A stretch of 64,000 nt of DNA, from contig NOWV01000147.1 in assembly GCA_003344405.1 (NCBI GenBank), forward strand, positions 62,001 to 126,000, in the 5' to 3' direction. The notes below the pieces were generated by a model. It made no database searches. It saw only the letters and a program-made list of their open reading frames with translations, and was not told where the DNA came from. Numbering within the stretch: position 1 is the stretch's first letter; each line of letters starts with the position of its first letter. The DNA is from Trichoplax sp. H2. Lineage: Eukaryota. The position numbers were made by a program, and so were the translations under genes. Shown here piece after piece: positions 1 to 64,000 of the stretch.

Positions 1-3000
1 AGTCGCACCTTTCTGCATATTATTATCGTCTTCTGGACCTCTATCATCGTCTTCTGGACTTCTTTCATCATCTCCGGGACCATCCTCTCCTTCTTCTTCT
101 TCATCTTCCTCATCACCATTACCTTCATCGTCTCTACCGTCTGCTTCATTTCTTTCTTCGTCGTTTTGATCATTAGGATTTCCACTCTCTCCACGCGGCT
201 CAAATAGGTGGTACCCGTTTTCTACAGAAATCCCTTTTCCGTCATCCAATCGTATATTTTCATCGCTCTCTGGATCCATCGAATCTTTTTCAGGAACTTC
301 TGGACGTTCCTTACGATAAACATAGCTATCAGCGTAATCATTAACATGCTCAGGTGGCATATCTTGATCAAAAAGTTTCATTGTTTTCTTATAATTATTT
401 CTCGTCTCCTCTTTGGTTATGATGCCATCCCCATTGGTATCCATTTTTTGTTTAATCTTATTTTAAAAGTAATAATTAGCGATAATTTTAGGTAAAACTG
501 TTCAAGTTTACAAAATATCGCTGTAATAGTTACTTGCTTCCATTCGCTAGTCTTTATTATTTAGATAAAATGCATATAAGCGATTATGATTCATTTTATC
601 TTGTTACGTAATATTACGAATACCTCATTAGCTATCCTTTCAGAACCACCTAATGTTCCCTAGAGTTGAAAATGATCAAACAATTAATTGTCTTAGAATA
701 GAACAAGAGTTCGCATGAAGTTGCATCTTACCACGTAGGCTTCTGTGAATTTCTTGCCATCAAATATGCCTGATTTACCTATGGCTTTCTTAAATATCGG
801 TCTTGAAAACAGCAATTAAACAATTTAGAAGATAAATATTAGATTCTATATAGCACAACTTTATACCGTCATATTTATGTGCTGTAATCACTGTGCGAAA
901 AAACAATATCAGACTAACTGTATATGTTGCTAAGCTATAATTATCCAGTTATATGATAATAAAGAGTAATGTAGCTAAATTGTTCGAGCTTTTATATCAA
1001 CTTGTAATACTTTGACACAATCATCAGCATTATAAGCTTTAATTCAGCACATTTAAGAAACAAAGACACATTACAGTCGATCCCTTAAATTTTTGTAAGA
1101 TTACAGAATATTACTCGAATTTAATTGTATGGAATGGTGCCTAAGAAGATGCCTGATTAAATGCATCTAGAGGTAGTCTATCATAATTTCATCATGAAAC
1201 CAATATTTCATACGAATACTACTGTAAAAGTGAAGTAGTTCACTATGAATTAGATATTATGTCAGAAAATTTAAAAATTTAATTCTAATTATTCTAGGTG
1301 CTAGAATTTTTGAACGTGAAATATCTAATAGAAATGCACACGAATGTTAGATAATTTTCTTTTCAGTACAAATATTTAATCTAATTTATCGAATTTTATT
1401 CGATAGCTTGTACGTAATGTTTATTGAAAGATTTCTATAACTGTAACTTACGAGACTTCACTTCGTGTAAATTGACGATATTCATATTGCAAAGTATTTG
1501 CTGGATCCATTTCATTGAATATAATCATATTTTTCCATGACTGCATAGGTAAAGCCTTGATATCATCAACTGATATGGTTTCCTTATCATCAGTTATTTG
1601 CAAGCTATCTTTGTACTAAAGATAAAATATAGAATCAAATTATTGCTTTGGGCTTGCCCAAGTAGATTCAGTACAGAAAATTCATTCTTAAAATTTCAAG
1701 CATGAACATTTATTTTCTTTCTGCTCTTAGTTACAACGTACTATTTTATATCCTTTTTGATACTTCTCTCCTTCAAATTCACCAAGATAATCCTTTAAAG
1801 TAGAAGATATATTAAATATAGGCAAGATAACATCAAGATTATTTATGACTATCATACGCTTTCAACTAATATGATGAGATTAATTCAAATATGTAGTAAG
1901 CTATAATGCAGAAAATAGTTGCATACCCTGACAACATGCTTCAGTAGTTTTTTTGCGGGTAGAATCGACTTCTTTGCTTTTTTAAAAATATGTAGGAAGC
2001 TATCCCTATTGGCGAATATTTAAATTGCCTTAGTAGGTGAGCAATAGTTATAACGATATATCTACATAAAATTGAACATCTGAAAATAAACCAAGGAACT
2101 ATCCTTTAAAAATGATAACGATATTATCATATATTAAAATTACAGTAACGTATTTGAATAAGTATTTCAAGTTTATATCTAAACCAAAGTTGATATGAAC
2201 TAGTTCTTAGAGATTAATAAAAATATAACCTATAATGCTTAGGTTCATGTAGACCCATCGTTAACGAACCAATACCATCAAAATCCCAAGCAACTTCTAC
2301 ATCTGTCAAATTTTTATACGTTGCATTTTCACAACTTTTGCTATCAAATTTTTTTGTATGTGTTGTTCGGCGAGAGAATAGATATGAGATGGCCATATTT
2401 TTGTCGCCAAAGGATCGCACATGATGTAAAGTACCTAATATTATCATAAGGCAATGTCGAATTAGATTGCTTGTATTACAATTATGATCGAACACTTTTC
2501 AATATATAGCATTAAAATCCAAACCCATAAATTTTACTTTCTCTGAGGTCAACATATACTCATGTTTATAATTATACATATAGTAGTCTTAATCATTCTG
2601 GAACATGGCTCGTACTTAATTACGATCTAATATCAATTTAATATACATAGCTGTTTATAGTCTATTTATGCAATTGGTGGAAACTCGAGTATACATATTA
2701 CATATTGGATCATCGCCTCATTTCAATCTGTAAAGCAATTTCAAAAGCATAAGCTCACCGTAAGGAACATAGAGACAATCGCCGGCAGAGACATTAGCAT
2801 ACCAATACGGACAATCTTTAAATTTGGAGAACTGGATTAAATCAACTTTATCTACTTTTAAAACAGAATAACCGCCACCATCCATTGCTGGTTCTCTTGC
2901 TAAAGGTACCATATGTTCATATTTGGGGCTAATGAGTAACCAGTTTTTGGTTCCATTTAATACACAATTAAGAATATTTGCTATTTATTGAAGAGAAATA

Positions 3001-3771
3001 ACTTGATATCAAAATGTAGCATTACTTGAGGATATCTTGACTTCAAAATGATTATTAATGGTGATTAGAAAATGTTATTCTACTATTCAATAATCTGCAA
3101 GATTAGAGATGGAACTAAATTTCTACTCTAATATTGGCTTGTAGAATTGAATAGGTAAAGATACATTAAAAACATAATGATGTGGACGCCATCTTTTGAA
3201 AAGTAATATCGCAATAGTACGTACGAGCATCCTTGTGTAACAAACTTTTAGTTCCTCCATTACTCATCCAGTAATTGATTTCAACTAAGGAATCCTCAAA
3301 AATACCACAGGATAAGCAAGGTGGAACAAGAATATCGCGATACATTGGTTTAGGCAATTGGGAAACGACATATTTATTTTCTTCGACATAAGTCGTTAGA
3401 AAATTCTTGATGGTGTCACGACCTAAACCTAAATCACCAGCGGGAATACCCTGAGCTTCTTTTTTTTTCTCTAATTTTACGCTATACTTCCCGTATACAT
3501 CTTTTAAGTATTCATCCGTCCATAAAGTTTTAGCTGGAAAATTTTGAGCTGCCCCTTTAAGTAGAACTGGTCGTCTTTTACTAACATATTTAGACCAAAA
3601 TTCTTCAGCTGGATATGGCTCATTCATGATATCTACATGGCCGTCAGAATCACGATGTAAACCTATCTCTTGTAAATGACCCCTTGGAACTTTGCTCGAT
3701 TCTTTTCCATCGATTTTGGCTAAAGAAGCGAATAATAGGCACAAGAAAGTAATTCCTTGCATCCACTTCAT
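1..3771 (-). CDS. JmjC/cupin 2OG-Fe(II) oxygenase + EF-hand secretory-pathway protein, paralog A (3' end runs off window)
   Basis: Manually spliced GT-AG exons 3771-3225, 2980-2759, 2434-2230, 2005-1927, 1792-1742, 1615-1452, 801-732, 659-624, 456-<1 (610 open codons, no stop in window). Signal peptide MKWMQGITFLCLLFASLAKIDG. JmjC motifs LLHKDAPNILNCVLNGTKNW, AGDCLYVPYGTLHHVRS. EF-hand loop DTNGDGIITKEE. D/E-rich tail. Confidence 0.88.
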
Positions 3772-5523
3772 CTTAATCACTTTTACTCGTAAGGGTTGGT
3801 CCCTCTTGTTTTTTTTCAACGAAAATGAAGGAATTAACACCTGTTCCTGTTACATACTAATATATATTATAAAATTCCGTAGCAAACTTAACCTACTAGT
3901 AGTATTCAATCCAATTGGCATTCAATCAGGTTGTCAATAACATTGAAAAGAATAACTTTATTAGCCATTGTGTCGAATAATAACAGCCATCTTTATTGTT
4001 TGAATAATTGAATTAATACCATTGATTTTCCATTTTATCCTCTGATGGGACCAACTTTTATACTTTCACCCTATCTTACTCGTCCTTAGCGATTTTATAA
4101 TACAATGTTGATAGCTCTATCACTGTTTTCTCTTATTGATTGGATCGGAAACCTGTTTTCCCACTGGCACTGCGCTGGATTGATTGGCTTGTCTAGTCAC
4201 GTCGTCAAATCAAGCTATAGTTGGTAGGGATTCCGACCTTCATAGACCACCATTCCTTATCGGCTGCATCGAGAGTTAATTAGCTTGTCTAAATAATGAC
4301 ATTAAAAGAAGTTATAATTGATATAGGCTTGATTTTTAGTGTAGCACATAGTCAACATCGTTGATCACGTTGCACAAGCGCTAAATCTTTACCGGAAGCT
4401 AAATTGAATTATGTTATTCCACAGTCTATTCTTACTTTAAATGATTATAGAAATTTAACAGGTCCTCTCATAATTCGTATACTTAATATCTTTCGTTGAT
4501 GCTATTGAATTGCATTATAAAATTAATATAAAATCTTTTATCCCACTATAGATTCCTAGCAAAGAATGATTCTGTTTCATTTATAATCTTGTCTGATTCC
4601 ACGTATTCAATTTAAGATTATCTATGATACTTTATCTAAGATCAGCTAATATTGACGATCCAACGCTTTTTAGCCAGTTATAACGTTTAAAATATTAGCG
4701 TTTTATATCAATTTCTTCGGTATGCGATACAAGATTCTCGATGATGTTTTGTCAAAGATCGGTGAAAGTAAATAATTCATCACTCTGACTTCTTGTAGAA
4801 TAGATAATAGGGCAAATTCCATTTTTTAAAGAAATATCTGCTATAAATATAGCCTTCGAGAAGTAAAATTGCGATTCTACCATTCATTCTTAATACTTCT
4901 TAGTCTTAGTAAGTATGAAAATAAAATGAAACCAAAACACTATCAACTACAACAAGCGCGATCGGCAAGGAATCGGTAGAACGTTTAATGCATACAATCT
5001 TAACCCCTCCTAGTCTGCTCGTGAAAATAATCTGAAAGGATCAATTCTTCTCGAATAATGCACTTGTTTGAAGAAGCAAGCACCGTAATCATTAATTCAT
5101 AGATGCTCAGTGTTTTCTAGTCTGTGCCATGCAAATAAAAGAGCAGATAGAATTTTCTGCGTAGCAATATCGCAACCTTCGATAAAGCATCGATAACATT
5201 ATCCATCCATTCACAAAATCTTTACATAGAAATCACAAATGTTCATTTCTCATATCATATTACAGCCATACCGATCATAGTAGATTATATCCAGCTGATT
5301 GAGGAAGAATTTCAATATACTTTCTTTACACTAATTCATTTTGACAAGTAAACGTACTATAGTCGATCTACACTGCCGCATTCTCCGAAAATAAACAACG
5401 ATATACGAGTAGGAAAGTAACTTTAATGATAAAATCACGTTGCTTTCAAGGTGATATTAATGAAACTACTTACTGAAAGTTAATATAAGCTGTGGAGGAA
5501 GTTGCATCCGGTGGTTTAGAATA

Positions 5524-5945
5524 ATAATTATCTAATGGAAGATAGTTTTGATTTATAGTAAAAGCAACTACCATGTAATCCCTTTTCAAACTAGGACTTA
5601 CTTATCTACAAGCAAATGAAAAATGCTAACTATCATTTTAGAGATGTTCTAGATAACAAATAGTAGCAAGGCATCAACTTTATCACCTCTACGTATGTTT
5701 ACTGTATGAGTTTGTTTGGTTAGCCATCATCGATCGGCATTATAATTATCAAATGGATGATAGTTTTAATTTTATGGCAAAGCGAGCTGCTATGTCATTG
5801 CTTTTCAAATTAGAGCTTGTCCAAAAGCGAATGAAAATTTCAATTACCATTTTAAAGACATTCTAGTTAAGGAATAACAGCAAACCATCAATCTTGTCAC
5901 CTCTATAATTACTATTAATTTGTATGGTAGGCCATCATCGATCGG
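5524..5945. repeat. Degenerate two-copy tandem repeat, unit about 210-218 bp
   Basis: Collinear blocks recur: ATAATTATC at 5524/5742, GATAGTTTT, CTTTTCAAA, TCACCTCTA, GCCATCATCGATCGG at 5723/5931. Confidence 0.75.
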
Positions 5946-6507
5946 AATAGTCCTTTAGTCGTTCATTACTCTTTTGCTTTTTAAGATTTTAACCCTTTAC
6001 GTACATTAGAAATTAAATTTAAACTAACTACGTGTCTGCGGATGGAGGTTGAAGTTAAAGATTATAAAGCAATACTAAAATTGAATAAGAAATAAAGCTG
6101 TTATGCTATTGATGTTCCTAATAGCAACGAGGATCATTAAAATAGCAATACTTCTATAAAGTACATAGGTAGTACTAAATCGAGAACAAACGCTAACGAT
6201 AATTTTGCCAAAAATATTTATTAAGTGTAATCATTCTCCCTAGAAATACGCCAAAGAAATAATATTGGAACTGTCAAATAAACACTATCGGGCATGTTGT
6301 AGGAGAAATCATTCATGAACGGCAACTATTCTCTCTAAATACACCAACAGTTAATCTAGGCACTAGTAAATATCTAGTAACGATCATTCTGTCAAAGCCA
6401 CTCGAGGCAAATTATAATAATATAAGATACAAATAGGAACAGTCTTTTGGAAACTCCTAATAACGAAATATAACAATAAATGCGAACAGTTGGCTAAGAT
6501 AAAAATA

Positions 6508-9500
6508 TTACAATTCATCGCGAGAAGATTTCTTTTCATTCATTTCATCATTAATGCTTCCACTATCAGTTTGTTCAGGTATCCCTTGGTTTCCGATTTC
6601 AGCAGACTCTTTCTTTAATTCCGTCTCCTCTGATCTTAGAGGATCTTCACCATCCGATATATCACTTTCATTGCTATCTATTTCGTCAACTTTACCATCC
6701 GGATTAGCAAACAAACCTAGAACTTCATCCAACTTACTTAGTCTTTCCTCTTTACTAACTTTTCCGTTTCCGTTAGTATCAAATTTTCTCATAATCTATA
6801 GAAAGAAATTAATTATCATGTTCCATTCTTGCCCTCATTTTCTGTTAATGTACTGTAAATTCTTATATATTAAAGATCTAAAGTACTTTATATATTAAAG
6901 CTATTACTACTGTAGTACGTAGTTATCTAAATTTAAACCTTTTAAATCAGTCATTACCTCGTTTGCTGATTGCTCAGACCCTGATAGTAATTTCTAAAAT
7001 ATGGAATAAACCAGAGTATATTAAATTACCATGGCAATAATGAGAATTTGTCCCAATTTCGTGCTTGCATTGCGGAATTATATTGTCTATAATAGTAAAT
7101 TAATAAATTATTGGATGGTTGTACCTCATAGAAAACGGCAAATTTTCTAGTATTAATTCCTCCAGCTTTATCAATGGTTTTCTCGATTATCGATCTGGAA
7201 ATAGTTATAAAGATTGTGTAAGTATATAACGACAGTAGCAAACTTCTACGGCTAGAAAACCATAATCCAAGACGTATTGTATGCAATTAGAGAATGATTT
7301 TAGGCCAAATGTAGCTCCATAAAATATATTGTATTATCTTTTAGTCACAAGATTATTCATAATTTAGCATTAAATGGTTGATCGCGAAAATATGTACCCC
7401 TAAACTTGATAAGACTTGACTTACCGTATATCTTTCTTTGTATAGATGCGATATTCATATTTTAAAGGATTTTCCGGATCTAAATCAAAGTAGTATATTA
7501 AATTTATCCAAGATTGCAGAGGGAGGTCAGCGATCTCATCAGTAGTGACAACGTTTTTATTCTCTATCTGGAGATTTTTTCGTATCTATGTAGAAGCAAG
7601 TTTTAATTAGTAGCCACATCTATCAATAAAACGTTGCTTACAAATCAGATTAGAGACTAAAATCTTTAGTATCGGCTGGCTTTACTTACTAATTTTATCA
7701 CTTTGTTTATGTGATCAGAGCCTCGATCAGGAATGGTACGCTTAAATAAGTACAGTATAAAATTTAGTTCAATAAGGCTATAAGAATCAAACACCGTCAC
7801 CATGATCAATACCTATGGAAAAACGCTAGAAGTACAATTTTGTATCTTGATTTCTGAAATAACAGGTTTCTTTTAAAAAAAATGATATGCTACCTTGAGT
7901 CTCCTTAAAAGCACATCAGTCCTTATTTTTTTCTTGCCTTTAAATGCTTGAAATGCAGCTTCTCTATTTCAAGTGAAGAAAATAATTAATAAATTGAACA
8001 AAATTGGCCAAACTACTACTGCTATCAATTCCAATCTTAACATTTCACTTTTTCGTAGAAATTAAAATCTCAAACGTAAGGTTTCAAGAATTTAAAATCT
8101 GTCAAAAGAATCGTGATTAATGTGTAATATTAGATTTTCATGATGATGAAATTCACAGCGATGGCTTACTCAAAGTATAAAGTTATAGATACACAAATTT
8201 AAAATTTAGTATGTAACAATTTGGTATGTAACTTAAAATATTGAATCTCTAGAATCATTAACTAAAAAATTGTAATAAAGTCCAGCAGTAACATTGCTTA
8301 ACAAAATTTCTTCCAAGCTTGACGGCACAGAATTAAACTTGTAAAAACCTGTATAAATTAGGATCTTGCAAATCAACAACTGGGGTTGTATGGCTATTAA
8401 TTTGCCAATCAAACATGGGGTCCCGAATATTTTTATATTTCGACGTTTGACAATCCTGGTTGTTAAACTTTTTCAAATGCGATACGCTTTGAGAAAATAA
8501 AAGCGAAACACGCATATTTTTAACACCATCTGTTCTTACTTGATACAAAGAATCTGAAAGGTAAAATTAATAAGAATTACCAAAAAACAACTATCATAAC
8601 CTAAGTAGCTAATATTCAGGCCTTAAATTCTCTTATTAAGTTTCTTCAATATGTTTATGCAATTACAATTGACGGATTTGGACCTAAATAATAGGCAACT
8701 AAAGCGAATATATGCTTTGCTGCACTTTCTCCTACTTAGTGTAAACCATATAATTCATTTCTTTTGCCTTAAGGTGACTATAGTAATCGGAAAACTTACC
8801 GTGAGGAAGATAGATGCAGTCTCCTTTAGCTAAAGTAGCATTATAGTATGGGCAATTTGAAAATGCTGAAAATTTCTGTAAGTCCACTTCATTAACTTGT
8901 AAGGCAGAACGTGTACTTCCATCTTTGGCTATCTCTTCTACCATGGGTACAAGATGTGCGTGTTGATTATCGATTAATATCCAATCACTCGTTCCATTCA
9001 ATAAGCAATTGATCGTATTAGCTATTGGCATTAAAAAGAATTTGTGTCAAGGCAGAAACGGAGTCATTATTATTATAAATGGATTGCTATAAATAATACA
9101 TGTATAGTATGTAGTGGTAGTTAAGATTATTAGTACCAAGCATTTTATCTCAATTATTCTATTTGCAGTTAATACGTATAACTTTTTATCTAACAGAACG
9201 CTATTAAGTAGTAATACAGTCATTTTACAACATAGCTACCAATATTATAGAAGCAGTAGCTCTTATTACTGATATATACGGTAGGATAATGATCAAAGCT
9301 GTAACTTTAGTAGTCTCTTTGGTAAAGCCCTTCATATCTGCAGTTTTTTTATTTTTGCATAAAACCCGTTAAAGACTTCGCAGTGTTAAGGAATAACTCG
9401 TATAAGACTTCTAATCCTAATAGATAGTATCTTGGGTGTGAAGCACGTAAGATGGATGCCTAATAAAGAGCTAAAGATTATGATGATTTCAGTTAATTAC

Positions 9501-11310
9501 AGGAGTGATGTGTTAGGGGATAAGAACCCATACACTGCAAAGATCTATCCGATAGCAGTACTCCTACTTCTGCTCATTAATTGTGCAACGGGTAAGCGTT
9601 CATAACTATGAACATTTATCTTCCTTGTCTCCTGTCTACGTGTATTCTAACGCCCTTTAACCCGAATTTATGGCCAAACTGTTACAAATTTCACTTAAAT
9701 CGGGAATTACAACATACGAAGCCAAGTGCATATAAGCATTGACTAAGAACTTTGCGTGACATATTTACCTTAATTTTTGAGTTCATGAAGGATGCTGGTT
9801 CTTATATTTATAGTGCAGATATTACCAAACCCAAGCTCAATCAGAAGGAATCGTAGGATACATTAAAATGCTACAGATGACCGTCAATGTGGGTCAGTAT
9901 GCTCGCATTATTATTGCAATTTGAAATGTCTTAGACTAATTTACTATTGCTCGTATAACTCATCAATATAGTACGAGACAAAGGGGAGATGAAACACTTT
10001 ATTTCAACAACTATAATATTGACCAACCTATTCTATTTGCCGATTTGTGATTGATAGGAACAGTAAAATGGACATATCTTATCAAGACCATCTCATTACA
10101 ACTTGTTAAAGTACCGTAATCATCTGCAATCTTATGGCTTCAATACTGTTTATATATCTAATGGTGGAATTGATTTAAGAAGTTACTATTGATCAACTGC
10201 TATTCCCGTGCTCTAAGATTCTATCGAGAGTTAAAGCGTTGCACATCGCTAGCGTACGCCAAGAATACTTCGAGTACGGAATAGATTTATGTCATACGAA
10301 ATTTACTGTATACCCTCAATAGGATTATCAGGCAAATCTTGTAAAATCTTGACGAATAACATATGGAATCTTTCGATCATAACAGAAATCTATTCCAATA
10401 TTTCATCATGCCAATGATCAACATTAATATAATAAAAACGTTATAAGGCATCTGGGTTATATGTTGGAACATCAATTTTGATTCTTCTAAATGCTGTTTG
10501 ATGAAGTAAAGAAAGAGCTTACACTACATAACGTCATTTCGGTCTGCAATATTAGAGCGAGTGCGGTGCTTATTAGAGCTATTAATCGACTATAATATCT
10601 TACCATGCTAACATCATTAAATAATAGTATACGAGATAATATTTACAAAATCATAATAAATTTTCAAGTGCCCATTTCAGCAGTTACATACGCATTGATA
10701 TGAGGAAATTGATGTATCTAACAAAGTCAGCTTTCACTAGTGAAGCTGATGAATATGCTCTTAACTTACAAGCATCTTTCCGTAGCGAACTTTTACTGTT
10801 ACCGGTGTTAAGCCAAACATGTACATCAATCATAGCAGTTGTAAATGAGCCACATGAAAGGAAAGGTGGAATTAGCACATCGCGTTGCATGGGTTGAGGC
10901 AATTGAGAATCGATGCATTTGCTTTCATTGACATAAGTTGATATAAAATCATTCAAGGATTGGCGTTCTAGATGCCCTTGGTCATTAGAGATTTCTTCCT
11001 TTTCATTGATTTTAGCAGAATAAATCCAATAATTTCCATAAAAATTTCTTAAATAATCATCAGTCCATGAGTCTATCGCTGGAAAATCTAATGCCGCTTG
11101 CTTTAGTAAGACTGGTCGCCTTTGACTAACATACTTGCTCCAGAATTCTTCGGCAGAAATCGGTTCATTGAGTACATCAATATGCCCTTCAGCAGCACGA
11201 TGTTGTCCTAATGGTTTAAGATGGCCTTTAGGTAACTTATAATTGTCATCCGCATTGCCCTGATTGACCAAGATAGCAACTAAAAATAACACAGTAATTT
11301 TATAAGTCAT
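6508..11310 (-). CDS. JmjC + EF-hand ER-resident protein (RDEL), paralog B; predicted catalytically inactive
   Basis: Exons 11310-10770, 9021-8800, 8553-8349, 7963-7894, 7740-7690, 7585-7425, 7194-7125, 6993-6958, 6795-6508 (547 aa). Signal peptide MTYKITVLFLVAILVNQGNA. Motif equivalents SLRKDASNTINCLLNGTSDW and PHDSLYQVR. EF-hand DTNGNGKVSKEE. Ends SSRDEL-stop. Confidence 0.88.
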
Positions 11311-11418
11311 TTTATGTCCACTTGGTAGCAATTTGAGATGTAATCGAGTGCACCCTAGGGAATGAATAACTTTGTGGTGGGACTAATATTATGTCTTGCT
11401 AATTATACTAACCTCTAT

Positions 11419-11426
11419 TGACGTCA
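11419..11426. promoter_or_regulatory. Palindromic CRE/ATF-type element TGACGTCA upstream of paralog B
   Basis: Perfect TGACGTCA about 110 bp upstream of the B start codon; function not demonstrable from sequence. Confidence 0.35.
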
Positions 11427-13429
11427 AGGGAAAACCCGCATAACAATGATGAATTCGTTCTTTCATAATATTCTATTCTATTAGACTAAGCCAACTAATG
11501 TATAAGCTTGACAAAATACGTTTAAATCAATAATTGCCTAAACAAACAATAGCCTGGTAGCCATCGCTGTCAATAAAATTGGCGTAGGTTGTGAAATATT
11601 TAAAATTAATTTGTCAAATTTACTACTTATGAATACATATAAACTGTAGCCTAGGAAAGAGGCAAATAGATCTATTCCCTTAGCATTCTGATCGGTGCCT
11701 TTATCCTACACAGAAAAAGTGAATAATGAAGTGATAAGTACAAGTTATATAGCTACGATGATAGTGAAGAATAACTTAGAGTAACGATTATGGTCTATCT
11801 AGTCAAGTGTAATAACAAAGGCCTTCTGATTTATTCACTACTTCGGTCATTAGGGTTGACTACAGACTAATTTAATAAAATACAGACGTAATCATTTTCA
11901 CTAAAATATTACTATCTTGCTATAATATTATCGTTGTGTAGCGAGTATTAATGAACAACTTATGATTATATTTTGCCTTACAAAATCAGTTTAAAGCTAA
12001 ACTGTTCATTTGCTCTTCGATAATGTTGGCATTTGCAGATCTCAAGTATAATTGCACCAAATAGTAGGAAGTAATTGCATATAAATGTAATTATCAGTTT
12101 CAGTACTATTTCCATCGTCTACTATGTTAAAATTATATGATTCTTAAGGTATATATTATGATAGTAAAGTTATCTTTATTAGTAGCAGGCGCAAACGAAG
12201 GAAATCAATGAACGTAAAGGACCTAATATGCTGCAGTATCGATTCTAATAATTTCTTCAGACTGATTTATTATTGTCAGGTTTCACGTCCTAGAAATCCG
12301 TAATACTTCATGGAGAAAGTATGAAATAGGCGCCTAAGCTATTGCCCTACATCAAATTTCGGAGTTGGATTTATTAAATTTTCACCTTAGTAACAACTAT
12401 CGTCCTCACTAATTAAAATAAATGGTTACAAGCTTAACTATCGATAGGCGCTTATAGACATATTTTACTTAGGGTTATTGTAAAGGGCTTATTAAACATT
12501 CTTCGTCATTGCCAGATACATTATAGGAAGTTTTGAATGGTGGATTATCAATTTAATTGATACAGCAGTGCTCAATTTATCTGATTCAAGCATTCCCAAA
12601 CGCTTACTAAGAAATTACTTCGACATTTCAACAATTTCCATTATATACACAGTTACATAACAGCTAAACGGCTATATCTCGCTTAATTAAGCCAGCTATC
12701 TATATTATAAAGGACCTGCATGTCTATCATTGATATCAGCTGTTCAAAATTATATCTACAATATAAGCATTACTTTTGAGCTGTGGTGGAAATATAAAGT
12801 TAATTTCTTTATTGAAGAGCATGAAAATACAAAGTACCACGATAATTTGTTACATCAACTGCATTAGTGAAGTACAATACTAGTAGGGAAAATATGGATT
12901 GTAAACCTTATTTATGAAGGTTGTTGTGAAGCATGGGAGATAGATATGATATACCATAAAAGTCAAGTTGTAATATAGTTTTGCCAACTGGGAGGGAATC
13001 ATGGAATAATTTTAAACTTGGGGTATTTTACGACAATTAAATAATGCGCTATAGATTCAATGGTATTATCGTTAACCAGCTAATTTCTATGATTAGCATG
13101 CATAACTTAAATAAATTCATTCCATAATGAAGCTAATACAATTCTCTAACGCTCAGAATCCCTGTAGAAGCAATTATGTTTATCATTTCTATTCCATGTT
13201 AATAAATACATAGTTATAATCCAAGTAATTAGGGTAAAGCATCATTCAGCAATGCTATCATAACAAAAAAGTTTACTGAGCAGAAGATACCGTAGTAACA
13301 TCTACAAACTTACACAAATTGGCAATATGTCACTAAACCTGGACTACGTGTAGAAAAAATTTTAAAGTATTGCTACCTTGATAATGTATAATCGCCATAA
13401 TTGGCTAGAAATTGTTACTACAGCACCCA

Positions 13430-16400
13430 TTACAATTCATCACGAGAATCTCGGTTGGGATATTCGTCGGCGTCTTCGTCTTCATCTGGCATCTGCATTT
13501 CTTCCTCCTCTTCATCGCCATTTCCTTCATCCTTATTTTCTCCCTTAGTTGCAAGTTCTTTTCGGCTCGTAAAAAGTGGATCTTCTCCATCCTCGAACTG
13601 AGTATAACCTTCTTTCACACGAATTCCTTCACCTTCCCCTTTTCGGTAAAAATCATACTTTTTTTCCGCATCACCATCATAGTAGATTTCCATTGGATCA
13701 ACCTTTGGCACCTGTTCCCTTTGATCGCGATACACAAAAACATCTGCATAGTCGTTAACGTGTTCAGGTGGCATATCATCTTCAAATAAGTTTAATACAC
13801 GTTTCATGTTCTTTTTTCGTTCCTTTTTGCTGATTTTGCCATCTTTATCGTTGTCAAACTCTTGTATAACCTATATAATCATCATCAATAAATTGTTTAA
13901 AGGTTGGTTATTATTATTTTCATTTTATGAATTACGCGTGTGTTATAGTCGTCAAAATCGAACAAGATAAAACTTTTATTAGCTCGCGTTCTATATGATA
14001 TTCTAACTAATATATACAAGAGAAATACTAGAAATGCGCTGACCTCAATAGCTACTCGTTCCGATCCACCCAGGTTACGCTAGATAAAAAATATTTTATA
14101 GCCGTTCAAGCCAAGCATTAAATAGAAGCTCTAAACCTAATTCGATAGCTTAAATATTATGTGTAACGCATTCAAAGCTTAATAATATTTGCATATATAA
14201 AAATTTACCCTATAATATTCTTTAAATTGTTCACAGTCAATGCCACCCTTTTCATCTTTTACTTCACGAAAGACCTCCCTATAGATCGTCAAAATGCGAT
14301 AATAACATATAAGATTAGGTTTGAAAGCAAGCAATTTTTACGCAGAAGTTCCAGATATAATAATCAACATAATTAAAATTATTGTATAGCGCAATTTATT
14401 ATTGCCGTTCTACCGATGATGATCACGCACAATTTTAACAAATCAAGTATCCAATACAATTAACAAAGCTATGGTATCCTTTTAAAATGGATATAGGGAA
14501 CAATCCTGCAAACTTTTTAATTGATATATTGTAAATAGGGTACAATTATTGATACCTCATTTGATCTTTAGTAAACAAGCGATACTCATATTGTAGTGTG
14601 TTAACAGGATCCAATTCTGATATGAAAATTATCGGTTTAAACGCATCCATAGGTAAAGCCGATATTTCGTCCACGGTGATAAATTTTTTATTTTTCAATT
14701 TAAAGTTTTCAATAGCCTATATTAGAAAACACCTATTTCTTACTCTCTACGGTGTATATGCAATATGAAATATCAAGCATAGATTTCAATAGATTCAAGA
14801 TAGACTGGATAATTAATATAAATTGCATTCAGTAATTTTTGTTGCAACAATAATATAATCCATGGTAAGATAGAAATTCCTGTAAAGTGCTTACTTTCTT
14901 TCTTGCTTCACGTCTTTTTTGTGGATCTTCCGGAAGTATAGTCTAAAACGAATCATTTTAGGTGATTATTGAGCTAGATATTCCTGATTTGTCATAAATA
15001 TATTGCCAATGAAGTAAGCCTTGATATAGATAAGTGCCTTATTCCAATTATCGTTGCAGTACTTTTTAGCTAAACTATTCGTAAGATCAGCTGATGACGT
15101 AGGAAGATAGCATGATTGCATAAAAAATGAAAATATTTTCATACTGCTCTGTAGTTTTTGGTAATCTACTTAATGTCATCTTATAAAATTGTTGTAGAAC
15201 GTCGTTAATAAAGCAGAAATTGATAACGGTTAATTCTATGATTCTTTATATTCTACCGAACATTATTTTCGTAAAATTGTAATAGAATGTTCTTAGTAAC
15301 GTGATGGCTAATGATATTTTAGCATTATTACAACATATACTTTCAGTATTTTTAGTGCGCTACGCCATGATACGCGATCTTTATTAAATTACACTAAACA
15401 TATCTGAAGCTATTGTGCTCCAAAATATAATTCTCTAGTATTATATCAACATCTAGAGTTTCTGAATAATTCATATATCATTTTCTTCCTCTACAGTATC
15501 GCTTATAGCGGATACTGGATATTATATCAATTCAACATCTATACTAAGTGTAGCAATACCTGTCCTATCCTTTTCATGAAGAGTTTAGTAGTTATATTCT
15601 TCTTTCCTCGGAATGCGCGTAATGCTGCTCTCCTATATGTTTATTATTAAGATTAGTGAACACCTAAGCATAAATTTTCAACTGTATCGTGAAAATTAGT
15701 GTCGCTGAAAAGTAGTAGTGGGCAGTATAAGCCTTCTTTCTTTAACTGACAGAGTAAATATTCGATTGATTAAAATGTTGTTAATACATTATTCTCATTA
15801 AACTTTGTGTCATATAACTTATAAGAGTTGTTCTCATATTTGCTGACAGTTAGAGCCGATCACAGATCAACTACAGTATGTCGTCAATTTTTGTTTTAAG
15901 AGCATACCTGTATACTGCTGGTTCTTGTAATCCCATCGTCAGTGTCGTGGCCCCATCAAAATCCCAAGCAACTGTTGAATCCGCTAAATTTTTAGGTCCT
16001 TGTTTCTCACAACCGGCGTCATTAAACTCCTTAGTATGCGATAAACTGCGAGAAAACAAAAAGGACACGGCCATGTTTTTTTCGCCGTATGATCGGACAT
16101 GATGTAATGTACCTAAAGAGACGATGACGAGTTAATCAATTAACTTTTCTTAGTTATAGACGCTATGGTCGTTCGCAAAAATAAAGTTTATCCATTAAGA
16201 CATTAGTTGTTAATATCTTACTTTGCTCTATTTATTATTATATAAAGACATTATTAAGAGAAAATTGGTAGTCGATATTAGATCTTTGAAATTATTTTTT
16301 CGGTTAAATGTTGTTGAATGATGCAACTTACCATAAGGGACGTATAAGCAATCTCCTGCTGATACGTTAGCAATATGATATGGGCAATCGCGGAATTTTG

Positions 16401-18277
16401 AGAACTGGATTAAATCGACCTTGGTTACTTTAAGTACAGAATAACCTCCACCATCCATAGATGGCTCTTTTGCCAATGGTACCATATATTCATGCTCAGG
16501 TCTAATCAAAATCCAATCTTTCGTCCCATTGAGTACACAATTGAGGATATTGGCTATCGAAAATTGAATAATTACATGAACTTAAGATTAATGCGTATTA
16601 TTTGCGATTAAAGCTATATTAAAACTACAGCAACAAGGCCTTATAATTCAACGTGCTTAATGAAATGCTCACGGGGCGACGAAAGAGTACGTTCAAGTCA
16701 CGAGAATTGCAACAGTTAGTCAAAATGAAATAAAATCTACATGGTATACTACATCTGGCAGAGTCTTAGAGATTCGATGACAAAATCAGGGCTTCTGGTT
16801 CATTTGATGATCAGATAAATTTGAAGATTTACGAACTTGTACATATATCATCCTTAATATTAGCGAGATTCATATGGAAGCAATGACAAACTAAATTGAT
16901 CAAAGAATATCTCCAGTTATTCATCCAGAAAGGCTTCGAACCAATGGTCTTTCTAGCGTAACAGTAAATTAAGTCTAATTTAAAATAATGCTATCGGTTC
17001 CACGTATTTTATAATTTTCTTTTTGAGTCTGAAGTTCATATTTTTGTAATCTAATTGAACACATTAGCAAACAAGGATTACTATTTCAGTAATCGTGTTT
17101 ATAACACTTTCTAACCGTTGATGCTTTTATTAATAAGAAAAGTTTTTCTCTCATTTATTAAATCAATCATGATCGTCAAATGAATGTTTAAGCGATCCAC
17201 CCATCTCTAACGTAAAGTCAATATTAGTGAAGTAGTAAACAAGCATGTCTCCAAGCAGTCTTGCGTTTTCTTTCTGCCACCTTCTATCTTAGTAAATAGG
17301 AAATAGACTACGATAATTATGCTATACTAATTATCATAGAAAAATAATAAACTATTTCGCATCTAAGAGATAAGTTTAACAGTCCTTTGACAATCGATTG
17401 AAATAAAAAAATGACAATGCCAAGACGAGAGACTCTTAACCTTATACAACGTGATGGATATGAAATATGTACAGTTTACGTTTAAGTAATATTGATAATT
17501 GAATCTTAGTTAGGGCTCAAATGACGAGTCGTAATCGTTGCTCTTTAATTTTTGACTACACTAATCTCGTCATAATTAAAAATTAACTTTTATAGGCTAT
17601 ACAATGTGCATAGAAACACAAACTCAAGATTATGATTGCGATGTGAAAAGTATCCAAGTAACAGATCAGTAATTTGATCCTGCTAGTATGTCATTGCTTA
17701 GGAGTTTAATGCATTTCAAATTCTACTTACGCGCATCTTTGTGTAGTAAACTCCTGGTTCCACCACTACTCATCCAGTAATTTACTTCAACGATAGAATC
17801 ATTAAAATCACCGCATGCTAGACAAGGAGGAACTAAGACGTCGCCGTACATCGGTTTAGGGAGTTGAGAAACGATGTACTTATTCTCCTTAACGTAAGTT
17901 GAAACAAAATGTTTAAGAGAGTCGCGAGCTAAGCTAACATCACCGGCTGGATATTGATAACCTTCTCTTTTGCTCTCTAATCGAACATTTAAGTGGCCAT
18001 ACTTTTCCGATATGTACGAATCAGTCCATAAAGATTTGGCCGGGAAATCTTTAGCGGCTCCCTTTATAAGTACCGCTGTCCTTTTACTAACATACTTTCT
18101 CCAAAATTCTTCTGCTGATGGTATTTCTTGCAAAATATCAATATGACCTTCCGAATCGCGGTGTAGCCCTAAATCCTGCATATGACCACGAGGGACTTCT
18201 TGCTGACTCTCCTTTGCCAAAGATAAATTGGCGATTGCCAACAAAAATCCAATCAAAACGACGTAAAAACGATTCAT
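13430..18277 (-). CDS. JmjC + EF-hand ER-resident protein (RDEL), paralog C
   Basis: Exons 18277-17731, 16553-16332, 16112-15908, 15632-15560, 14942-14895, 14716-14556, 14278-14209, 14079-14044, 13870-13430 (600 aa). Signal peptide MNRFYVVLIGFLLAIANLSLA. LLHKDAPNILNCVLNGTKDW ... GTLHHVRS. EF-hand DNDKDGKISKKE. Acidic tail ending SRDEL-stop. Confidence 0.9.
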
Positions 18278-20479
18278 TTTTTATTCGCCAATTTACGTCA
18301 AAAATTGTATCTCGTCGTAACAACGGCCACTAAACTTGATCTATTCCAAGACGCAGTAATCGTGACTAAATGAACTGGATGGCTAAACCACTAGTTAAGG
18401 AAACTATAGAATGAAACACTTCTTTTGTTTATCCTTCTTATTCTTATGATGATCTAACATTCATCAGGTCGTCGATGAACAAACAGTTCCTTGAATAGAT
18501 GACGTCTATTTATTAATTCATATTTAACTTCCATCAAATAAATTATCAATTAGCTCTAGTCGATTATCTACATCAATAATAGGCGTCTTTTATGACTTAC
18601 AGAATCGTAATAGGATATAGACTCATATAGTTATGGCACAAAACATTCAATATGTAAAGTTAAAAGCTTTCAATTGTCCTTATTTTAGCCTATTAAGAAA
18701 TTACTACTATTTAAATTCAGTAGATTCCACCCATATGAACCGATTGTGAACCGAACTCTTGGCATATCTACTGTTATTCGACATGAATTACAAACAGCTA
18801 AATTAATATTAAATGCTGCTTCTATATATTATAAGCTGAGAAATGACTTTATTGTGATTAGATTAATATACTGATTCTGAATAATATGGAAAATATAGAC
18901 GTCGCAGATTATATAAATTTTTAGCACATAAAATTAAATTTCACTTTTTGAGTAAGAAATACCTTATGCTAATCGCCAATGATCGATCACTAATTAATTT
19001 AGGGTTATAGTAGTTCTAAATTGAAACAAAGAAGCAACATTTTATTAATTATAATTGCTGAATATTATGTGATGATGACAGTAAGACGACGCTGAAGAAA
19101 TGGCAAAGGATCATTTGTCATTGGACTAGCCAAGGAAATGAAGCTTTCGTCTAGTTTAACGCATACTGTATTTACTCGTATACTGAGTGATCATGAGATT
19201 GATGTGTGAAAATGTTTAGTCTAGGGTAGTAGCTAATTGAATCATTACCATTTCACTAAGTTGGATCGTTAAATAGATAACAATTTAAGATAGAATATCG
19301 ATAAAAATCATCTTTGAAAGTGATTTAGACTTAATATAAGAAAAAGTTCTTTCGATTCCCATCCACCATTTCACAAAGAACACTCAGAATTTACAGAAAT
19401 CATATTTTTGTTGTCAACTTATAACTAATATCACTTGATAACATAGACATGATGATGAAAATAATGATTTCAATTTATGGTTTATTTTGATCAGAATGTT
19501 CACGATAATTTCGCCACAAATGTTAGCACTATGTAATGAAAATATTCAACAACGTAGATGTGATATAAATTCATCACCATTTCGAACACATTCTATTAGT
19601 TTTACTTTGTAGCTTTCAGTGAAGAGCTACCGTGCTAAGATAACTCAACTTTAATTCCTGTGGTACTTGCAAGTTTCATGCCACGATTTTAGGTGGTAAA
19701 TTGAATTCTTATTCATTCATTTTTAAATCATAGTATCATATTATTTATTACGGAGACTTTCTATAGTAAAAATATCATATTAGTGATTTAAAGCATGAGA
19801 AACTGCCTGCTAGTGGGTCGAAAGGGGAAGGGAAATTATTTCGTTGAATAGCTTGAGTGCTCGTAGCAACGCAGTTTTTTAATCAAAAGTCAAATTCAAA
19901 ATTCAAAAGTCCAACAATGTGACGTTAGCTAGTAATAATATATTAGAAGTCAAATTTCGTACAAGTAACTACTAGCACATACTGAAATATAAATAGATCT
20001 TCGTACTTTTTGATATGGCAAAAGGATTAGCCATCGATAATATCGAAAGAAACTTTAGTAGATCGTGAAACAGTAGAGCTTATTATCATCGTCATTATTT
20101 ACTTTCTATGCCTTTTCTTAGCATGATAAAAAAAAGTTCGGCTCTTATAGCTAATTCTATTGTTATAATTAACTGTCTATAATCGTATAGGTGTGCCTAT
20201 CATTGAATTTTACGTGATTTTCACCAAATACAGTCATAAAAAGAAACCCTATGCATGTCTGTGATGTAGCGAAAGCTTAGAAAAGGAATACGGTAACAAA
20301 GCTCCAAGCGTTTTATAGATTACTTTCGACTGTGGCCAATTTACTTTAGCGCTTAGTATCTATATTTATACCACTCATTTCATAAGCAAGACTAAATGAG
20401 ATATAATAATTAGAACGTATCAATTCTTATCACATTAATTCCTGAACTTATTTTATTGCAAATACATTATGTACAAATT

Positions 20480-23400
20480 ATGGATGGCAATAACAAATAC
20501 TTTGTGTTGATACTGCTCCATTTGTCACTAGCTTCCACTCATACTCTGCGTGGTCATTTACAACCTCTCGGTTTTCAACGTGATACTGATGGCGATATAA
20601 CTACTCTTTCTATCTTACCAAGCAATGAAGAGTTTTATCAACTGTTGATAAACAAGGAGACTGCTTTACTTAAAAATGCTGCTAAGCGTAGTCCAGCTAT
20701 TGATCACTGGACAGAAAAATATTTAAAAGAAAAGTATGGCAATCTTACACTTAAACTGGAAGGGAAGAGTGAAGATCAGACAAGACCGGAAGGAAGCTTA
20801 GGCTTAGGATTTGATACTATTAGTAACTTCATTGACAGCTACCATGTCCAACCAAAGTATGCGGTTACACAATTACCTGATCCAATGCGTCATGAAATCT
20901 TCGTTATGCCATTTATGAGATGTGGACCCTTATCCACGAGTGTTATTGAAAGCCATTTATGGATGAGCTCAGGGCAAACCAACAGCAGATTACACCGAGA
21001 TAACAGTAAGACTACATTAGAAGTAAACCAGTATCCATGTCCATTTTGATAGCCAATTTTACTCAATATCGAATGAGATGCCAAGAAATAATGTCTATAA
21101 CAACATTTAAAGAAAAAATCTAAATAAAAACTTTCAATATAGATAGGCTCTTTATTGTATCTTAATGTTAATTTATAAATACTCGTCCAAAACATTTATA
21201 AAACGACTGAAATCATTCATTCCCTTACTCTTTTTAGCTTATACTCTTCATTGTTCAATTAAAGGCAGGAAAGATTGGATACTAATGGACTCTAAACATC
21301 TAGATAAAATGTACATTAATAATCAGGTGGACAATTTCTCAGGATCATCTTCTATCAACCCAGACCGTGTTAATTTACTACGATATCCTCGTATTGCTGA
21401 GATTCCATTTAAACAGGGAAATATTACTCCTGGTGATTGCATTCTGGTACCGCCAGGTACGAGAAAGATAGTCTCCATCAGTATGACGACACGATGAGTT
21501 AGTTGATTCGTCCTGTAGTAAATTTTTTTCTCACTGCTTATTTTCAGTTTCTAGACGCTTACTACTACACTTGTAAAGTACTCGAAAGCTATCCGAGACA
21601 TTGCTAATTATTTTTAATTAACTTGAGAATTATCCACTCTAGTCACTTTAAGGCGCGGTACAACTTACTATTTAATATAGTCAACACATCTTCTTTAAAT
21701 AAAGTAGGATCTGATTAATAGTTTAAAGAATGCACTTCCAACAATCGTTGTTAACTGATGTATAAAACTAAATGTGCATTCAGGTATGGTCTCAAGTAAT
21801 TTAACACAATTTTATCATTGACGACTAAACCGCCTGTACTATCCTTGTTTAATATGCATCATTGCAAACAATATTGGTAGTGATTGTAAAGTGCGTAATA
21901 CTGTAATTCTACTAATATGCGGTAGCTGATTTCTTCTAAGCTTAAAGTAATCTATTGCATATTTCAAAAGGTTGCGCCCATCAAGTTCGTTCTCATGGCC
22001 CAGTGAATGTTGCCTTTACGTTTTTATTTGAAATTACTGATGACAAACTGAAAAATTTCAATCCTATCCATTGCAGTCAAGACTATGTACCACTAAGTCA
22101 ATACCACCTAAGTTGGAGCTACTCAGGTAGTGGAATCCTTAGCATGGGGAATTCTGAATCCAACACATTTAGGTACGGTACTATGGATTCTTTAGAGTTA
22201 CCTTCTAGTGTGGTGTAGCAGTATTAATTAACTTACCTTTATATATCTTGATTTTCTTGATAATTTACTCTACAAGAAGCAGTTACTACAACAAGATTCT
22301 GCTGCAGTTTGCTGTTTAATTTTTAAAACCGTTTTTGGAATTGGTAGTCTGTCACTATTACTTAACTGTCCATTATCATATCATAACTTTATCCTAAGTA
22401 TTAATTAGTTACCGTTCAATTCATGGTTCATGAAGATACATCAGACTTGGACAATAAAGCTTGACGATATCATTTTATATGTAGGAAGGAAATACTAGAA
22501 CAATGGTTTGGAAAGCGTACTAAAATCCATTTTAATATAATTCAGGATACTTTTGAAGGGGTAATACTTGATTTGAAACTTACCGTTGATGTCTGTTACA
22601 GATTTTTGATCGAATTATTTTCTATATTAGCTACTGAAGTATTATCCTAAAGAAGCAACTAAAGTCACCACACTAGTGAAAGACATTGTAAGTTCCTGTC
22701 AGTTTGCATCAGTGTAAGAGCATAGCCTATAGCAGTGTTCATTAGATTATGAAATAATGAAAAAGTGTGACTTTCTCCCTGTAATTCGTTTTTGGGGCCA
22801 TCATCTATCCGCTCCTTGAAGCTAAAACAATATAATGCCATTAATTCGAATGAAATCGTGTCGAGAGAAAGATGTGAGTCTATTACAATAGAAGACTGGA
22901 GGAAATTCCAATTTATAATTGAATCAGCAACCAATATTCAAAACAATCCTGACTACGAGTACTATCTTACTAGCTACAGATTAGTTAGGTATTGCTTCAG
23001 AATGATCATACAGTTAACCAATATAAATGAGGAATTCATGCCAATAAAATAAATGATAATGCATTTTTTTACAGACAAGTAGCCGAAAAAGCAGTGGTCG
23101 AAACCTCTGGTTTATTTGACAAAATTAAGTTTAAGAACAGTTATAGGGTAAATCAAATTTGCGTCAAATCACTTTTAGTATCTTATATGTTGCGTGTGCA
23201 TATATGTATAATATACCGCAAGCCTCCAATCTGTAATTAATCTCATGCTGAAGGCATTCATTCGATTCATTCTTATAGGCTGCGGGTGGCTCGGGGGCAT
23301 TCGCAGATAAAGTAAGTCAATCAATCTAGCAGTAATTATGATTATAGTCGTATATCTTTACCAATAGTATATTATTTTTAAGTTTTATCATCAAAGTAGT

Positions 23401-23828
23401 TATTATTGCTGATATATTAATGTTGTGCTACATCAAGTACTTAAGGTGTTAATACGCCTATAAGTACCGTACTGCACTGATCGATCATCACCGTCTCCGT
23501 TAATAGCTCTTAATTGTATACTTGACCTCTTTCGACATAATAGATCCTTACAGCCTTGGATTCGAATCAAGACGGACTAATAACTATAAGTGAGGTTGCT
23601 AGTAATCTAGATGTAGCATTAGAAAGTTATAAATTGGTTGAGTATGATGATGATGTCAATGTACCATCCGACGGAGAAGGAGGTAATCAGGAAGACGATG
23701 AAGACCGCGGTGGCGCAAGTGAAGAGGAAGATGAAGGAATAGATTCAGAAGAAGATCCTGATGTTGAAAATAAACAAATGACTTCGTCGTCCGAATATCA
23801 TAATAAGAAGAAACACGATGAATTATGA
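20480..23828 (+). CDS. JmjC + EF-hand ER-resident protein (HDEL), paralog D (most divergent, inverted)
   Basis: Exons 20480-21005, 21238-21456, 21971-22172, 22485-22560, 22631-22687, 22822-22988, 23075-23147, 23279-23311, 23544-23828 (545 aa). RLHRDNTYTLHCSIKGRKDW ... PGDCILVPPGCAHQVRS. EF-hand DSNQDGLITISE. Acidic tail ending KHDEL-stop. Confidence 0.88.
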
Positions 23829-24991
23829 AATACAGTGTGTAAATATCAAATATCAGCAGTTTATTGATATACGAATGCTCTTGTCTAGACGTGTGCCTGG
23901 TTATTACTGTCCAGGGATATAATCCAAATACATGATCGATCATATTGCAACCAGTAATATTTCATTAATCGATGTCAATACTAATTGTAAAACACGATAA
24001 CTATACGTTCATGATATGTTCGAGAATCAACATTATTATTATTTAATCATGCACATATACTCATCTAATTGATATGAATGATTAGATGAGAATACGTTTC
24101 ATAATGGCCCTTTGTTAACTTTAGAAGGATAATTTAACTTTATATGCTGTAGGAGTTTCTGACGAGACTATAAAAGGCTGTTGCCTGAAGATTACTTTTT
24201 AGTAAGTAGCCGGTTAGTTAGTCAACTAGCTTGTCAATTGAATTGTTAAGACTATAATCTTGGTTGTCAAGATTTCTTCAGTATTAAATAGTAGTCATTT
24301 CCTGACTACCTCGTCTACACTATCAGTGGCTGTATAATTATACTATTCGGTCTTTGGAACTGAACTATTTGGTGATATAGCTAATCTCGTCTCTTTCATT
24401 CCGTAAAGGCGTTCTTCGTAAGCGTTGGCGTGTAGACTTACTTTATCACTAGTGGTATATGACATCCACGTTATCATATCTAATTACTAATTATATTGCA
24501 TGATGGAATCAGTAGAGTACGTGCATCCATAGCATGCCTATCTTGATCTATGTAACTACCTCTATCATCATATACATCAGCTTCCAAGTAGTCAAAGCAT
24601 TCTTGTTCTCCATGATGACATATCTCTATCCTAGTAGCTTACCCTTGTAATACCAAATATCCTAAATCATTGCAAATCAGATTGAATACCGGTACCGTGA
24701 TTGGGTGTTTTTATCCAAATTGTGCCTTAAATCAAATCATCATTTGATTTGGATTCGATTTTCAGATTTCATCTGAGAATTAATGGGGACTCGATTTGAT
24801 GGAGATAACTCATTTTTGATTTGATAGAATTCTGGTATAAGAAGTCAATTCCATTCGTAACTGGATTCATAATATCTCAATGTCAAAATTTAGAATCATT
24901 TGATTTCTCCAATGTACTTTTATCCTCATTCAATCTACTGACATCCTATCGACCTGGACCAACTAGCATCGCAGCCATTCCTGTCTTGCAA

Positions 24992-25255
24992 TTTGGGAGT
25001 GAAGCCGCAAAACGCAGGTTTTATTTCTGTACTTTGTTATACATACTGTACAGTACAGAACTAATACTACAGTATACAGTACTGTACTATACGGTACAGT
25101 CTACAGTACTGTACTTGACCGTACAGTAGAGTACAGTGTACAGTGTACAGTACTACACTGAGTGTACTGTACACTGTACCATCAAGTTAAAAAATTCAAA
25201 CATTCCGCGGGAAAGCGCTTCACCTCCCAAACACGTACTGTTCAGTGTACAGTAG
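24992..25255. repeat. GTAC/CAGTA-rich low-complexity tract bracketed by imperfect inverted repeat
   Basis: Dense TACAGTAC/GTACTGTA units at about 25028-25180. Left arm TTTGGGAGTGAAGCCGC (24992-25008) and right arm GCGCTTCACCTCCCAAA (25215-25231) are near reverse complements. Confidence 0.7.
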
Positions 25256-26365
25256 ACACAGAAATCCCTTCAAAGACTGGAGCCAGCCATTTTTTTCCTG
25301 TGGTGGATTTATTCCAGCGCCATTAAGTCTGTGAATTCTACTTTGAAAGATTGAGAATCAATTTAATGACCAACCCAATACAAAAATGCTGACTAGAAGT
25401 GAATTTTTTCTTTGGCATGAATCACTGTAGTGGACTGAAAAAAAAGTTTCAACTCATCTTGTAGTCCAAGTAGAACAAACTGGAAAGCATTTCTTCACTG
25501 ATTACTGACCAAAGTTCTTTTCAACAGCCGTGTTGTTGTCTCCTTGTCATATTGTAACCTAGAATTTGCCATCGCCTATCCTAAGGTACGTATTAAAATT
25601 TTAAAGCAACGAAATGCCGAGTTAACTTGTTGACTAAATACATCACTCTAAAATACCGCCATGATTTCCAACCACATCCATTCTCATGGTTTTCAACACC
25701 AAGGCTAAAATTGGATTACATTGGATAACATGCTGTACATTAGAGTGCAATCTACAATCGGTTACTAGACCATTAGGGATCCAATGTTGTAGCACTAGTA
25801 GTGCAATTAGAGAAGCAAAGGTCCAAATCCGATAGTCAATGGATCCCAAGCATAAATAAGGCTAACTTCTGTCCATCTTTCATTACTAATGAATCACTTT
25901 ATCTTTAACATTGAATTAAAATGCAGCGAAATAAATCATGGTGATAGAATTTATAGACAGGACAGAACTTTTATTTTACCTTAATTTACTCGAACTCCAC
26001 TGTAGTATAGTATGAATAGACTACCTTGAATCTAGATATTACTATGGATTAATACTGTCAATACAATCCTAGCAGTGTTAATGGCACATTTAATGGTGCA
26101 ATGCGATAATAACATGACATCGAATCAAGCAAGACACGATGTTACTGTAACCATGCTGCGTTCGATTTTAACAGTACTGTTTTCTCCATAGCTAACAGAG
26201 TCTGTCATTGGTAGAAAGAGGCAATCTTTGCTGGATGGCACAGACACTGAATAATTAATTTTAGTTAGCTCACAAGGTAAAATCTAAATTCAATCTTAAC
26301 TAAAGAAAGAAGATTAACAGCAACATCTCGATCGATTGAATCAATCTTGTTGATGATCTCATGTC

Positions 26366-29300
26366 ATGGCTACATTCCCAACTTGCCCGATTTGCACCGA
26401 TGGAACAAGTTATAGAGATGAAGATCTGGCTGCTGGCCGCTGTATCCTATATTTCTAATATTATTTTAAATATGGCCTTATTTTGGAGATTAGAAATACA
26501 GCATCATGCGCCTATACGAGTACATTACCGTCAATAGTTATAATACTGTAGCATGATAGCACGCTCGCCTTTATACTGAATTGAAAATTGTACGCTAGTT
26601 GGATTAATAATAATAATAACATAGATATCTTACTGAAATCGCCTAAATGTGCATAGCTTATTCCCTTAAACTGAGCCAATTCATCGTCAAATTTTAATTT
26701 AGACTCGTAGATTCATTACTGTAAATAGTGCAATAACCAATGGCAAGGTATAGCCTGATTTAGAATACAATAGACATCACGAAAATGGCCTAAAATGTTG
26801 ATAAATTATTTTTTTAAACTTATAATCAATACGCAGTTATAACATGGTTACTTTTAAAAATTTGAATGACATGACGATATAAGATATGCTTCTTTCCCTT
26901 AACTTGTCGATTGCACTCTTTATGGAACGCTCGTGTATGCTGGATATTTCAAAGGTGGCCACGTCTTTCATTATTCTTGGTGAGTTGAATGTAGTTTTAA
27001 AATTCTCGTAACAAATCTTCATGCGCAATTTAGGCACTTCTTCCAATGTATAAAATGATGCAAAACATAAGTCAGGATTCGACTATCTATGACGTTGCCA
27101 AATTAAAACACACTCTATAGAACGATATACAGACAAATTAATAAGTTGTCCAATCGTGGGACTATAGAAAGCCGTAAATTACTCTCTAGTTTATGAACAA
27201 TAAAATATTGCAATTTTTAGTATTTTTTAAAATAATATCCGGAAAAGCATCTATAAATACTAACCGCAAACTTTATTTACGCCAAAATGTCCTTACAGTA
27301 AATTACAGTCAAGGCGATTTGTTTCAATATTCCCTAAGCCTTAAAACTTTTTCAATTTTTTGATAAAGTAAATAAAACAGCTTACTGATACTACTGGAAT
27401 GCTTACATCTGCTCTTCTGTAATATCAATTGTATTTACGGACAATATTCTATTTTGCTTAGCTTAGAAAAATGGGTTATACAATCAAAAACCTGCCCGAC
27501 GTGTCGTAATAGATGTACCAAAAGGGATATTATCAAACTTTTCTTCGACTGCAGTCGTAGTGATGATTGCAATACCAGTAATCACCTTACCGATGATCCA
27601 CAGCAATTAAGGGTATGAGTAAATGAATGTATAAAGTTTTGTAACAAACCTTGGATATCAGTGAGCTTATAATTTATTTCATCATCAATTAGATGCAACT
27701 GGATAAATACATAGCTATCTACGAGAAAAGAGGTAAATACCTACTGCAAATATAGGCAATCATTTAATTTTGACATAGCATCGTCGTTATAGTAAGCTGC
27801 AGTTGTTAGGTAACGGTGTTATTGCGCTACTTCATTGCTGTAAAATGTAGATAGCCAATATCAAAAAATCTTGAACGAAAACCAGGATTTAGAAGAAGAA
27901 TTATCAAATCTTAAAGATACATTGAAAACAACAAAATTAGCACTTAGAGATTACAAGAAAATTAACAAAGATTTAAAGGTAAAACTAATGGGACTATCCG
28001 TGTATACCATGTAGGATTATCATACAATTGCAAACTTGTGGTCAATTAGCTTGATAATAACCATAAAATATAAAATAATACATATATAAACAGGAGCAAC
28101 AAGAAGAGACGCTAAGAAAGCTTGACCAAGCAAGCTTTGTTGCCAGCCAGTCTAATATGTTGCATGAGAAACTACGTCGATTAGATGGGTAAGCCTTGCA
28201 TATTGCTCATAGATTCCGATTAACATAGTTAAAAACACTATCTTGGACTTTATCGCAATAGCTCCGACCTGAGCTTTTTTTGCCATCATATTTTAATCGG
28301 TTTGTATATTGATAGATTACGAAGTATTCTAGAATCAAATTCTGATGAAGTAGACAAAATGATTAAACACGTGGGGGAAGGTCCTGCTGCTATCGAGCAA
28401 CTATGCACTTATATTTCGTCCTTGAAAAAGTTAGAAGATGGTTGATTAAATGCTTATACATATTTTAGGAGCGTCAAAAATAGTGACAGATCAATTCTTT
28501 AACTTTGATTTTAATATCTAATTTCTACAATCATTTTCAGAGAATATGAAAAATTAAAAGAATCCAAGAAATTTATTAAGTCAGAAAAATACAACTTAGA
28601 GATAGAATTAAGAAAATATATTAAACTTGTAAGAATTCCTACCAGAATATACACATGTATTGATAAAACTTTGAAAACATCTCGTTGTCGTAGCAATAAT
28701 AATTACCTGTATTATTCATACGGTATAATAGTCAGAAAATGCAAAATCAGATTTAGAAGATATGAAGAAGCGTTTCACTGCCGCATCTCAAAAACTTGAA
28801 CAATATAAATTGGAAAATGGGGTATAAGAAGTTTTACTGTTATAATTTTGAAAAACATGCTCGTTTCTGATATAGTTTTGGCATTGCATTTATCTCTTAT
28901 GTGAAGGTGTTACAGAAGAAACTGAAAATTATTAACAATAAATTAAGAAATTTTAAGAAACAAGATATCTCATCTATGCAGAAAAAAATGCTAACTTTAC
29001 ATGAGTAATGACTAGAAACAACTATTCGGGATCGCATCGATAAGTGTTATATTTCTTTATGTTGATTCTATTTCTTATTGTTTAGCTCGCCGGTAGAAAT
29101 TGATTTCCTCGAGAATTCGGTCGATGACGAAGGAAGTTCGATATCTAGAACAAATGAATTAAGATCAGCCAATGAAACCTCTTCTAGTCTAAGAGCTATC
29201 GCGAACAAGTTAGTACTGCAGTAAGATTAAGTTGATTACTTGAGTTATGGCAACTCTATTGAAGGTATCTAAGTGGGTTTCCGTATGGTTTTGACAGAAA

Positions 29301-30052
29301 CGGATTACGCTTCGTCGATGCTGTTGATATGACTAGCGCAAGAACTAGAGTCGACATTAAAGTAATTTTTATTAAAGATTGCTTTGCTACTATAGCGTAT
29401 TTCCATTCGTAAATGTTTCCTTAATTTTTTATTCCAACGTCAAACTTTGCTGACATTGTCTCACGCTAGAAGAAGGAATACAAAGGTATTATATTCATTT
29501 TTAAGAAGTTATTATCCTTACTTTTAGTAAATGTATCTGCAAGATCATAATTGAAGATCAGAAATGAATAGTTTTAACGTATTTGTACATTTAAAAAATA
29601 GAAAACAAAACGAATTCAGCTGATCATTTTTCACATTTTGAAAAGAATGCAAAGATGTTAACACAAAAAAATGATGGCGTAAGTAAGCGATATTTATAAT
29701 TTTTTAGCCCCTTTACCTAATAGATTTTATATGCGTGTCTTAGGTTGTACGTTTTGGCTTTAACGGCTTAGGCGGACATAGTAAGGTTTTACATCTCGTA
29801 TCCGAAAATATTTTAGCTTAATGGTAATTGTAGACTAAAACTATATCAAACTGTGTTTCCATCTTATGCGGATAAATGGTTGCGTATGATTTTTTCTTAA
29901 CGGCAATATTTCAGCAAAAGCGAAGTGATAGCTTTCCTGGAGACTCAAGTAGATCAAATCTTAATAATTCATCTAAGAGATTAAAATTATCGAAGATTAC
30001 GAACTATACATTACCGCTGTCTTCGATGACTGAAGATGATATTATACTCTAA
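26366..30052 (+). CDS. TRAIP: E3 ubiquitin ligase TRAIP (RING + coiled coil)
   Basis: Exons 26366-26441, 26955-26979, 27462-27612 give the RING CPICTD...AAGRCGHVFHYSCLEKW...TCPTCR...IIKLFFD. Further exons 27693-27732, 27851-27978, 28094-28188, 28316-28429 (EVDKMIKHVGEGPAAIEQLCTYISSLK), 28541-28628, 28732-28821, 28907-29004, several small ones, 29744-29797 (GFNGLGGHSK, TRAIP C-terminal motif) and 29915-30052. Some exon ends at 29.1-29.7 kb are uncertain. Confidence 0.88.
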
Positions 30053-31250
30053 TCAGATTCCAGTGTTACTTGTTAAGTTATCGATATGAAGTTGTAAAGT
30101 ATACATAATATACTGCACTGTATGCGCTATAAATGTACATTAGTGTAGAAATTGCTGAACTAGGAGTAAAGTTGTAATTTGATATCTGCTAGCATTACTT
30201 TGGCATCAGCTAATGCTGCTTAACTTAAAACTGTAAATATTGTTGACTTGGTAAAAAACTTAATAATAATCTTTATACGTTTGCAGTAGAAGGTATATAC
30301 TGCTTGCTATTAAGAGTGTCTCAGTTATGGTAGTGACAGCCAAGTTGACACGTTCTTTTTAGAATTAATATATAAATCTTGAAGAATATGACAAAGACCG
30401 ATATCTATGATTTACCATTTAATTTTGAAATTTCAGTTGGTACTATTTTAATTAATGTTGCTAATCTCTTACAGATTGGGAAACAAATAGCGCAGATTTC
30501 TTGTTGTAAAAATGTGTGAAATTATACAACAGCTCATTACATCGAAGGATAAATGTACAGCACAACCGATTTTATCAGCAACTATAGTACTGTGATAACA
30601 ATTAAACAATTACAGACAAATTCTTGTCAAAGCTAAGTGACAAATAATTTTAGTACTTGTACTTACATTAGATCTAATGAATACTAACGAATGTCAGCAA
30701 AATTAATGTTGTAAATTAACATTGTACTATGCAATGCACAATAATTTCAACCAATAGATAGATTGATATTAAAACAATAAAACATAGTTGCCGCATTTGT
30801 ACAGTGCTATAAGGAATTTTTGTTGATCAATCATGCTTGTATCTATTTACCGATGGCATAGGATGAAAACATATAAAATTATAAAGAATAAAAGCTATTC
30901 TAACCTCGTAACATGATTGATGAATAGACACATCGACATTGTACATAGAATCATTACATAAAATCATTACTGCATGTAAGGATTATATTAATATTAACAG
31001 AAATGCAATAATTGCATCATAGGACATAAAATGGTACTTGATTAAACGGCGTCTAAGATACGTAAAAGTAAAAGCATTTACATAGTTTATAAATCAAATG
31101 TTGATAACTGATTTCAATATAAAGGATAATAGCAAAAATTTTTCTCGGCTATATACATATCAATCATTGTTAATCTACTATTTTACATGTACTCGTATTG
31201 TTGATTCAGTTGTATCAAAACTATATTGAGCTACACCTATTTCGACTGAA

Positions 31251-34200
31251 TCAATAGGAAACAATTCCATTGCCTTATAACGCCTTGATCACATCACAAA
31301 TTATTCTTATTATTTGCAATATACGTTTATTTACTCGTCTTCCCTTTCTTATGATTAAGATTTTGAAAGAACTCTTTAACTTTCGATTTAGGTCTGTCAT
31401 CTCCCAGTGGACTGCTATTAGTCTTACTTGGCGATACACGTCTCTTAGCTACAACAAGTTGCTGAGATAGTACAGGTGAACCGGCTTGCAACATGGCGAT
31501 CGCATCTTCTCGACTCACAATTTGTCGTACAGCAAATTGCTTCTTCTTGCTGTTCTCATAATCTAAATTATTAGGACGATCTGATATGGCTACGCCATAC
31601 TTATTCACGGTAGGATCAATTGCTGCTAAAACATTGGATGTTGTTTTTTGGGGTCCCTATGATATGTGAAATTTATTTAGTTAATACTATCAATTTGATC
31701 AAAATACGTACTGATTGAATTAATTGATTCACAATAGTATACGGATAGATGTGAAAGTACAGCCTATTGAAATTTATCATTACCTGAATATTGCGCGTTA
31801 CAATATTGTTAATGTCCTCCTATTGCAGCAGAAAAAATTGATAATCAATTTATAGCAGATTTAAGGTAATTATTAATTATATAAGGAAAGAACTAAGATT
31901 GAATAATAATATCGATAACATCAATAAAGTTATAAAGTGAAGTCAATTCAATAAATCCTTTACCGGTTCAACAATTTCATATTCATGTTCAAATTCATCG
32001 CTATTATTTATGGCCTTAGATGGTTGATTCCTTCCATTTGGAGTAGATGGATCATCTCTACTATAACCATTTACACCATTTGATTGTGCTTTTTCTTGCT
32101 TCGTAGCTTTGCCGTTAGGTAAATGAATGGAACGCTGAGCATGATGATCATTATTATGGGGAATAGGTGAACGAAAATCGTTTACGGTATTGCTAACAGG
32201 CATATTATGAGATGAATTTAAGGGAAATTCATGATTCTATAATAATATAATTAATAAACAAGATAATTGATACCATTATTCAAAAATATCTTTAGCATAG
32301 AGAAAATAAACCTGTTACTAATCACAAGAATAGAATCTACAACTAACCTGCCGATGCAGTTTAGATGCTGCCTTGCGATTCATATCCCATCGTTTACCTC
32401 CATCGCTATTACGAAAACGTGATGATAAGTCATATTCTCGGTTATTTTCTTCTGTTATAAATTGAGACCGTGGAATAAACTCATTCCTAAATTGCTTGGG
32501 TAAGTGAGTACGATTACTACTTTCAAAGCTATTATCTTGAGATTGAGAACTATCAGACTGCGCTTGTCTCCTAGGTCTATGCTTCATTGGATTCCAATCT
32601 ATATCACTCATGCCATGATGAATATCTCCGTCTTCGGAACCTTGAAAATCGCTATTAGAAGATCGATCGGAAGTTTGAAATTCCGGATATTCCTTACGAT
32701 ATCGATATTGTCTATTACTGTGATTATCATAATAGGATTGACCACCATCATGCCCATTATTGCCATTGTCATAATACATTCGCTGATTACCGTTACGACG
32801 ATGATTGCGATGCTGGCGGTGATCATCATTTCCACTGCTGTTGGCAGCAAATCCACCAGATACAGGCTGTGCGATAACATTTGATTGGCTTGGGCTATCA
32901 CTATATTGGCTACTACTAGAACTAGGCGATCTAAAAATAAGATATACCAAAAGATAAGTGTATATATGCCTTAAGGTATTAATACATAATAAATATTCAT
33001 TTATATTAGTAAGTAAAAGAGAATCTATTATATCAATATGGATGCAATAACAACCCCTAACTTTTTGTCTACCTTTTATCATGAGGATTAACATTGCCAT
33101 TATGGTTATACTTATTACTATTATTACTATTATTGCTGTGTGTTCTGCGATATTCATGCTCATGTCTTCTCCTAGCTAACTGAATTTCCTGCTTCCATAG
33201 CATACGGGCTAGTTCCTAATCATAATCACATAGCATTGTCAGAAAAATTATATACTATCATATGTCTTATTTCTTTTCAATAGAGATTGATTGTATGCAT
33301 AATGTACATATTCAAGTGAAATGGGTTATAGTACAGTAGTAAAATTAATCTAGATTTATTATTTGTCATCCAGCTATAGTAATAAGGAAGTTTATTCACT
33401 GTTTCAGAGAAAATCTAAATGGGTTTCCATGTAATATTTATTTTAAATGATGAGAAAGCATCACGACTGCTAGGTAAAGTGCGTAAACAGTTGAAAAAAT
33501 CGTTTTGAAACTAAATCATTATGGGTAAATTAATAGCAGGATACGGGGAAATTTTAAATATATATCACGTCTGATCACCTGATCTTGTAATTCCTGGGCC
33601 ATTCTATGATCGATAACGTCATCCTATTTGCAAAAATGAGATTTTTAATATATCGTTTTTGAACTTGAAGAAATAAACGTTACTTGGTAGATACAGGTTA
33701 AACCGTATTAAATAATGATATGAGATTGACTTCAATTATTGTTAAGATATTGTACTAATGTTGGTAACCGTTACAAATTAATGCCTTACTACTTCTACAT
33801 AAGTCCTAGTTAATAACAATATCGTGTCCTTATCGTAATAAATTTCGCTAAACCCCGTAAATAACTATCTTTAATTGGACAACGATTGCTAATGGCCAGT
33901 AATTAGTTCATGTATTAACTTTTAAAACTCAATCTAGTATACATAAATTCTCTTTTAATTTAAAGATAAACAACAAATTCATCCTAAGAAGATTATTGAA
34001 ACATAAAATCATAGTTTATGCTGTCGATAATTTGACAGCAGTTTTTACTTTGGAATTATAGTTATTGAAAATTATCGTTACCCGAATATGAGTTGGATTG
34101 TATTGACTATCAGGAGTCACATCATCCCTGCAGTACTTGTCGCTGTGTTATTATAAATAGAATTTAAAAAGATTAAAACATCATTTCTAAAAATATAGAA

Positions 34201-34465
34201 ACTCTTATTAAGAAATTATTTCTTAGCAATAACGTAATATTTTCGTCGAACACAAATTAGAGTAATGATTCACCTTATTCTAATTTTAAAATGTATTCTA
34301 TAATTATCTCTTTATATATATAGGCTGCTCAAAATAATAGCACTATGTAGCAAAAGAAAATTTACCTTCTGGGTGACGCTGACCGATATTCCTTTAAATG
34401 ATTTCCACCACGATTGTAGTACATTGATTTTTCTTGAGATTTATCAGAGCGTTTATGACCGCTAC
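31251..34465 (-). CDS. CCDC50-like protein with MIU-type ubiquitin-binding motif and long disordered region (5' end upstream, unresolved)
   Basis: Phase-compatible exons 34465-34366, 34142-34082, 33864-33790, 33623-33579, 33215-33073, 32930-32348, 32236-31964, 31819-31784, 31656-31335, 31273-31251. The spliced DHRMAQELQDQELARML resembles the D..AQ..QD.E.AR.L MIU segment of CCDC50. The rest is S/N/D/R-rich and low complexity. Confidence 0.6.
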
Positions 34466-37400
34466 CTAAGTATAATGAAATTGCAAAATGATTAGAAGTA
34501 CTTCTTTTTAGCGAGGAAACATTTGACGCACAGCATTAGTGGATATTAATAAGAAACAAATTAATTTAACAGTGTATCGAAATAACTTTAAATTCAGTCA
34601 TGATGCTTAAGCTATTGAGTCATATTTAGTCTAACCTACAAAAAAATTTGGATAGTATCGTGAAAAAGTGATAGTTAAATGCTTTCTTATTTCACGAAGG
34701 GGGATAGAAAATGATTGATGATCAAGTATAGTATCTGGTTAATTCCCTAAATGTCATGACTAATCACTCCTTTTCCTCCTTTCCAATCCCTAACTCTTTC
34801 CGATTAATGAATCTAAAGGCCTGAACGCTATTATATTGAGCGCGTTGTATTTTACGATCGATACTGTTATAACTTACTTGTTAAGGATCAATAGGCAGTT
34901 TAATAATCGATCTTGCTATTGGTATTATATTAGTATAGTACCATCCAAGCTACGGCCAACTAATTCAATTGATATTACGTAATTATTGCCCGCAAGGCTA
35001 GGGATCAAAGTTGTGTAAATGTGAAATAAGAGTCATGTCTTTGTCAATCTTCGATCAACGTGACAGGTCTAGATAGATATAATTAGTAGTTCCGAAGGAT
35101 TAAAAGATCTATTCATAAATGGATCAGTTGCTACTGTTATACATAGAACTCAATATTTAAATAATAAGTAATTTCAATCATAAAAATAACCAGATGGTGA
35201 AAAATGAAATCCTTGATATTGTTCATATTTGCAATACCATACGTAGGGTTAATTTAATTACTGAGAAACGCAATCGTCCAAGTGGTTTATTTATCTTATC
35301 ATTCTTCCTTCTAAGTTTATCAATATAGTATATCATTTTTTCCTTCTGAGACCATAGAGATTAATTAGAAATATTCTGCAAATGAAAGATTAAAACCTTT
35401 ACGGAAATTGGGATGCCCGAACAGAAATTTTCGCGCACTATAATGTCCTATTTGGATGTCTCCATGTATTATGCCAATCCCATACTATAGACCTATAGCT
35501 AGTTAATTGTTATATCCGATTGATGATCGCTACTGATGATAAAAACGATTTGTTCTATACTAATACAATACAGCGTTGCTTGAAAAGATCGATTAATTAT
35601 ATAATCGTTCGAATTAGATTGTTAGAATAATAGTGACAACGATGAGGTTGAATAATACTTGCATAAGTTATCTAGTCTTTAAGCAGATAAATTTCATCAT
35701 GATCGTAGCTCAGAAAAGCAAATCTGAAAATCGCGCATAGAAAATCTATTCTATGCTACAATTCAATGTCATAGTTGCATATTAAAGGGGGGAATCTCGC
35801 CTATCCTTTGAATGATTAACCAATAGGCTCTGAAGCTGCAGCGCAATCAACTAGTTGACTCGATGTTATCGTTGATGGAACAATAAAATTTTAAACGACT
35901 CGATAAATTCAAATTATAATTAAATGCCATTAATAGCGTTCCAATTATATTTAAATCCTAATCTTAAAGCTACATTCCAGCTAAAAAGTAGAAACAGAAT
36001 AATTGTTGCTTAAAAATATTCACACAGTACCTCTTGGGTTAAAAATCGGAGAAACTAATACAATATTCTAGATCAGAACCTCCCAAATGAAGAAAAGTTC
36101 AATTCTATTTCCACTTCCTCTTTCAAGTAGAACGCAGATGATATGATTCTAAAACACTACTCCTATACTTGTAACTATATATCCTACGTCTGGGGGAATT
36201 AAACTTTCTATAAAATCGATTCGCTAAATAGACTAAGCTATCAGTTATTTTCTTTTTAGTTTCTCATCAAAGAAAAAACTTAGACTTAATTTAAGCCTGA
36301 AGAAATATAAATGAAGCGATGCTAAAGGCAACACAGGGTGATACCCTCGAGGCTTGTGGACAAAACAATCACTTGAGTGAAAAAGTTATAATATCAATAA
36401 AACTATTTTTCGTTTCCGATGGATTAAATTGTATTCTAGATAAATTTGTTTTCATGTGGAAACGATCAGCTGTATCATATATTATGAAGATTAAAAAAGA
36501 ACAGTAAGATCGATAAACTAGTATATAGAATTAACGATGATAGATATGAATAGGATAAAGTTGTTGTTGATATCAATATACAAATCAACGGGCATTTTGA
36601 TTATTAGTATTGTATAAGAGAAGTAATAGTCACCATGGTGAAAACATGACTGATGTTCTCCTACTGAGTTGTGTTGAATCCAACAAGCCCACTATATTTT
36701 TGTCTTTATACTACCATGAACAAAGCAGAACAAAGTGATAAAAAAAACTTTCATTTCCTTGTAAGCTATCTTTTCTCGTGAGATGATGGAATATTTAATG
36801 ATTCAACTCATATTAAGGTGGAAGTTGATATCCTGATGCTAAGTATGTATATCGACTGTAAGCCTTACTTTGACTATTTTATGATACTTTATCGTCTATG
36901 ACTAACTAACTGTTTTGGCCCCTTATTATTTAGTAAAGATGAATACTTTAAATTTAGTTGAATGAATAAATTGAAATTAGAAGCTATCTGACAATATCGT
37001 TATAAAAATTTCTCAATCTTGTATTAATAGATTTGAGTCTAGACTTGGTCAATAAGCATTAGCACTATATTTTATGTAGGTTAATTTTAGTCAATTTTTC
37101 ATTATCTTGAGGATACTATTGCATGTTCTCGTATTTATATCGATTGTACCCCTATCTTCATCGCATTGAAAATAAGACTACCTGTCTAGACATTATCTAC
37201 CAGTGCACATTATTTTAATTTTTTCTAAATACTTAATTGGTAAATTTTATGTAGTTAAGACGATAAAGTCAGTATTAGACTGTCATCGATAAAAAATATA
37301 TCATAATCCATCATTGAGTAGCACCGTTGAACATAGTCACAAATAAACTGCCTATTTTTAGGATTAAAGGCATACCAAAATAACTTCTTCTTGAAGGTAA

Positions 37401-40400
37401 CTTTTTCTTTTGCAAATGGCTATCTACTTAGTATCCGTGTAGCAAAGCTAACTCCATGTGATAGGATAATAAAGGATAGCGTCAGGGCGCGATCAAACTA
37501 TACTCGGATGATTAAATTAATAGAAAGAAATAGAGAACTAATCATATGGTACAGTTTGGCGTGGATATGTATTTTTTAAGCAATTAAAATACCGTCACAA
37601 GCCCATTGCTATTGAGAATTTGCAAACATTGACTAAACGTTATACAACTTGGTCAGCTGTGGCATGGCAACATAATATTCAAACGCTTTCATGATCACCT
37701 TTTGTAACTTTGTCGGTAAGGTTGCAAATCAAATAGGAAGGAAATTATTAAATTTCTCTATTGTGACAGTATCACCCTTTCAAAGGTGCCAGCAAGGAGA
37801 GGGGTGTCAAGTAGAGATATCAAGATGGAGAATGATTCAGCTAAAACAAGGTGAATAACTTGAATTGATTTATATCATCGCATTGAAATCGACTTCTTGA
37901 ATAAGATAGTCTGATAGTTTGTAAGTGAGAGATAGATATTGGTTAAAATCAATGTGCTTTGTTCTATTTCTTAGTTAACTTCTTTATATATTTAATTATG
38001 AAGGCGGCACTTTACATTTGGTTTGCACTTAACTTTATGAATAAATAACTTTTGTTATGTAGCTAAATCTTTTTTAATTTCCTGCTAGGTTTTGCCGCTA
38101 CCTCACGTGGATAGCAAGACAACAACAAAAAATAGAGGTTTTGCTACTGAGACATAATAGCTAACACAAATTAGCTATCTGTTATTTAATGGTGTCCGAG
38201 ACTATGTCATAAAAATAAAAAGCATTGATAAATAATGGTAGCCCAATTCAATCCATAACATTGTAATCAATTACAATTATAGGTTCTAGATTACTAACAG
38301 CAATGTAGTAATTCGTCTTTACAGATATGATAGATAATTTCTTCACTTTCTATAGCTTAAAGCTTCTTATGGCAGCCTTCTATAAATTATATATGACATT
38401 AATTCGGTGTGCTACCATTAAAGTGACTAAAACTGCTCAGTTGCTAAACTCATTTTTAATCTAGGTTCATTTGTTATTAATATGATATTGGATTTCAAGA
38501 AGTGTTTAAAAATAGATGAAATTTAACGGACGAGTTCATTTCTATTGTAGCAGGAATGATTGCTTAAAAATGATAATCATCATGTGTTAACGCAACTTGT
38601 ACTATACCTATTTTAGATGAAGGTTGCGTAGCTGTCAAAGAATATAAAGTGCTTAAATTCACTTCCTGTAGCTAAGCCGCAAGCAAAAAAGGAAAATGAG
38701 CTTTTAATTTTAGGGAGATCATGAAATTGCTATAATCAGTTGTAAAGTAAAATGATTCATTAATCTCGATCGGCAACAATTTCATATCTCCCGGCTGGAT
38801 TTATTAAACAACAAGAAATGAATATGAGCATTTACTTATTTTATAAAAGTTATGGAGCTGAAAACTATGTAGCAATATTCTTAGCCAGAATATATTATAA
38901 TAAAATCGTCATTTTCGTAAAGCTCTAGCTACGCCATACTGATAATTTGTCCATTTATTATGTATAATTTCCATGTGTAAGCGAAAAACCTATTTAATTT
39001 TTTAAAAAGCCTAGAAAATAGCTTTAGGTAGCAACAATAGAGTTACTATTGTTGATTTCTTAGTCAGAATCGGTTAGACATACGCAATATTAATGCAAAT
39101 TATTCACTACTATTATGTATTGCTTTTAAACTGCTAACTTGAACTTGTAATTGTTCTATTTCCAAGTTAGTCCATCCAATTATAACTAGACTATAGAATT
39201 CAAGAGCAGTACGGAGTCCCTATAGCTATTTTTTCATTCTGATTTAAGGTTGCTTAATTTAAAGCCTCGCTAGGGCTATGCTAAATTGCGATAACTTCAA
39301 AAGAACTTTATGAAATGCCCATTTAGCCTGGGGCTTCCAACTGTCTGAATCTTAAAGCTAGCTAGGCCAATCTGACTAATAAATATAAGACAATTAATCA
39401 TCTTTTCTAAGAAAGTAGATAACATCTTGTAAATCGATGACTAATATATGTTTAGGTAATGCACGTGTAATGGACAATATGACTAACGATACATTCAAGA
39501 AATTGGGAAAAAACTCTTTCAACTACCTCTTTTCAATTTACGATTACCTTCATTTGCAATGATTGAATTGTATCGAACCCAATGAGAATATTCAACATCA
39601 ATCCTACTAACTAACAATTAGGATCGTATATTGAATGCTATCCAATCATTCTTATAGGATGGCTATCATAATTTGATGGTTAATGGGTTGGTCAAAGATT
39701 GATTATTAAAATGACTCTCAAACTGTCTCATTTTATGCCATTATACTATGCTAAGAATAAATACTCTCAATGAAAAGATGTCAATTACAATTAATCGTAG
39801 ACATTTCTAGACCTTATATACATATACATTTATTCTAAGTAGTATAACATTGACTGGAACGATTCTTCTCCATTTTTTGCTTATAAACTACTGCTTTCCA
39901 TTGATTCTATCATTCACCCAGCCAACTTACTTTTAGTAAACTCCCTATCACTCCTTCTAAGTTTCGAAATCTCTCAAGGATATTGCACAACCAACTTAAT
40001 AGTCTGCAATGAGTGCAGCAATTACTTTGTTTGAAAATGACGGCCATTATATAAGAACAAAGGACAGACAAAATGATAGAGATGACTAAGAATAAAGAGA
40101 GGTTAAAGAAATCTACTTAAACTACTACGTCATTATGAGCATCTAAGATGGAAGGAAAGAATAGCTTTGGATGGTTAGCTATAAATTTTTCATATTGTAC
40201 CTCAATCAATTACTTTTAATAGGAAAGAAATACTGCCGTTTTACATAAAAAAATCTCTACTACCGTCGTCATTCAAATTAGGTTATGGCCGTAAGATAGT
40301 CCATAGTAGCCAGTCTGTTTGGGTAATCAATGATACTGTACTGCAAACTGTCTGGAAACATCCAATATGACAAATGTGAATGAAAAATAAACGGTTATGT

Positions 40401-43400
40401 TAACTACGATTAAGTGGAAGGAACATATCGAGTAATTAATTCAATCCTTCAATAGAAATAAACGCCTTGAAAGTAGAGGCTGTCTTCCTTTCGTGAAATC
40501 TTTCATTCTTGTGCAACTTAGGTTACATAACCGTTGTATTATTTCACAGAAATAGTTCAAAACGACAGTTAAACGATATATCGCAAACAGATAGAAAAGC
40601 ATGACAAAGAACTGCCAAATAATAACTACGGTACCATATCCCATTTTAAGAAAAAGCATCGTCATCATAATCGTTTATGTGTTATGAAAGAACTATTTCC
40701 ACAGAAATTATTTCAAAATAGTTGGATGATATACCATAAATAACTATAAACGTAAGAAATAAGAATGATTTACGTATCTGTCTCAATCACTAAAATCATT
40801 ATGGTGCATTTATTTATTCTATGTCTGAAATAACCCTTCAAAATAGTTTTGCAGACAAATATTGGCTGTTTAGTTATGGATTCTTCTTTACTAAGTGAGA
40901 ATTGTGGTTATACCTTGATTGATAATTTAACGGGGAAAGGTAATCTTTTAATACTCTAACTGCAATAAAAATGAATTCATCAACTACTGGTAGCATGAAA
41001 TTAACGGATCTAGAATCATATACGTTCCTACACATCAAAGGCTGAATCATCGGCCATTCATTAAATTGAATATAACTTACGTATAGTCCACGCGTACTTA
41101 ATGAAATACGAATTTATCAAACAAAGCAACTGGGTACTAGAGTACTAGGAAAAGAATTATGGAAACGATTTCGTCGATTGCCTTCTAAAATAACTAGAAT
41201 CAACGTTAAATAGAATACAGTACAATCATTATTGTATCCCATGCGTTTATAGGTCATGATAAAGAATGATAGGATTGTAAGAAATTATGCATTAAATATT
41301 CAAGACACATACGGTAACAGATTTGACTCTATTGCATGTCTTGAGTATATTGACACATTCGATTAAATTGAAAAGATCAAGAAAAGCTTCTCGTAGCGTT
41401 GATAAATACTATCTAGACACAGTATGGGTAGGTTGATTTAAGTTAAGATGAATAAAGCTCTGTCTAGGATGGTTTAACTCTCCAACTTTTCTAGCTTAGA
41501 TAATAAATTAAGCTATGGCCAATTCTAGAAGTGACTGTCGTATACAAAAGCCTATACTGTATTATTTGACTGCAAACAAGACCGCATTATTAAGACGATA
41601 TTAAATTGACTATTTGGCCAATTATTCTCCCTATCGTAACTAAATCGACAATTTGCAACTTCAATAGTTTCGGAAGAAGATGGCAGACAAGTAAATTTGA
41701 ATGGATAAAAATCGCCATGACTACCTTGGGCTACAATTTCATGTTTGTAAGGAGCAGTCATGATGGCGAGACTAGACGTTATTTAAAGTTTAAATAAGAT
41801 CGATTTGATAGGTCGTCCCCTTATTAATAAAACCTGTCCTAGAGATCCGAAACCGCCTACCCTATTAACATCATTTTTAACCGATAACTTTTCAACGAAT
41901 TCGATAATACTTCCGCTAATCTGTATCAATCCTCTAATAAATTGTATTAATTAAAATCTCTTTACTAATTCGTTAGCGCTAATACAATTAACTAGCTCAT
42001 TCAGTTCTAAATCCATAATCTTAAACATCTATAGAAATAGTTAACTTTGATAAGCAGCACTTTTAATGGAAGACCAACATGGATGAAAGACGTTAAAAAA
42101 CTAGCAGATGAAGGCTGAGTTTAGTATTATCAGTGCTAGTAGAACTTGTTTAATCGAATGAATGTAAAAATTTAAGGGCATCTGATGATCATCAACGCGA
42201 TTTGTTCTATCTACATGATTGATTAATGGAATATCGTTGTCAAAATGCCTTTACACAATATTTGATAATACCAAATAAAAATGTTTGAAAGCATATTGAC
42301 GTATTTTACGTTCCTACTACTGCTGTTCCATGTCTTTATTCATTTCCTGCTACTGATTATTATCAATCATCAAGTAATCATAAATGACCGATACCCTAGC
42401 TGGTCTCTATTTGAAATAGTAGAAAGATGAAGATGTAGAAATGCCACTAGCAATTTAAATAGGAAGCATGCAAAGGATAAATTAATATAGTTATTGAACC
42501 ATTTTTGGATTTAAAATATTTTCGGTTAACATTACTGAGTTGGCAGCGGTACAATTTCCTTGAAAATGTCAGATTCTCAGATGAATTTGATAACATTTTC
42601 AATTTTAAAATATAATATTGAATAGCACATTGGAAATGATTCACTCCTTAGAAGCTTGATACTGAACTCAAACGGCCGCAGTTCTGCTCTGCTAATAAAA
42701 TGATGCTACGTGAATTGCATAGTTAAACATGCCTATTTTACTAGGGATATCTTGACAATAAAGCGTTTAAAATTGTTGCGAAGCCTTCCCCTCCCGATAG
42801 TTTCATTTTTTTTTAGTCATCACGGCGTGATAGGTATAAGACAACTGCCGAATTCTTTTGAGTTAGTATACGATTTTAGCGAGGATAGTAATCAACAGAG
42901 ACCGTAAATCTGAGTGATGCTATTAAGAATTGAAAAAGATAGAGGAAAATAAACAACTTTAAAGCACTTACTCAACTACTGTAGTATGCTCAACTAGCAG
43001 TAAATACAAGTAGACGTTGTTATACTTGTGTAGCACGATTGGAAATGGATATAGAGTGATGCTATGATTGTCAAGATCGCCATTATTGCAATATGTACCC
43101 TTCAATATCTGCTTATATAGTTTTTGAAAAAGAATTTGCGATACAACTACCGACTTACCTTGACTCATGGTTCACTGATTTCTATGAAGGCATTTATGTC
43201 GATAACCAATAAATAATCCAACTAAAATAACGAATATACAGAATTTCGCTACGGCAAAGGATAACTTTTTTGATAATAACTTCTTCTTTAACGCTTTGAT
43301 ATTTGTATCTAAGCTCCAATTTACCCTTTAATTCTCTTATTAATTCAGCAATAATAAGTATAAAAGACTACAACGTTCTTTGTAACCAATTTTTTTGTAT

Positions 43401-46400
43401 GTGTTTGTGCCTCAGTCTTGTTGATTTTCCTGACAAAGATGATACCATGTAGTTCGCTTTAATTCAACCAATTTCTTGCCCCTGGACTATTGGTCTGGGT
43501 ATACTTTTTTAATCTGCACGACGAGTGTTGATTCTTGGTTAGATAAATTAGATAAGGTTAATATAATTATTTAAGTTATCGCTATCGTCGTCATTTTAAC
43601 GGATGTACAAATTAATCAATAAGATTTTAATCAAGTGATTTATTTTGGACGAAATTTGGCCTACTAATACATTGACAAATATTTTATACTAGAGTGTGGC
43701 AAATCGAGTGGTGTTAACAGAAATGCTATAGATGGCTTGGTGAAACAATTGTCTTATGAGCCGTTTTTACTGAATATGAGTAAGATATTAGTCATAATTA
43801 CAAAGTTAACGTTATTTTGAACAATTCTACTTCGGACTGGATCTTATTGTTTTGATGATAATAGGCACAATAGTAGAGTTGATTGGTCTAAAAAGCAATC
43901 ATATAAAAGACGTATACTAACAAGAGTCGCAGCAGCAATCGGTATAGTCAATAGAATATTTTATAAATTTACTTTATTCTCTATCGATTCAACATTATTG
44001 ATTTTAACATTAAGGAGGCCATTACAAGGAGTGATGATAACTATGACTACAATAGACTAGATAACTTTTGTTTTATGGTTCGATAAAACAAAAGAAAACA
44101 CGTTATTGCCGCTAATACAAGTTATAAATATCAATATGTTATGCTGGGAGAAAAAAGATAAACTACGATTGATCTTGTCATTTTGTTGAAATACTTTATT
44201 CATTCGATTAGAAGTGATCTATACAAAGTTATTCGGAGCGAGATGGCAATCCAGTATCGATAGTATGCGTTGAGTTGGATATTGATTGAATTGTTTAATA
44301 CTTTGATGACACACCATACTGTCAAAGTTTAACTATGACTCACCTATCTTACATTATGCCATAGTAGGCATGGGACTTTGAGTTTAACAAATAAAAAAAT
44401 AGATGGAGTTATTATATACACCTTCTGTTTAAAATACGGCACATTATCAGTGATGATATACAGTGCCTAAAGTGTTTGTTTTATAAATGGATCTATGTCA
44501 ATGGACAAATTTAGGTGGAATGACACAGATAAAATATTATCTTAAATTAATTTCAACGTATATAGACGTTCAAGTTACCCTATAAAATTAAAATAACTCA
44601 TTTAATCGACTTCATCTCGGGTATCGATTTTATCGTTAAAAAAGTAATAAAACACTCAAATTGTGTTACTGGATTTCACGATTTTACTTCGTTGTTACTG
44701 CATTAGTTGAATGATAGCGTATTTCCAATGTTAAAAACTAAATCGTCAAGGTACTTAGTGGATTACGGAGTAGAGCAACAGCAAGGATAATCTTAATTTT
44801 CGTTATTAAAATGTCATCTTAGCGACATGTTAGCTGATGAAGATGAACAGCGTCCAAGTTCATGCCGCTATCGATATGAATTATGTCCATCATAATGGTG
44901 TAGTTAAAAGTTATAACTTAGTGTAACTATACAAATCAATCATTGATTTTAGATTGTTGGCGTTATGTGAATGCATGTACAGAGACAGACTAAATAAATA
45001 TTATAAAATGGGTCAACGAATAATAATTGACATGCATTTATTCCATTAGATAAACAAAGCTATTTTGAATTCTTACCTGCCAATAATGTAGTTTACCTAC
45101 ATATAAAAACAATCGCCTTATGACGTTTTATTCTGCGTATTACTTATCTATTGATCAATCACTGCAGTATAGTGCCATCGATTCATAACATGTCATTACT
45201 CATTTGCGATTATATTCTTGTTACTTGTAATAGCCATACAATACTAGCCTTGTTCACAACTATTTTCACCAACACAAATGTATTACAGCTATTTGAAAAT
45301 CAATTAATGCTGATCTAAGATTTTTTTACTCATTGTGTCGCTATGACCTACATAACCTGATAGAACTTTAAGAACCTTTTAACTCAAAGTAAACTCATAA
45401 TTAGTATTTATAAAAATAAAATTGAATAATACTGACCTCTTTACCGCGCTTATCTATTAGAATGCATTGCACTCCATCTTGTACTAATAATTAATGAATC
45501 CTTCATACAAACAAATAAATGGTTGTCATTCATTAGCATAACAAATCGATTTTAAGGCAGCTAATCGCATTGGAATGAAGATTTTTCATTAACACAGTAC
45601 TACTGTAATTTTAATTATTCATTGCAATTATTCATTGCAATATGTAAATTAACATAATTACATTAGCATGAATAACACCAGTAAAGTGATAACACATTAG
45701 AGTATTTGCTTTAAAAATGATTTTAAAAGTTCCAGTTTTACTGACAAAGTTTACCTCCCACCTAAAGTAAACGAGTGTAAATTTATTTCTACTAAATGAT
45801 TGATCGGTTGTTAAACAAACCAAATGTAGGTTTCTATCATAATTTCTTATAACTAACAACTAAAAAGTGACTAATGCTAGCATTCATGGGCTAATTAGCA
45901 ACAAATTGCCATAGGGTAGTCATGACATTGACCGCAATTATGACTTATCAACTCTTGTGAGTAATATTCTAATACTTTTTAATAGATACGGTATAAAGGT
46001 ATACATTACAATTCTTTCAAGCAATGGTGCAACGGAATTGAATTACAGTTCAAATTCATCAAGAATATAACCGATAATAACGTTTTAGGTAGAAATGAAT
46101 CCAGATTATAGGGCCTCAAATTAAGCTAAAAACGATTCTTTTGAATGAAAAATCGTCAAATAGCGATATAAATGCTAATGCAATAGAATTAGTGCATTAA
46201 AATAAAAAAGGTTTTTTCAATTTGTTGTACTGTTACTCTTGAATCATGTGGTTACCTCCTACTCTTAACGTATCAATACGAATAGTTTCCAGAAAGTTGA
46301 TTTATAAAATGATGGGATCAATTCTAGAATTGATCTTTTAGGTCACAAATTACAGTAGTACTGTAGAATAAAGATTACATTAAGAGAAGATGAAATATTA

Positions 46401-47623
46401 CACGTTGCAAATCAAAACTGATACGATCAAGCTTGAACTAATCTATTACATGGTTAATTAAAACGATAATTAAATGATTGTATATAATAAAATTACTTCT
46501 ATCTTAAAATTAAATAGACTGTATTTAAACTGTGAAATAGATCGCGTTATCATCAACATCGCTGGTAATATCTGAGGACAAATACGAATTGATATGATAA
46601 TGAAACGAATGAGTCATCTGTGTATCATCAAGTTATAATAAAGCGTGCAAGATGGATAGAATTAATTACTTGTATTATTTAAAATTTTAAATTTCTAATT
46701 AATTACAGATCTCATTAAGTCAATTCTCGTCGATCTTTAATTCAACATAATACCAGTGTAATGAAGAGGATATTAAATCAACCCTTCAGGGCTTTCAATC
46801 TATTCTAACTAATAAATAGAATTTCAACTTGACAAATTGCAATATAAAAAGCCTTGATCTGACTAATACTATCCACATAGTACAATGTCATTGCAAATAT
46901 AATTATATTATTAATATGTTGTTCAACTAAATAATAATCAATACGTTTTTTACAGTGTATTAAATGATTTTAAGCTCATTGTATTTGATAAAATAATATG
47001 CTACTTCGAGGTTATTTTATTGCTTTCTTAATAATAGTATCGTCACTATTATTACTATCTAGTTGTCTACATCATTAATTTTATTACTTAGATCTGATAT
47101 CTATGCCAACTTTTTAATAACTGTATCAACTATCTATCAAAGCATGCACGATCATTTGTTAGATTGACATAAATTTCTATTGAGATTAATTGGTGATAAT
47201 AATATACCCGTATATAACACTAATGAGACGAATAAGTTATGTAGTATATGTTCCTAAACTGATAATACAACTTTAATTACTATACAATCTTAATTAAGAA
47301 TAAAGAATAGGACTGTCAATAGAACTACTAGCTCTACAATTAAGCTATAGTGTATTCAATATAAGTAGCTATTTCTCGATAAAAATACTAATAAATCTTA
47401 ATTATGGTTTGCATTATCATTTTAGCGTCGCATCATAGTAGTATAAATTGTTGCATTTTCTGAGTTTCTAATAACTATATTATTTTTTAATCATTCTATA
47501 CTGATAAATATAGATTTTAATCTTGTCCAAAAATATGATTAAGTGCCATTGAAGGGGCAATCTAGTGTTATACACAGCTGCCTTTGGAAGGTAGTAACGG
47601 TATTTGATTTAGATAGCTCGTAC

Positions 47624-48068
47624 TTCTCAATGTAATGCTTTAATGCCATTGTGAAATCTTTATTCATCTCTAACATGGCAATTCTTTTGTCTTTTTGAAC
47701 CTAAATTGTGAAGTTTATTTAAATCTGCATCATTAAGGTACAGCAACGTGACGAAATAATATCATCGTCGTTATAATAGCTTTGATATAACTATGTTGAA
47801 GAAAGTGGTTCAAGGTCACAACTGGAAATACTTGTACATAAGGCATTTTAATTTCACTGATTTATATTTATTATACTTTCAGCTTTAAATAAGAAGCATT
47901 GTATTTCGATGACTCATTCGTAAGAACTCAACCGAATTTATTGTAGCACTGCATATCTAGTCCAATTAAGATACCAATACAATAATATAAAGTAGAAATG
48001 ATGAAATTTTAAACCGCCATACAAGAATACTTTTGTATTGCCACGGATAACTTCAAGGTTGCTCGTTA
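47624..48068 (-). CDS. Candidate upstream coding exons of the CCDC50-like gene
   Basis: AG/GT-bounded exons 48068-48031 and 47700-47624 join in frame to TSNLEVIRGNTK-VQKDKRIAMLEMNKDF, reminiscent of the CCDC50 N-terminal SN...N..VQ.D..A segment. Linkage to 34465 not established. Confidence 0.35.
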
Positions 48069-48680
48069 CTGTCGTGCACAGTACTATAATTTATTTACGG
48101 TAAAATTTTGCAATTTATTTTATCATTTTAAATATAAATAATTAGTCGATAGCCTACTTAGCCTCATTTTAAGATCAATGAATCATATGATGTATCTTGA
48201 GACTGGATACAAATAAGATATTATTCATATTCAGGTCGTATTTGCAGGGTAGTTACGTACGATCTCATAGCTATAACAATCCCAACAGCAGATGATTTAT
48301 TGTTGTGGTTCAGAATAGTATAACTTGTTGTATGCTACCTGCAACGATGTCAATAAAGATGTCTAAAAGGAAATCCATTTCAAACGATTCATTATAGCTA
48401 ATTAGGCCATCGAGTAGTATATACAGATAAAAGAAAGTAAATAGTTGGTTACAGTACAAGATAAGTTACAATTCCAAGCTTGATGTTGGAATCAAGTGCA
48501 CACCGCCATGCTGCAGTATAGCATCGTCTACAGTACTGTAACTGTGTAATGTCTGCATCGATCGTGTACTATATGCATCTGGACTACAAATTTACCTAAT
48601 ATTAGATCTTATGATCTTCGTTCATTTAAGTTTTGCGATTTATGTTCCCACTGTGCACAGCACGGCGTTCTAGCATTTGT

Positions 48681-49940
48681 GATCATCATCATGACCTACA
48701 GTAACTAATAACTAACTATACTAGAAGAAGACCTGGACTGAACACTCTTGGACGGACAAACATTTTAGGCCTCATCTCGTCCAACTATTATGCCAAAAAC
48801 ATCGTTATGGCAGTACTTTACTATGCAGGCGGTCGATTTTGAATTGGTTAATGTTTTCTAAATGAAGTCATATTGCATTGAATTTTACTCGTATTATCTG
48901 TTACAAGTTTCTGCTTGAAAACACTTCTATAAACTGTCCTTGACTGTCCTTGACGAAGACAAAAATACAGGATTTGACTAGAGTCCTTATGGGAGTCCTG
49001 GAAAAAGTTCATCGTGTGAACGTACCTTTATTATAGACTACCTTCCACGGACGTTTTTAAATATTGTAATAAAAGTAGATTTTTATCAGAAGTTTTCCTA
49101 GGTCTAGGTCTAACTTTATTATCATTAATGGGAATGATCAATCCATGTCTTCTTCTAGTAGTCCATGCTGATCCACGACTTCTTGATAAAATAATGTTCT
49201 CTTATAATTTACTATCGAGAAGTCCGTGTCATCATACCGTATACTATACACAGTACAGTATAGGAATCACATAGTGAAATGCGCAAGACTCGCTGNNNNN
49301 NNNNNNNNNNNNNNNGATCATCATCATGACCTACAGTAACTAATAACTATACTAGAAGAAGACCTGGACTGAACACTCTTGGACTGACAAACATTTTAGG
49401 CCTCATCTCGTCCAACTATTGTGCCAAAAACATCGTTATAGCAGTACTTTACTATGCAGGCGGTCGATTTTGAATTGGTTGATGTTTTCTAAATGAAGTC
49501 ATATTGCATTGAATTTTACTCGTATTATCTGTTACAAGTTTCTGCTTGAAAACACTTCTATAAGATCGTAGACGCCATTTCAATTAGTATCAGTGATTGC
49601 AAAACAGACATTATAGACTCCTTCCACGGACGTTTTTAAAATATTGTAATAAAAGTAGATTTTTATCAGAAGTTTTCCTAGGTCTAGGTCTAACTTTATT
49701 ATCATATAATAAACTTATACAGAAGAAGATATAGTCTGCCGCATTCCATTTGGCAAGAAAAGTCCGTCTACCCTAATGGGAATGATCAATCCATGTCTTC
49801 TAGTAGTCCATGCTGATCCACGACTTCTTGATAAAATAATGTTCTCTTATAATTTACTATCGAGAAGTCCGTGTCATCATACCGTATACTATGCACAGTA
49901 TAGTACAGGAATCACATAGTGAAATGCGCAAGACTCGCTG
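48681..49940. repeat. Near-identical direct duplication (48681-49295 and 49316-49940) flanking a 20-N gap
   Basis: Both copies begin GATCATCATCATGACCTACAG and end GCGCAAGACTCGCTG; N at 49296-49315; copies differ by SNPs and two block indels or replacements. Confidence 0.9.
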
Positions 49941-50049
49941 AAAAGGCTTACAGTACTGCATACTGTACTCAGTGTACTGTACACTGTACTCAACGTACTG
50001 TACATTGTAGTAGCACTTACGTTGCCTTTTAAGGATATGTCTTTGCGCA
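49925..50049. repeat. Second GTAC/CAGTA-rich tract within imperfect inverted repeat, immediately upstream of RPL39
   Basis: TGCGCAAGAC..AAAAGGC (49925-49947) vs GCCTTTT..GTCTTTGCGCA (50024-50049). The interior shares the exact 19-mer AGTGTACTGTACACTGTAC with 25161-25179. Confidence 0.65.
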
Positions 50050-50051
50050 AG

Positions 50052-50070
50052 TCCTCTCTCGGCCTTTTCC
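50052..50070 (+). promoter_or_regulatory. Pyrimidine tract (TCT/5'TOP-like initiator) of RPL39
   Basis: TCCTCTCTCggCCTTTTCC about 45-60 nt upstream of the ATG-only first coding exon; typical of ribosomal protein genes. Confidence 0.55.
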
Positions 50071-50113
50071 ACGCTCGATCCTGGTTAAGAACGTAGTCCA
50101 AAATCGAAAAATC

Positions 50114-51425
50114 ATGGTAAGAATCTGAAAGATATCGCTTGCATCCCTTTTAGTTCTCGAATAGAACCCAATTCTTAATGTAAAATAGGCAATCTTTTTG
50201 TGTTTTCGTCATCTTATGTGTAAATTAGCGATTGAGATGCTTGGAAACATTAGATTATCGATGTAAAGTGTAGATAGATTTCTGGAAATTTCAACATGGC
50301 GTCTGCTAACAATCCGCCTATACAGATGTAACAAAACCAAAATGTTACATCTCGATGGAATCAGTCTACTATGGAGATGACTGGTAGTTCTTTTTTTACT
50401 TACGGTACTTTATTTTATACTATCAGAGATTCAATAGAGGATTACACAACTACTTTGCTATTCAAACGCGTATCTGCATAGTTATTGGCGTGAATAACGA
50501 CTTTAAAGCACCAACTGTAAAGCACTAAGCTTGATTAGATGATCTTATTCAGGAGATTTTGAATTTCTAATCTTAACTGACGTATAGTTAAACCAGCTTA
50601 CCTTTATTTCATAATACACATTAGCCGGCTAGTAACTAAAATACTGATAATCTTGTTTCAGTTTCTACACATCCTACTGTCAATACATTTGCAGTAGGTT
50701 GAATTTTGAAGGAGTATACATCGTCCTTTGTAATGTACCATAGTTTCCAGATATTCACAACACGTATACATTACTTCTGCGTTTGAAGTTCTGCCCCATA
50801 AGGATAACAATGTGAAATTCGATAATTATGTCATGTAAATGATAGTATTCGTCGTACCGCAAACTGTATCTCTAGCATAATTATATAAAGCTTAAACCGA
50901 TTGGCTTTGTTGGTTGTTCCCTCGTTCCTTTGCCAACACTGATTACTCTGCTGTTTTAGCTTGATTCTTAATCCACACTATGCAACAAGTTAGGCTGATT
51001 GTAAAATAAATAATGTATATGAAGGCTAAAATGTTTGTTCGTCTTTCTACTAACTTAGTCGTCACACAAATCGTTCATTATCAAACGGAAATTGGCTAAA
51101 AAGATGAAGCAAAACAGGCCAGTCCCTCAGTGGATCCGATTAAGAACTAATAACAAAATTCGGTATGTTGGTGAACTGAATGCAATCAGACTCGTATAGT
51201 TGATTATTAATCGTAAAGGTTAAAATAATCCTTGTTATTAGTATATGGATGTGCATCATATATAGAGATTAAGCCCATTAATTTACCGCTTAACCAATGA
51301 CGATGTCTACTGGCGAAACCTACATAAGTAGATAACCAAGTTATTTATTCGAATTTATTGACTTTCAACTTTATAGCTACAACACGAAGCGAAGACATTG
51401 GCGCCGTACCAAATTAGGATTGTAA
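50114..51425 (+). CDS. RPL39: 60S ribosomal protein L39 (eL39)
   Basis: Exons 50114-50116 (ATG|gtaag), 51059-51162, 51377-51425 give [51 protein letters not shown] (51 aa). AATAAA at 51554. Absent from the ORF track. Confidence 0.97.
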
Positions 51426-53103
51426 GAACTTTCTCTGGAAACATTGATCTTCTAAAATATGTGGATTCATCCTGTAAAATAGAATGGACAAACTGAAAAA
51501 ATCCTATAGTGATTGTCCTTACGGCCTGTTCGTACTTTGTAATTGGGATTTAGAATAAAATTTCCATTGCAGTTAACAAATCTTTGAGATGTTTATACTT
51601 AATTTGCTGGTTAAAATTCTGTTTGTAACCTTGCTATAGACTTTGATATACTTTAGCGTCTTAAGTCTCCTTCTGTAGCATGTCTTGAATAATGTAGCTT
51701 CCACGTAAACAAAGAGGTTGTAGCTGTTAGATTCCTAAAACTAAAATTGTATGTACTGTAAGGACAGGCATAACAATGTACGGTAGACTGCATAAGGTAA
51801 CTCCGAACACAAAATATAGCAAAGCATAAAGCGATTAGATCAATACAGGTTATGTGGAAAAATTACAAAACGAAGGAAATGATAAATTACAAGTCCAACG
51901 TCGTTCTTATTCGATCTTGATATCTTTTATATTATGTGGCAACAACCTAGCTGGTAGATTTCTATGGTCATAAAGCTTGATAGCCTTCAACCAATACTCG
52001 TATTAGTAATGAATTATCAGCATTGCACGAACAGGTATTTTCAGCCACCATGATCAACACAGATTAAGATAAAGATCACTTGACGATAATCTGACTACAT
52101 TGGTAGCAGTGATGTTGAAAATTATATACTTGAATATACCCTAACCTGCTGACGTATGATTGTCTAATTCATGTTATTATAAATTATAACCTTAGAGTTC
52201 TGTAAGTATTAGATTTCTACGCTAATAACTATGATTATAACAGTCTATCGGTCAATTCGACTAGGTCTCCTTACGTACCGGCATAAAAATTAAAAATTAA
52301 GAGTGATAAATAGAATGACATGCTCTTATATCGTTGCAGAATCTCTGAAAGCGAACTGTCAGTATGGTTAGGTTGGTTCATTAATTTACGAGCGCATTTG
52401 CATGCGTATAGTGTCATTAAATCGCTTCGAAAATTACAAATGTAGAGAAAACTACATAACTGTTAATTTATCATAAATACTGCACTTGAACTACTGTGCG
52501 ATGCTAACGTTTCGGCGATATATTAATTAAAGCCAGTTAATTATCTCCTAGAGTGTACACTAGAGACTCTAATAAGGTCCAGGACTTCTAGTGTATACTT
52601 TGCAAGGATTTACGATGCTTCCTGGGCAGTAATAAAATTGTGGTAATTATAATCAAGAAACATTCCATTGCACGATCTTTACTAATTAATTAAAGGGTGC
52701 TATTAAAAAATAAACTCAAAGAGGCAGCCAGTGTTAAAATAATTAATATATAGTAAAATCAATTTCTAGAACCGGCATAAAATTATAGATTTAACCTTAG
52801 TTAAGCCTAGGCTGCAATTTATACGGTATTTAGCAATGCTTGAGTCTACTCAGCTCTAACTTAAGTTAAGATGGTATATCCACGATTAACAACACGACAG
52901 CAACATTATACGTATATTCTACCTGAGATTAGAAATACTATGCGATTAGGATTCCGTGAGTTTCAATGAGCTAACTCAAGCGTGTTCATATCGATGTTTC
53001 ATGACTAATTATTATTTATGTGTATTAGTTAAGCTTAGAAGCATCAACCCTTATTTAAGAAGACACTATAAGGCGTAATTCTATAAGTAAATGAGCTGAC
53101 GAT

Positions 53104-54180
53104 ATGGAGTTAACAGACTCTGAGTCACAATCAGAGGACAATGCCTTGGAAGATGTATTCGGAAGTAATCAACAAAGTACTGATATCAACCCTTTTGATA
53201 AGAATAATGTGCGACTTCGAATCTTAAAATGTGCAGCTAAACATGGCAACTGGGTCGCATTAGCATCACGATTAGGAATTAAATATAAAACCGCATATAG
53301 TTGGATAAGAGGTAGAAGACATAACTGTCCACCTCCTCGAAGAGGAGCTTACAAACTCCTCTCATCCGATGATATCGACACATTAATTCGATGGATAGAA
53401 GATGATCCAACATTAACTCTAAAACAAATTCGGGAAAGAATTTTTCGTGAATTTGATGGAATGGATATTAGTGTAAACACAATTTCAAGCTATCTCTTAG
53501 AGCGCCAAATATCCATAAAGACGTATGAACCAAATTTACTAAGCATAGGTAAAGAAGACACTCAAGAAGCGCGTTGCAAATATATTAATCGGATTACAAC
53601 AGCAGTGCAATCAGGTAAAAGCATCATCTGGATAGCAGAAATCAGTTTTAGTATCTGCTGCAATAGCACTCAAGAGGTTGAGATTGAAATTAGGAATCCT
53701 GTCCCTTTACCTAGTAGCAAGAATCCAAATGTTCACCTGATCGTTGCCATGGCCGACAATGGTATTATTAAGATTACGAAAAAGAAACAGTATTTCAAAG
53801 AGCAAAATCTGAATTATTGGATAGTAAGATTATTGAAAAACCTTAAATCTCAAGGAATGTCACTCGATAACGTGGTGTTAATTTGCGATCTTCCAAAATC
53901 GCGTCAATCTAGTCTTCAATTAAAGATTTTTGACATAAATCCTCAGATAAAACTATTTCGGTTAGGGCCTTACGCATCATTATTAAATCCAGCTGAAATG
54001 TTATGGTCTAAAATAAAGGCATTTATTAAAGCCAATCTTCGTAAATGTATGATGACTCGAACCATTAGTCGCGAACAACGCTTCGTATACCTTCAAAACT
54101 TTATCCATAATGCCATCGTTTCCTTGACAGATAGCGATATTCAAAAAGCCTCACAACGTATGACCAATTTCCAAGTGTGA
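53104..54180 (+). mobile_element. IS630/Tc1-mariner-type transposase-derived ORF (HTH + DDE-like domain), first catalytic Asp altered
   Basis: 358-aa intact ORF. HTH (WVALASRLGIKYKTAYSW) and second HTH (EDDPTLTLKQIRE...ISVNTIS). DDE-region motifs IIWIAE (usually ..DE), LICD, LGPYASLLNPAEMLWSKIK, with 35 residues between the second D and E. No TIRs recognised. Confidence 0.8.
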
Positions 54181-57100
54181 TTTCATGGACTGAAAATCGT
54201 TATTGCACTTTACAAATCCAAAACCTAACGAGCAATGAAGAATAATCAGCAAATTTCTGAACTTCTTCATAAACTTTCCATCTTCTTGGCCAGTATGAAT
54301 GGAATTAAGAGCACTTTTAAGCGTAAAGAAGCTCATAACGTGCCTTTTCTTCAACTACAAGTTAATGTTAAATCAATAACTTATGTCCTAATTCAGAACG
54401 AAGAATTACTTTCTCACTGTCATCTTTTCTTCATGATACCTTCCATTGCCTCGATGGATAGTAATCATGGTGTAGCTATGTGATAAAGTGTCTTCTCAAT
54501 AATGAAGCAAGAACTACAGTTTCTTGTAAATTTCTTTTTATTACATAAGTTATGTTCGTCTAATAACTATCAAGGACTATCTAGATGCAACCAGGCTATC
54601 TCTAAACTATCGAAATTACTACATCAATATTCACGATTTATATATAATTCTATTATCTCGTATACAATTCATCTATTTTCGTACGCTCTAACAATCTTAG
54701 TCTTAAGATCTATCCGTGGCTGTACTACAAACTATAAATACTAAATACAGTATTTCATGGTTTATAATTTATTCTGTTGTGATTTAATGATCTACTAATT
54801 ATAGTATTAATGAACTTGTATGTAAAAATTTTTGAATAAGAATGGTGTATTTTCTATTAATGAAACGATAACAGATGTATTCATAATTATTGAAAGTTAG
54901 GCGACTGATTTTGTGAAATCTTGAAAAAGTAAGCCTTTAATCATAAATTCTCTAGCAATCTTAAATCTAATTTACAGCTAAGATACACATATCATAGCTA
55001 GTATAATTTCACTAAAAAGAGAATAAATTTTTGCCTTTTTCGATAACCATTGCTGCTAAAAAATATATCAATTTTAATGTCACTGCCATATCATAGCGTT
55101 TTTACAAGGAATATAACATAAAGAATATTTCCAGAACGTAGCCTGTATTTGTAATTATTTTACTCTTTCCAATATTATTGAATAAACACTGTTTGCGGAT
55201 AGCTATAACAACGGTATTACTTTCATCAAATAACATCCTATACTAATTTTAACTGATATGATAATTGATTGAAGGGAATTAAATAAACTTTATTGATCTG
55301 ATTAACAAAACTATTATCATTTTGAATTTTAGCTCACTCAAATCTGAATCTATAAATTACATATACAATTGAAAGCAAATCAGTAAAATTATAAGTATCT
55401 TGATATAAACTGATAACCCCTATTATAGCCATTTTTTTAATTACTTGAAAATTATTAAGTGCCTTGCGGGATTGCTTAAAGGAAAAGCTTTCAAATTGAA
55501 GTCTAGCAATCTCTTAGCTATGCATACAATCGACCGATAAACTAGTGTACTACCCCCACTCGCCTACATTCGTATACACGTAAACGATAAGTTAACTTTA
55601 CTGAACCTATAATTTTACAAAGTAATAGCTAAGCAAACTTGACTTGATATATACACAAACAAAAGTATTTAATAAGATTAATATATGACGTAATAATCCA
55701 GTTGTTCTTTATTAAAAGTCTTCCAACTTGACAACAAGATCCTGGAAATCAAAGTTCAAATCCATTGTGGTCACGACTGAGCAATGTTAGAATGAATTGA
55801 AAACTATAAATATATTGCAGGAATACAGTCCTAAAATGGAAGTATAATCAATAACGCATTGCTAAAAATATTATCAAATGAATTAATTTTGGAGAATAAT
55901 AAAATTGGTAACACAAATATTGGAAGAATTCAACAGCAGTTTACGTAACCTTTGAAATAGGGACCCGAACCCTATCACCCTAATTATCAAATTCGACCTT
56001 CATTGATGAAGCAATTACTCTTACGTTCTTTACATTCTTCCTATGTGTCATGAACGCATGCTAGTAAAGAAGCCATAATAAAAACATAATTTCTTATTAC
56101 TGAGATATAGCACAGTTAAACAACTCTCGATAATTATTGTTAAATTTAACTCAATTTCACTTTTCTGTGATCTAGTAAGGTAAATAATATTAATAAATCG
56201 ATGGATAAAACTTTAAACGCTACAGTGGGAGTGCAAGCAGGTCCCAGTATTTGTATCACGTTTGATGAGTAAATTTAATGGATATGATTAAATTCTCTAT
56301 TCTCTACTTCAATACTCAGCTTGAAATCCAATTACATATAACTAAGCTGCAATGTAATTTTGATAAAATGATATACCTTATCGTGACAATTTTATGAATT
56401 CGAATAGGCCGGTAACTAGTAATAAAAAAGACGAAATACTATTATTTAGATAAGAAGTAACGTTAGAAATAAAATTCAGCTAGCTTTCTGGACTCTGTAA
56501 TATTAAACTACATTTTTACGCGTAAAACTATATATATACTGCATTGAGATAGAAATCTAGTAAAGTTAAACAGCGAAAATAAGTACCGTGCAAGAGAATT
56601 TTATAAATTCATTGAATAGCTTATGTATAGTAAAATTCTAACATGATAAAATAATAAATAATTATCCTAATTACAAAAGATATTTTCAATTTGATGCTTA
56701 CGTGTCCGACGTAACAATTACCAAAGGGATTAGCGAATTACTTAGATGGAATATTTATTAAATCAGCTTTCTTGTCAAGATCCTTTAGAAAAATGGAATA
56801 GCGATTGATAATTTAACATATATAAGAAGATATTTACACGGTCGAACAGAAAATAAATCAATTAATCACTTAAACCTTTTTAAAGTAAGAATAATATAAT
56901 GATTATAGAACCTTATAACATTTAAATTATTTACAAGATCGATCCACATTGTACCTGATATTTAGACACCTTTGTTTTATTTCCTCTTACTTTATGAGGC
57001 TTGGAATTTATTTTCCTGTTAACATTATTTATCATAATTTCTATCGCATTCATGACGAACCATTAATTATTTCACCCAAAAACTCGATTGTATCTTCTAT

Positions 57101-57920
57101 TTGTTGTGAAAAGAAAGTAACCATAATTGTAATCAAAATATTGAAATTCGAATAACATTCTTGGTAATCATGGATGTTGTTGTTAGAGTAATATAACGGC
57201 AATTTATGTCACTATATATTTTTCTGAAGCAAGACTTTGTAGAAACAAATAAAATACGTCAATGATAAGTCAATATCCAGTTAAAGCGACAAAAGACAGA
57301 TTCAACTATTATATCAATTGGTTGCAGCAATATGCAAAATAAATCAGATAAGCGTGCCTTTGAGTTCTATTCAGACAAAACTGTAAATACAACTTCTCAA
57401 CTCCGTTCTAATTTATTATTTAGTACGACGTATTATCATTCTTTTCAAAGAACTATCAGTATTACAGATTAATTGGTATATCAAATTAATGAATAAGATT
57501 TGGATGTACCGCTTCTAATTCTCAATTTCATCTACACTCATCTATAAGTGGGAAGATCCCTAGAAAAGGATTAAAGAGTAACAACAGACTTTTACATCTC
57601 CTCAAGCTAAGAATTTACTAACATTTTCTCTCTATCGATTTAAGTACAGTTAAAATCAACTTGAAAACTTCGTAGGTTAATAAATCGATTTGTGAGCAAG
57701 TTTTAAATTTTCTACTGAAGAATCCTACTTTAAAATTGCTATTGTAGAACTCAGCAATAAAACTATTAGTAATTAAACTATTTTTCGCTATTCATATGTG
57801 GATCACTAGTTAGTATACAGAATTTTGCATTTAATTATCAGTAAAGATAGTACGTGGTTATTAATTAACAGAAGACGGTTGGTTAAATACCTGGCTAAAA
57901 GATATAGAAATCGAAAACCC

Positions 57921-59330
57921 ATGGATCTCGCGATGAAAATACCAGTATTCTTATCAATGTTATATATCGTTACTATCACGGCAAAAATATCAAGTGCTAA
58001 TGGTTATCGAACAGTCTTTGTGAACCTAGATGGTAAGACTTTAAATAAAATAAAATTTGTCAAAAATGATGTACCGATTCAAGTAGATGCAGAAACTAGG
58101 CATAACATAACCAGTAAATGGCTAAAATTACGATTTAAGCAAATAGGAACATCGGGCAATAAAATGTCCAAACTATCCATGAAATCTCTTAATCAAGACT
58201 CTTTCACAAAAATTCAATCATCAAGTAATCACAGAATACATCGTCGAGCGATTAACACTGAGGCAAATGTTAGGGATCATTGCCAATTAAGAGAGATAAA
58301 ATATCAAGCGTATCGTTGGATCAATACTTCTCATATTTTTTTACTAAATGATGATACAAGTAGAGCATTCAAAGTTGCCCAAATAACGGAGATATCAGGA
58401 AACAATAAAAGTAACGTGCATATAAGAATCTGTACAGAAGTTATTGATAATAGATGGAATGAGACTTTAAGAGTTTTAAATTATATTACACCAACACTAG
58501 AATTATTTTGCTACACACCAGTAATCATATTGCATATTGTAATATCTCGGCTAAATGAACGGTTCGATTACTTTTTCTTAAGTACATTACTTGGCACGAT
58601 TGGTTACAAAATATTGAGACTAGCTGGCTCAATACTGCAGCATATTCGACCTTCTTTATTACCTGAATGCCAAGTATTGGCTACATTTAGGCATTATTTT
58701 CTAACCGTATCCTATGCATCAATGATTGTGGTAGTCTTTGATATTTATTTCTATTTCTCTTGTCATACTCCTCCTTCTTCAGAAGGTTTATTAAAAATCT
58801 ATTACATCTGTTTTGCATGGCTAATTCCAGCGATGCTATCAATAACGTTGTTTTCGATTAAGTATGTCGACAATTCGTATGATATTTTAGACGGTACCCC
58901 ACGGTGTGATATTACTGAAACTTGGGCTCGTATGGCCTTTGTCATCATTCCATGCGTTATTACATTTTTAATTACCATCTTGTTTCCGTTTTTTGCAAAG
59001 AAAGTTATCAGATCTCGAAGACTAAAGTATCGAAGAGCATCGGAAGATAAGAAGCTAATTGCTAGAAAGTACAATTGCATCATTAAATATACCATCTTTG
59101 TTATGATTATTTTGGCTGCCAATTTAGTCAACGACACAACAGAAGTCAGTATTGCAACTCATCAACGAATAGTTCAATTGCATGTTTTTGCTCGCGTTGC
59201 TGATATTTTATGTGCCATATTCAGTGTAATTGTCATGGCTATAATGTTTTTTAAATGGTTAAAAGTAATGAACAGCTTTGCCAATCGTAGGCAAGACCTC
59301 AATCAACTTATGAATCATAATCAACAATAA
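57921..59330 (+). CDS. Intronless 7TM receptor, family B / Methuselah-like
   Basis: 469 aa from the likely ATG at 57921 (or 57933). Signal-like N-terminus and ectodomain, then about 7 hydrophobic segments with ECQVLATFRHYFLTVSY (TM3-like) and FAWLIPA (TM4-like) motifs and an ECL2 Cys. Confidence 0.75.
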   Translation: MDLAMKIPVFLSMLYIVTITAKISSANGYRTVFVNLDGKTLNKIKFVKNDVPIQVDAETRHNITSKWLKLRFKQIGTSGNKMSKLSMKSLNQDSFTKIQSSSNHRIHRRAINTEANVRDHCQLREIKYQAYRWINTSHIFLLNDDTSRAFKVAQITEISGNNKSNVHIRICTEVIDNRWNETLRVLNYITPTLELFCYTPVIILHIVISRLNERFDYFFLSTLLGTIGYKILRLAGSILQHIRPSLLPECQVLATFRHYFLTVSYASMIVVVFDIYFYFSCHTPPSSEGLLKIYYICFAWLIPAMLSITLFSIKYVDNSYDILDGTPRCDITETWARMAFVIIPCVITFLITILFPFFAKKVIRSRRLKYRRASEDKKLIARKYNCIIKYTIFVMIILAANLVNDTTEVSIATHQRIVQLHVFARVADILCAIFSVIVMAIMFFKWLKVMNSFANRRQDLNQLMNHNQQ

Positions 59331-59948
59331 TATCATACTTTATAGAATAGTAATAAGATGGCTTTTACTAATTTAAATCAATAAATATTTCATCTACTGT
59401 ATACCTAGCGATATTTCTGGTGTTTATTCGATTTATTTCCTTCAATAAAGTTATATCTTTCAATACTGATAGATATAAAATATTTTGTAGGCCGCGTCCA
59501 AGCGTAGGGAAAGACGTCTTGAAGGAGACATAAATTAAGACATAAACAGAATAAGCAACTATGTATAGTATTATTTATTACTTATTAGTCAATCTGCTAC
59601 TTTTATATCTGTATTGTAAATTCATTACTTCTCAGTAAATAACTTTATTAAGTTGAGGGGAAAAAGCTGTCCAAATGTAGTACTTATTCCTTCAAGTTGG
59701 TTATGATAAGATCTCTATGTATGTGAGAAAAAATATTGAACAATCCAGTCCAAACAATGATTGGACTAGCTAAATTTAGTCTTTCCTCAATTAAATTCTG
59801 TAGTAATCCATCCCGTATGAAATGGGAATGTATATCTGCTTACGCTACGTATATTTATACAATTTACCGCTGCTTAGGTTAGTTTACATTAATCTCTGCA
59901 TAACAATCATCAATCGTACAAGAATACATACATTACTGCAATATAATG

Positions 59949-59966
59949 TATATATATATATATATA
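59949..59966. repeat. (TA)9 microsatellite
   Basis: Directly visible dinucleotide run. Confidence 0.9.
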
Positions 59967-62224
59967 TTAATTGATTAATTAATTTGTCAGTAAAACGAAG
60001 AATTATTATAATCAGCAATTAATACAGAATAAAAGGCGATAGCAAAGAAATGATATAAGAATAAAAGGATATAATGTCATGTCGATCTAAAAAATGGCAC
60101 GTTTCAAATTTCATAACATTGTCTCACTGATTTCGGGAATAGATAACTGGCTGAATACTAGTCAATAGCGAGAATATATGGCCAATAACGATGAAATGAA
60201 AAGTTATAGTTTAACTCGATAGCACAACTATAGTACTGTATATATAATGCATTGATTTCATGATAGAATAATGAACTAGTGCTATAAAGCAAGTCCAGTA
60301 ATAAATACTAGGATCAATCACTTTCGATACGCTATCTGATTTAGCCATCGAATTATCGATTTTATACGTACTAATTTCCAAGAAAGATGAGTTCAATGAA
60401 TGACATATAATACCTAGCATTCAATAAAATGCAGACTGAAATCATAGATGAATAATCAATTAAGACTACAATGATATCATAATATAATAAAGACGAAAAT
60501 AATTTATTTATTTTATTTTAATTAAGAAAATAGGCATTTTCAACGAGTTATGGGTGTTTAATACATAATATTCTAAACGAAGGATTTATCGAGATGCAAT
60601 CCTGAATTTTCTATTGAAATTTTGTAATAAAACTATTAAATTTGTTACGACGCCTGCTAATCAATTATATAATTGTCATTGTAATATAGGACAAAATCAT
60701 TAAAAAAATAAATAAAACAGAGTTAGGAAATGTTTGAAGGGGCGATTGTACAATTCATGATAAAATTGTACTCTGTTACCGATGATTGGCATCACTAATT
60801 AGAATAGTTTATAAATATAAGCCTACTACCTGGATATGCCCAGTCGGTATGTTAAGTTACAGTACGCATCCTTTAGTCTGGGTCATTCACGTAGGATTAT
60901 TTCAAAGTTGAGTAATAAAATTCGAAATTGATCTCTTTGAAAGTCAATACTGATGTCTGTAATCATATTCAATACTAATATCAAGAAAGAGAGTAAAGAA
61001 CATGGATAAAATATAGCAGAGCTGACGCGCATATAGGAGGACTTTTATACATACTGCCATAAAATAATCACCTTGCAAGATGAGATACTGTTCAGTAATG
61101 ACTAATCTCGAGAGCATATGCTTCCATGGCAATGGCACAATTTAGAGCGTTGTGTTTTGATCTATTGACATTCCATAACGACAGATTCTCTATTTCCTTT
61201 CATAGGCCCCCCAATAAGGAAATAATATTGGGCTGTCATGGTGACTTCTTCAAAATGCTGCTGACCTATGAAATAAATCAGCAGTATATATCGTTTTGTT
61301 CAAGTAATTATAATATCTGAGACCCAGTGAATCTACTAAAAGGAGTGTAACCCGAACTAGAACCACTGCAATCTGTATGCATTCTCCTCAGTTGTATCGA
61401 AGTTCAAAGGCTAGATATTTTTACCGAGAAGTTACTGGGGATATCACACTTCTGTAATACAAAAACTTATTTTGCCTTACTGCAATGAATTCATTTTCAA
61501 CAATTCACGTATCTGATTAAAAAGATACAATGCTCATTAAACAAAAACAGACACATCGATAAAGCGCTTTGCATACGATATAGTGCCCGATTGCAATTGC
61601 AGTGCAGTATTAAAGTGTATCATGGTTTAGACTTCCGTAAATAGGAGGCAGCTGGTAGAAGGGAAGTTACGCCACATGATAGTAACAGAAAAATCGCCAT
61701 TAATCTCAGCGTTTATTACGGTATTTCGTAGCAAAATATTCCATCCTATTAAGAGTAGCAGTACGTCGTTATTAACCATGACCATTCGATTCGAAAAATC
61801 TGTCATTATTGTGATATTTAATAAAAACTATACAGCGATACTAATTATTCAATTTAATTAATAAATATACTGTCTAGAGTAAATTCATCAATTGATGAAT
61901 ACTGTATAGTACGTTTCATGCATGTCCTGCGATGGTGCAGTTTGTAGAATAACAATTTCATAAAGTTACTTATTGCATATACCTATTGTCAATCAACTAA
62001 TTGAATTTAACGATTTTCCTTGATGATATTCTCTATAATAGGTATCACAAGAATCGTCATCATTTTGATATCTCTACTTGAATAATTTGATAAAAATTAA
62101 ATTGGATTTTTATTTTTTATCCAAATACGATTCCAATTATAATTGAATATTTGGGCAATATTCTCTTGCTACGTTAATAAAGGTTTACAACTTTACGAGC
62201 AGAAGAAAGAGACTTGAATAGAAA

Positions 62225-64000
62225 ATGGCCGCCAACAAACACTTCAATTTATTATTCTTTTGCATAACCATACTCTTAATTTCGGATTCTTTGTCGACAA
62301 ATAAAATAAGAGTATCTATTTCTGAAGGTAAAGGATGTTTTTCCCTGCACTGTTTCTAACAATTAGAATTCAGTGATTTTATTTTGATGTCTTGCGTTGA
62401 TTAAAATATTCACTGTAGTACAGAATTGAGCAATATTTGCAGAAGTTCCTGGTAATACGAAATTTGCTGCATTTTCATACGCTTTTTATTGACTATTTGT
62501 AATAGATGGTAATCGCAACATCATTTTTTCTTGTCACTCCTATCCTAAAGAAAGCATTGCGCTTAAAGATGCGCGTCTACAGTAGATGTTAGGAGAATTT
62601 AAATCTCTCATTTCTAATATTTTAGATCCTGACTTCGTTCCAGACCGGAGCCAGTTGGGCAAAAGAACAGTTGTAACGGAAATGATCCAAAAACGATCAT
62701 CGCGACGTCCATGCAGATCAATAGACACAATATTGTCCTGCTCTAATGACGATCAGGATACAAAGGCATTTCCTGGTCTATGTCATTGCGATTCAGAATG
62801 TATTCTATATGGAGATTGCTGTATGAATTATAAAAATCCTTGTCCAAAGACCAATGTAAGTCTTGTGACTACGACAAATCGGTCTTGCAAAAAAGTTCAG
62901 ATGACAAATTGGATAAAGCAACGATTGCCAGCTAGACAGAATAAAACGTTGGTTAGTTTATATAACTATCGTTGTCTAAAAGGCTCTTTGGTCGTTACAA
63001 AATGCCCTTCGCATTGGAGCGATAGTTACTATCGCAATAAATGTGAGAATATATCAGATACATTCAACTTTTATAGTCATGTACCTGTTGTCCATAATAC
63101 AACCAATATCGCCTATAGAAACATTTACTGTGCTCTTTGCCATCGAGTTAATGTAACAAATTTACAAGATATCCGCTTTTGGAGCATTGCTATAAAATGT
63201 AATTTATCGGAAAATGCTATTGAGTTTTGGAGTTTACAGAGTGATGGTCTATGGAAATATTGTTCATTGATATCGTTGATTAATTATAATGATACGACAT
63301 CGGCTCCGCGTAGAAAGTGTCGTCTAGAAATGGGTAATGAAATGATCTCTACATGTTTATCTGATCCAAAATCTCTGAAGATGAATCAAAGTTTTTTTCA
63401 AGCAATTCGAGACGGCTGCCAAAGTTATATCGCACCAATCGTTTCTGGCGGACAATTATACCACAATCCGTTTTGTTTAATGTGTAGTACAACAGCTATC
63501 CATCTTAATGTTAGTTGTCTGATTAGATCACCGCTTCCACCTCAAATGGGTACTCTTGCATTCGGGGAAGGCTTCATAACAGATCTGGCAAATCCCGTGT
63601 ACTATGACCTACATTATAATCCACTCACGAGCACGATTACTTATCGAAAGTTTAGAGGCAATATGAAAGACAGTTTTACGCTTACAATATTGCTCTTTTG
63701 TGAAGTAGGAATGTTGTATAATCCTTGGACAAACCAATGCCAAAATGTGTTCCCAAAACCTATCGCTATATTATTGCATCAAGAGAATAAGACTGATCCA
63801 TACAAAAATTCAACCAATAATAATAGTAGTAATTTTGAAAACACTATGCAAAATCGAACTTGTCATCTTACCTATGGAAATGCAAATACTACTGCTTATT
63901 TCAACGCTACTCATGTTGTTTTTCTACCTACCAATAAGACTTTCTTAGCTGCAAGATTACCAAATCACAATAACCATTTTTCCTTTTATAACTGTACTAC
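62225..64000 (+). CDS. Secreted/receptor protein with somatomedin-B domain and Cys-rich ectodomain (probable SMB-containing Mth-like GPCR); runs off window
   Basis: Exon 62225-62327 (signal peptide MAANKHFNLLFFCITILLISDSLS, donor GTAAAG), then a long open exon from 62626. It contains CHCDSECILYGDCCMNY (SMB), KCPSHW...KCE...PV...YRNIYCALC, YHNPFCLMC and many N-glycosylation sequons. Missed by the ORF track (no stop in window). Confidence 0.75.

What the first reader, a model, noticed from the sequence alone, without database searches (positions are those of the whole stretch)
1..23828. Four-gene cluster of ER-luminal JmjC oxygenases carrying an EF-hand and KDEL-type signals
Seen: four adjacent paralogs share a signal peptide, a GH[LM]x.[LI]G..R N-terminal motif, a JmjC/cupin domain, a helical region, a canonical EF-hand loop and an acidic tail. 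B and C end in RDEL and D in HDEL; the end of A lies outside the window. All have 9 exons with identical intron phases (1,1,2,0,0,2,0,0). Known: JmjC hydroxylases (FIH, JMJD5, JMJD7, TYW5) are mostly nucleo-cytosolic, with JMJD8 the reported ER-luminal exception. The other ER 2OG oxygenases (P4H, P3H, PLOD, AspH) are not JmjC-family. Inference: an expanded family of Ca2+-binding, ER-retained protein hydroxylases that modify secreted or matrix proteins. I do not recognise this architecture as a characterised family.
Basis: partly seen in the sequence, partly recalled or inferred. Interest (0 to 1): 0.85.

Follow-up and report, generated by a model that had tools for sequence, protein, structure and literature searches.

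The report
Tandem ER-type JmjC–EF-hand (HRJD) genes
Four neighbouring Trichoplax genes belong to the published but biochemically unstudied "HRJD" JmjC family, and their sequences indicate oxygenases that live inside the endoplasmic reticulum rather than on chromatin, one of them being a dead-enzyme copy.

Summary
Window 1-23828 carries four paralogous 9-exon genes: A, B and C on the minus strand, D on the plus strand. Each encodes a signal-peptide-like N-terminus, a GHxxxLGxHR motif, a JMJD5-like JmjC/Cupin_8 domain, a four-EF-hand-like domain with one canonical loop and an acidic disordered tail. B and C end in RDEL and D in HDEL; A runs off the window. RNA contigs confirm all 8 introns of B and of C.

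The family is not unnamed. It matches the published HRJD family (Cao 2019; Nagai 2024): JmjC plus EF hand, closest human paralog KDM8/JMJD5, 16 copies in T. adhaerens. Those papers propose epigenetic roles. Their main texts never mention a signal peptide, KDEL or the ER.

Family-wide, 131 of 171 full-length relatives end in -EL, 152 of 171 have a hydrophobic N-terminus, and four cysteines are invariant in 63 of 63. The ER-luminal reading is therefore well supported but inferred; the hydroxylase activity too is only inferred.

Gene B alone among 63 aligned members lacks both Fe-binding histidines and the 2OG-binding lysine, yet it is spliced and transcribed. It is probably a pseudoenzyme.

Only 25 of 63 members have any canonical EF loop, so Ca2+ binding is lineage-variable. 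Substrates are unknown.

The parts
1..3771 (-). Gene A. Exons 3771-3225, 2980-2759, 2434-2230, 2005-1936, 1792-1742, 1615-1452, 801-735, 659-624 and 456-1; the 3' end lies outside the window. At least 606 aa. HxD at 3237-3229, Lys194 at 2948-2946, distal His at 2426-2424, EF4 loop DTNGDGIITKEE at 441-406.
   Evidence: Homology-guided spliced model with GT..AG at 8 of 8 introns and phases 1,1,2,0,0,2,0,0. No RNA was laid on it. Exons 4, 5 and 7 rest on weak similarity only.
6508..11310 (-). Gene B, a likely pseudoenzyme. Exons 11310-10770, 9021-8800, 8553-8349, 7963-7894, 7740-7690, 7585-7425, 7194-7125, 6993-6958 and 6795-6508. 547 aa, ending RDEL (6522-6511). R177-K-D179 replaces HxD (10782-10774), Ser replaces the 2OG-binding Lys (8989-8987), Tyr replaces the distal His (8545-8543). 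EF4 loop DTNGNGKVSKEE at 6780-6745.
   Evidence: Model. All 8 introns are seen in RNA contigs, including exon 5, which the public model P0089 skips. The substitutions are unique among 63 aligned members and are also present in P0089.
12484..18277 (-). Gene C, equal to TRIADDRAFT_64017. Coding exons 18277-17731, 16553-16332, 16112-15908, 15632-15560, 14942-14895, 14716-14556, 14278-14209, 14079-14044 and 13870-13430. 600 aa. Signal-peptide-like residues 1-21 (18277-18215), N-terminal motif GHMQDLGLHR (18187-18158), H179-K-D181 (17743-17735), K194 (16521-16519), H260 (16104-16102), EF4 loop DNDKDGKISKKE (13855-13820), RDEL (13444-13433). An RNA contig continues to about 12484, probably as 3'UTR.
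   Evidence: 592 of 600 residues identical to P0001. All 8 introns are seen in RNA contigs of at least two of runs X8, X13 and X5 (7 of 8 in all three) and in none from DNA-like X1; X13 record 11 spans 12484-13868.
20480..23828 (+). Gene D. Exons 20480-21005, 21238-21456, 21971-22172, then either 22485-22560, 22631-22713 and 22866-22988 or 22485-22584, 22713-22736 and 22822-22988, then 23075-23147, 23279-23311 and 23544-23828. 539 or 542 aa. H172-R-D174 (20993-21001), Lys (21270-21272), distal His (21979-21981), EF4 loop DSNQDGLITISE (23559-23594), HDEL (23814-23825).
   Evidence: The public model P0111 omits exon 6. An X5 contig piece ends exactly at the exon-1 donor 21005, but D's joints were not displayed. 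The middle exons are unresolved.

Best explanation
The four genes are tandem, lineage-expanded paralogs of the metazoan HRJD family.

Each product has five parts in order:
1. A short cleavable-type signal peptide, with an 11-13 residue hydrophobic core followed by S-L-A or G-N-A.
2. A JMJD5-like Fe(II)/2-oxoglutarate JmjC domain, preceded by a conserved GHxxxLGxHR strand.
3. A calmodulin/troponin-C-like four-EF-hand domain in which only the last loop is canonical.
4. A disordered tail of 32-38% Asp+Glu.
5. A C-terminal RDEL or HDEL.

Inferred mechanism. The proteins enter the ER, are retrieved there by the KDEL receptor and fold with disulfides. A, C and D hydroxylate side chains of proteins passing through the secretory pathway. 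By analogy these could be Arg, Lys, Asn, Asp or His C-3, as for JMJD5, JMJD7 and FIH. The EF-hand domain and acidic tail couple folding or activity to luminal Ca2+.

B keeps the fold, the cysteines, the EF loop and RDEL but has lost both Fe-binding histidines and the 2OG-binding lysine. It most likely acts non-catalytically, as a substrate-binding or regulatory pseudoenzyme.

Shown here: gene structure, splicing, fold class, residue conservation. Inferred: ER residence, catalysis, Ca2+ binding, substrates.
For: Fold:
- AF2 model of P0001: pLDDT 84.7, pTM 0.80; blocks 31-480 have mean pLDDT above 90 except blocks 101-110 (84), 211-220 (77) and 351-360 (89); the tail 490-600 is disordered.
- Best solved match is JMJD5: Foldseek E 3.9e-16, TMt 0.83-0.85; VIA-align Z 24.4, rmsd 2.5 over 225 residues. 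Next come TYW5 22.5, dmJMJD7 21.5 and FIH 21.1.
- Family profile against PDB: JMJD5 2.3e-33.

Catalytic residues in 63 aligned members: H179 62, D181 63, K194 62, H260 62. The single exception each time is gene B's protein.

Secretory-pathway signs:
- Of 171 relatives that start with M and have at least 380 aa (from 228 fetched), 131 end in -EL, 94 fit [KRHQSA][DENQ]EL, and 152 have an N-terminal 9-residue window with mean hydropathy of 2.0 or more.
- C155, C188, C251 and C291 are invariant in 63 of 63.
- An N-x-T sequon at N191 occurs in 37 of 63 and at N245 in 28 of 63.

EF-hand domain:
- The profile's C-terminal part hits NCS-1, neurocalcin, hippocalcin and KChIP at E 4e-7 to 6e-4.
- The isolated domain model (pLDDT 85.1) returns only EF-hand proteins in the rows shown by Foldseek: troponin C, centrin, calmodulin, with best E 1.2e-3 over 160-190 columns.
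- The EF4 loops of A-D are canonical.

Tails: D+E is 32-38% and net charge is -14 to -35.

Transcription and splicing of B and C.
Against: - No signal-peptide predictor was available. The N-terminal call rests on hydropathy and the -3/-1 rule read by eye.
- No localisation, activity or Ca2+-binding data exist for any member.
- Nagai 2024 report ectopic HRJDs as cytoplasmic in fly cells (passages read). The tagged constructs carried 3xFLAG at the 5' end (section 16 read), which would sit in front of any signal peptide.
- 40 of 171 full-length relatives do not end in -EL.
- EF-hand Pfam scores for P0001 are below the curated cutoffs. 38 of 63 members have no canonical-like loop.
- The Foldseek match of the EF domain is weak, with no hit at E of 0.001 or less and TM 0.25-0.3.
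- A's C-terminus is unseen.
Confidence: 0.7

Rival explanations
1. The published view: HRJDs are cytosolic or nuclear JmjC enzymes that act epigenetically, as histone demethylases or regulators. On this view the hydrophobic N-terminus and the xDEL tail have no targeting role.
For: [quoted passage not shown] Nagai 2024 see FLAG-tagged HRJDs in the cytoplasm and not the nucleus. The nearest human paralog, KDM8/JMJD5, is nuclear by their citation.
Against: - xDEL ends occur in 131 of 171 relatives, hydrophobic N-termini in 152 of 171, and four cysteines are invariant. This conservation is hard to explain for a cytosolic protein.
- The localisation constructs were tagged at the N-terminus.
- The closest solved relatives (JMJD5, JMJD7, TYW5, FIH) are named in their PDB entries as hydroxylases or a tRNA-modifying enzyme, not chromatin demethylases.
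Confidence: 0.07
2. The proteins enter the secretory pathway but act mainly beyond the ER, in the Golgi, in secretory granules or outside the cell. The xDEL variants would then give only weak or no retrieval.
For: Many tails are non-classical: HTEL, HGEL, KTEL, HDEF, HDDL. 40 of 171 relatives lack -EL. Nagai 2024 report non-cell-autonomous effects of HRJD clones (passage read).
Against: B, C and D carry RDEL, RDEL and HDEL. The three commonest tails in the family are RDEL (23), KDEL (22) and HDEL (21). From general knowledge, these are accepted by KDEL receptors. 2OG, Fe(II) and O2-dependent enzymes of the secretory pathway known so far act in the ER (recalled).
Confidence: 0.1
3. All four are non-catalytic luminal Ca2+-binding or chaperone-like proteins of the CREC/calreticulin type that merely reuse a JmjC scaffold.
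For: B has lost the catalytic residues yet is expressed. All four carry an EF-hand domain, an acidic tail and xDEL, an arrangement recalled from reticulocalbin/calumenin and calreticulin.
Against: 62 of 63 aligned members, including C and D directly (gene A in the paralog alignment), keep the complete HxD...H triad and the 2OG-binding Lys. This argues for selection on catalysis.
Confidence: 0.08

Closest known systems
[quoted passage not shown] 2019 PMC6390904; Nagai et al. 2024 PMC11295675; PMC11077316)
   Same: - JmjC plus 'EF hand motif' only.
- KDM8 is the closest human paralog (my).
- Same phyletic spread: sponges, placozoan, cnidarians, hemichordates, echinoderms, amphioxus, tunicates, molluscs, a chelicerate.
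- T. adhaerens has the largest count, 16.
- The Ciona HRJD is called Mina53-like1, and the Phallusia 'Mina53-like 1' protein P0030 lies in this family.
   Different: Nothing structural; these genes are most likely among the 16. The difference is interpretive. The papers' main texts have 0 occurrences of 'signal peptide' and of 'endoplasmic (reticulum)'; 'KDEL' was searched, and absent, only in Nagai 2024. They propose epigenetic action.
JMJD5/KDM8 (arginyl C-3 hydroxylase; PDB 6f4n, 7dyw and others)
   Same: Best sequence and structure match of the catalytic domain. The HxD...H triad, the Lys on the following strand and the W/S around the 2OG site align.
   Different: In the solved constructs JMJD5 has no counterpart of the signal peptide, the GHxxxLGxHR strand, the four conserved cysteines, the EF-hand domain, the acidic tail or xDEL. 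The alignment covers profile positions 48-274 only.
JMJD8 (vertebrate ER-luminal JmjC-only protein; PMC5684140)
   Same: A JmjC protein of the JMJD5/JMJD7/TYW5/FIH cluster with an N-terminal signal sequence and ER-lumen residence.
   Different: JMJD8 has His instead of Asp at the Fe site and no other domain. The paper has 0 mentions of KDEL and suggests an uncleaved signal peptide as anchor. No JMJD8 sequence could be compared directly here.
ER-luminal 2OG oxygenases (collagen P4H/P3H, PLOD, AspH) and CREC-type EF-hand ER residents (reticulocalbin, calumenin); recalled, not tested here
   Same: The same compartment logic: Fe/2OG chemistry on secretory-pathway clients, and EF-hands or acidic Ca2+-binding stretches combined with HDEL/KDEL retrieval.
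   Different: Different oxygenase subfamilies, not JmjC/Cupin_8. CREC proteins have no catalytic domain.

Membership tests
HRJD family (Cao 2019) | Contains only a JmjC domain plus an EF-hand motif | tested here: met
   Cupin_8 in 63 of 63 aligned members. EF-hand Pfam families hit in up to 22 of 63. The definition is quoted from Nagai 2024, section 5.
HRJD family (Cao 2019) | KDM8/JMJD5 is the closest human paralog | tested here: met
   JMJD5 is the top hit by sequence (1.4e-13), by profile (2.3e-33), by Foldseek and by VIA-align (Z 24.4). Only solved structures were compared, so JMJD8 was not in the comparison.
HRJD family (Cao 2019) | Gene identifiers listed in the paper's supplementary Table S5 | not testable with these tools
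   Supplements are closed, and the main text has no TRIADDRAFT identifiers. There is an indirect link through the Ciona/Phallusia 'Mina53-like1' name.
HRJD family (Cao 2019) | Direct similarity to planarian DjHRJDa/b (LC408963/4) | not tested
   The sequences were not obtainable. No planarian-named protein appeared.
JmjC Fe(II)/2OG oxygenase (Cupin_8 group) | HxD/E...H iron triad and a 2OG-binding basic residue | tested here: met
   Met in A, C and D. Not met in B, which has R, S and Y at the His, Lys and His positions.
JmjC Fe(II)/2OG oxygenase (Cupin_8 group) | Double-stranded beta-helix fold | tested here: met
   The model of gene C's protein superposes on JMJD5 with rmsd 2.5 over 225 residues.
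JMJD8 orthologs | His in place of Asp in the Fe-binding motif; JmjC-only | tested here: not met
   D181 is invariant in 63 of 63 and an EF-hand domain is present. The JMJD8 feature is taken from PMC5684140, section 6.
EF-hand Ca2+-binding domain | Canonical 12-residue loop (D-x-[DNS]-x-[DNS]-G-x-[ILV]-x-x-x-[DE]) in a helix-loop-helix pair | tested here: met
   The EF4 loops of A-D fit the pattern. DSSP shows helix-loop-helix units. The pattern itself is recalled.
EF-hand Ca2+-binding domain | Pfam curated score | tested here: inconclusive
   Best score on P0001 is EF-hand_6 at 22.7 bits against a cutoff of 25. D's last exon gave no hit.
Soluble ER-resident (KDEL-retrieved) proteins | C-terminal KDEL-type tetrapeptide | tested here: met
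   B ends RDEL, C RDEL and D HDEL. A could not be seen. In the family, 131 of 171 end in -EL.
Soluble ER-resident (KDEL-retrieved) proteins | Cleavable N-terminal signal peptide | tested here: inconclusive
   Hydropathy maxima are 2.6-3.7 for P0001, P0089 and P0111, which correspond to genes C, B and D. Small residues at -3/-1 were read. No dedicated predictor was available.
Soluble ER-resident (KDEL-retrieved) proteins | Experimental ER localisation | not testable with these tools
   No experiment was possible. Published localisation used N-terminally tagged planarian proteins.

The most novel reading that the evidence does not exclude
The whole HRJD family, the 'regeneration-specific' JmjC genes studied in planarians and flies, consists of ER-luminal protein hydroxylases that are often Ca2+-linked and act on secretory-pathway clients, not on chromatin. 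The reported cytoplasmic localisation would then be an artefact of N-terminal tagging. Trichoplax has in addition evolved an expressed, catalytically dead paralog, gene B.
Probability: 0.6. Interest if true: 0.75.

Novelty: new member of a known kind. Interest (0 to 1): 0.6.

Why it matters
HRJDs have attracted attention because they are kept in highly regenerative animals, because planarian knock-down impairs regeneration, and because ectopic expression extends fly lifespan. Their molecular function is nevertheless stated to be unknown and is discussed as epigenetic.

If they are ER-luminal hydroxylases, three things follow:
- The search for substrates moves to secreted, matrix and membrane proteins.
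- Tagging strategies must change.
- A second ER-resident JmjC lineage, independent of JMJD8, joins the small set of ER 2OG oxygenases.

The Trichoplax array also offers a natural active/dead paralog pair (C and B) for testing function.

Tried and rejected
- Orthology to JMJD8 was considered and rejected. The Fe motif here is HxD, not HxH, an extra EF-hand domain is present, and KDM8 is nearer by published BLAST. No JMJD8 sequence could be fetched for a direct tree.
- The genome search 'own': no genome is held. The total number and layout of paralogs could therefore not be mapped.
- The profile search with A1 returned only 17 proteins and no planarian HRJD. Three cluster-member runs on 30 representatives found no flatworm-named member.
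- The search of earlier findings gave nothing.
- Read laying did not display gene D's joints (15 rows hidden), and gene A was outside the laid stretch. Nothing is claimed from that.
- Depths were not used to rank expression.
- Foldseek on the isolated EF-hand domain gave no hit at E of 0.001 or less (best 1.2e-3). VIA-align on the whole model tested only residues 33-387.
- Literature searches for JmjC+EF-hand+KDEL (0 papers), JmjC+HDEL (1 unrelated paper) and JmjC+'ER retention'+'signal peptide' (2 unrelated reviews) found no prior ER-luminal description of this family.
- Supplements of the HRJD papers (gene lists, sequences) could not be seen and may bear on this.
Full report
**What is there**

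The window is AT-rich (GC about 0.28-0.36).

Exon 1 of the third gene is 99% identical to T. adhaerens TRIADDRAFT_64017 (P0001, 600 aa). The window therefore comes from Trichoplax or a very close relative.

I wrote a spliced protein-to-genome aligner. It reproduced gene C exactly: 9 exons, phases 1,1,2,0,0,2,0,0, and 592 of 600 residues identical to P0001. Applied to the neighbours with several guide proteins, it gave 9-exon models for A, B and D. All four models have GT..AG at 8 of 8 introns.

Layout and identity:
- A, B and C lie head-to-tail on the minus strand.
- D lies on the plus strand, divergent from C.
- Pairwise identity is 56% for A/C, 41-42% for B with A or C, and 29-35% for D with the others.
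- tblastn with gene C's protein found no further copy in 26-64 kb.

**Transcript evidence**

Contigs of two RNA-Seq runs (X8, X13) and one probable RNA run (X5) were laid on 3901-23900. They carry every intron of gene C and gene B as joints with CT..AC ends on the plus strand, which is GT..AG on the minus strand.

- Seven of C's 8 listed joints stand in all three runs; the joint 16109>16329 stands in X13 and X5 only.
- All 7 listed joints of B stand in all three runs. The B exon 1-exon 2 joint appears inside one X8 contig.
- Run X1 has even depth of about 58-95 and behaves like DNA. It has none of the 15 listed joints.
- The last exon (EF-hand, acidic tail, RDEL) is therefore joined to the JmjC exons in real transcripts of B and C.
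- B exon 5 (7740-7690) is real, although the public model P0089 skips it.
- D's joints were among 15 rows not shown. An X5 contig piece ends at D's exon-1 donor.
- D's exons 4-6 have two legal solutions, and the public model P0111 omits exon 6.

**What the proteins are**

Catalytic domain:
- Pfam gives Cupin_8 at 1.1e-28 for P0001.
- AlphaFold2 with a 63-sequence family alignment gives a confident model: pLDDT 84.7, pTM 0.80. Blocks 31-480 have mean pLDDT above 90 except blocks 101-110 (84), 211-220 (77) and 351-360 (89). The tail 490-600 is disordered.
- The catalytic domain matches human JMJD5 best: Foldseek E 3.9e-16, TMt up to 0.85; VIA-align Z 24.4, rmsd 2.5, 225 residues.
- Next come TYW5, Drosophila JMJD7 and FIH.
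- The family profile hits JMJD5 at 2.3e-33, JMJD7 at about 1e-24 to 1e-27, TYW5 at 5e-15 and FIH at 1e-11.

C-terminal domain:
- Its part of the profile hits NCS-1, neurocalcin, hippocalcin and KChIP weakly, at 4e-7 to 6e-4.
- Folded alone (pLDDT 85.1), every row shown by Foldseek is an EF-hand protein (troponin C, centrin, calmodulin, GCAP, obelin, ALG-2), nearly all aligned over 160-190 columns. E values are only 1e-3 to 2e-2 and TM scores are low.
- I read it as a two-lobed, four-EF-hand-like domain.
- In A-D only the fourth loop is canonical (DTNGDGIITKEE, DTNGNGKVSKEE, DNDKDGKISKKE, DSNQDGLITISE).
- Across 63 members, canonical-like loops occur at the EF2 position in 11, at the EF4 position in 11, and anywhere in 25. 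Ca2+ binding is therefore lineage-variable.

**Signs of the secretory pathway**

- All four N-termini have an 11-13 residue hydrophobic core followed by S-L-A or G-N-A (read by eye). Hydropathy maxima are 2.6-3.7.
- B and C end in RDEL and D in HDEL.
- Of 228 relatives fetched, I kept the 171 that start with M and have at least 380 aa; the other 57 were dropped as fragments.
- Among those 171, 131 end in -EL and 94 fit [KRHQSA][DENQ]EL (pattern recalled). The commonest tails are RDEL (23), KDEL (22) and HDEL (21). 152 have a hydrophobic N-terminal window. 40 do not end in -EL.
- Four cysteines (C155, C188, C251, C291) are invariant in 63 of 63. N-x-T/S sequons at N191 and N245 occur in 37 and 28 of 63.
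- The tails after EF4 are 32-38% Asp+Glu.

None of this is an experiment. Together it is hard to reconcile with a cytosolic or nuclear protein.

**Catalytic competence**

In the 63-member alignment H179, K194 and H260 are each conserved in 62 members and D181 in 63. The only exception each time is P0089, the public protein of gene B, with Arg, Ser and Tyr.

The window's B has the same residues. B is spliced and transcribed. It keeps the cysteines, the N-terminal motif, the EF4 loop and RDEL. Its terminal branch is long, 1.12 against 0.29-0.43 for A and C. B is best read as an expressed pseudoenzyme. A, C and D keep all four residues.

**Relatives and the literature**

Sequence relatives:
- A search with the coral-like relative P0002 gave 88 proteins. 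They come from corals, anemones, octocorals, sponges, amphioxus, hemichordates, echinoderms, tunicates, molluscs, a nemertean and a bryozoan. All carry 'uncharacterized' or transferred names.
- The exhaustive search gave 1856 representatives at E of 1e-3 or less and 152 at 1e-30 or less.
- Named cluster members add a crinoid, a jellyfish, a sea spider and, unexpectedly, lampreys.

Published family:
- This family matches the published HRJD family.
- Cao 2019 (passages and section 16 read) define JmjC genes kept in highly regenerative animals. KDM8 is the closest human paralog. T. adhaerens has 16 copies, the Ciona ortholog is 'Mina53-like1', and an epigenetic role is proposed.
- The Phallusia 'Mina53-like 1' protein P0030 lies in my family.
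[quoted passage not shown] They say the molecular function is unknown and that ectopic protein is cytoplasmic. Their tagged constructs carry 3xFLAG at the 5' end.
- In the main texts of these two papers and of PMC11077316, 'signal peptide' and 'endoplasmic (reticulum)' do not occur; 'KDEL' was searched, and absent, only in Nagai 2024.
- Three further searches found no paper describing an ER-retained JmjC/EF-hand family.
- Supplements, which hold the gene lists and planarian sequences, were closed. Identity of these four genes with listed HRJDs is inferred, and I could not check planarian HRJDs for a signal peptide or xDEL.

JMJD8 is a different lineage by its own paper: His replaces the Asp Fe ligand and there is no other domain.

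**Family tree**

A quick maximum-likelihood tree of 49 rows was built, midpoint-rooted for drawing only.
- A, B, C and an unnamed fragment, P0097, form one clade (SH-aLRT 100).
- That clade sits beside the clade holding Trichoplax TRIADDRAFT_27062 and the cnidarian and deuterostome proteins of about 520-550 aa.
- D is a long branch (2.09) with no supported place.
- TRIADDRAFT_57495, 57498 and 27062 lie on the same public scaffold as 64017. The array probably continues beyond the window.

**How it most likely works**

This section is inference.
- The signal peptide directs translocation into the ER, and the KDEL receptor retrieves the proteins there.
- The four conserved cysteines form disulfides.
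- The JMJD5-like site uses Fe(II), 2OG and O2 to hydroxylate residues of client proteins.
- The EF-hand domain, with EF4 Ca2+-loaded at luminal Ca2+ levels, and the acidic tail tie stability or activity to the Ca2+ store.
- B binds without turnover.
- The role of the nearly invariant G31-H32...G37-x-H39 motif is unexplained.

**Verdict**

The ER-luminal hydroxylase reading is well supported by sequence and appears unpublished for this family. The family itself is already named, one copy is a dead enzyme, and Ca2+ binding is not universal.

Noticed in passing
P0183 cluster (P0261-P0264), not in the window: Lamprey proteins (Lampetra planeri, L. fluviatilis, Lethenteron reissneri; 377-447 aa) cluster at 90% identity with representative P0183, which has the GH..PLG.H motif and an -SDEL end; the lamprey sequences themselves were not inspected. 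The HRJD papers describe the family as lost in vertebrates, so it may survive in jawless vertebrates.
   Followed up: partly
window 18187-18158 (gene C) and the equivalent place in A, B and D: The motif G-H-x3-[LI]-G-x-[HQ]-R lies just after the predicted signal-peptide cleavage site. G31 occurs in 59, H32 in 60, G37 in 63 and H39 in 57 of 63 members. It is modelled with pLDDT 96. Its role is unknown; it could bind metal, bind substrate or be structural.
   Followed up: partly
window 7740-7690 (B exon 5) and 22822-22988 (D exon 6): The public T. adhaerens protein models P0089 and P0111 each lack one exon relative to the paralogs. RNA contigs prove B's exon 5. D's exon 6, which encodes the conserved NxxYEY motif, is unverified.
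   Followed up: partly
family alignment A1, reference positions about 371 and about 460: Canonical EF loops sit at EF2 in some lineages (sea urchins, a brittle star, Glandiceps, Sycon) and at EF4 in others (the Trichoplax cluster, octocorals, the ascidian Phallusia, Corticium). P0053 (Sycon) has both.
   Followed up: partly
outside the window (same public scaffold as TRIADDRAFT_64017): Further paralogs TRIADDRAFT_57495 (P0102, ends LDEL), 57498 (P0239, 64% identical to A over exon 1) and 27062 (P0032) lie on the same 5.98 Mb scaffold. P0097 is 72% identical to A. No fetched protein corresponds to gene A itself.
   Followed up: partly
window 12484-13429: RNA contigs continue about 950 bases beyond gene C's stop codon. 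This is probably a long 3'UTR.
   Followed up: no
window 53095-54180 (+): An uninterrupted 361-codon frame with HTH_28 (1.9e-8) and DDE_3 (4.1e-8) matches. It looks like a Tc1/mariner-type transposase gene.
   Followed up: partly
window 62586-63998 (+) and 57810-59330 (+): A 471-codon frame, open at the window end, has a Somatomedin_B match (7.5e-6) and many cysteines. A 506-codon frame has several hydrophobic stretches and no Pfam match.
   Followed up: no

Follow-up and report, generated by a model that had tools for sequence, protein, structure and literature searches.

JMJD5 (KDM8) is a JmjC-only Fe(II)/2-oxoglutarate (2OG) hydroxylase with solved structures (PDB 6F4N, 4GJY and others), and it is nuclear according to PMC11295675. 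In the available text of the respective papers, Tyr272 of JMJD5 is a 2OG contact (PMC13226616) and Lys336 binds 2OG, the single substitution K336E being sufficient to lower the activity strongly (PMC5818494). As far as the available text of Cao et al. (2019; PMC6390904) goes, the HRJD family consists of JmjC-only proteins which, among human paralogs, are closest to KDM8. That text counts 16 copies in T. adhaerens, reports HRJDs from cnidarians, sponges, echinoderms, hemichordates and tunicates (its table 1) and none from vertebrates, insects and nematodes, regards them as likely histone demethylases, and flags the leech H. robusta as the sole case of a cofactor-site variant. Knock-down of planarian HRJDs by RNAi impairs regeneration (PMC6390904 and PMC11077316, available parts), and one HRJD study describes a location outside the nucleus as well as non-cell-autonomous effects. 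In the three HRJD papers, the terms signal peptide, endoplasmic reticulum (ER), KDEL and EF-hand do not occur; for the first paper this applies to signal peptide and EF-hand only. Mammalian JMJD8 has a signal peptide, is ER-luminal, forms dimers or oligomers, binds ER folding factors and is called the first JmjC protein of the ER lumen (PMC5684140, available text).

We analysed a window of 64,000 nucleotides of the Trichoplax sp. H2 genome (NOWV01000147.1, positions 62001-126000), in which positions are counted from the first letter and which contains the JmjC paralogs A, B, C and D. Paralog B is probably a maintained pseudoenzyme, derived by a tandem duplication specific to placozoans from an ER-targeted HRJD oxygenase of the JMJD5-like JmjC (Cupin_8) type, and it would have a binding role. 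Its status as a pseudoenzyme is well supported. Inactive JmjC proteins are already known, and B is a further case, a modest finding of moderate interest. JARID2 has a JmjC fold with replaced metal and 2OG ligands, is kept by selection and acts through binding, together with PRC2. B would belong to the same class of inactive JmjC proteins; JARID2 is nuclear, multidomain and ancient, whereas B arose recently by tandem duplication, is restricted to one lineage and belongs to a family of the secretory pathway. CRTAP is related to an ER 2OG oxygenase, is itself inactive and lies next to active paralogs in the ER. Its similarity to P3H1 is with the non-catalytic N-terminal portion, and it lacks a dead oxygenase domain, while B would be a full-length dead catalytic domain.

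JMJD5 is the closest solved relative of B by sequence and by predicted fold (sequence match E 4.6e-12 for B, 1.1e-19 for the active homolog P0003), and its motif order Tyr ... Trp ... HxD ... Lys ... His is also that of B. However, Tyr272, His321, Lys336 and His400 are replaced in B by Cys, Arg, Ser and Tyr. Moreover, only B has a hydrophobic leader, four family cysteines, a C-terminal helical part of about 200 residues, an EF-hand-like loop and RDEL; in place of the leader JMJD5 has an N-terminal ARM-like region (Pfam label). With JMJD8, B shares the JmjC-only architecture and, by prediction, the compartment; in a comparison by description only, KDEL is absent from the available text of PMC5684140 and an EF-hand is not mentioned there.

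The family of B appears to fit the published HRJD genes. The named relatives of B come from Antedon, Ciona, Patiria, Oscarella, Sanderia, Nematostella and Ptychodera, in agreement with the HRJD phyla, and one atlas cluster is labelled as commonest in Chordata. In the PDB, used as a proxy for the human proteome, human KDM8/JMJD5 is the best match of B in sequence as well as in fold. The available main text of PMC6390904 gives no T. adhaerens HRJD identifiers, and TRIADDRAFT_57500 would be a candidate for its 16 genes. Within this family, B differs as a member without the cofactor site.

Gene structure and cofactor site of paralog B

The gene model of B and the residues discussed below are as follows.

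6508..11310, minus strand: paralog B gene, start to stop codon, 9 exons, 547 amino acids
11310-10770, 9021-8800, 8553-8349, 7963-7894, 7740-7690, minus strand: exons 1-5 of B
7585-7425, 7194-7125, 6993-6958, 6795-6508, minus strand: exons 6-9 of B
10915..10917, minus strand: Cys132 (TGC), replaces the family Tyr (JMJD5 Tyr272, 2OG contact), by alignment
10780..10782, minus strand: Arg177 (CGG), replaces the first metal His (JMJD5 His321), by alignment
10774..10776, minus strand: Asp179 (GAT), the sole facial-triad residue retained (JMJD5 Asp323)
8987..8989, minus strand: Ser192 (AGT), replaces the 2OG-binding Lys (JMJD5 Lys336), by alignment
8543..8545, minus strand: Tyr258 (TAT), replaces the second metal His (JMJD5 His400), by alignment

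A preliminary description of this DNA had reported an open reading frame of 547 amino acids with eight intact splice junctions, and the gene model agrees with it: all 8 introns have GT..AG borders, the frame is open and ends in RDEL, and the spliced product is identical at every residue to RDD39127.1 (P0155, Trichoplax sp. H2, 547 amino acids). The three codons that it had named as lost catalytic positions, H to R (CGG, 10782-10780), K to S (AGT, 8989-8987) and H to Y (TAT, 8545-8543), are exact. Their assignment as Fe(II) and 2OG ligands holds as well, since they align with His321, Lys336 and His400 of JMJD5, whose roles are given in the available text of PMC13226616 and PMC5818494. The numbering was transferred by HMMER alignments with a chain-index offset of 181, with which Trp310 and Tyr272 also fall correctly. 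A fourth cofactor residue, beyond the three noted earlier, is lost at the Tyr272 equivalent, which is Cys132 in B. The HxD/E...H facial triad is consequently reduced to its Asp (R177-K-D179 and Y258), and the Lys and Tyr for the 2OG C5-carboxylate are replaced by S192 and C132. Because both metal His, the 2OG Lys and the 2OG Tyr are lost, canonical Fe(II)/2-oxoglutarate binding by B should be impossible, and we infer that B would have no canonical Fe(II)/2OG oxygenase activity. The pocket residues Trp166 and Ser174 are retained.

Of 151 aligned family representatives, 147 have His in the first-His column and 141 have Lys in the Lys column, and of the 132 rows without a gap in the second-His column, 131 have His; B, present as its ortholog P0002, is the only row that lacks His, Lys and His together. 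Since these columns are nearly invariant among the 151 representatives, the triple loss in B is not due to chance. The column equivalent to Tyr272 is Tyr in 95% of the 108 non-B rows. Of 36 columns with a conservation of 80% or more across these 108 rows, B retains 28, and it has lost 4/5 of the cofactor columns as compared to 4/31 of the other conserved ones (Fisher one-sided p=0.005). The four family cysteines (Cys153, Cys186, Cys249 and Cys289) are all retained.

The neighbouring paralogs are arranged as listed.

2230..3771, minus strand: paralog A exons 1-3 (3771-3225, 2980-2759, 2434-2230), with RNA joints 2980|3225 and 2432|2757
13430..18277, minus strand: paralog C, 9 exons, 600 amino acids, with 8 RNA joints in runs X16 and X19
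20480..22172, plus strand: paralog D exons 1-3 (20480-21005, 21238-21456, 21971-22172), with RNA joints

The later exons of A are partly modelled: exon 5 could not be located, and the final exon apparently leaves the window at its start (open frame 1..462, minus strand). Paralog C contains the EF-hand loop DNDKDGKISKKE and ends in RDEL, and the T. adhaerens ortholog of D is P0022 (TRIADDRAFT_57502), of 498 amino acids and ending in HDEL. As described before, these siblings keep HxD...K...H (A: HKD, GTKNW, GTLHHV; C: HKD, GTKDW, GTLHHV; D: HRD, GRKDW, GCAHQV), and all three also keep the Tyr272 equivalent.

Predicted fold and targeting motifs

The Cupin_8 profile (Pfam PF13621) matches residues 54-274 of B with 88.3 bits, as compared to a cut-off of 27.4, and exons 1 and 2 each pass it separately. 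The AlphaFold2 model of B has a mean pLDDT of 82.9 and a pTM of 0.76. Compared by Foldseek, it comes closest to human JMJD5 (E 5.5e-16; rmsd 2.5-3.0 A; TM by target 0.81-0.86), and JMJD7, TYW5 and FIH rank next. The predicted fold of B is a JMJD5-like double-stranded beta-helix. Three further features lie outside this domain.

11251..11310, minus strand: residues 1-20, MTYKITVLFLVAILVNQGNA, hydrophobic N-terminus, putative signal peptide
6745..6780, minus strand: EF-hand loop DTNGNGKVSKEE, residues 458-469, matching EF-hand families with E about 1e-4
6508..6522, minus strand: C-terminal RDEL (6522-6511) and stop codon TAA (6510-6508), a KDEL-type ER-retrieval signal

At the N-terminus, residues 4-14 are hydrophobic and precede NQGNA|DD, and residues 2-17 are helical in the model; a crude proxy for a hydrophobic N-terminus is positive in 87/110 family rows. 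The preliminary description had called the signal peptide intact: the hydrophobic N-terminus is indeed present, and a cleavable peptide is suggested by its hydrophobicity only. The EF-hand, also called intact, stands as far as the loop DTNGNGKVSKEE is concerned, which matches the canonical 12-residue pattern D-x-[DNS]-x-[DNSG]-G-x-[ILV]-x3-E, but the EF-hand_1 profile scores 21.9 bits (E 1.1e-4), below the Pfam cut-off of 25.4. This loop pattern occurs in 57/110 family rows as compared to 2/110 reversed controls. The RDEL terminus was found as described, and among family C-termini xEL is present in 79/110 rows and [KRHN][DE]EL in 55/110. For B, these motifs suggest residence in the ER lumen and possible calcium binding. 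For the family as a whole, the hydrophobic leader, the four cysteines, the EF-hand-like loop and the C-terminal xDEL point to the ER lumen.

Expression, constraint and competing explanations

Spliced RNA joints at 7963|8349 and 8554|8802, corresponding to introns 2 and 3 of B, are present in runs X16 and X19 and absent from the DNA runs X1 and X6, and the proposed check for transcription thereby finds spliced RNA of B; X16 is RNA on record and X19 was taken as RNA by guess. The loose ends of X19 at 9021 and 10766 fit the exon 1-exon 2 join, and the intergenic bins 11538-12204 have a depth of 0 in both RNA runs. Over 10770-11291, an X16 RNA contig differs from the window at the single position 10837.

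The T. adhaerens protein P0002, which was assembled independently, shares the four substituted residues of B. Two exon-1 fragments from Logan and ENA contigs, P0014 and P0157, form a clade with B (100/100), which sits inside a placozoan A/B/C clade (100/99). Both read ...LRKDA with exon 1 open, so that Arg is found at the first-His position in P0002, P0014 and P0157 as well as in B, and the His-to-Arg change, common to B and two other sequences of its clade (exon 1 only), is old. Protein homolog searches with P0002, which returned 3 proteins for its whole length and 4 when directed at shorter ones, gave no exon-2 or exon-3 fragments of distant B orthologs.

One competing explanation sees B as a pseudogene that is still transcribed, or as a gene under relaxed or near-neutral constraint, whose frame has stayed open by luck and whose site losses are early decay. 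We consider it very improbable, even if some observations speak for it. The B clade has diverged more rapidly than its siblings, with a stem branch of 0.76 and an identity of 53% between B and P0014/P0157 as compared to 78% between A and P0017, which also fits relaxed constraint. P0014 and P0157 keep Tyr at the position of Cys132; the Tyr-to-Cys change is therefore recent and suggests ongoing erosion of the site. The word depth of B in RNA contigs (about 10-36) is under that of A and C (161-467), although depth cannot rank genes. Finally, exon 2 contains an allelic block with several amino acid changes.

8801..8962, minus strand: allelic block in B exon 2, 7 differences in 162 nt

The block comprises 4 nonsynonymous (H201N, N224D, F231Y, N241D) and 3 synonymous differences. 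Both alleles are found over 8834-8893 in the DNA runs X1 (48 of 89.4) and X6 (17.2 of 40.9), and P0002 has the alternative allele, not that of the window. Conversion by a sibling gene seems an unlikely origin of the block, since the alternative residues are, by eye, not consistently those of A or C.

Decay is opposed by the whole 547-codon frame with canonical splice sites at 8/8 introns, and by an exon 1 that is open in three lineages sharing Arg. At about 0.1 substitutions per site, a rough conversion of a tree branch length of 0.29, the probability that a neutral frame of this length remains free of stops is roughly 1e-3 to 1e-4. The variants listed for B include 4 nonsynonymous and 6 synonymous ones, a ratio that, because the list covers part of the variants and pools several haplotypes, is a sample and not a dN/dS estimate; among the variants listed it resembles that of the active paralog C (4:5), with 0:4 for exons 1-3 of A. 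Under neutrality 73-80% nonsynonymous changes are expected in B, which gives P(<=4 of 10) = 0.007-0.03 among the variants listed; when two further amino acid differences to P0002 are added, the count becomes 6:6 and P = 0.02-0.08. In addition, the losses cluster on the cofactor columns, with cysteines, glycines and tryptophans retained, and the predicted fold is confident. Considering that B is still spliced, expressed and kept in relatives, it is better regarded as a maintained dead enzyme than as a decaying pseudogene. The earlier proposal that B is kept as a non-catalytic protein is thus borne out by the lost cofactor residues, the spliced RNA, the C-like ratio among the variants listed, the Arg-bearing orthologs and the conserved scaffold.

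B might instead be a non-canonical enzyme, with a metal or cofactor site formed by Asp179 and His254-Asp255, or with a cofactor-independent, peptidase-like activity. Asp179 is retained, as are the substrate-side scaffold and the two pocket residues, and a His254-Asp255 pair (LPHDSLYQV), 4 residues ahead of Tyr258, is unique to B, the siblings having Tyr-Gly (A and C) or Pro-Gly (D) there. Hydrolytic activity has been reported for JMJD5/7, needing the same metal ligands (PMC5818494, available text). This explanation is nevertheless very improbable, because both metal His, the 2OG Lys and the 2OG Tyr are gone in B, and in JMJD5 the change of the Lys alone already cuts activity strongly. Furthermore, His254 is several residues off the triad position along the strand, which would make a replacement geometrically doubtful. 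To our knowledge, no JmjC oxygenase functions when Arg and Tyr stand in for the two His.

That the substitutions are assembly or sequencing artefacts of the window is practically negligible as an explanation, since P0002 carries the same residues, the X16 contig agrees over 10770-11291 save at one position, and the Arg177, Ser192 and Tyr258 codons are without variants among the variants listed; the substitutions are real.

Possible role of B and the HRJD family

As a tandem duplicate of placozoans, B has lost 4/5 of the conserved cofactor-binding residues, whereas its predicted beta-helix scaffold, all four family cysteines, the helical/EF-hand module at the C-terminus and RDEL are retained. 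It would reside in the ER lumen and act through binding instead of catalysis. In the most plausible scenario, B would still recognise, in a calcium-sensitive manner, a client or partner that it shares with the active HRJD paralogs, and might thereby compete with it, hold it or present it. Dead paralogs often regulate their active relatives. By analogy with CRTAP and P3H1, B may serve A, C or D as a partner, chaperone or regulator. A complex prediction for P0022 (residues 20-445) with B (20-490), made without folded controls, gave 0.00 as compared to a mark of 0.34 and is silent on binding.

A broader proposal, which we regard as rather unlikely, concerns the whole family. HRJDs would then be an ER-luminal, calcium-linked hydroxylation system and not chromatin demethylases, lost in vertebrates, insects and nematodes and expanded in Trichoplax to 16 genes, with B as a dedicated dead decoy, holdase or regulator, evolved in placozoans, of a pathway tied by planarian RNAi to whole-body regeneration. 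If this were true, B would bind luminal or secreted clients of its active paralogs without modifying them. A natural dead paralog could be used as a handle, similar to a substrate trap, for finding the substrates of HRJDs, and the value of B lies in its being an entry point to the HRJD family.

The JmjC paralogs of the window and the gene model of B

The window is AT-rich eukaryotic DNA (G+C about 32%), with an assembly gap of 20 N at 49296-49315. A tblastn search with exon 1 of B matched four paralogous genes.

Paralogous genes in the window, with their tblastn matches to B exon 1
2230-3771, gene A; exon 1 match at 3753-3226, minus strand
6508-11310, minus strand, gene B; exon 1 match at 11310-10771, minus strand
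13430-18277, gene C; exon 1 match at 18265-17732, minus strand
20480-22172, gene D; exon 1 match at 20549-21001, plus strand

Gene B consists of nine exons on the minus strand. The preliminary description had held that its reading frame, splice junctions and C-terminal retrieval signal are intact, and indeed we found an open frame of 547 aa that ends in RDEL, with GT..AG borders at all eight introns. Exon 1 shows 99% identity to the Trichoplax adhaerens protein TRIADDRAFT_57500 (P0002, 530 aa). A Trichoplax sp. H2 protein from the 90%-identity cluster of P0002, RDD39127.1 (P0155, 547 aa, with the label 'Lysine-specific demethylase 8'), agrees with the spliced product of B in all residues. Therefore, B is an already annotated gene and the window matches its H2 record. 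Exon 5 of B (7690-7740, 51 nt, 17 aa, RTIPDRGSDHINKVIKL) is absent from the P0002 model and present in P0155. None of the RNA joints listed flanks this exon; the homologous exon of C (48 nt, 14942-14895) is supported by RNA joints. The last exon of A seems to leave the window at its start (open frame 1..462, minus strand, no stop), so that the C-terminus and the retrieval signal of A are unreadable here.

Loss of cofactor residues in B

Three catalytic residues had been described as substituted in B, and all three codons were found exactly where they had been placed: Arg177 (CGG, 10782-10780), Ser192 (AGT, 8989-8987) and Tyr258 (TAT, 8545-8543). The accompanying statement that the siblings keep the HxD...K...H motifs holds as well, since gene models built from RNA joints contain every one of them: HKD, GTKNW and GTLHHV in A; HKD, GTKDW and GTLHHV in C; HRD, GRKDW and GCAHQV in D. 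By sequence alignment, the nearest solved structure is human JMJD5/KDM8 (E 1.1e-19 with the active homolog P0003 and 4.6e-12 with B). In these alignments JMJD5 numbering equals the chain index + 181, an offset that puts Tyr272, Trp310, His321, Asp323, Lys336 and His400 on conserved family columns. In JMJD5, the metal is reported to be bound by His321, Asp323 and His400 and 2OG to be contacted by Tyr272 and Trp310 (PMC13226616), and Lys336 to be the critical 2OG-binding lysine, whose replacement in K336E strongly reduces activity (PMC5818494). At the positions of His321, Lys336 and His400, B carries Arg, Ser and Tyr, respectively. The Tyr272 position is occupied by Cys132 (TGC, 10917-10915), a fourth loss that was absent from the original list. 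The observation is thus confirmed and extended to four cofactor residues lost in B.

With P0002 as query and E limited to 1e-3, a full HMMER scan gave 998 relatives, of which the best 151 were aligned. Of these best 151 of 998, 147 have His in the first His column and 141 have Lys in the Lys column, and the second His column reads His in 131 of the 132 rows without a gap there; P0002, which represents B, is the sole row lacking all three residues together. In a second alignment (A1, 110 full-length members), there are 36 columns in which at least 80% of the 108 rows other than B share one residue. B has this residue in 28 of them and departs in the other eight: Y132C, S168N, T172S, H177R, K192S, P232S, H258Y and S262T. 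Losses fall on 4 of 5 cofactor columns as compared to 4 of 31 others (one-sided Fisher p=0.005); the four family cysteines (153, 186, 249, 289), Trp82, Trp166 and Gly190 are all retained. This concentration on the cofactor columns, with most of the others kept, indicates that the scaffold of B is preserved and its cofactor site dismantled.

The AlphaFold2 model of B, computed from alignment A1 (mean pLDDT 82.9, pTM 0.76), has a confident beta-barrel at residues about 40-300, a helical C-terminal part extending to 481 and a disordered acidic tail. When this predicted model was compared with the PDB by Foldseek, the top match was human JMJD5 (E 5.5e-16, TM by target 0.81-0.86, rmsd 2.5-3.0 A over ~248 columns), followed by JMJD7, TYW5 and FIH. 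Pfam Cupin_8 scores 88.3 bits on B; EF-hand models reach E about 1e-4, below their cut-offs.

Two further variants of the site were observed in the family. P0040, a 287-aa protein from a Logan contig, lies outside the B clade (best matches P0021, P0023 and P0026 at ~50%) and carries Arg in place of the first His and His in place of the Tyr272-equivalent, with the Lys kept. Since this Arg occurs outside the B clade, the metal His may have been lost more than once in the family. Moreover, 9 of the best 151 of 998 relatives (e.g., P0068, P0086, P0097 and P0108) show HxH...H, with His for Asp at the middle triad position; most still have an xEL C-terminus, and they may represent a sub-group whose metal is held by three His.

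Transcription, constraint and age of B

Expression had been proposed as a check on B, and spliced joints of B are present in contigs of X16 (RNA on record) and X19 (guessed to be RNA), runs from two studies with two organism labels: introns 3 and 2 are removed at joints 7963|8349 and 8554|8802, respectively. No B joint was present in the DNA runs X1 and X6, and RNA cover in the intergenic bin 11538-12204 is zero. Loose ends at 9021 and 10766 in X19 are consistent with the exon 1-exon 2 join. Word depths of about 10-36 over B are lower than those over A and C (161-467), but in contig data such depth can neither rank genes nor give their level. The match of one X16 RNA contig ends at 7501, in exon 6 of B, followed by 255 unlike letters; candidate explanations are a chimeric contig, a structural variant and an alternative transcript.

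Among the variants listed, B carries 4 nonsynonymous and 6 synonymous coding differences, C 4 and 5, and exons 1-3 of A 0 and 4. With 73-80% of random changes in B codons being nonsynonymous, the probability of 4 or fewer out of 10 is 0.007-0.03; with the two further amino-acid differences from P0002 included, the count is 6 of 12 and the probability 0.02-0.08. These counts are a sample across haplotypes among the variants listed, distinct from a formal dN/dS. An allelic block in exon 2 (8801-8962) contains 7 differences in 162 nt, 4 of them nonsynonymous, as compared to less than 1% elsewhere. At 8834-8893 two alleles occur, each making up about half of the depth in the DNA runs X1 (48/89.4) and X6 (17.2/40.9), which represent the two organism labels, and P0002 of T. 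adhaerens carries the other exon-2 allele. Old shared polymorphism, balancing selection and gene conversion are candidate sources of this block.

Logan and ENA contigs supplied two gene calls of the size of exon 1, P0014 and P0157, which run into the intron after ...LRKDA and contain strings specific to B, for instance DSQLPQPMQRD. In the maximum-likelihood tree, built on 21 exon-1 regions and with three rows without recognisable motif dropped beforehand, P0014 and P0157 group with B (100/100) within a placozoan A/B/C clade (100/99), and the companion fragments P0017 and P0158 adjoin A and C. Both P0014 and P0157 have Arg at the first His but retain tyrosine at the Tyr132-equivalent, which indicates that the His-to-Arg change preceded the lineage split and Tyr-to-Cys came later. 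A terminal branch of 0.29 converts roughly to ~0.1 nucleotide substitutions per site, and at this rough divergence a neutral 547-codon frame would stay free of stops with a probability of about 1e-3 to 1e-4. Relaxed constraint on B has to be weighed beside this figure and the polymorphism counts, because a fast-evolving clade counts against maintenance: the stem branch of the B clade is 0.76 and, over exon 1, to which the comparison of distant orthologs is confined, B is 53% identical to P0014 or P0157, as compared to 78% for A and P0017.

Family, compartment and predicted role

In the protein atlas, B falls among Cupin_8 clusters from cnidarians and chordates, and its named relatives, all uncharacterised, come from Antedon (crinoid), Patiria (sea star), Oscarella (sponge), Sanderia (jellyfish), Nematostella (sea anemone), Ptychodera (acorn worm) and Ciona (sea squirt). 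This profile fits the published HRJD genes (Cao et al., 2019, PMC6390904), which are JmjC-only and have KDM8 as closest human paralog. According to that paper, T. adhaerens has 16 of them, and vertebrates, arthropods and nematodes have lost them. It notes that there are variants of the cofactor site and takes up only one, from a leech; the accession of P0002 does not occur in its main text as available.

In A1, a C-terminal xEL is present in 79 of 110 rows ([KRHN][DE]EL in 55), a crude N-terminal hydrophobicity proxy is passed by 87 of 110, and an EF-hand-like loop in the C-terminal part occurs in 57 of 110, as compared to 2 of 110 reversed controls. Together with the four near-invariant cysteines, these features predict a location in the ER lumen; the HRJD papers, by contrast, deal with histone demethylation. 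The terms signal peptide and EF-hand are absent from the available text of PMC6390904, and the same terms, endoplasmic reticulum and KDEL from that of PMC11295675 and PMC11077316. Ectopic HRJDs are reported to be cytoplasmic, not nuclear, and to act non-cell-autonomously (PMC11295675). Mammalian JMJD8 was, according to PMC5684140, the first JmjC protein to be located in the ER lumen, the compartment that the motifs predict for this family.

B is quite probably a pseudoenzyme. It would be synthesised, enter the secretory pathway and be retrieved to the ER via RDEL, with a fold like that of its siblings and with no capacity to bind Fe(II) or 2OG; the place of the metal may be taken by the side chain of Arg177, perhaps paired with Asp179. 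Selection would then act on what is left, namely the binding surface and the EF-hand module at the C-terminus, and for this reason B is read as a putative non-catalytic protein that binds the same targets as the active HRJD paralogs, possibly in a calcium-dependent manner. That B may bind its siblings, as CRTAP does P3H1, is the analogy drawn in the preliminary description and is unproven. Among the papers available to us on JmjC pseudoenzymes, the ER and EF-hands, on Trichoplax JmjC proteins and on HRJDs, our search found no description of the dead site of B. Inactive JmjC proteins are a known kind, JARID2 being an example, and B is a further member of it within a little-studied family.
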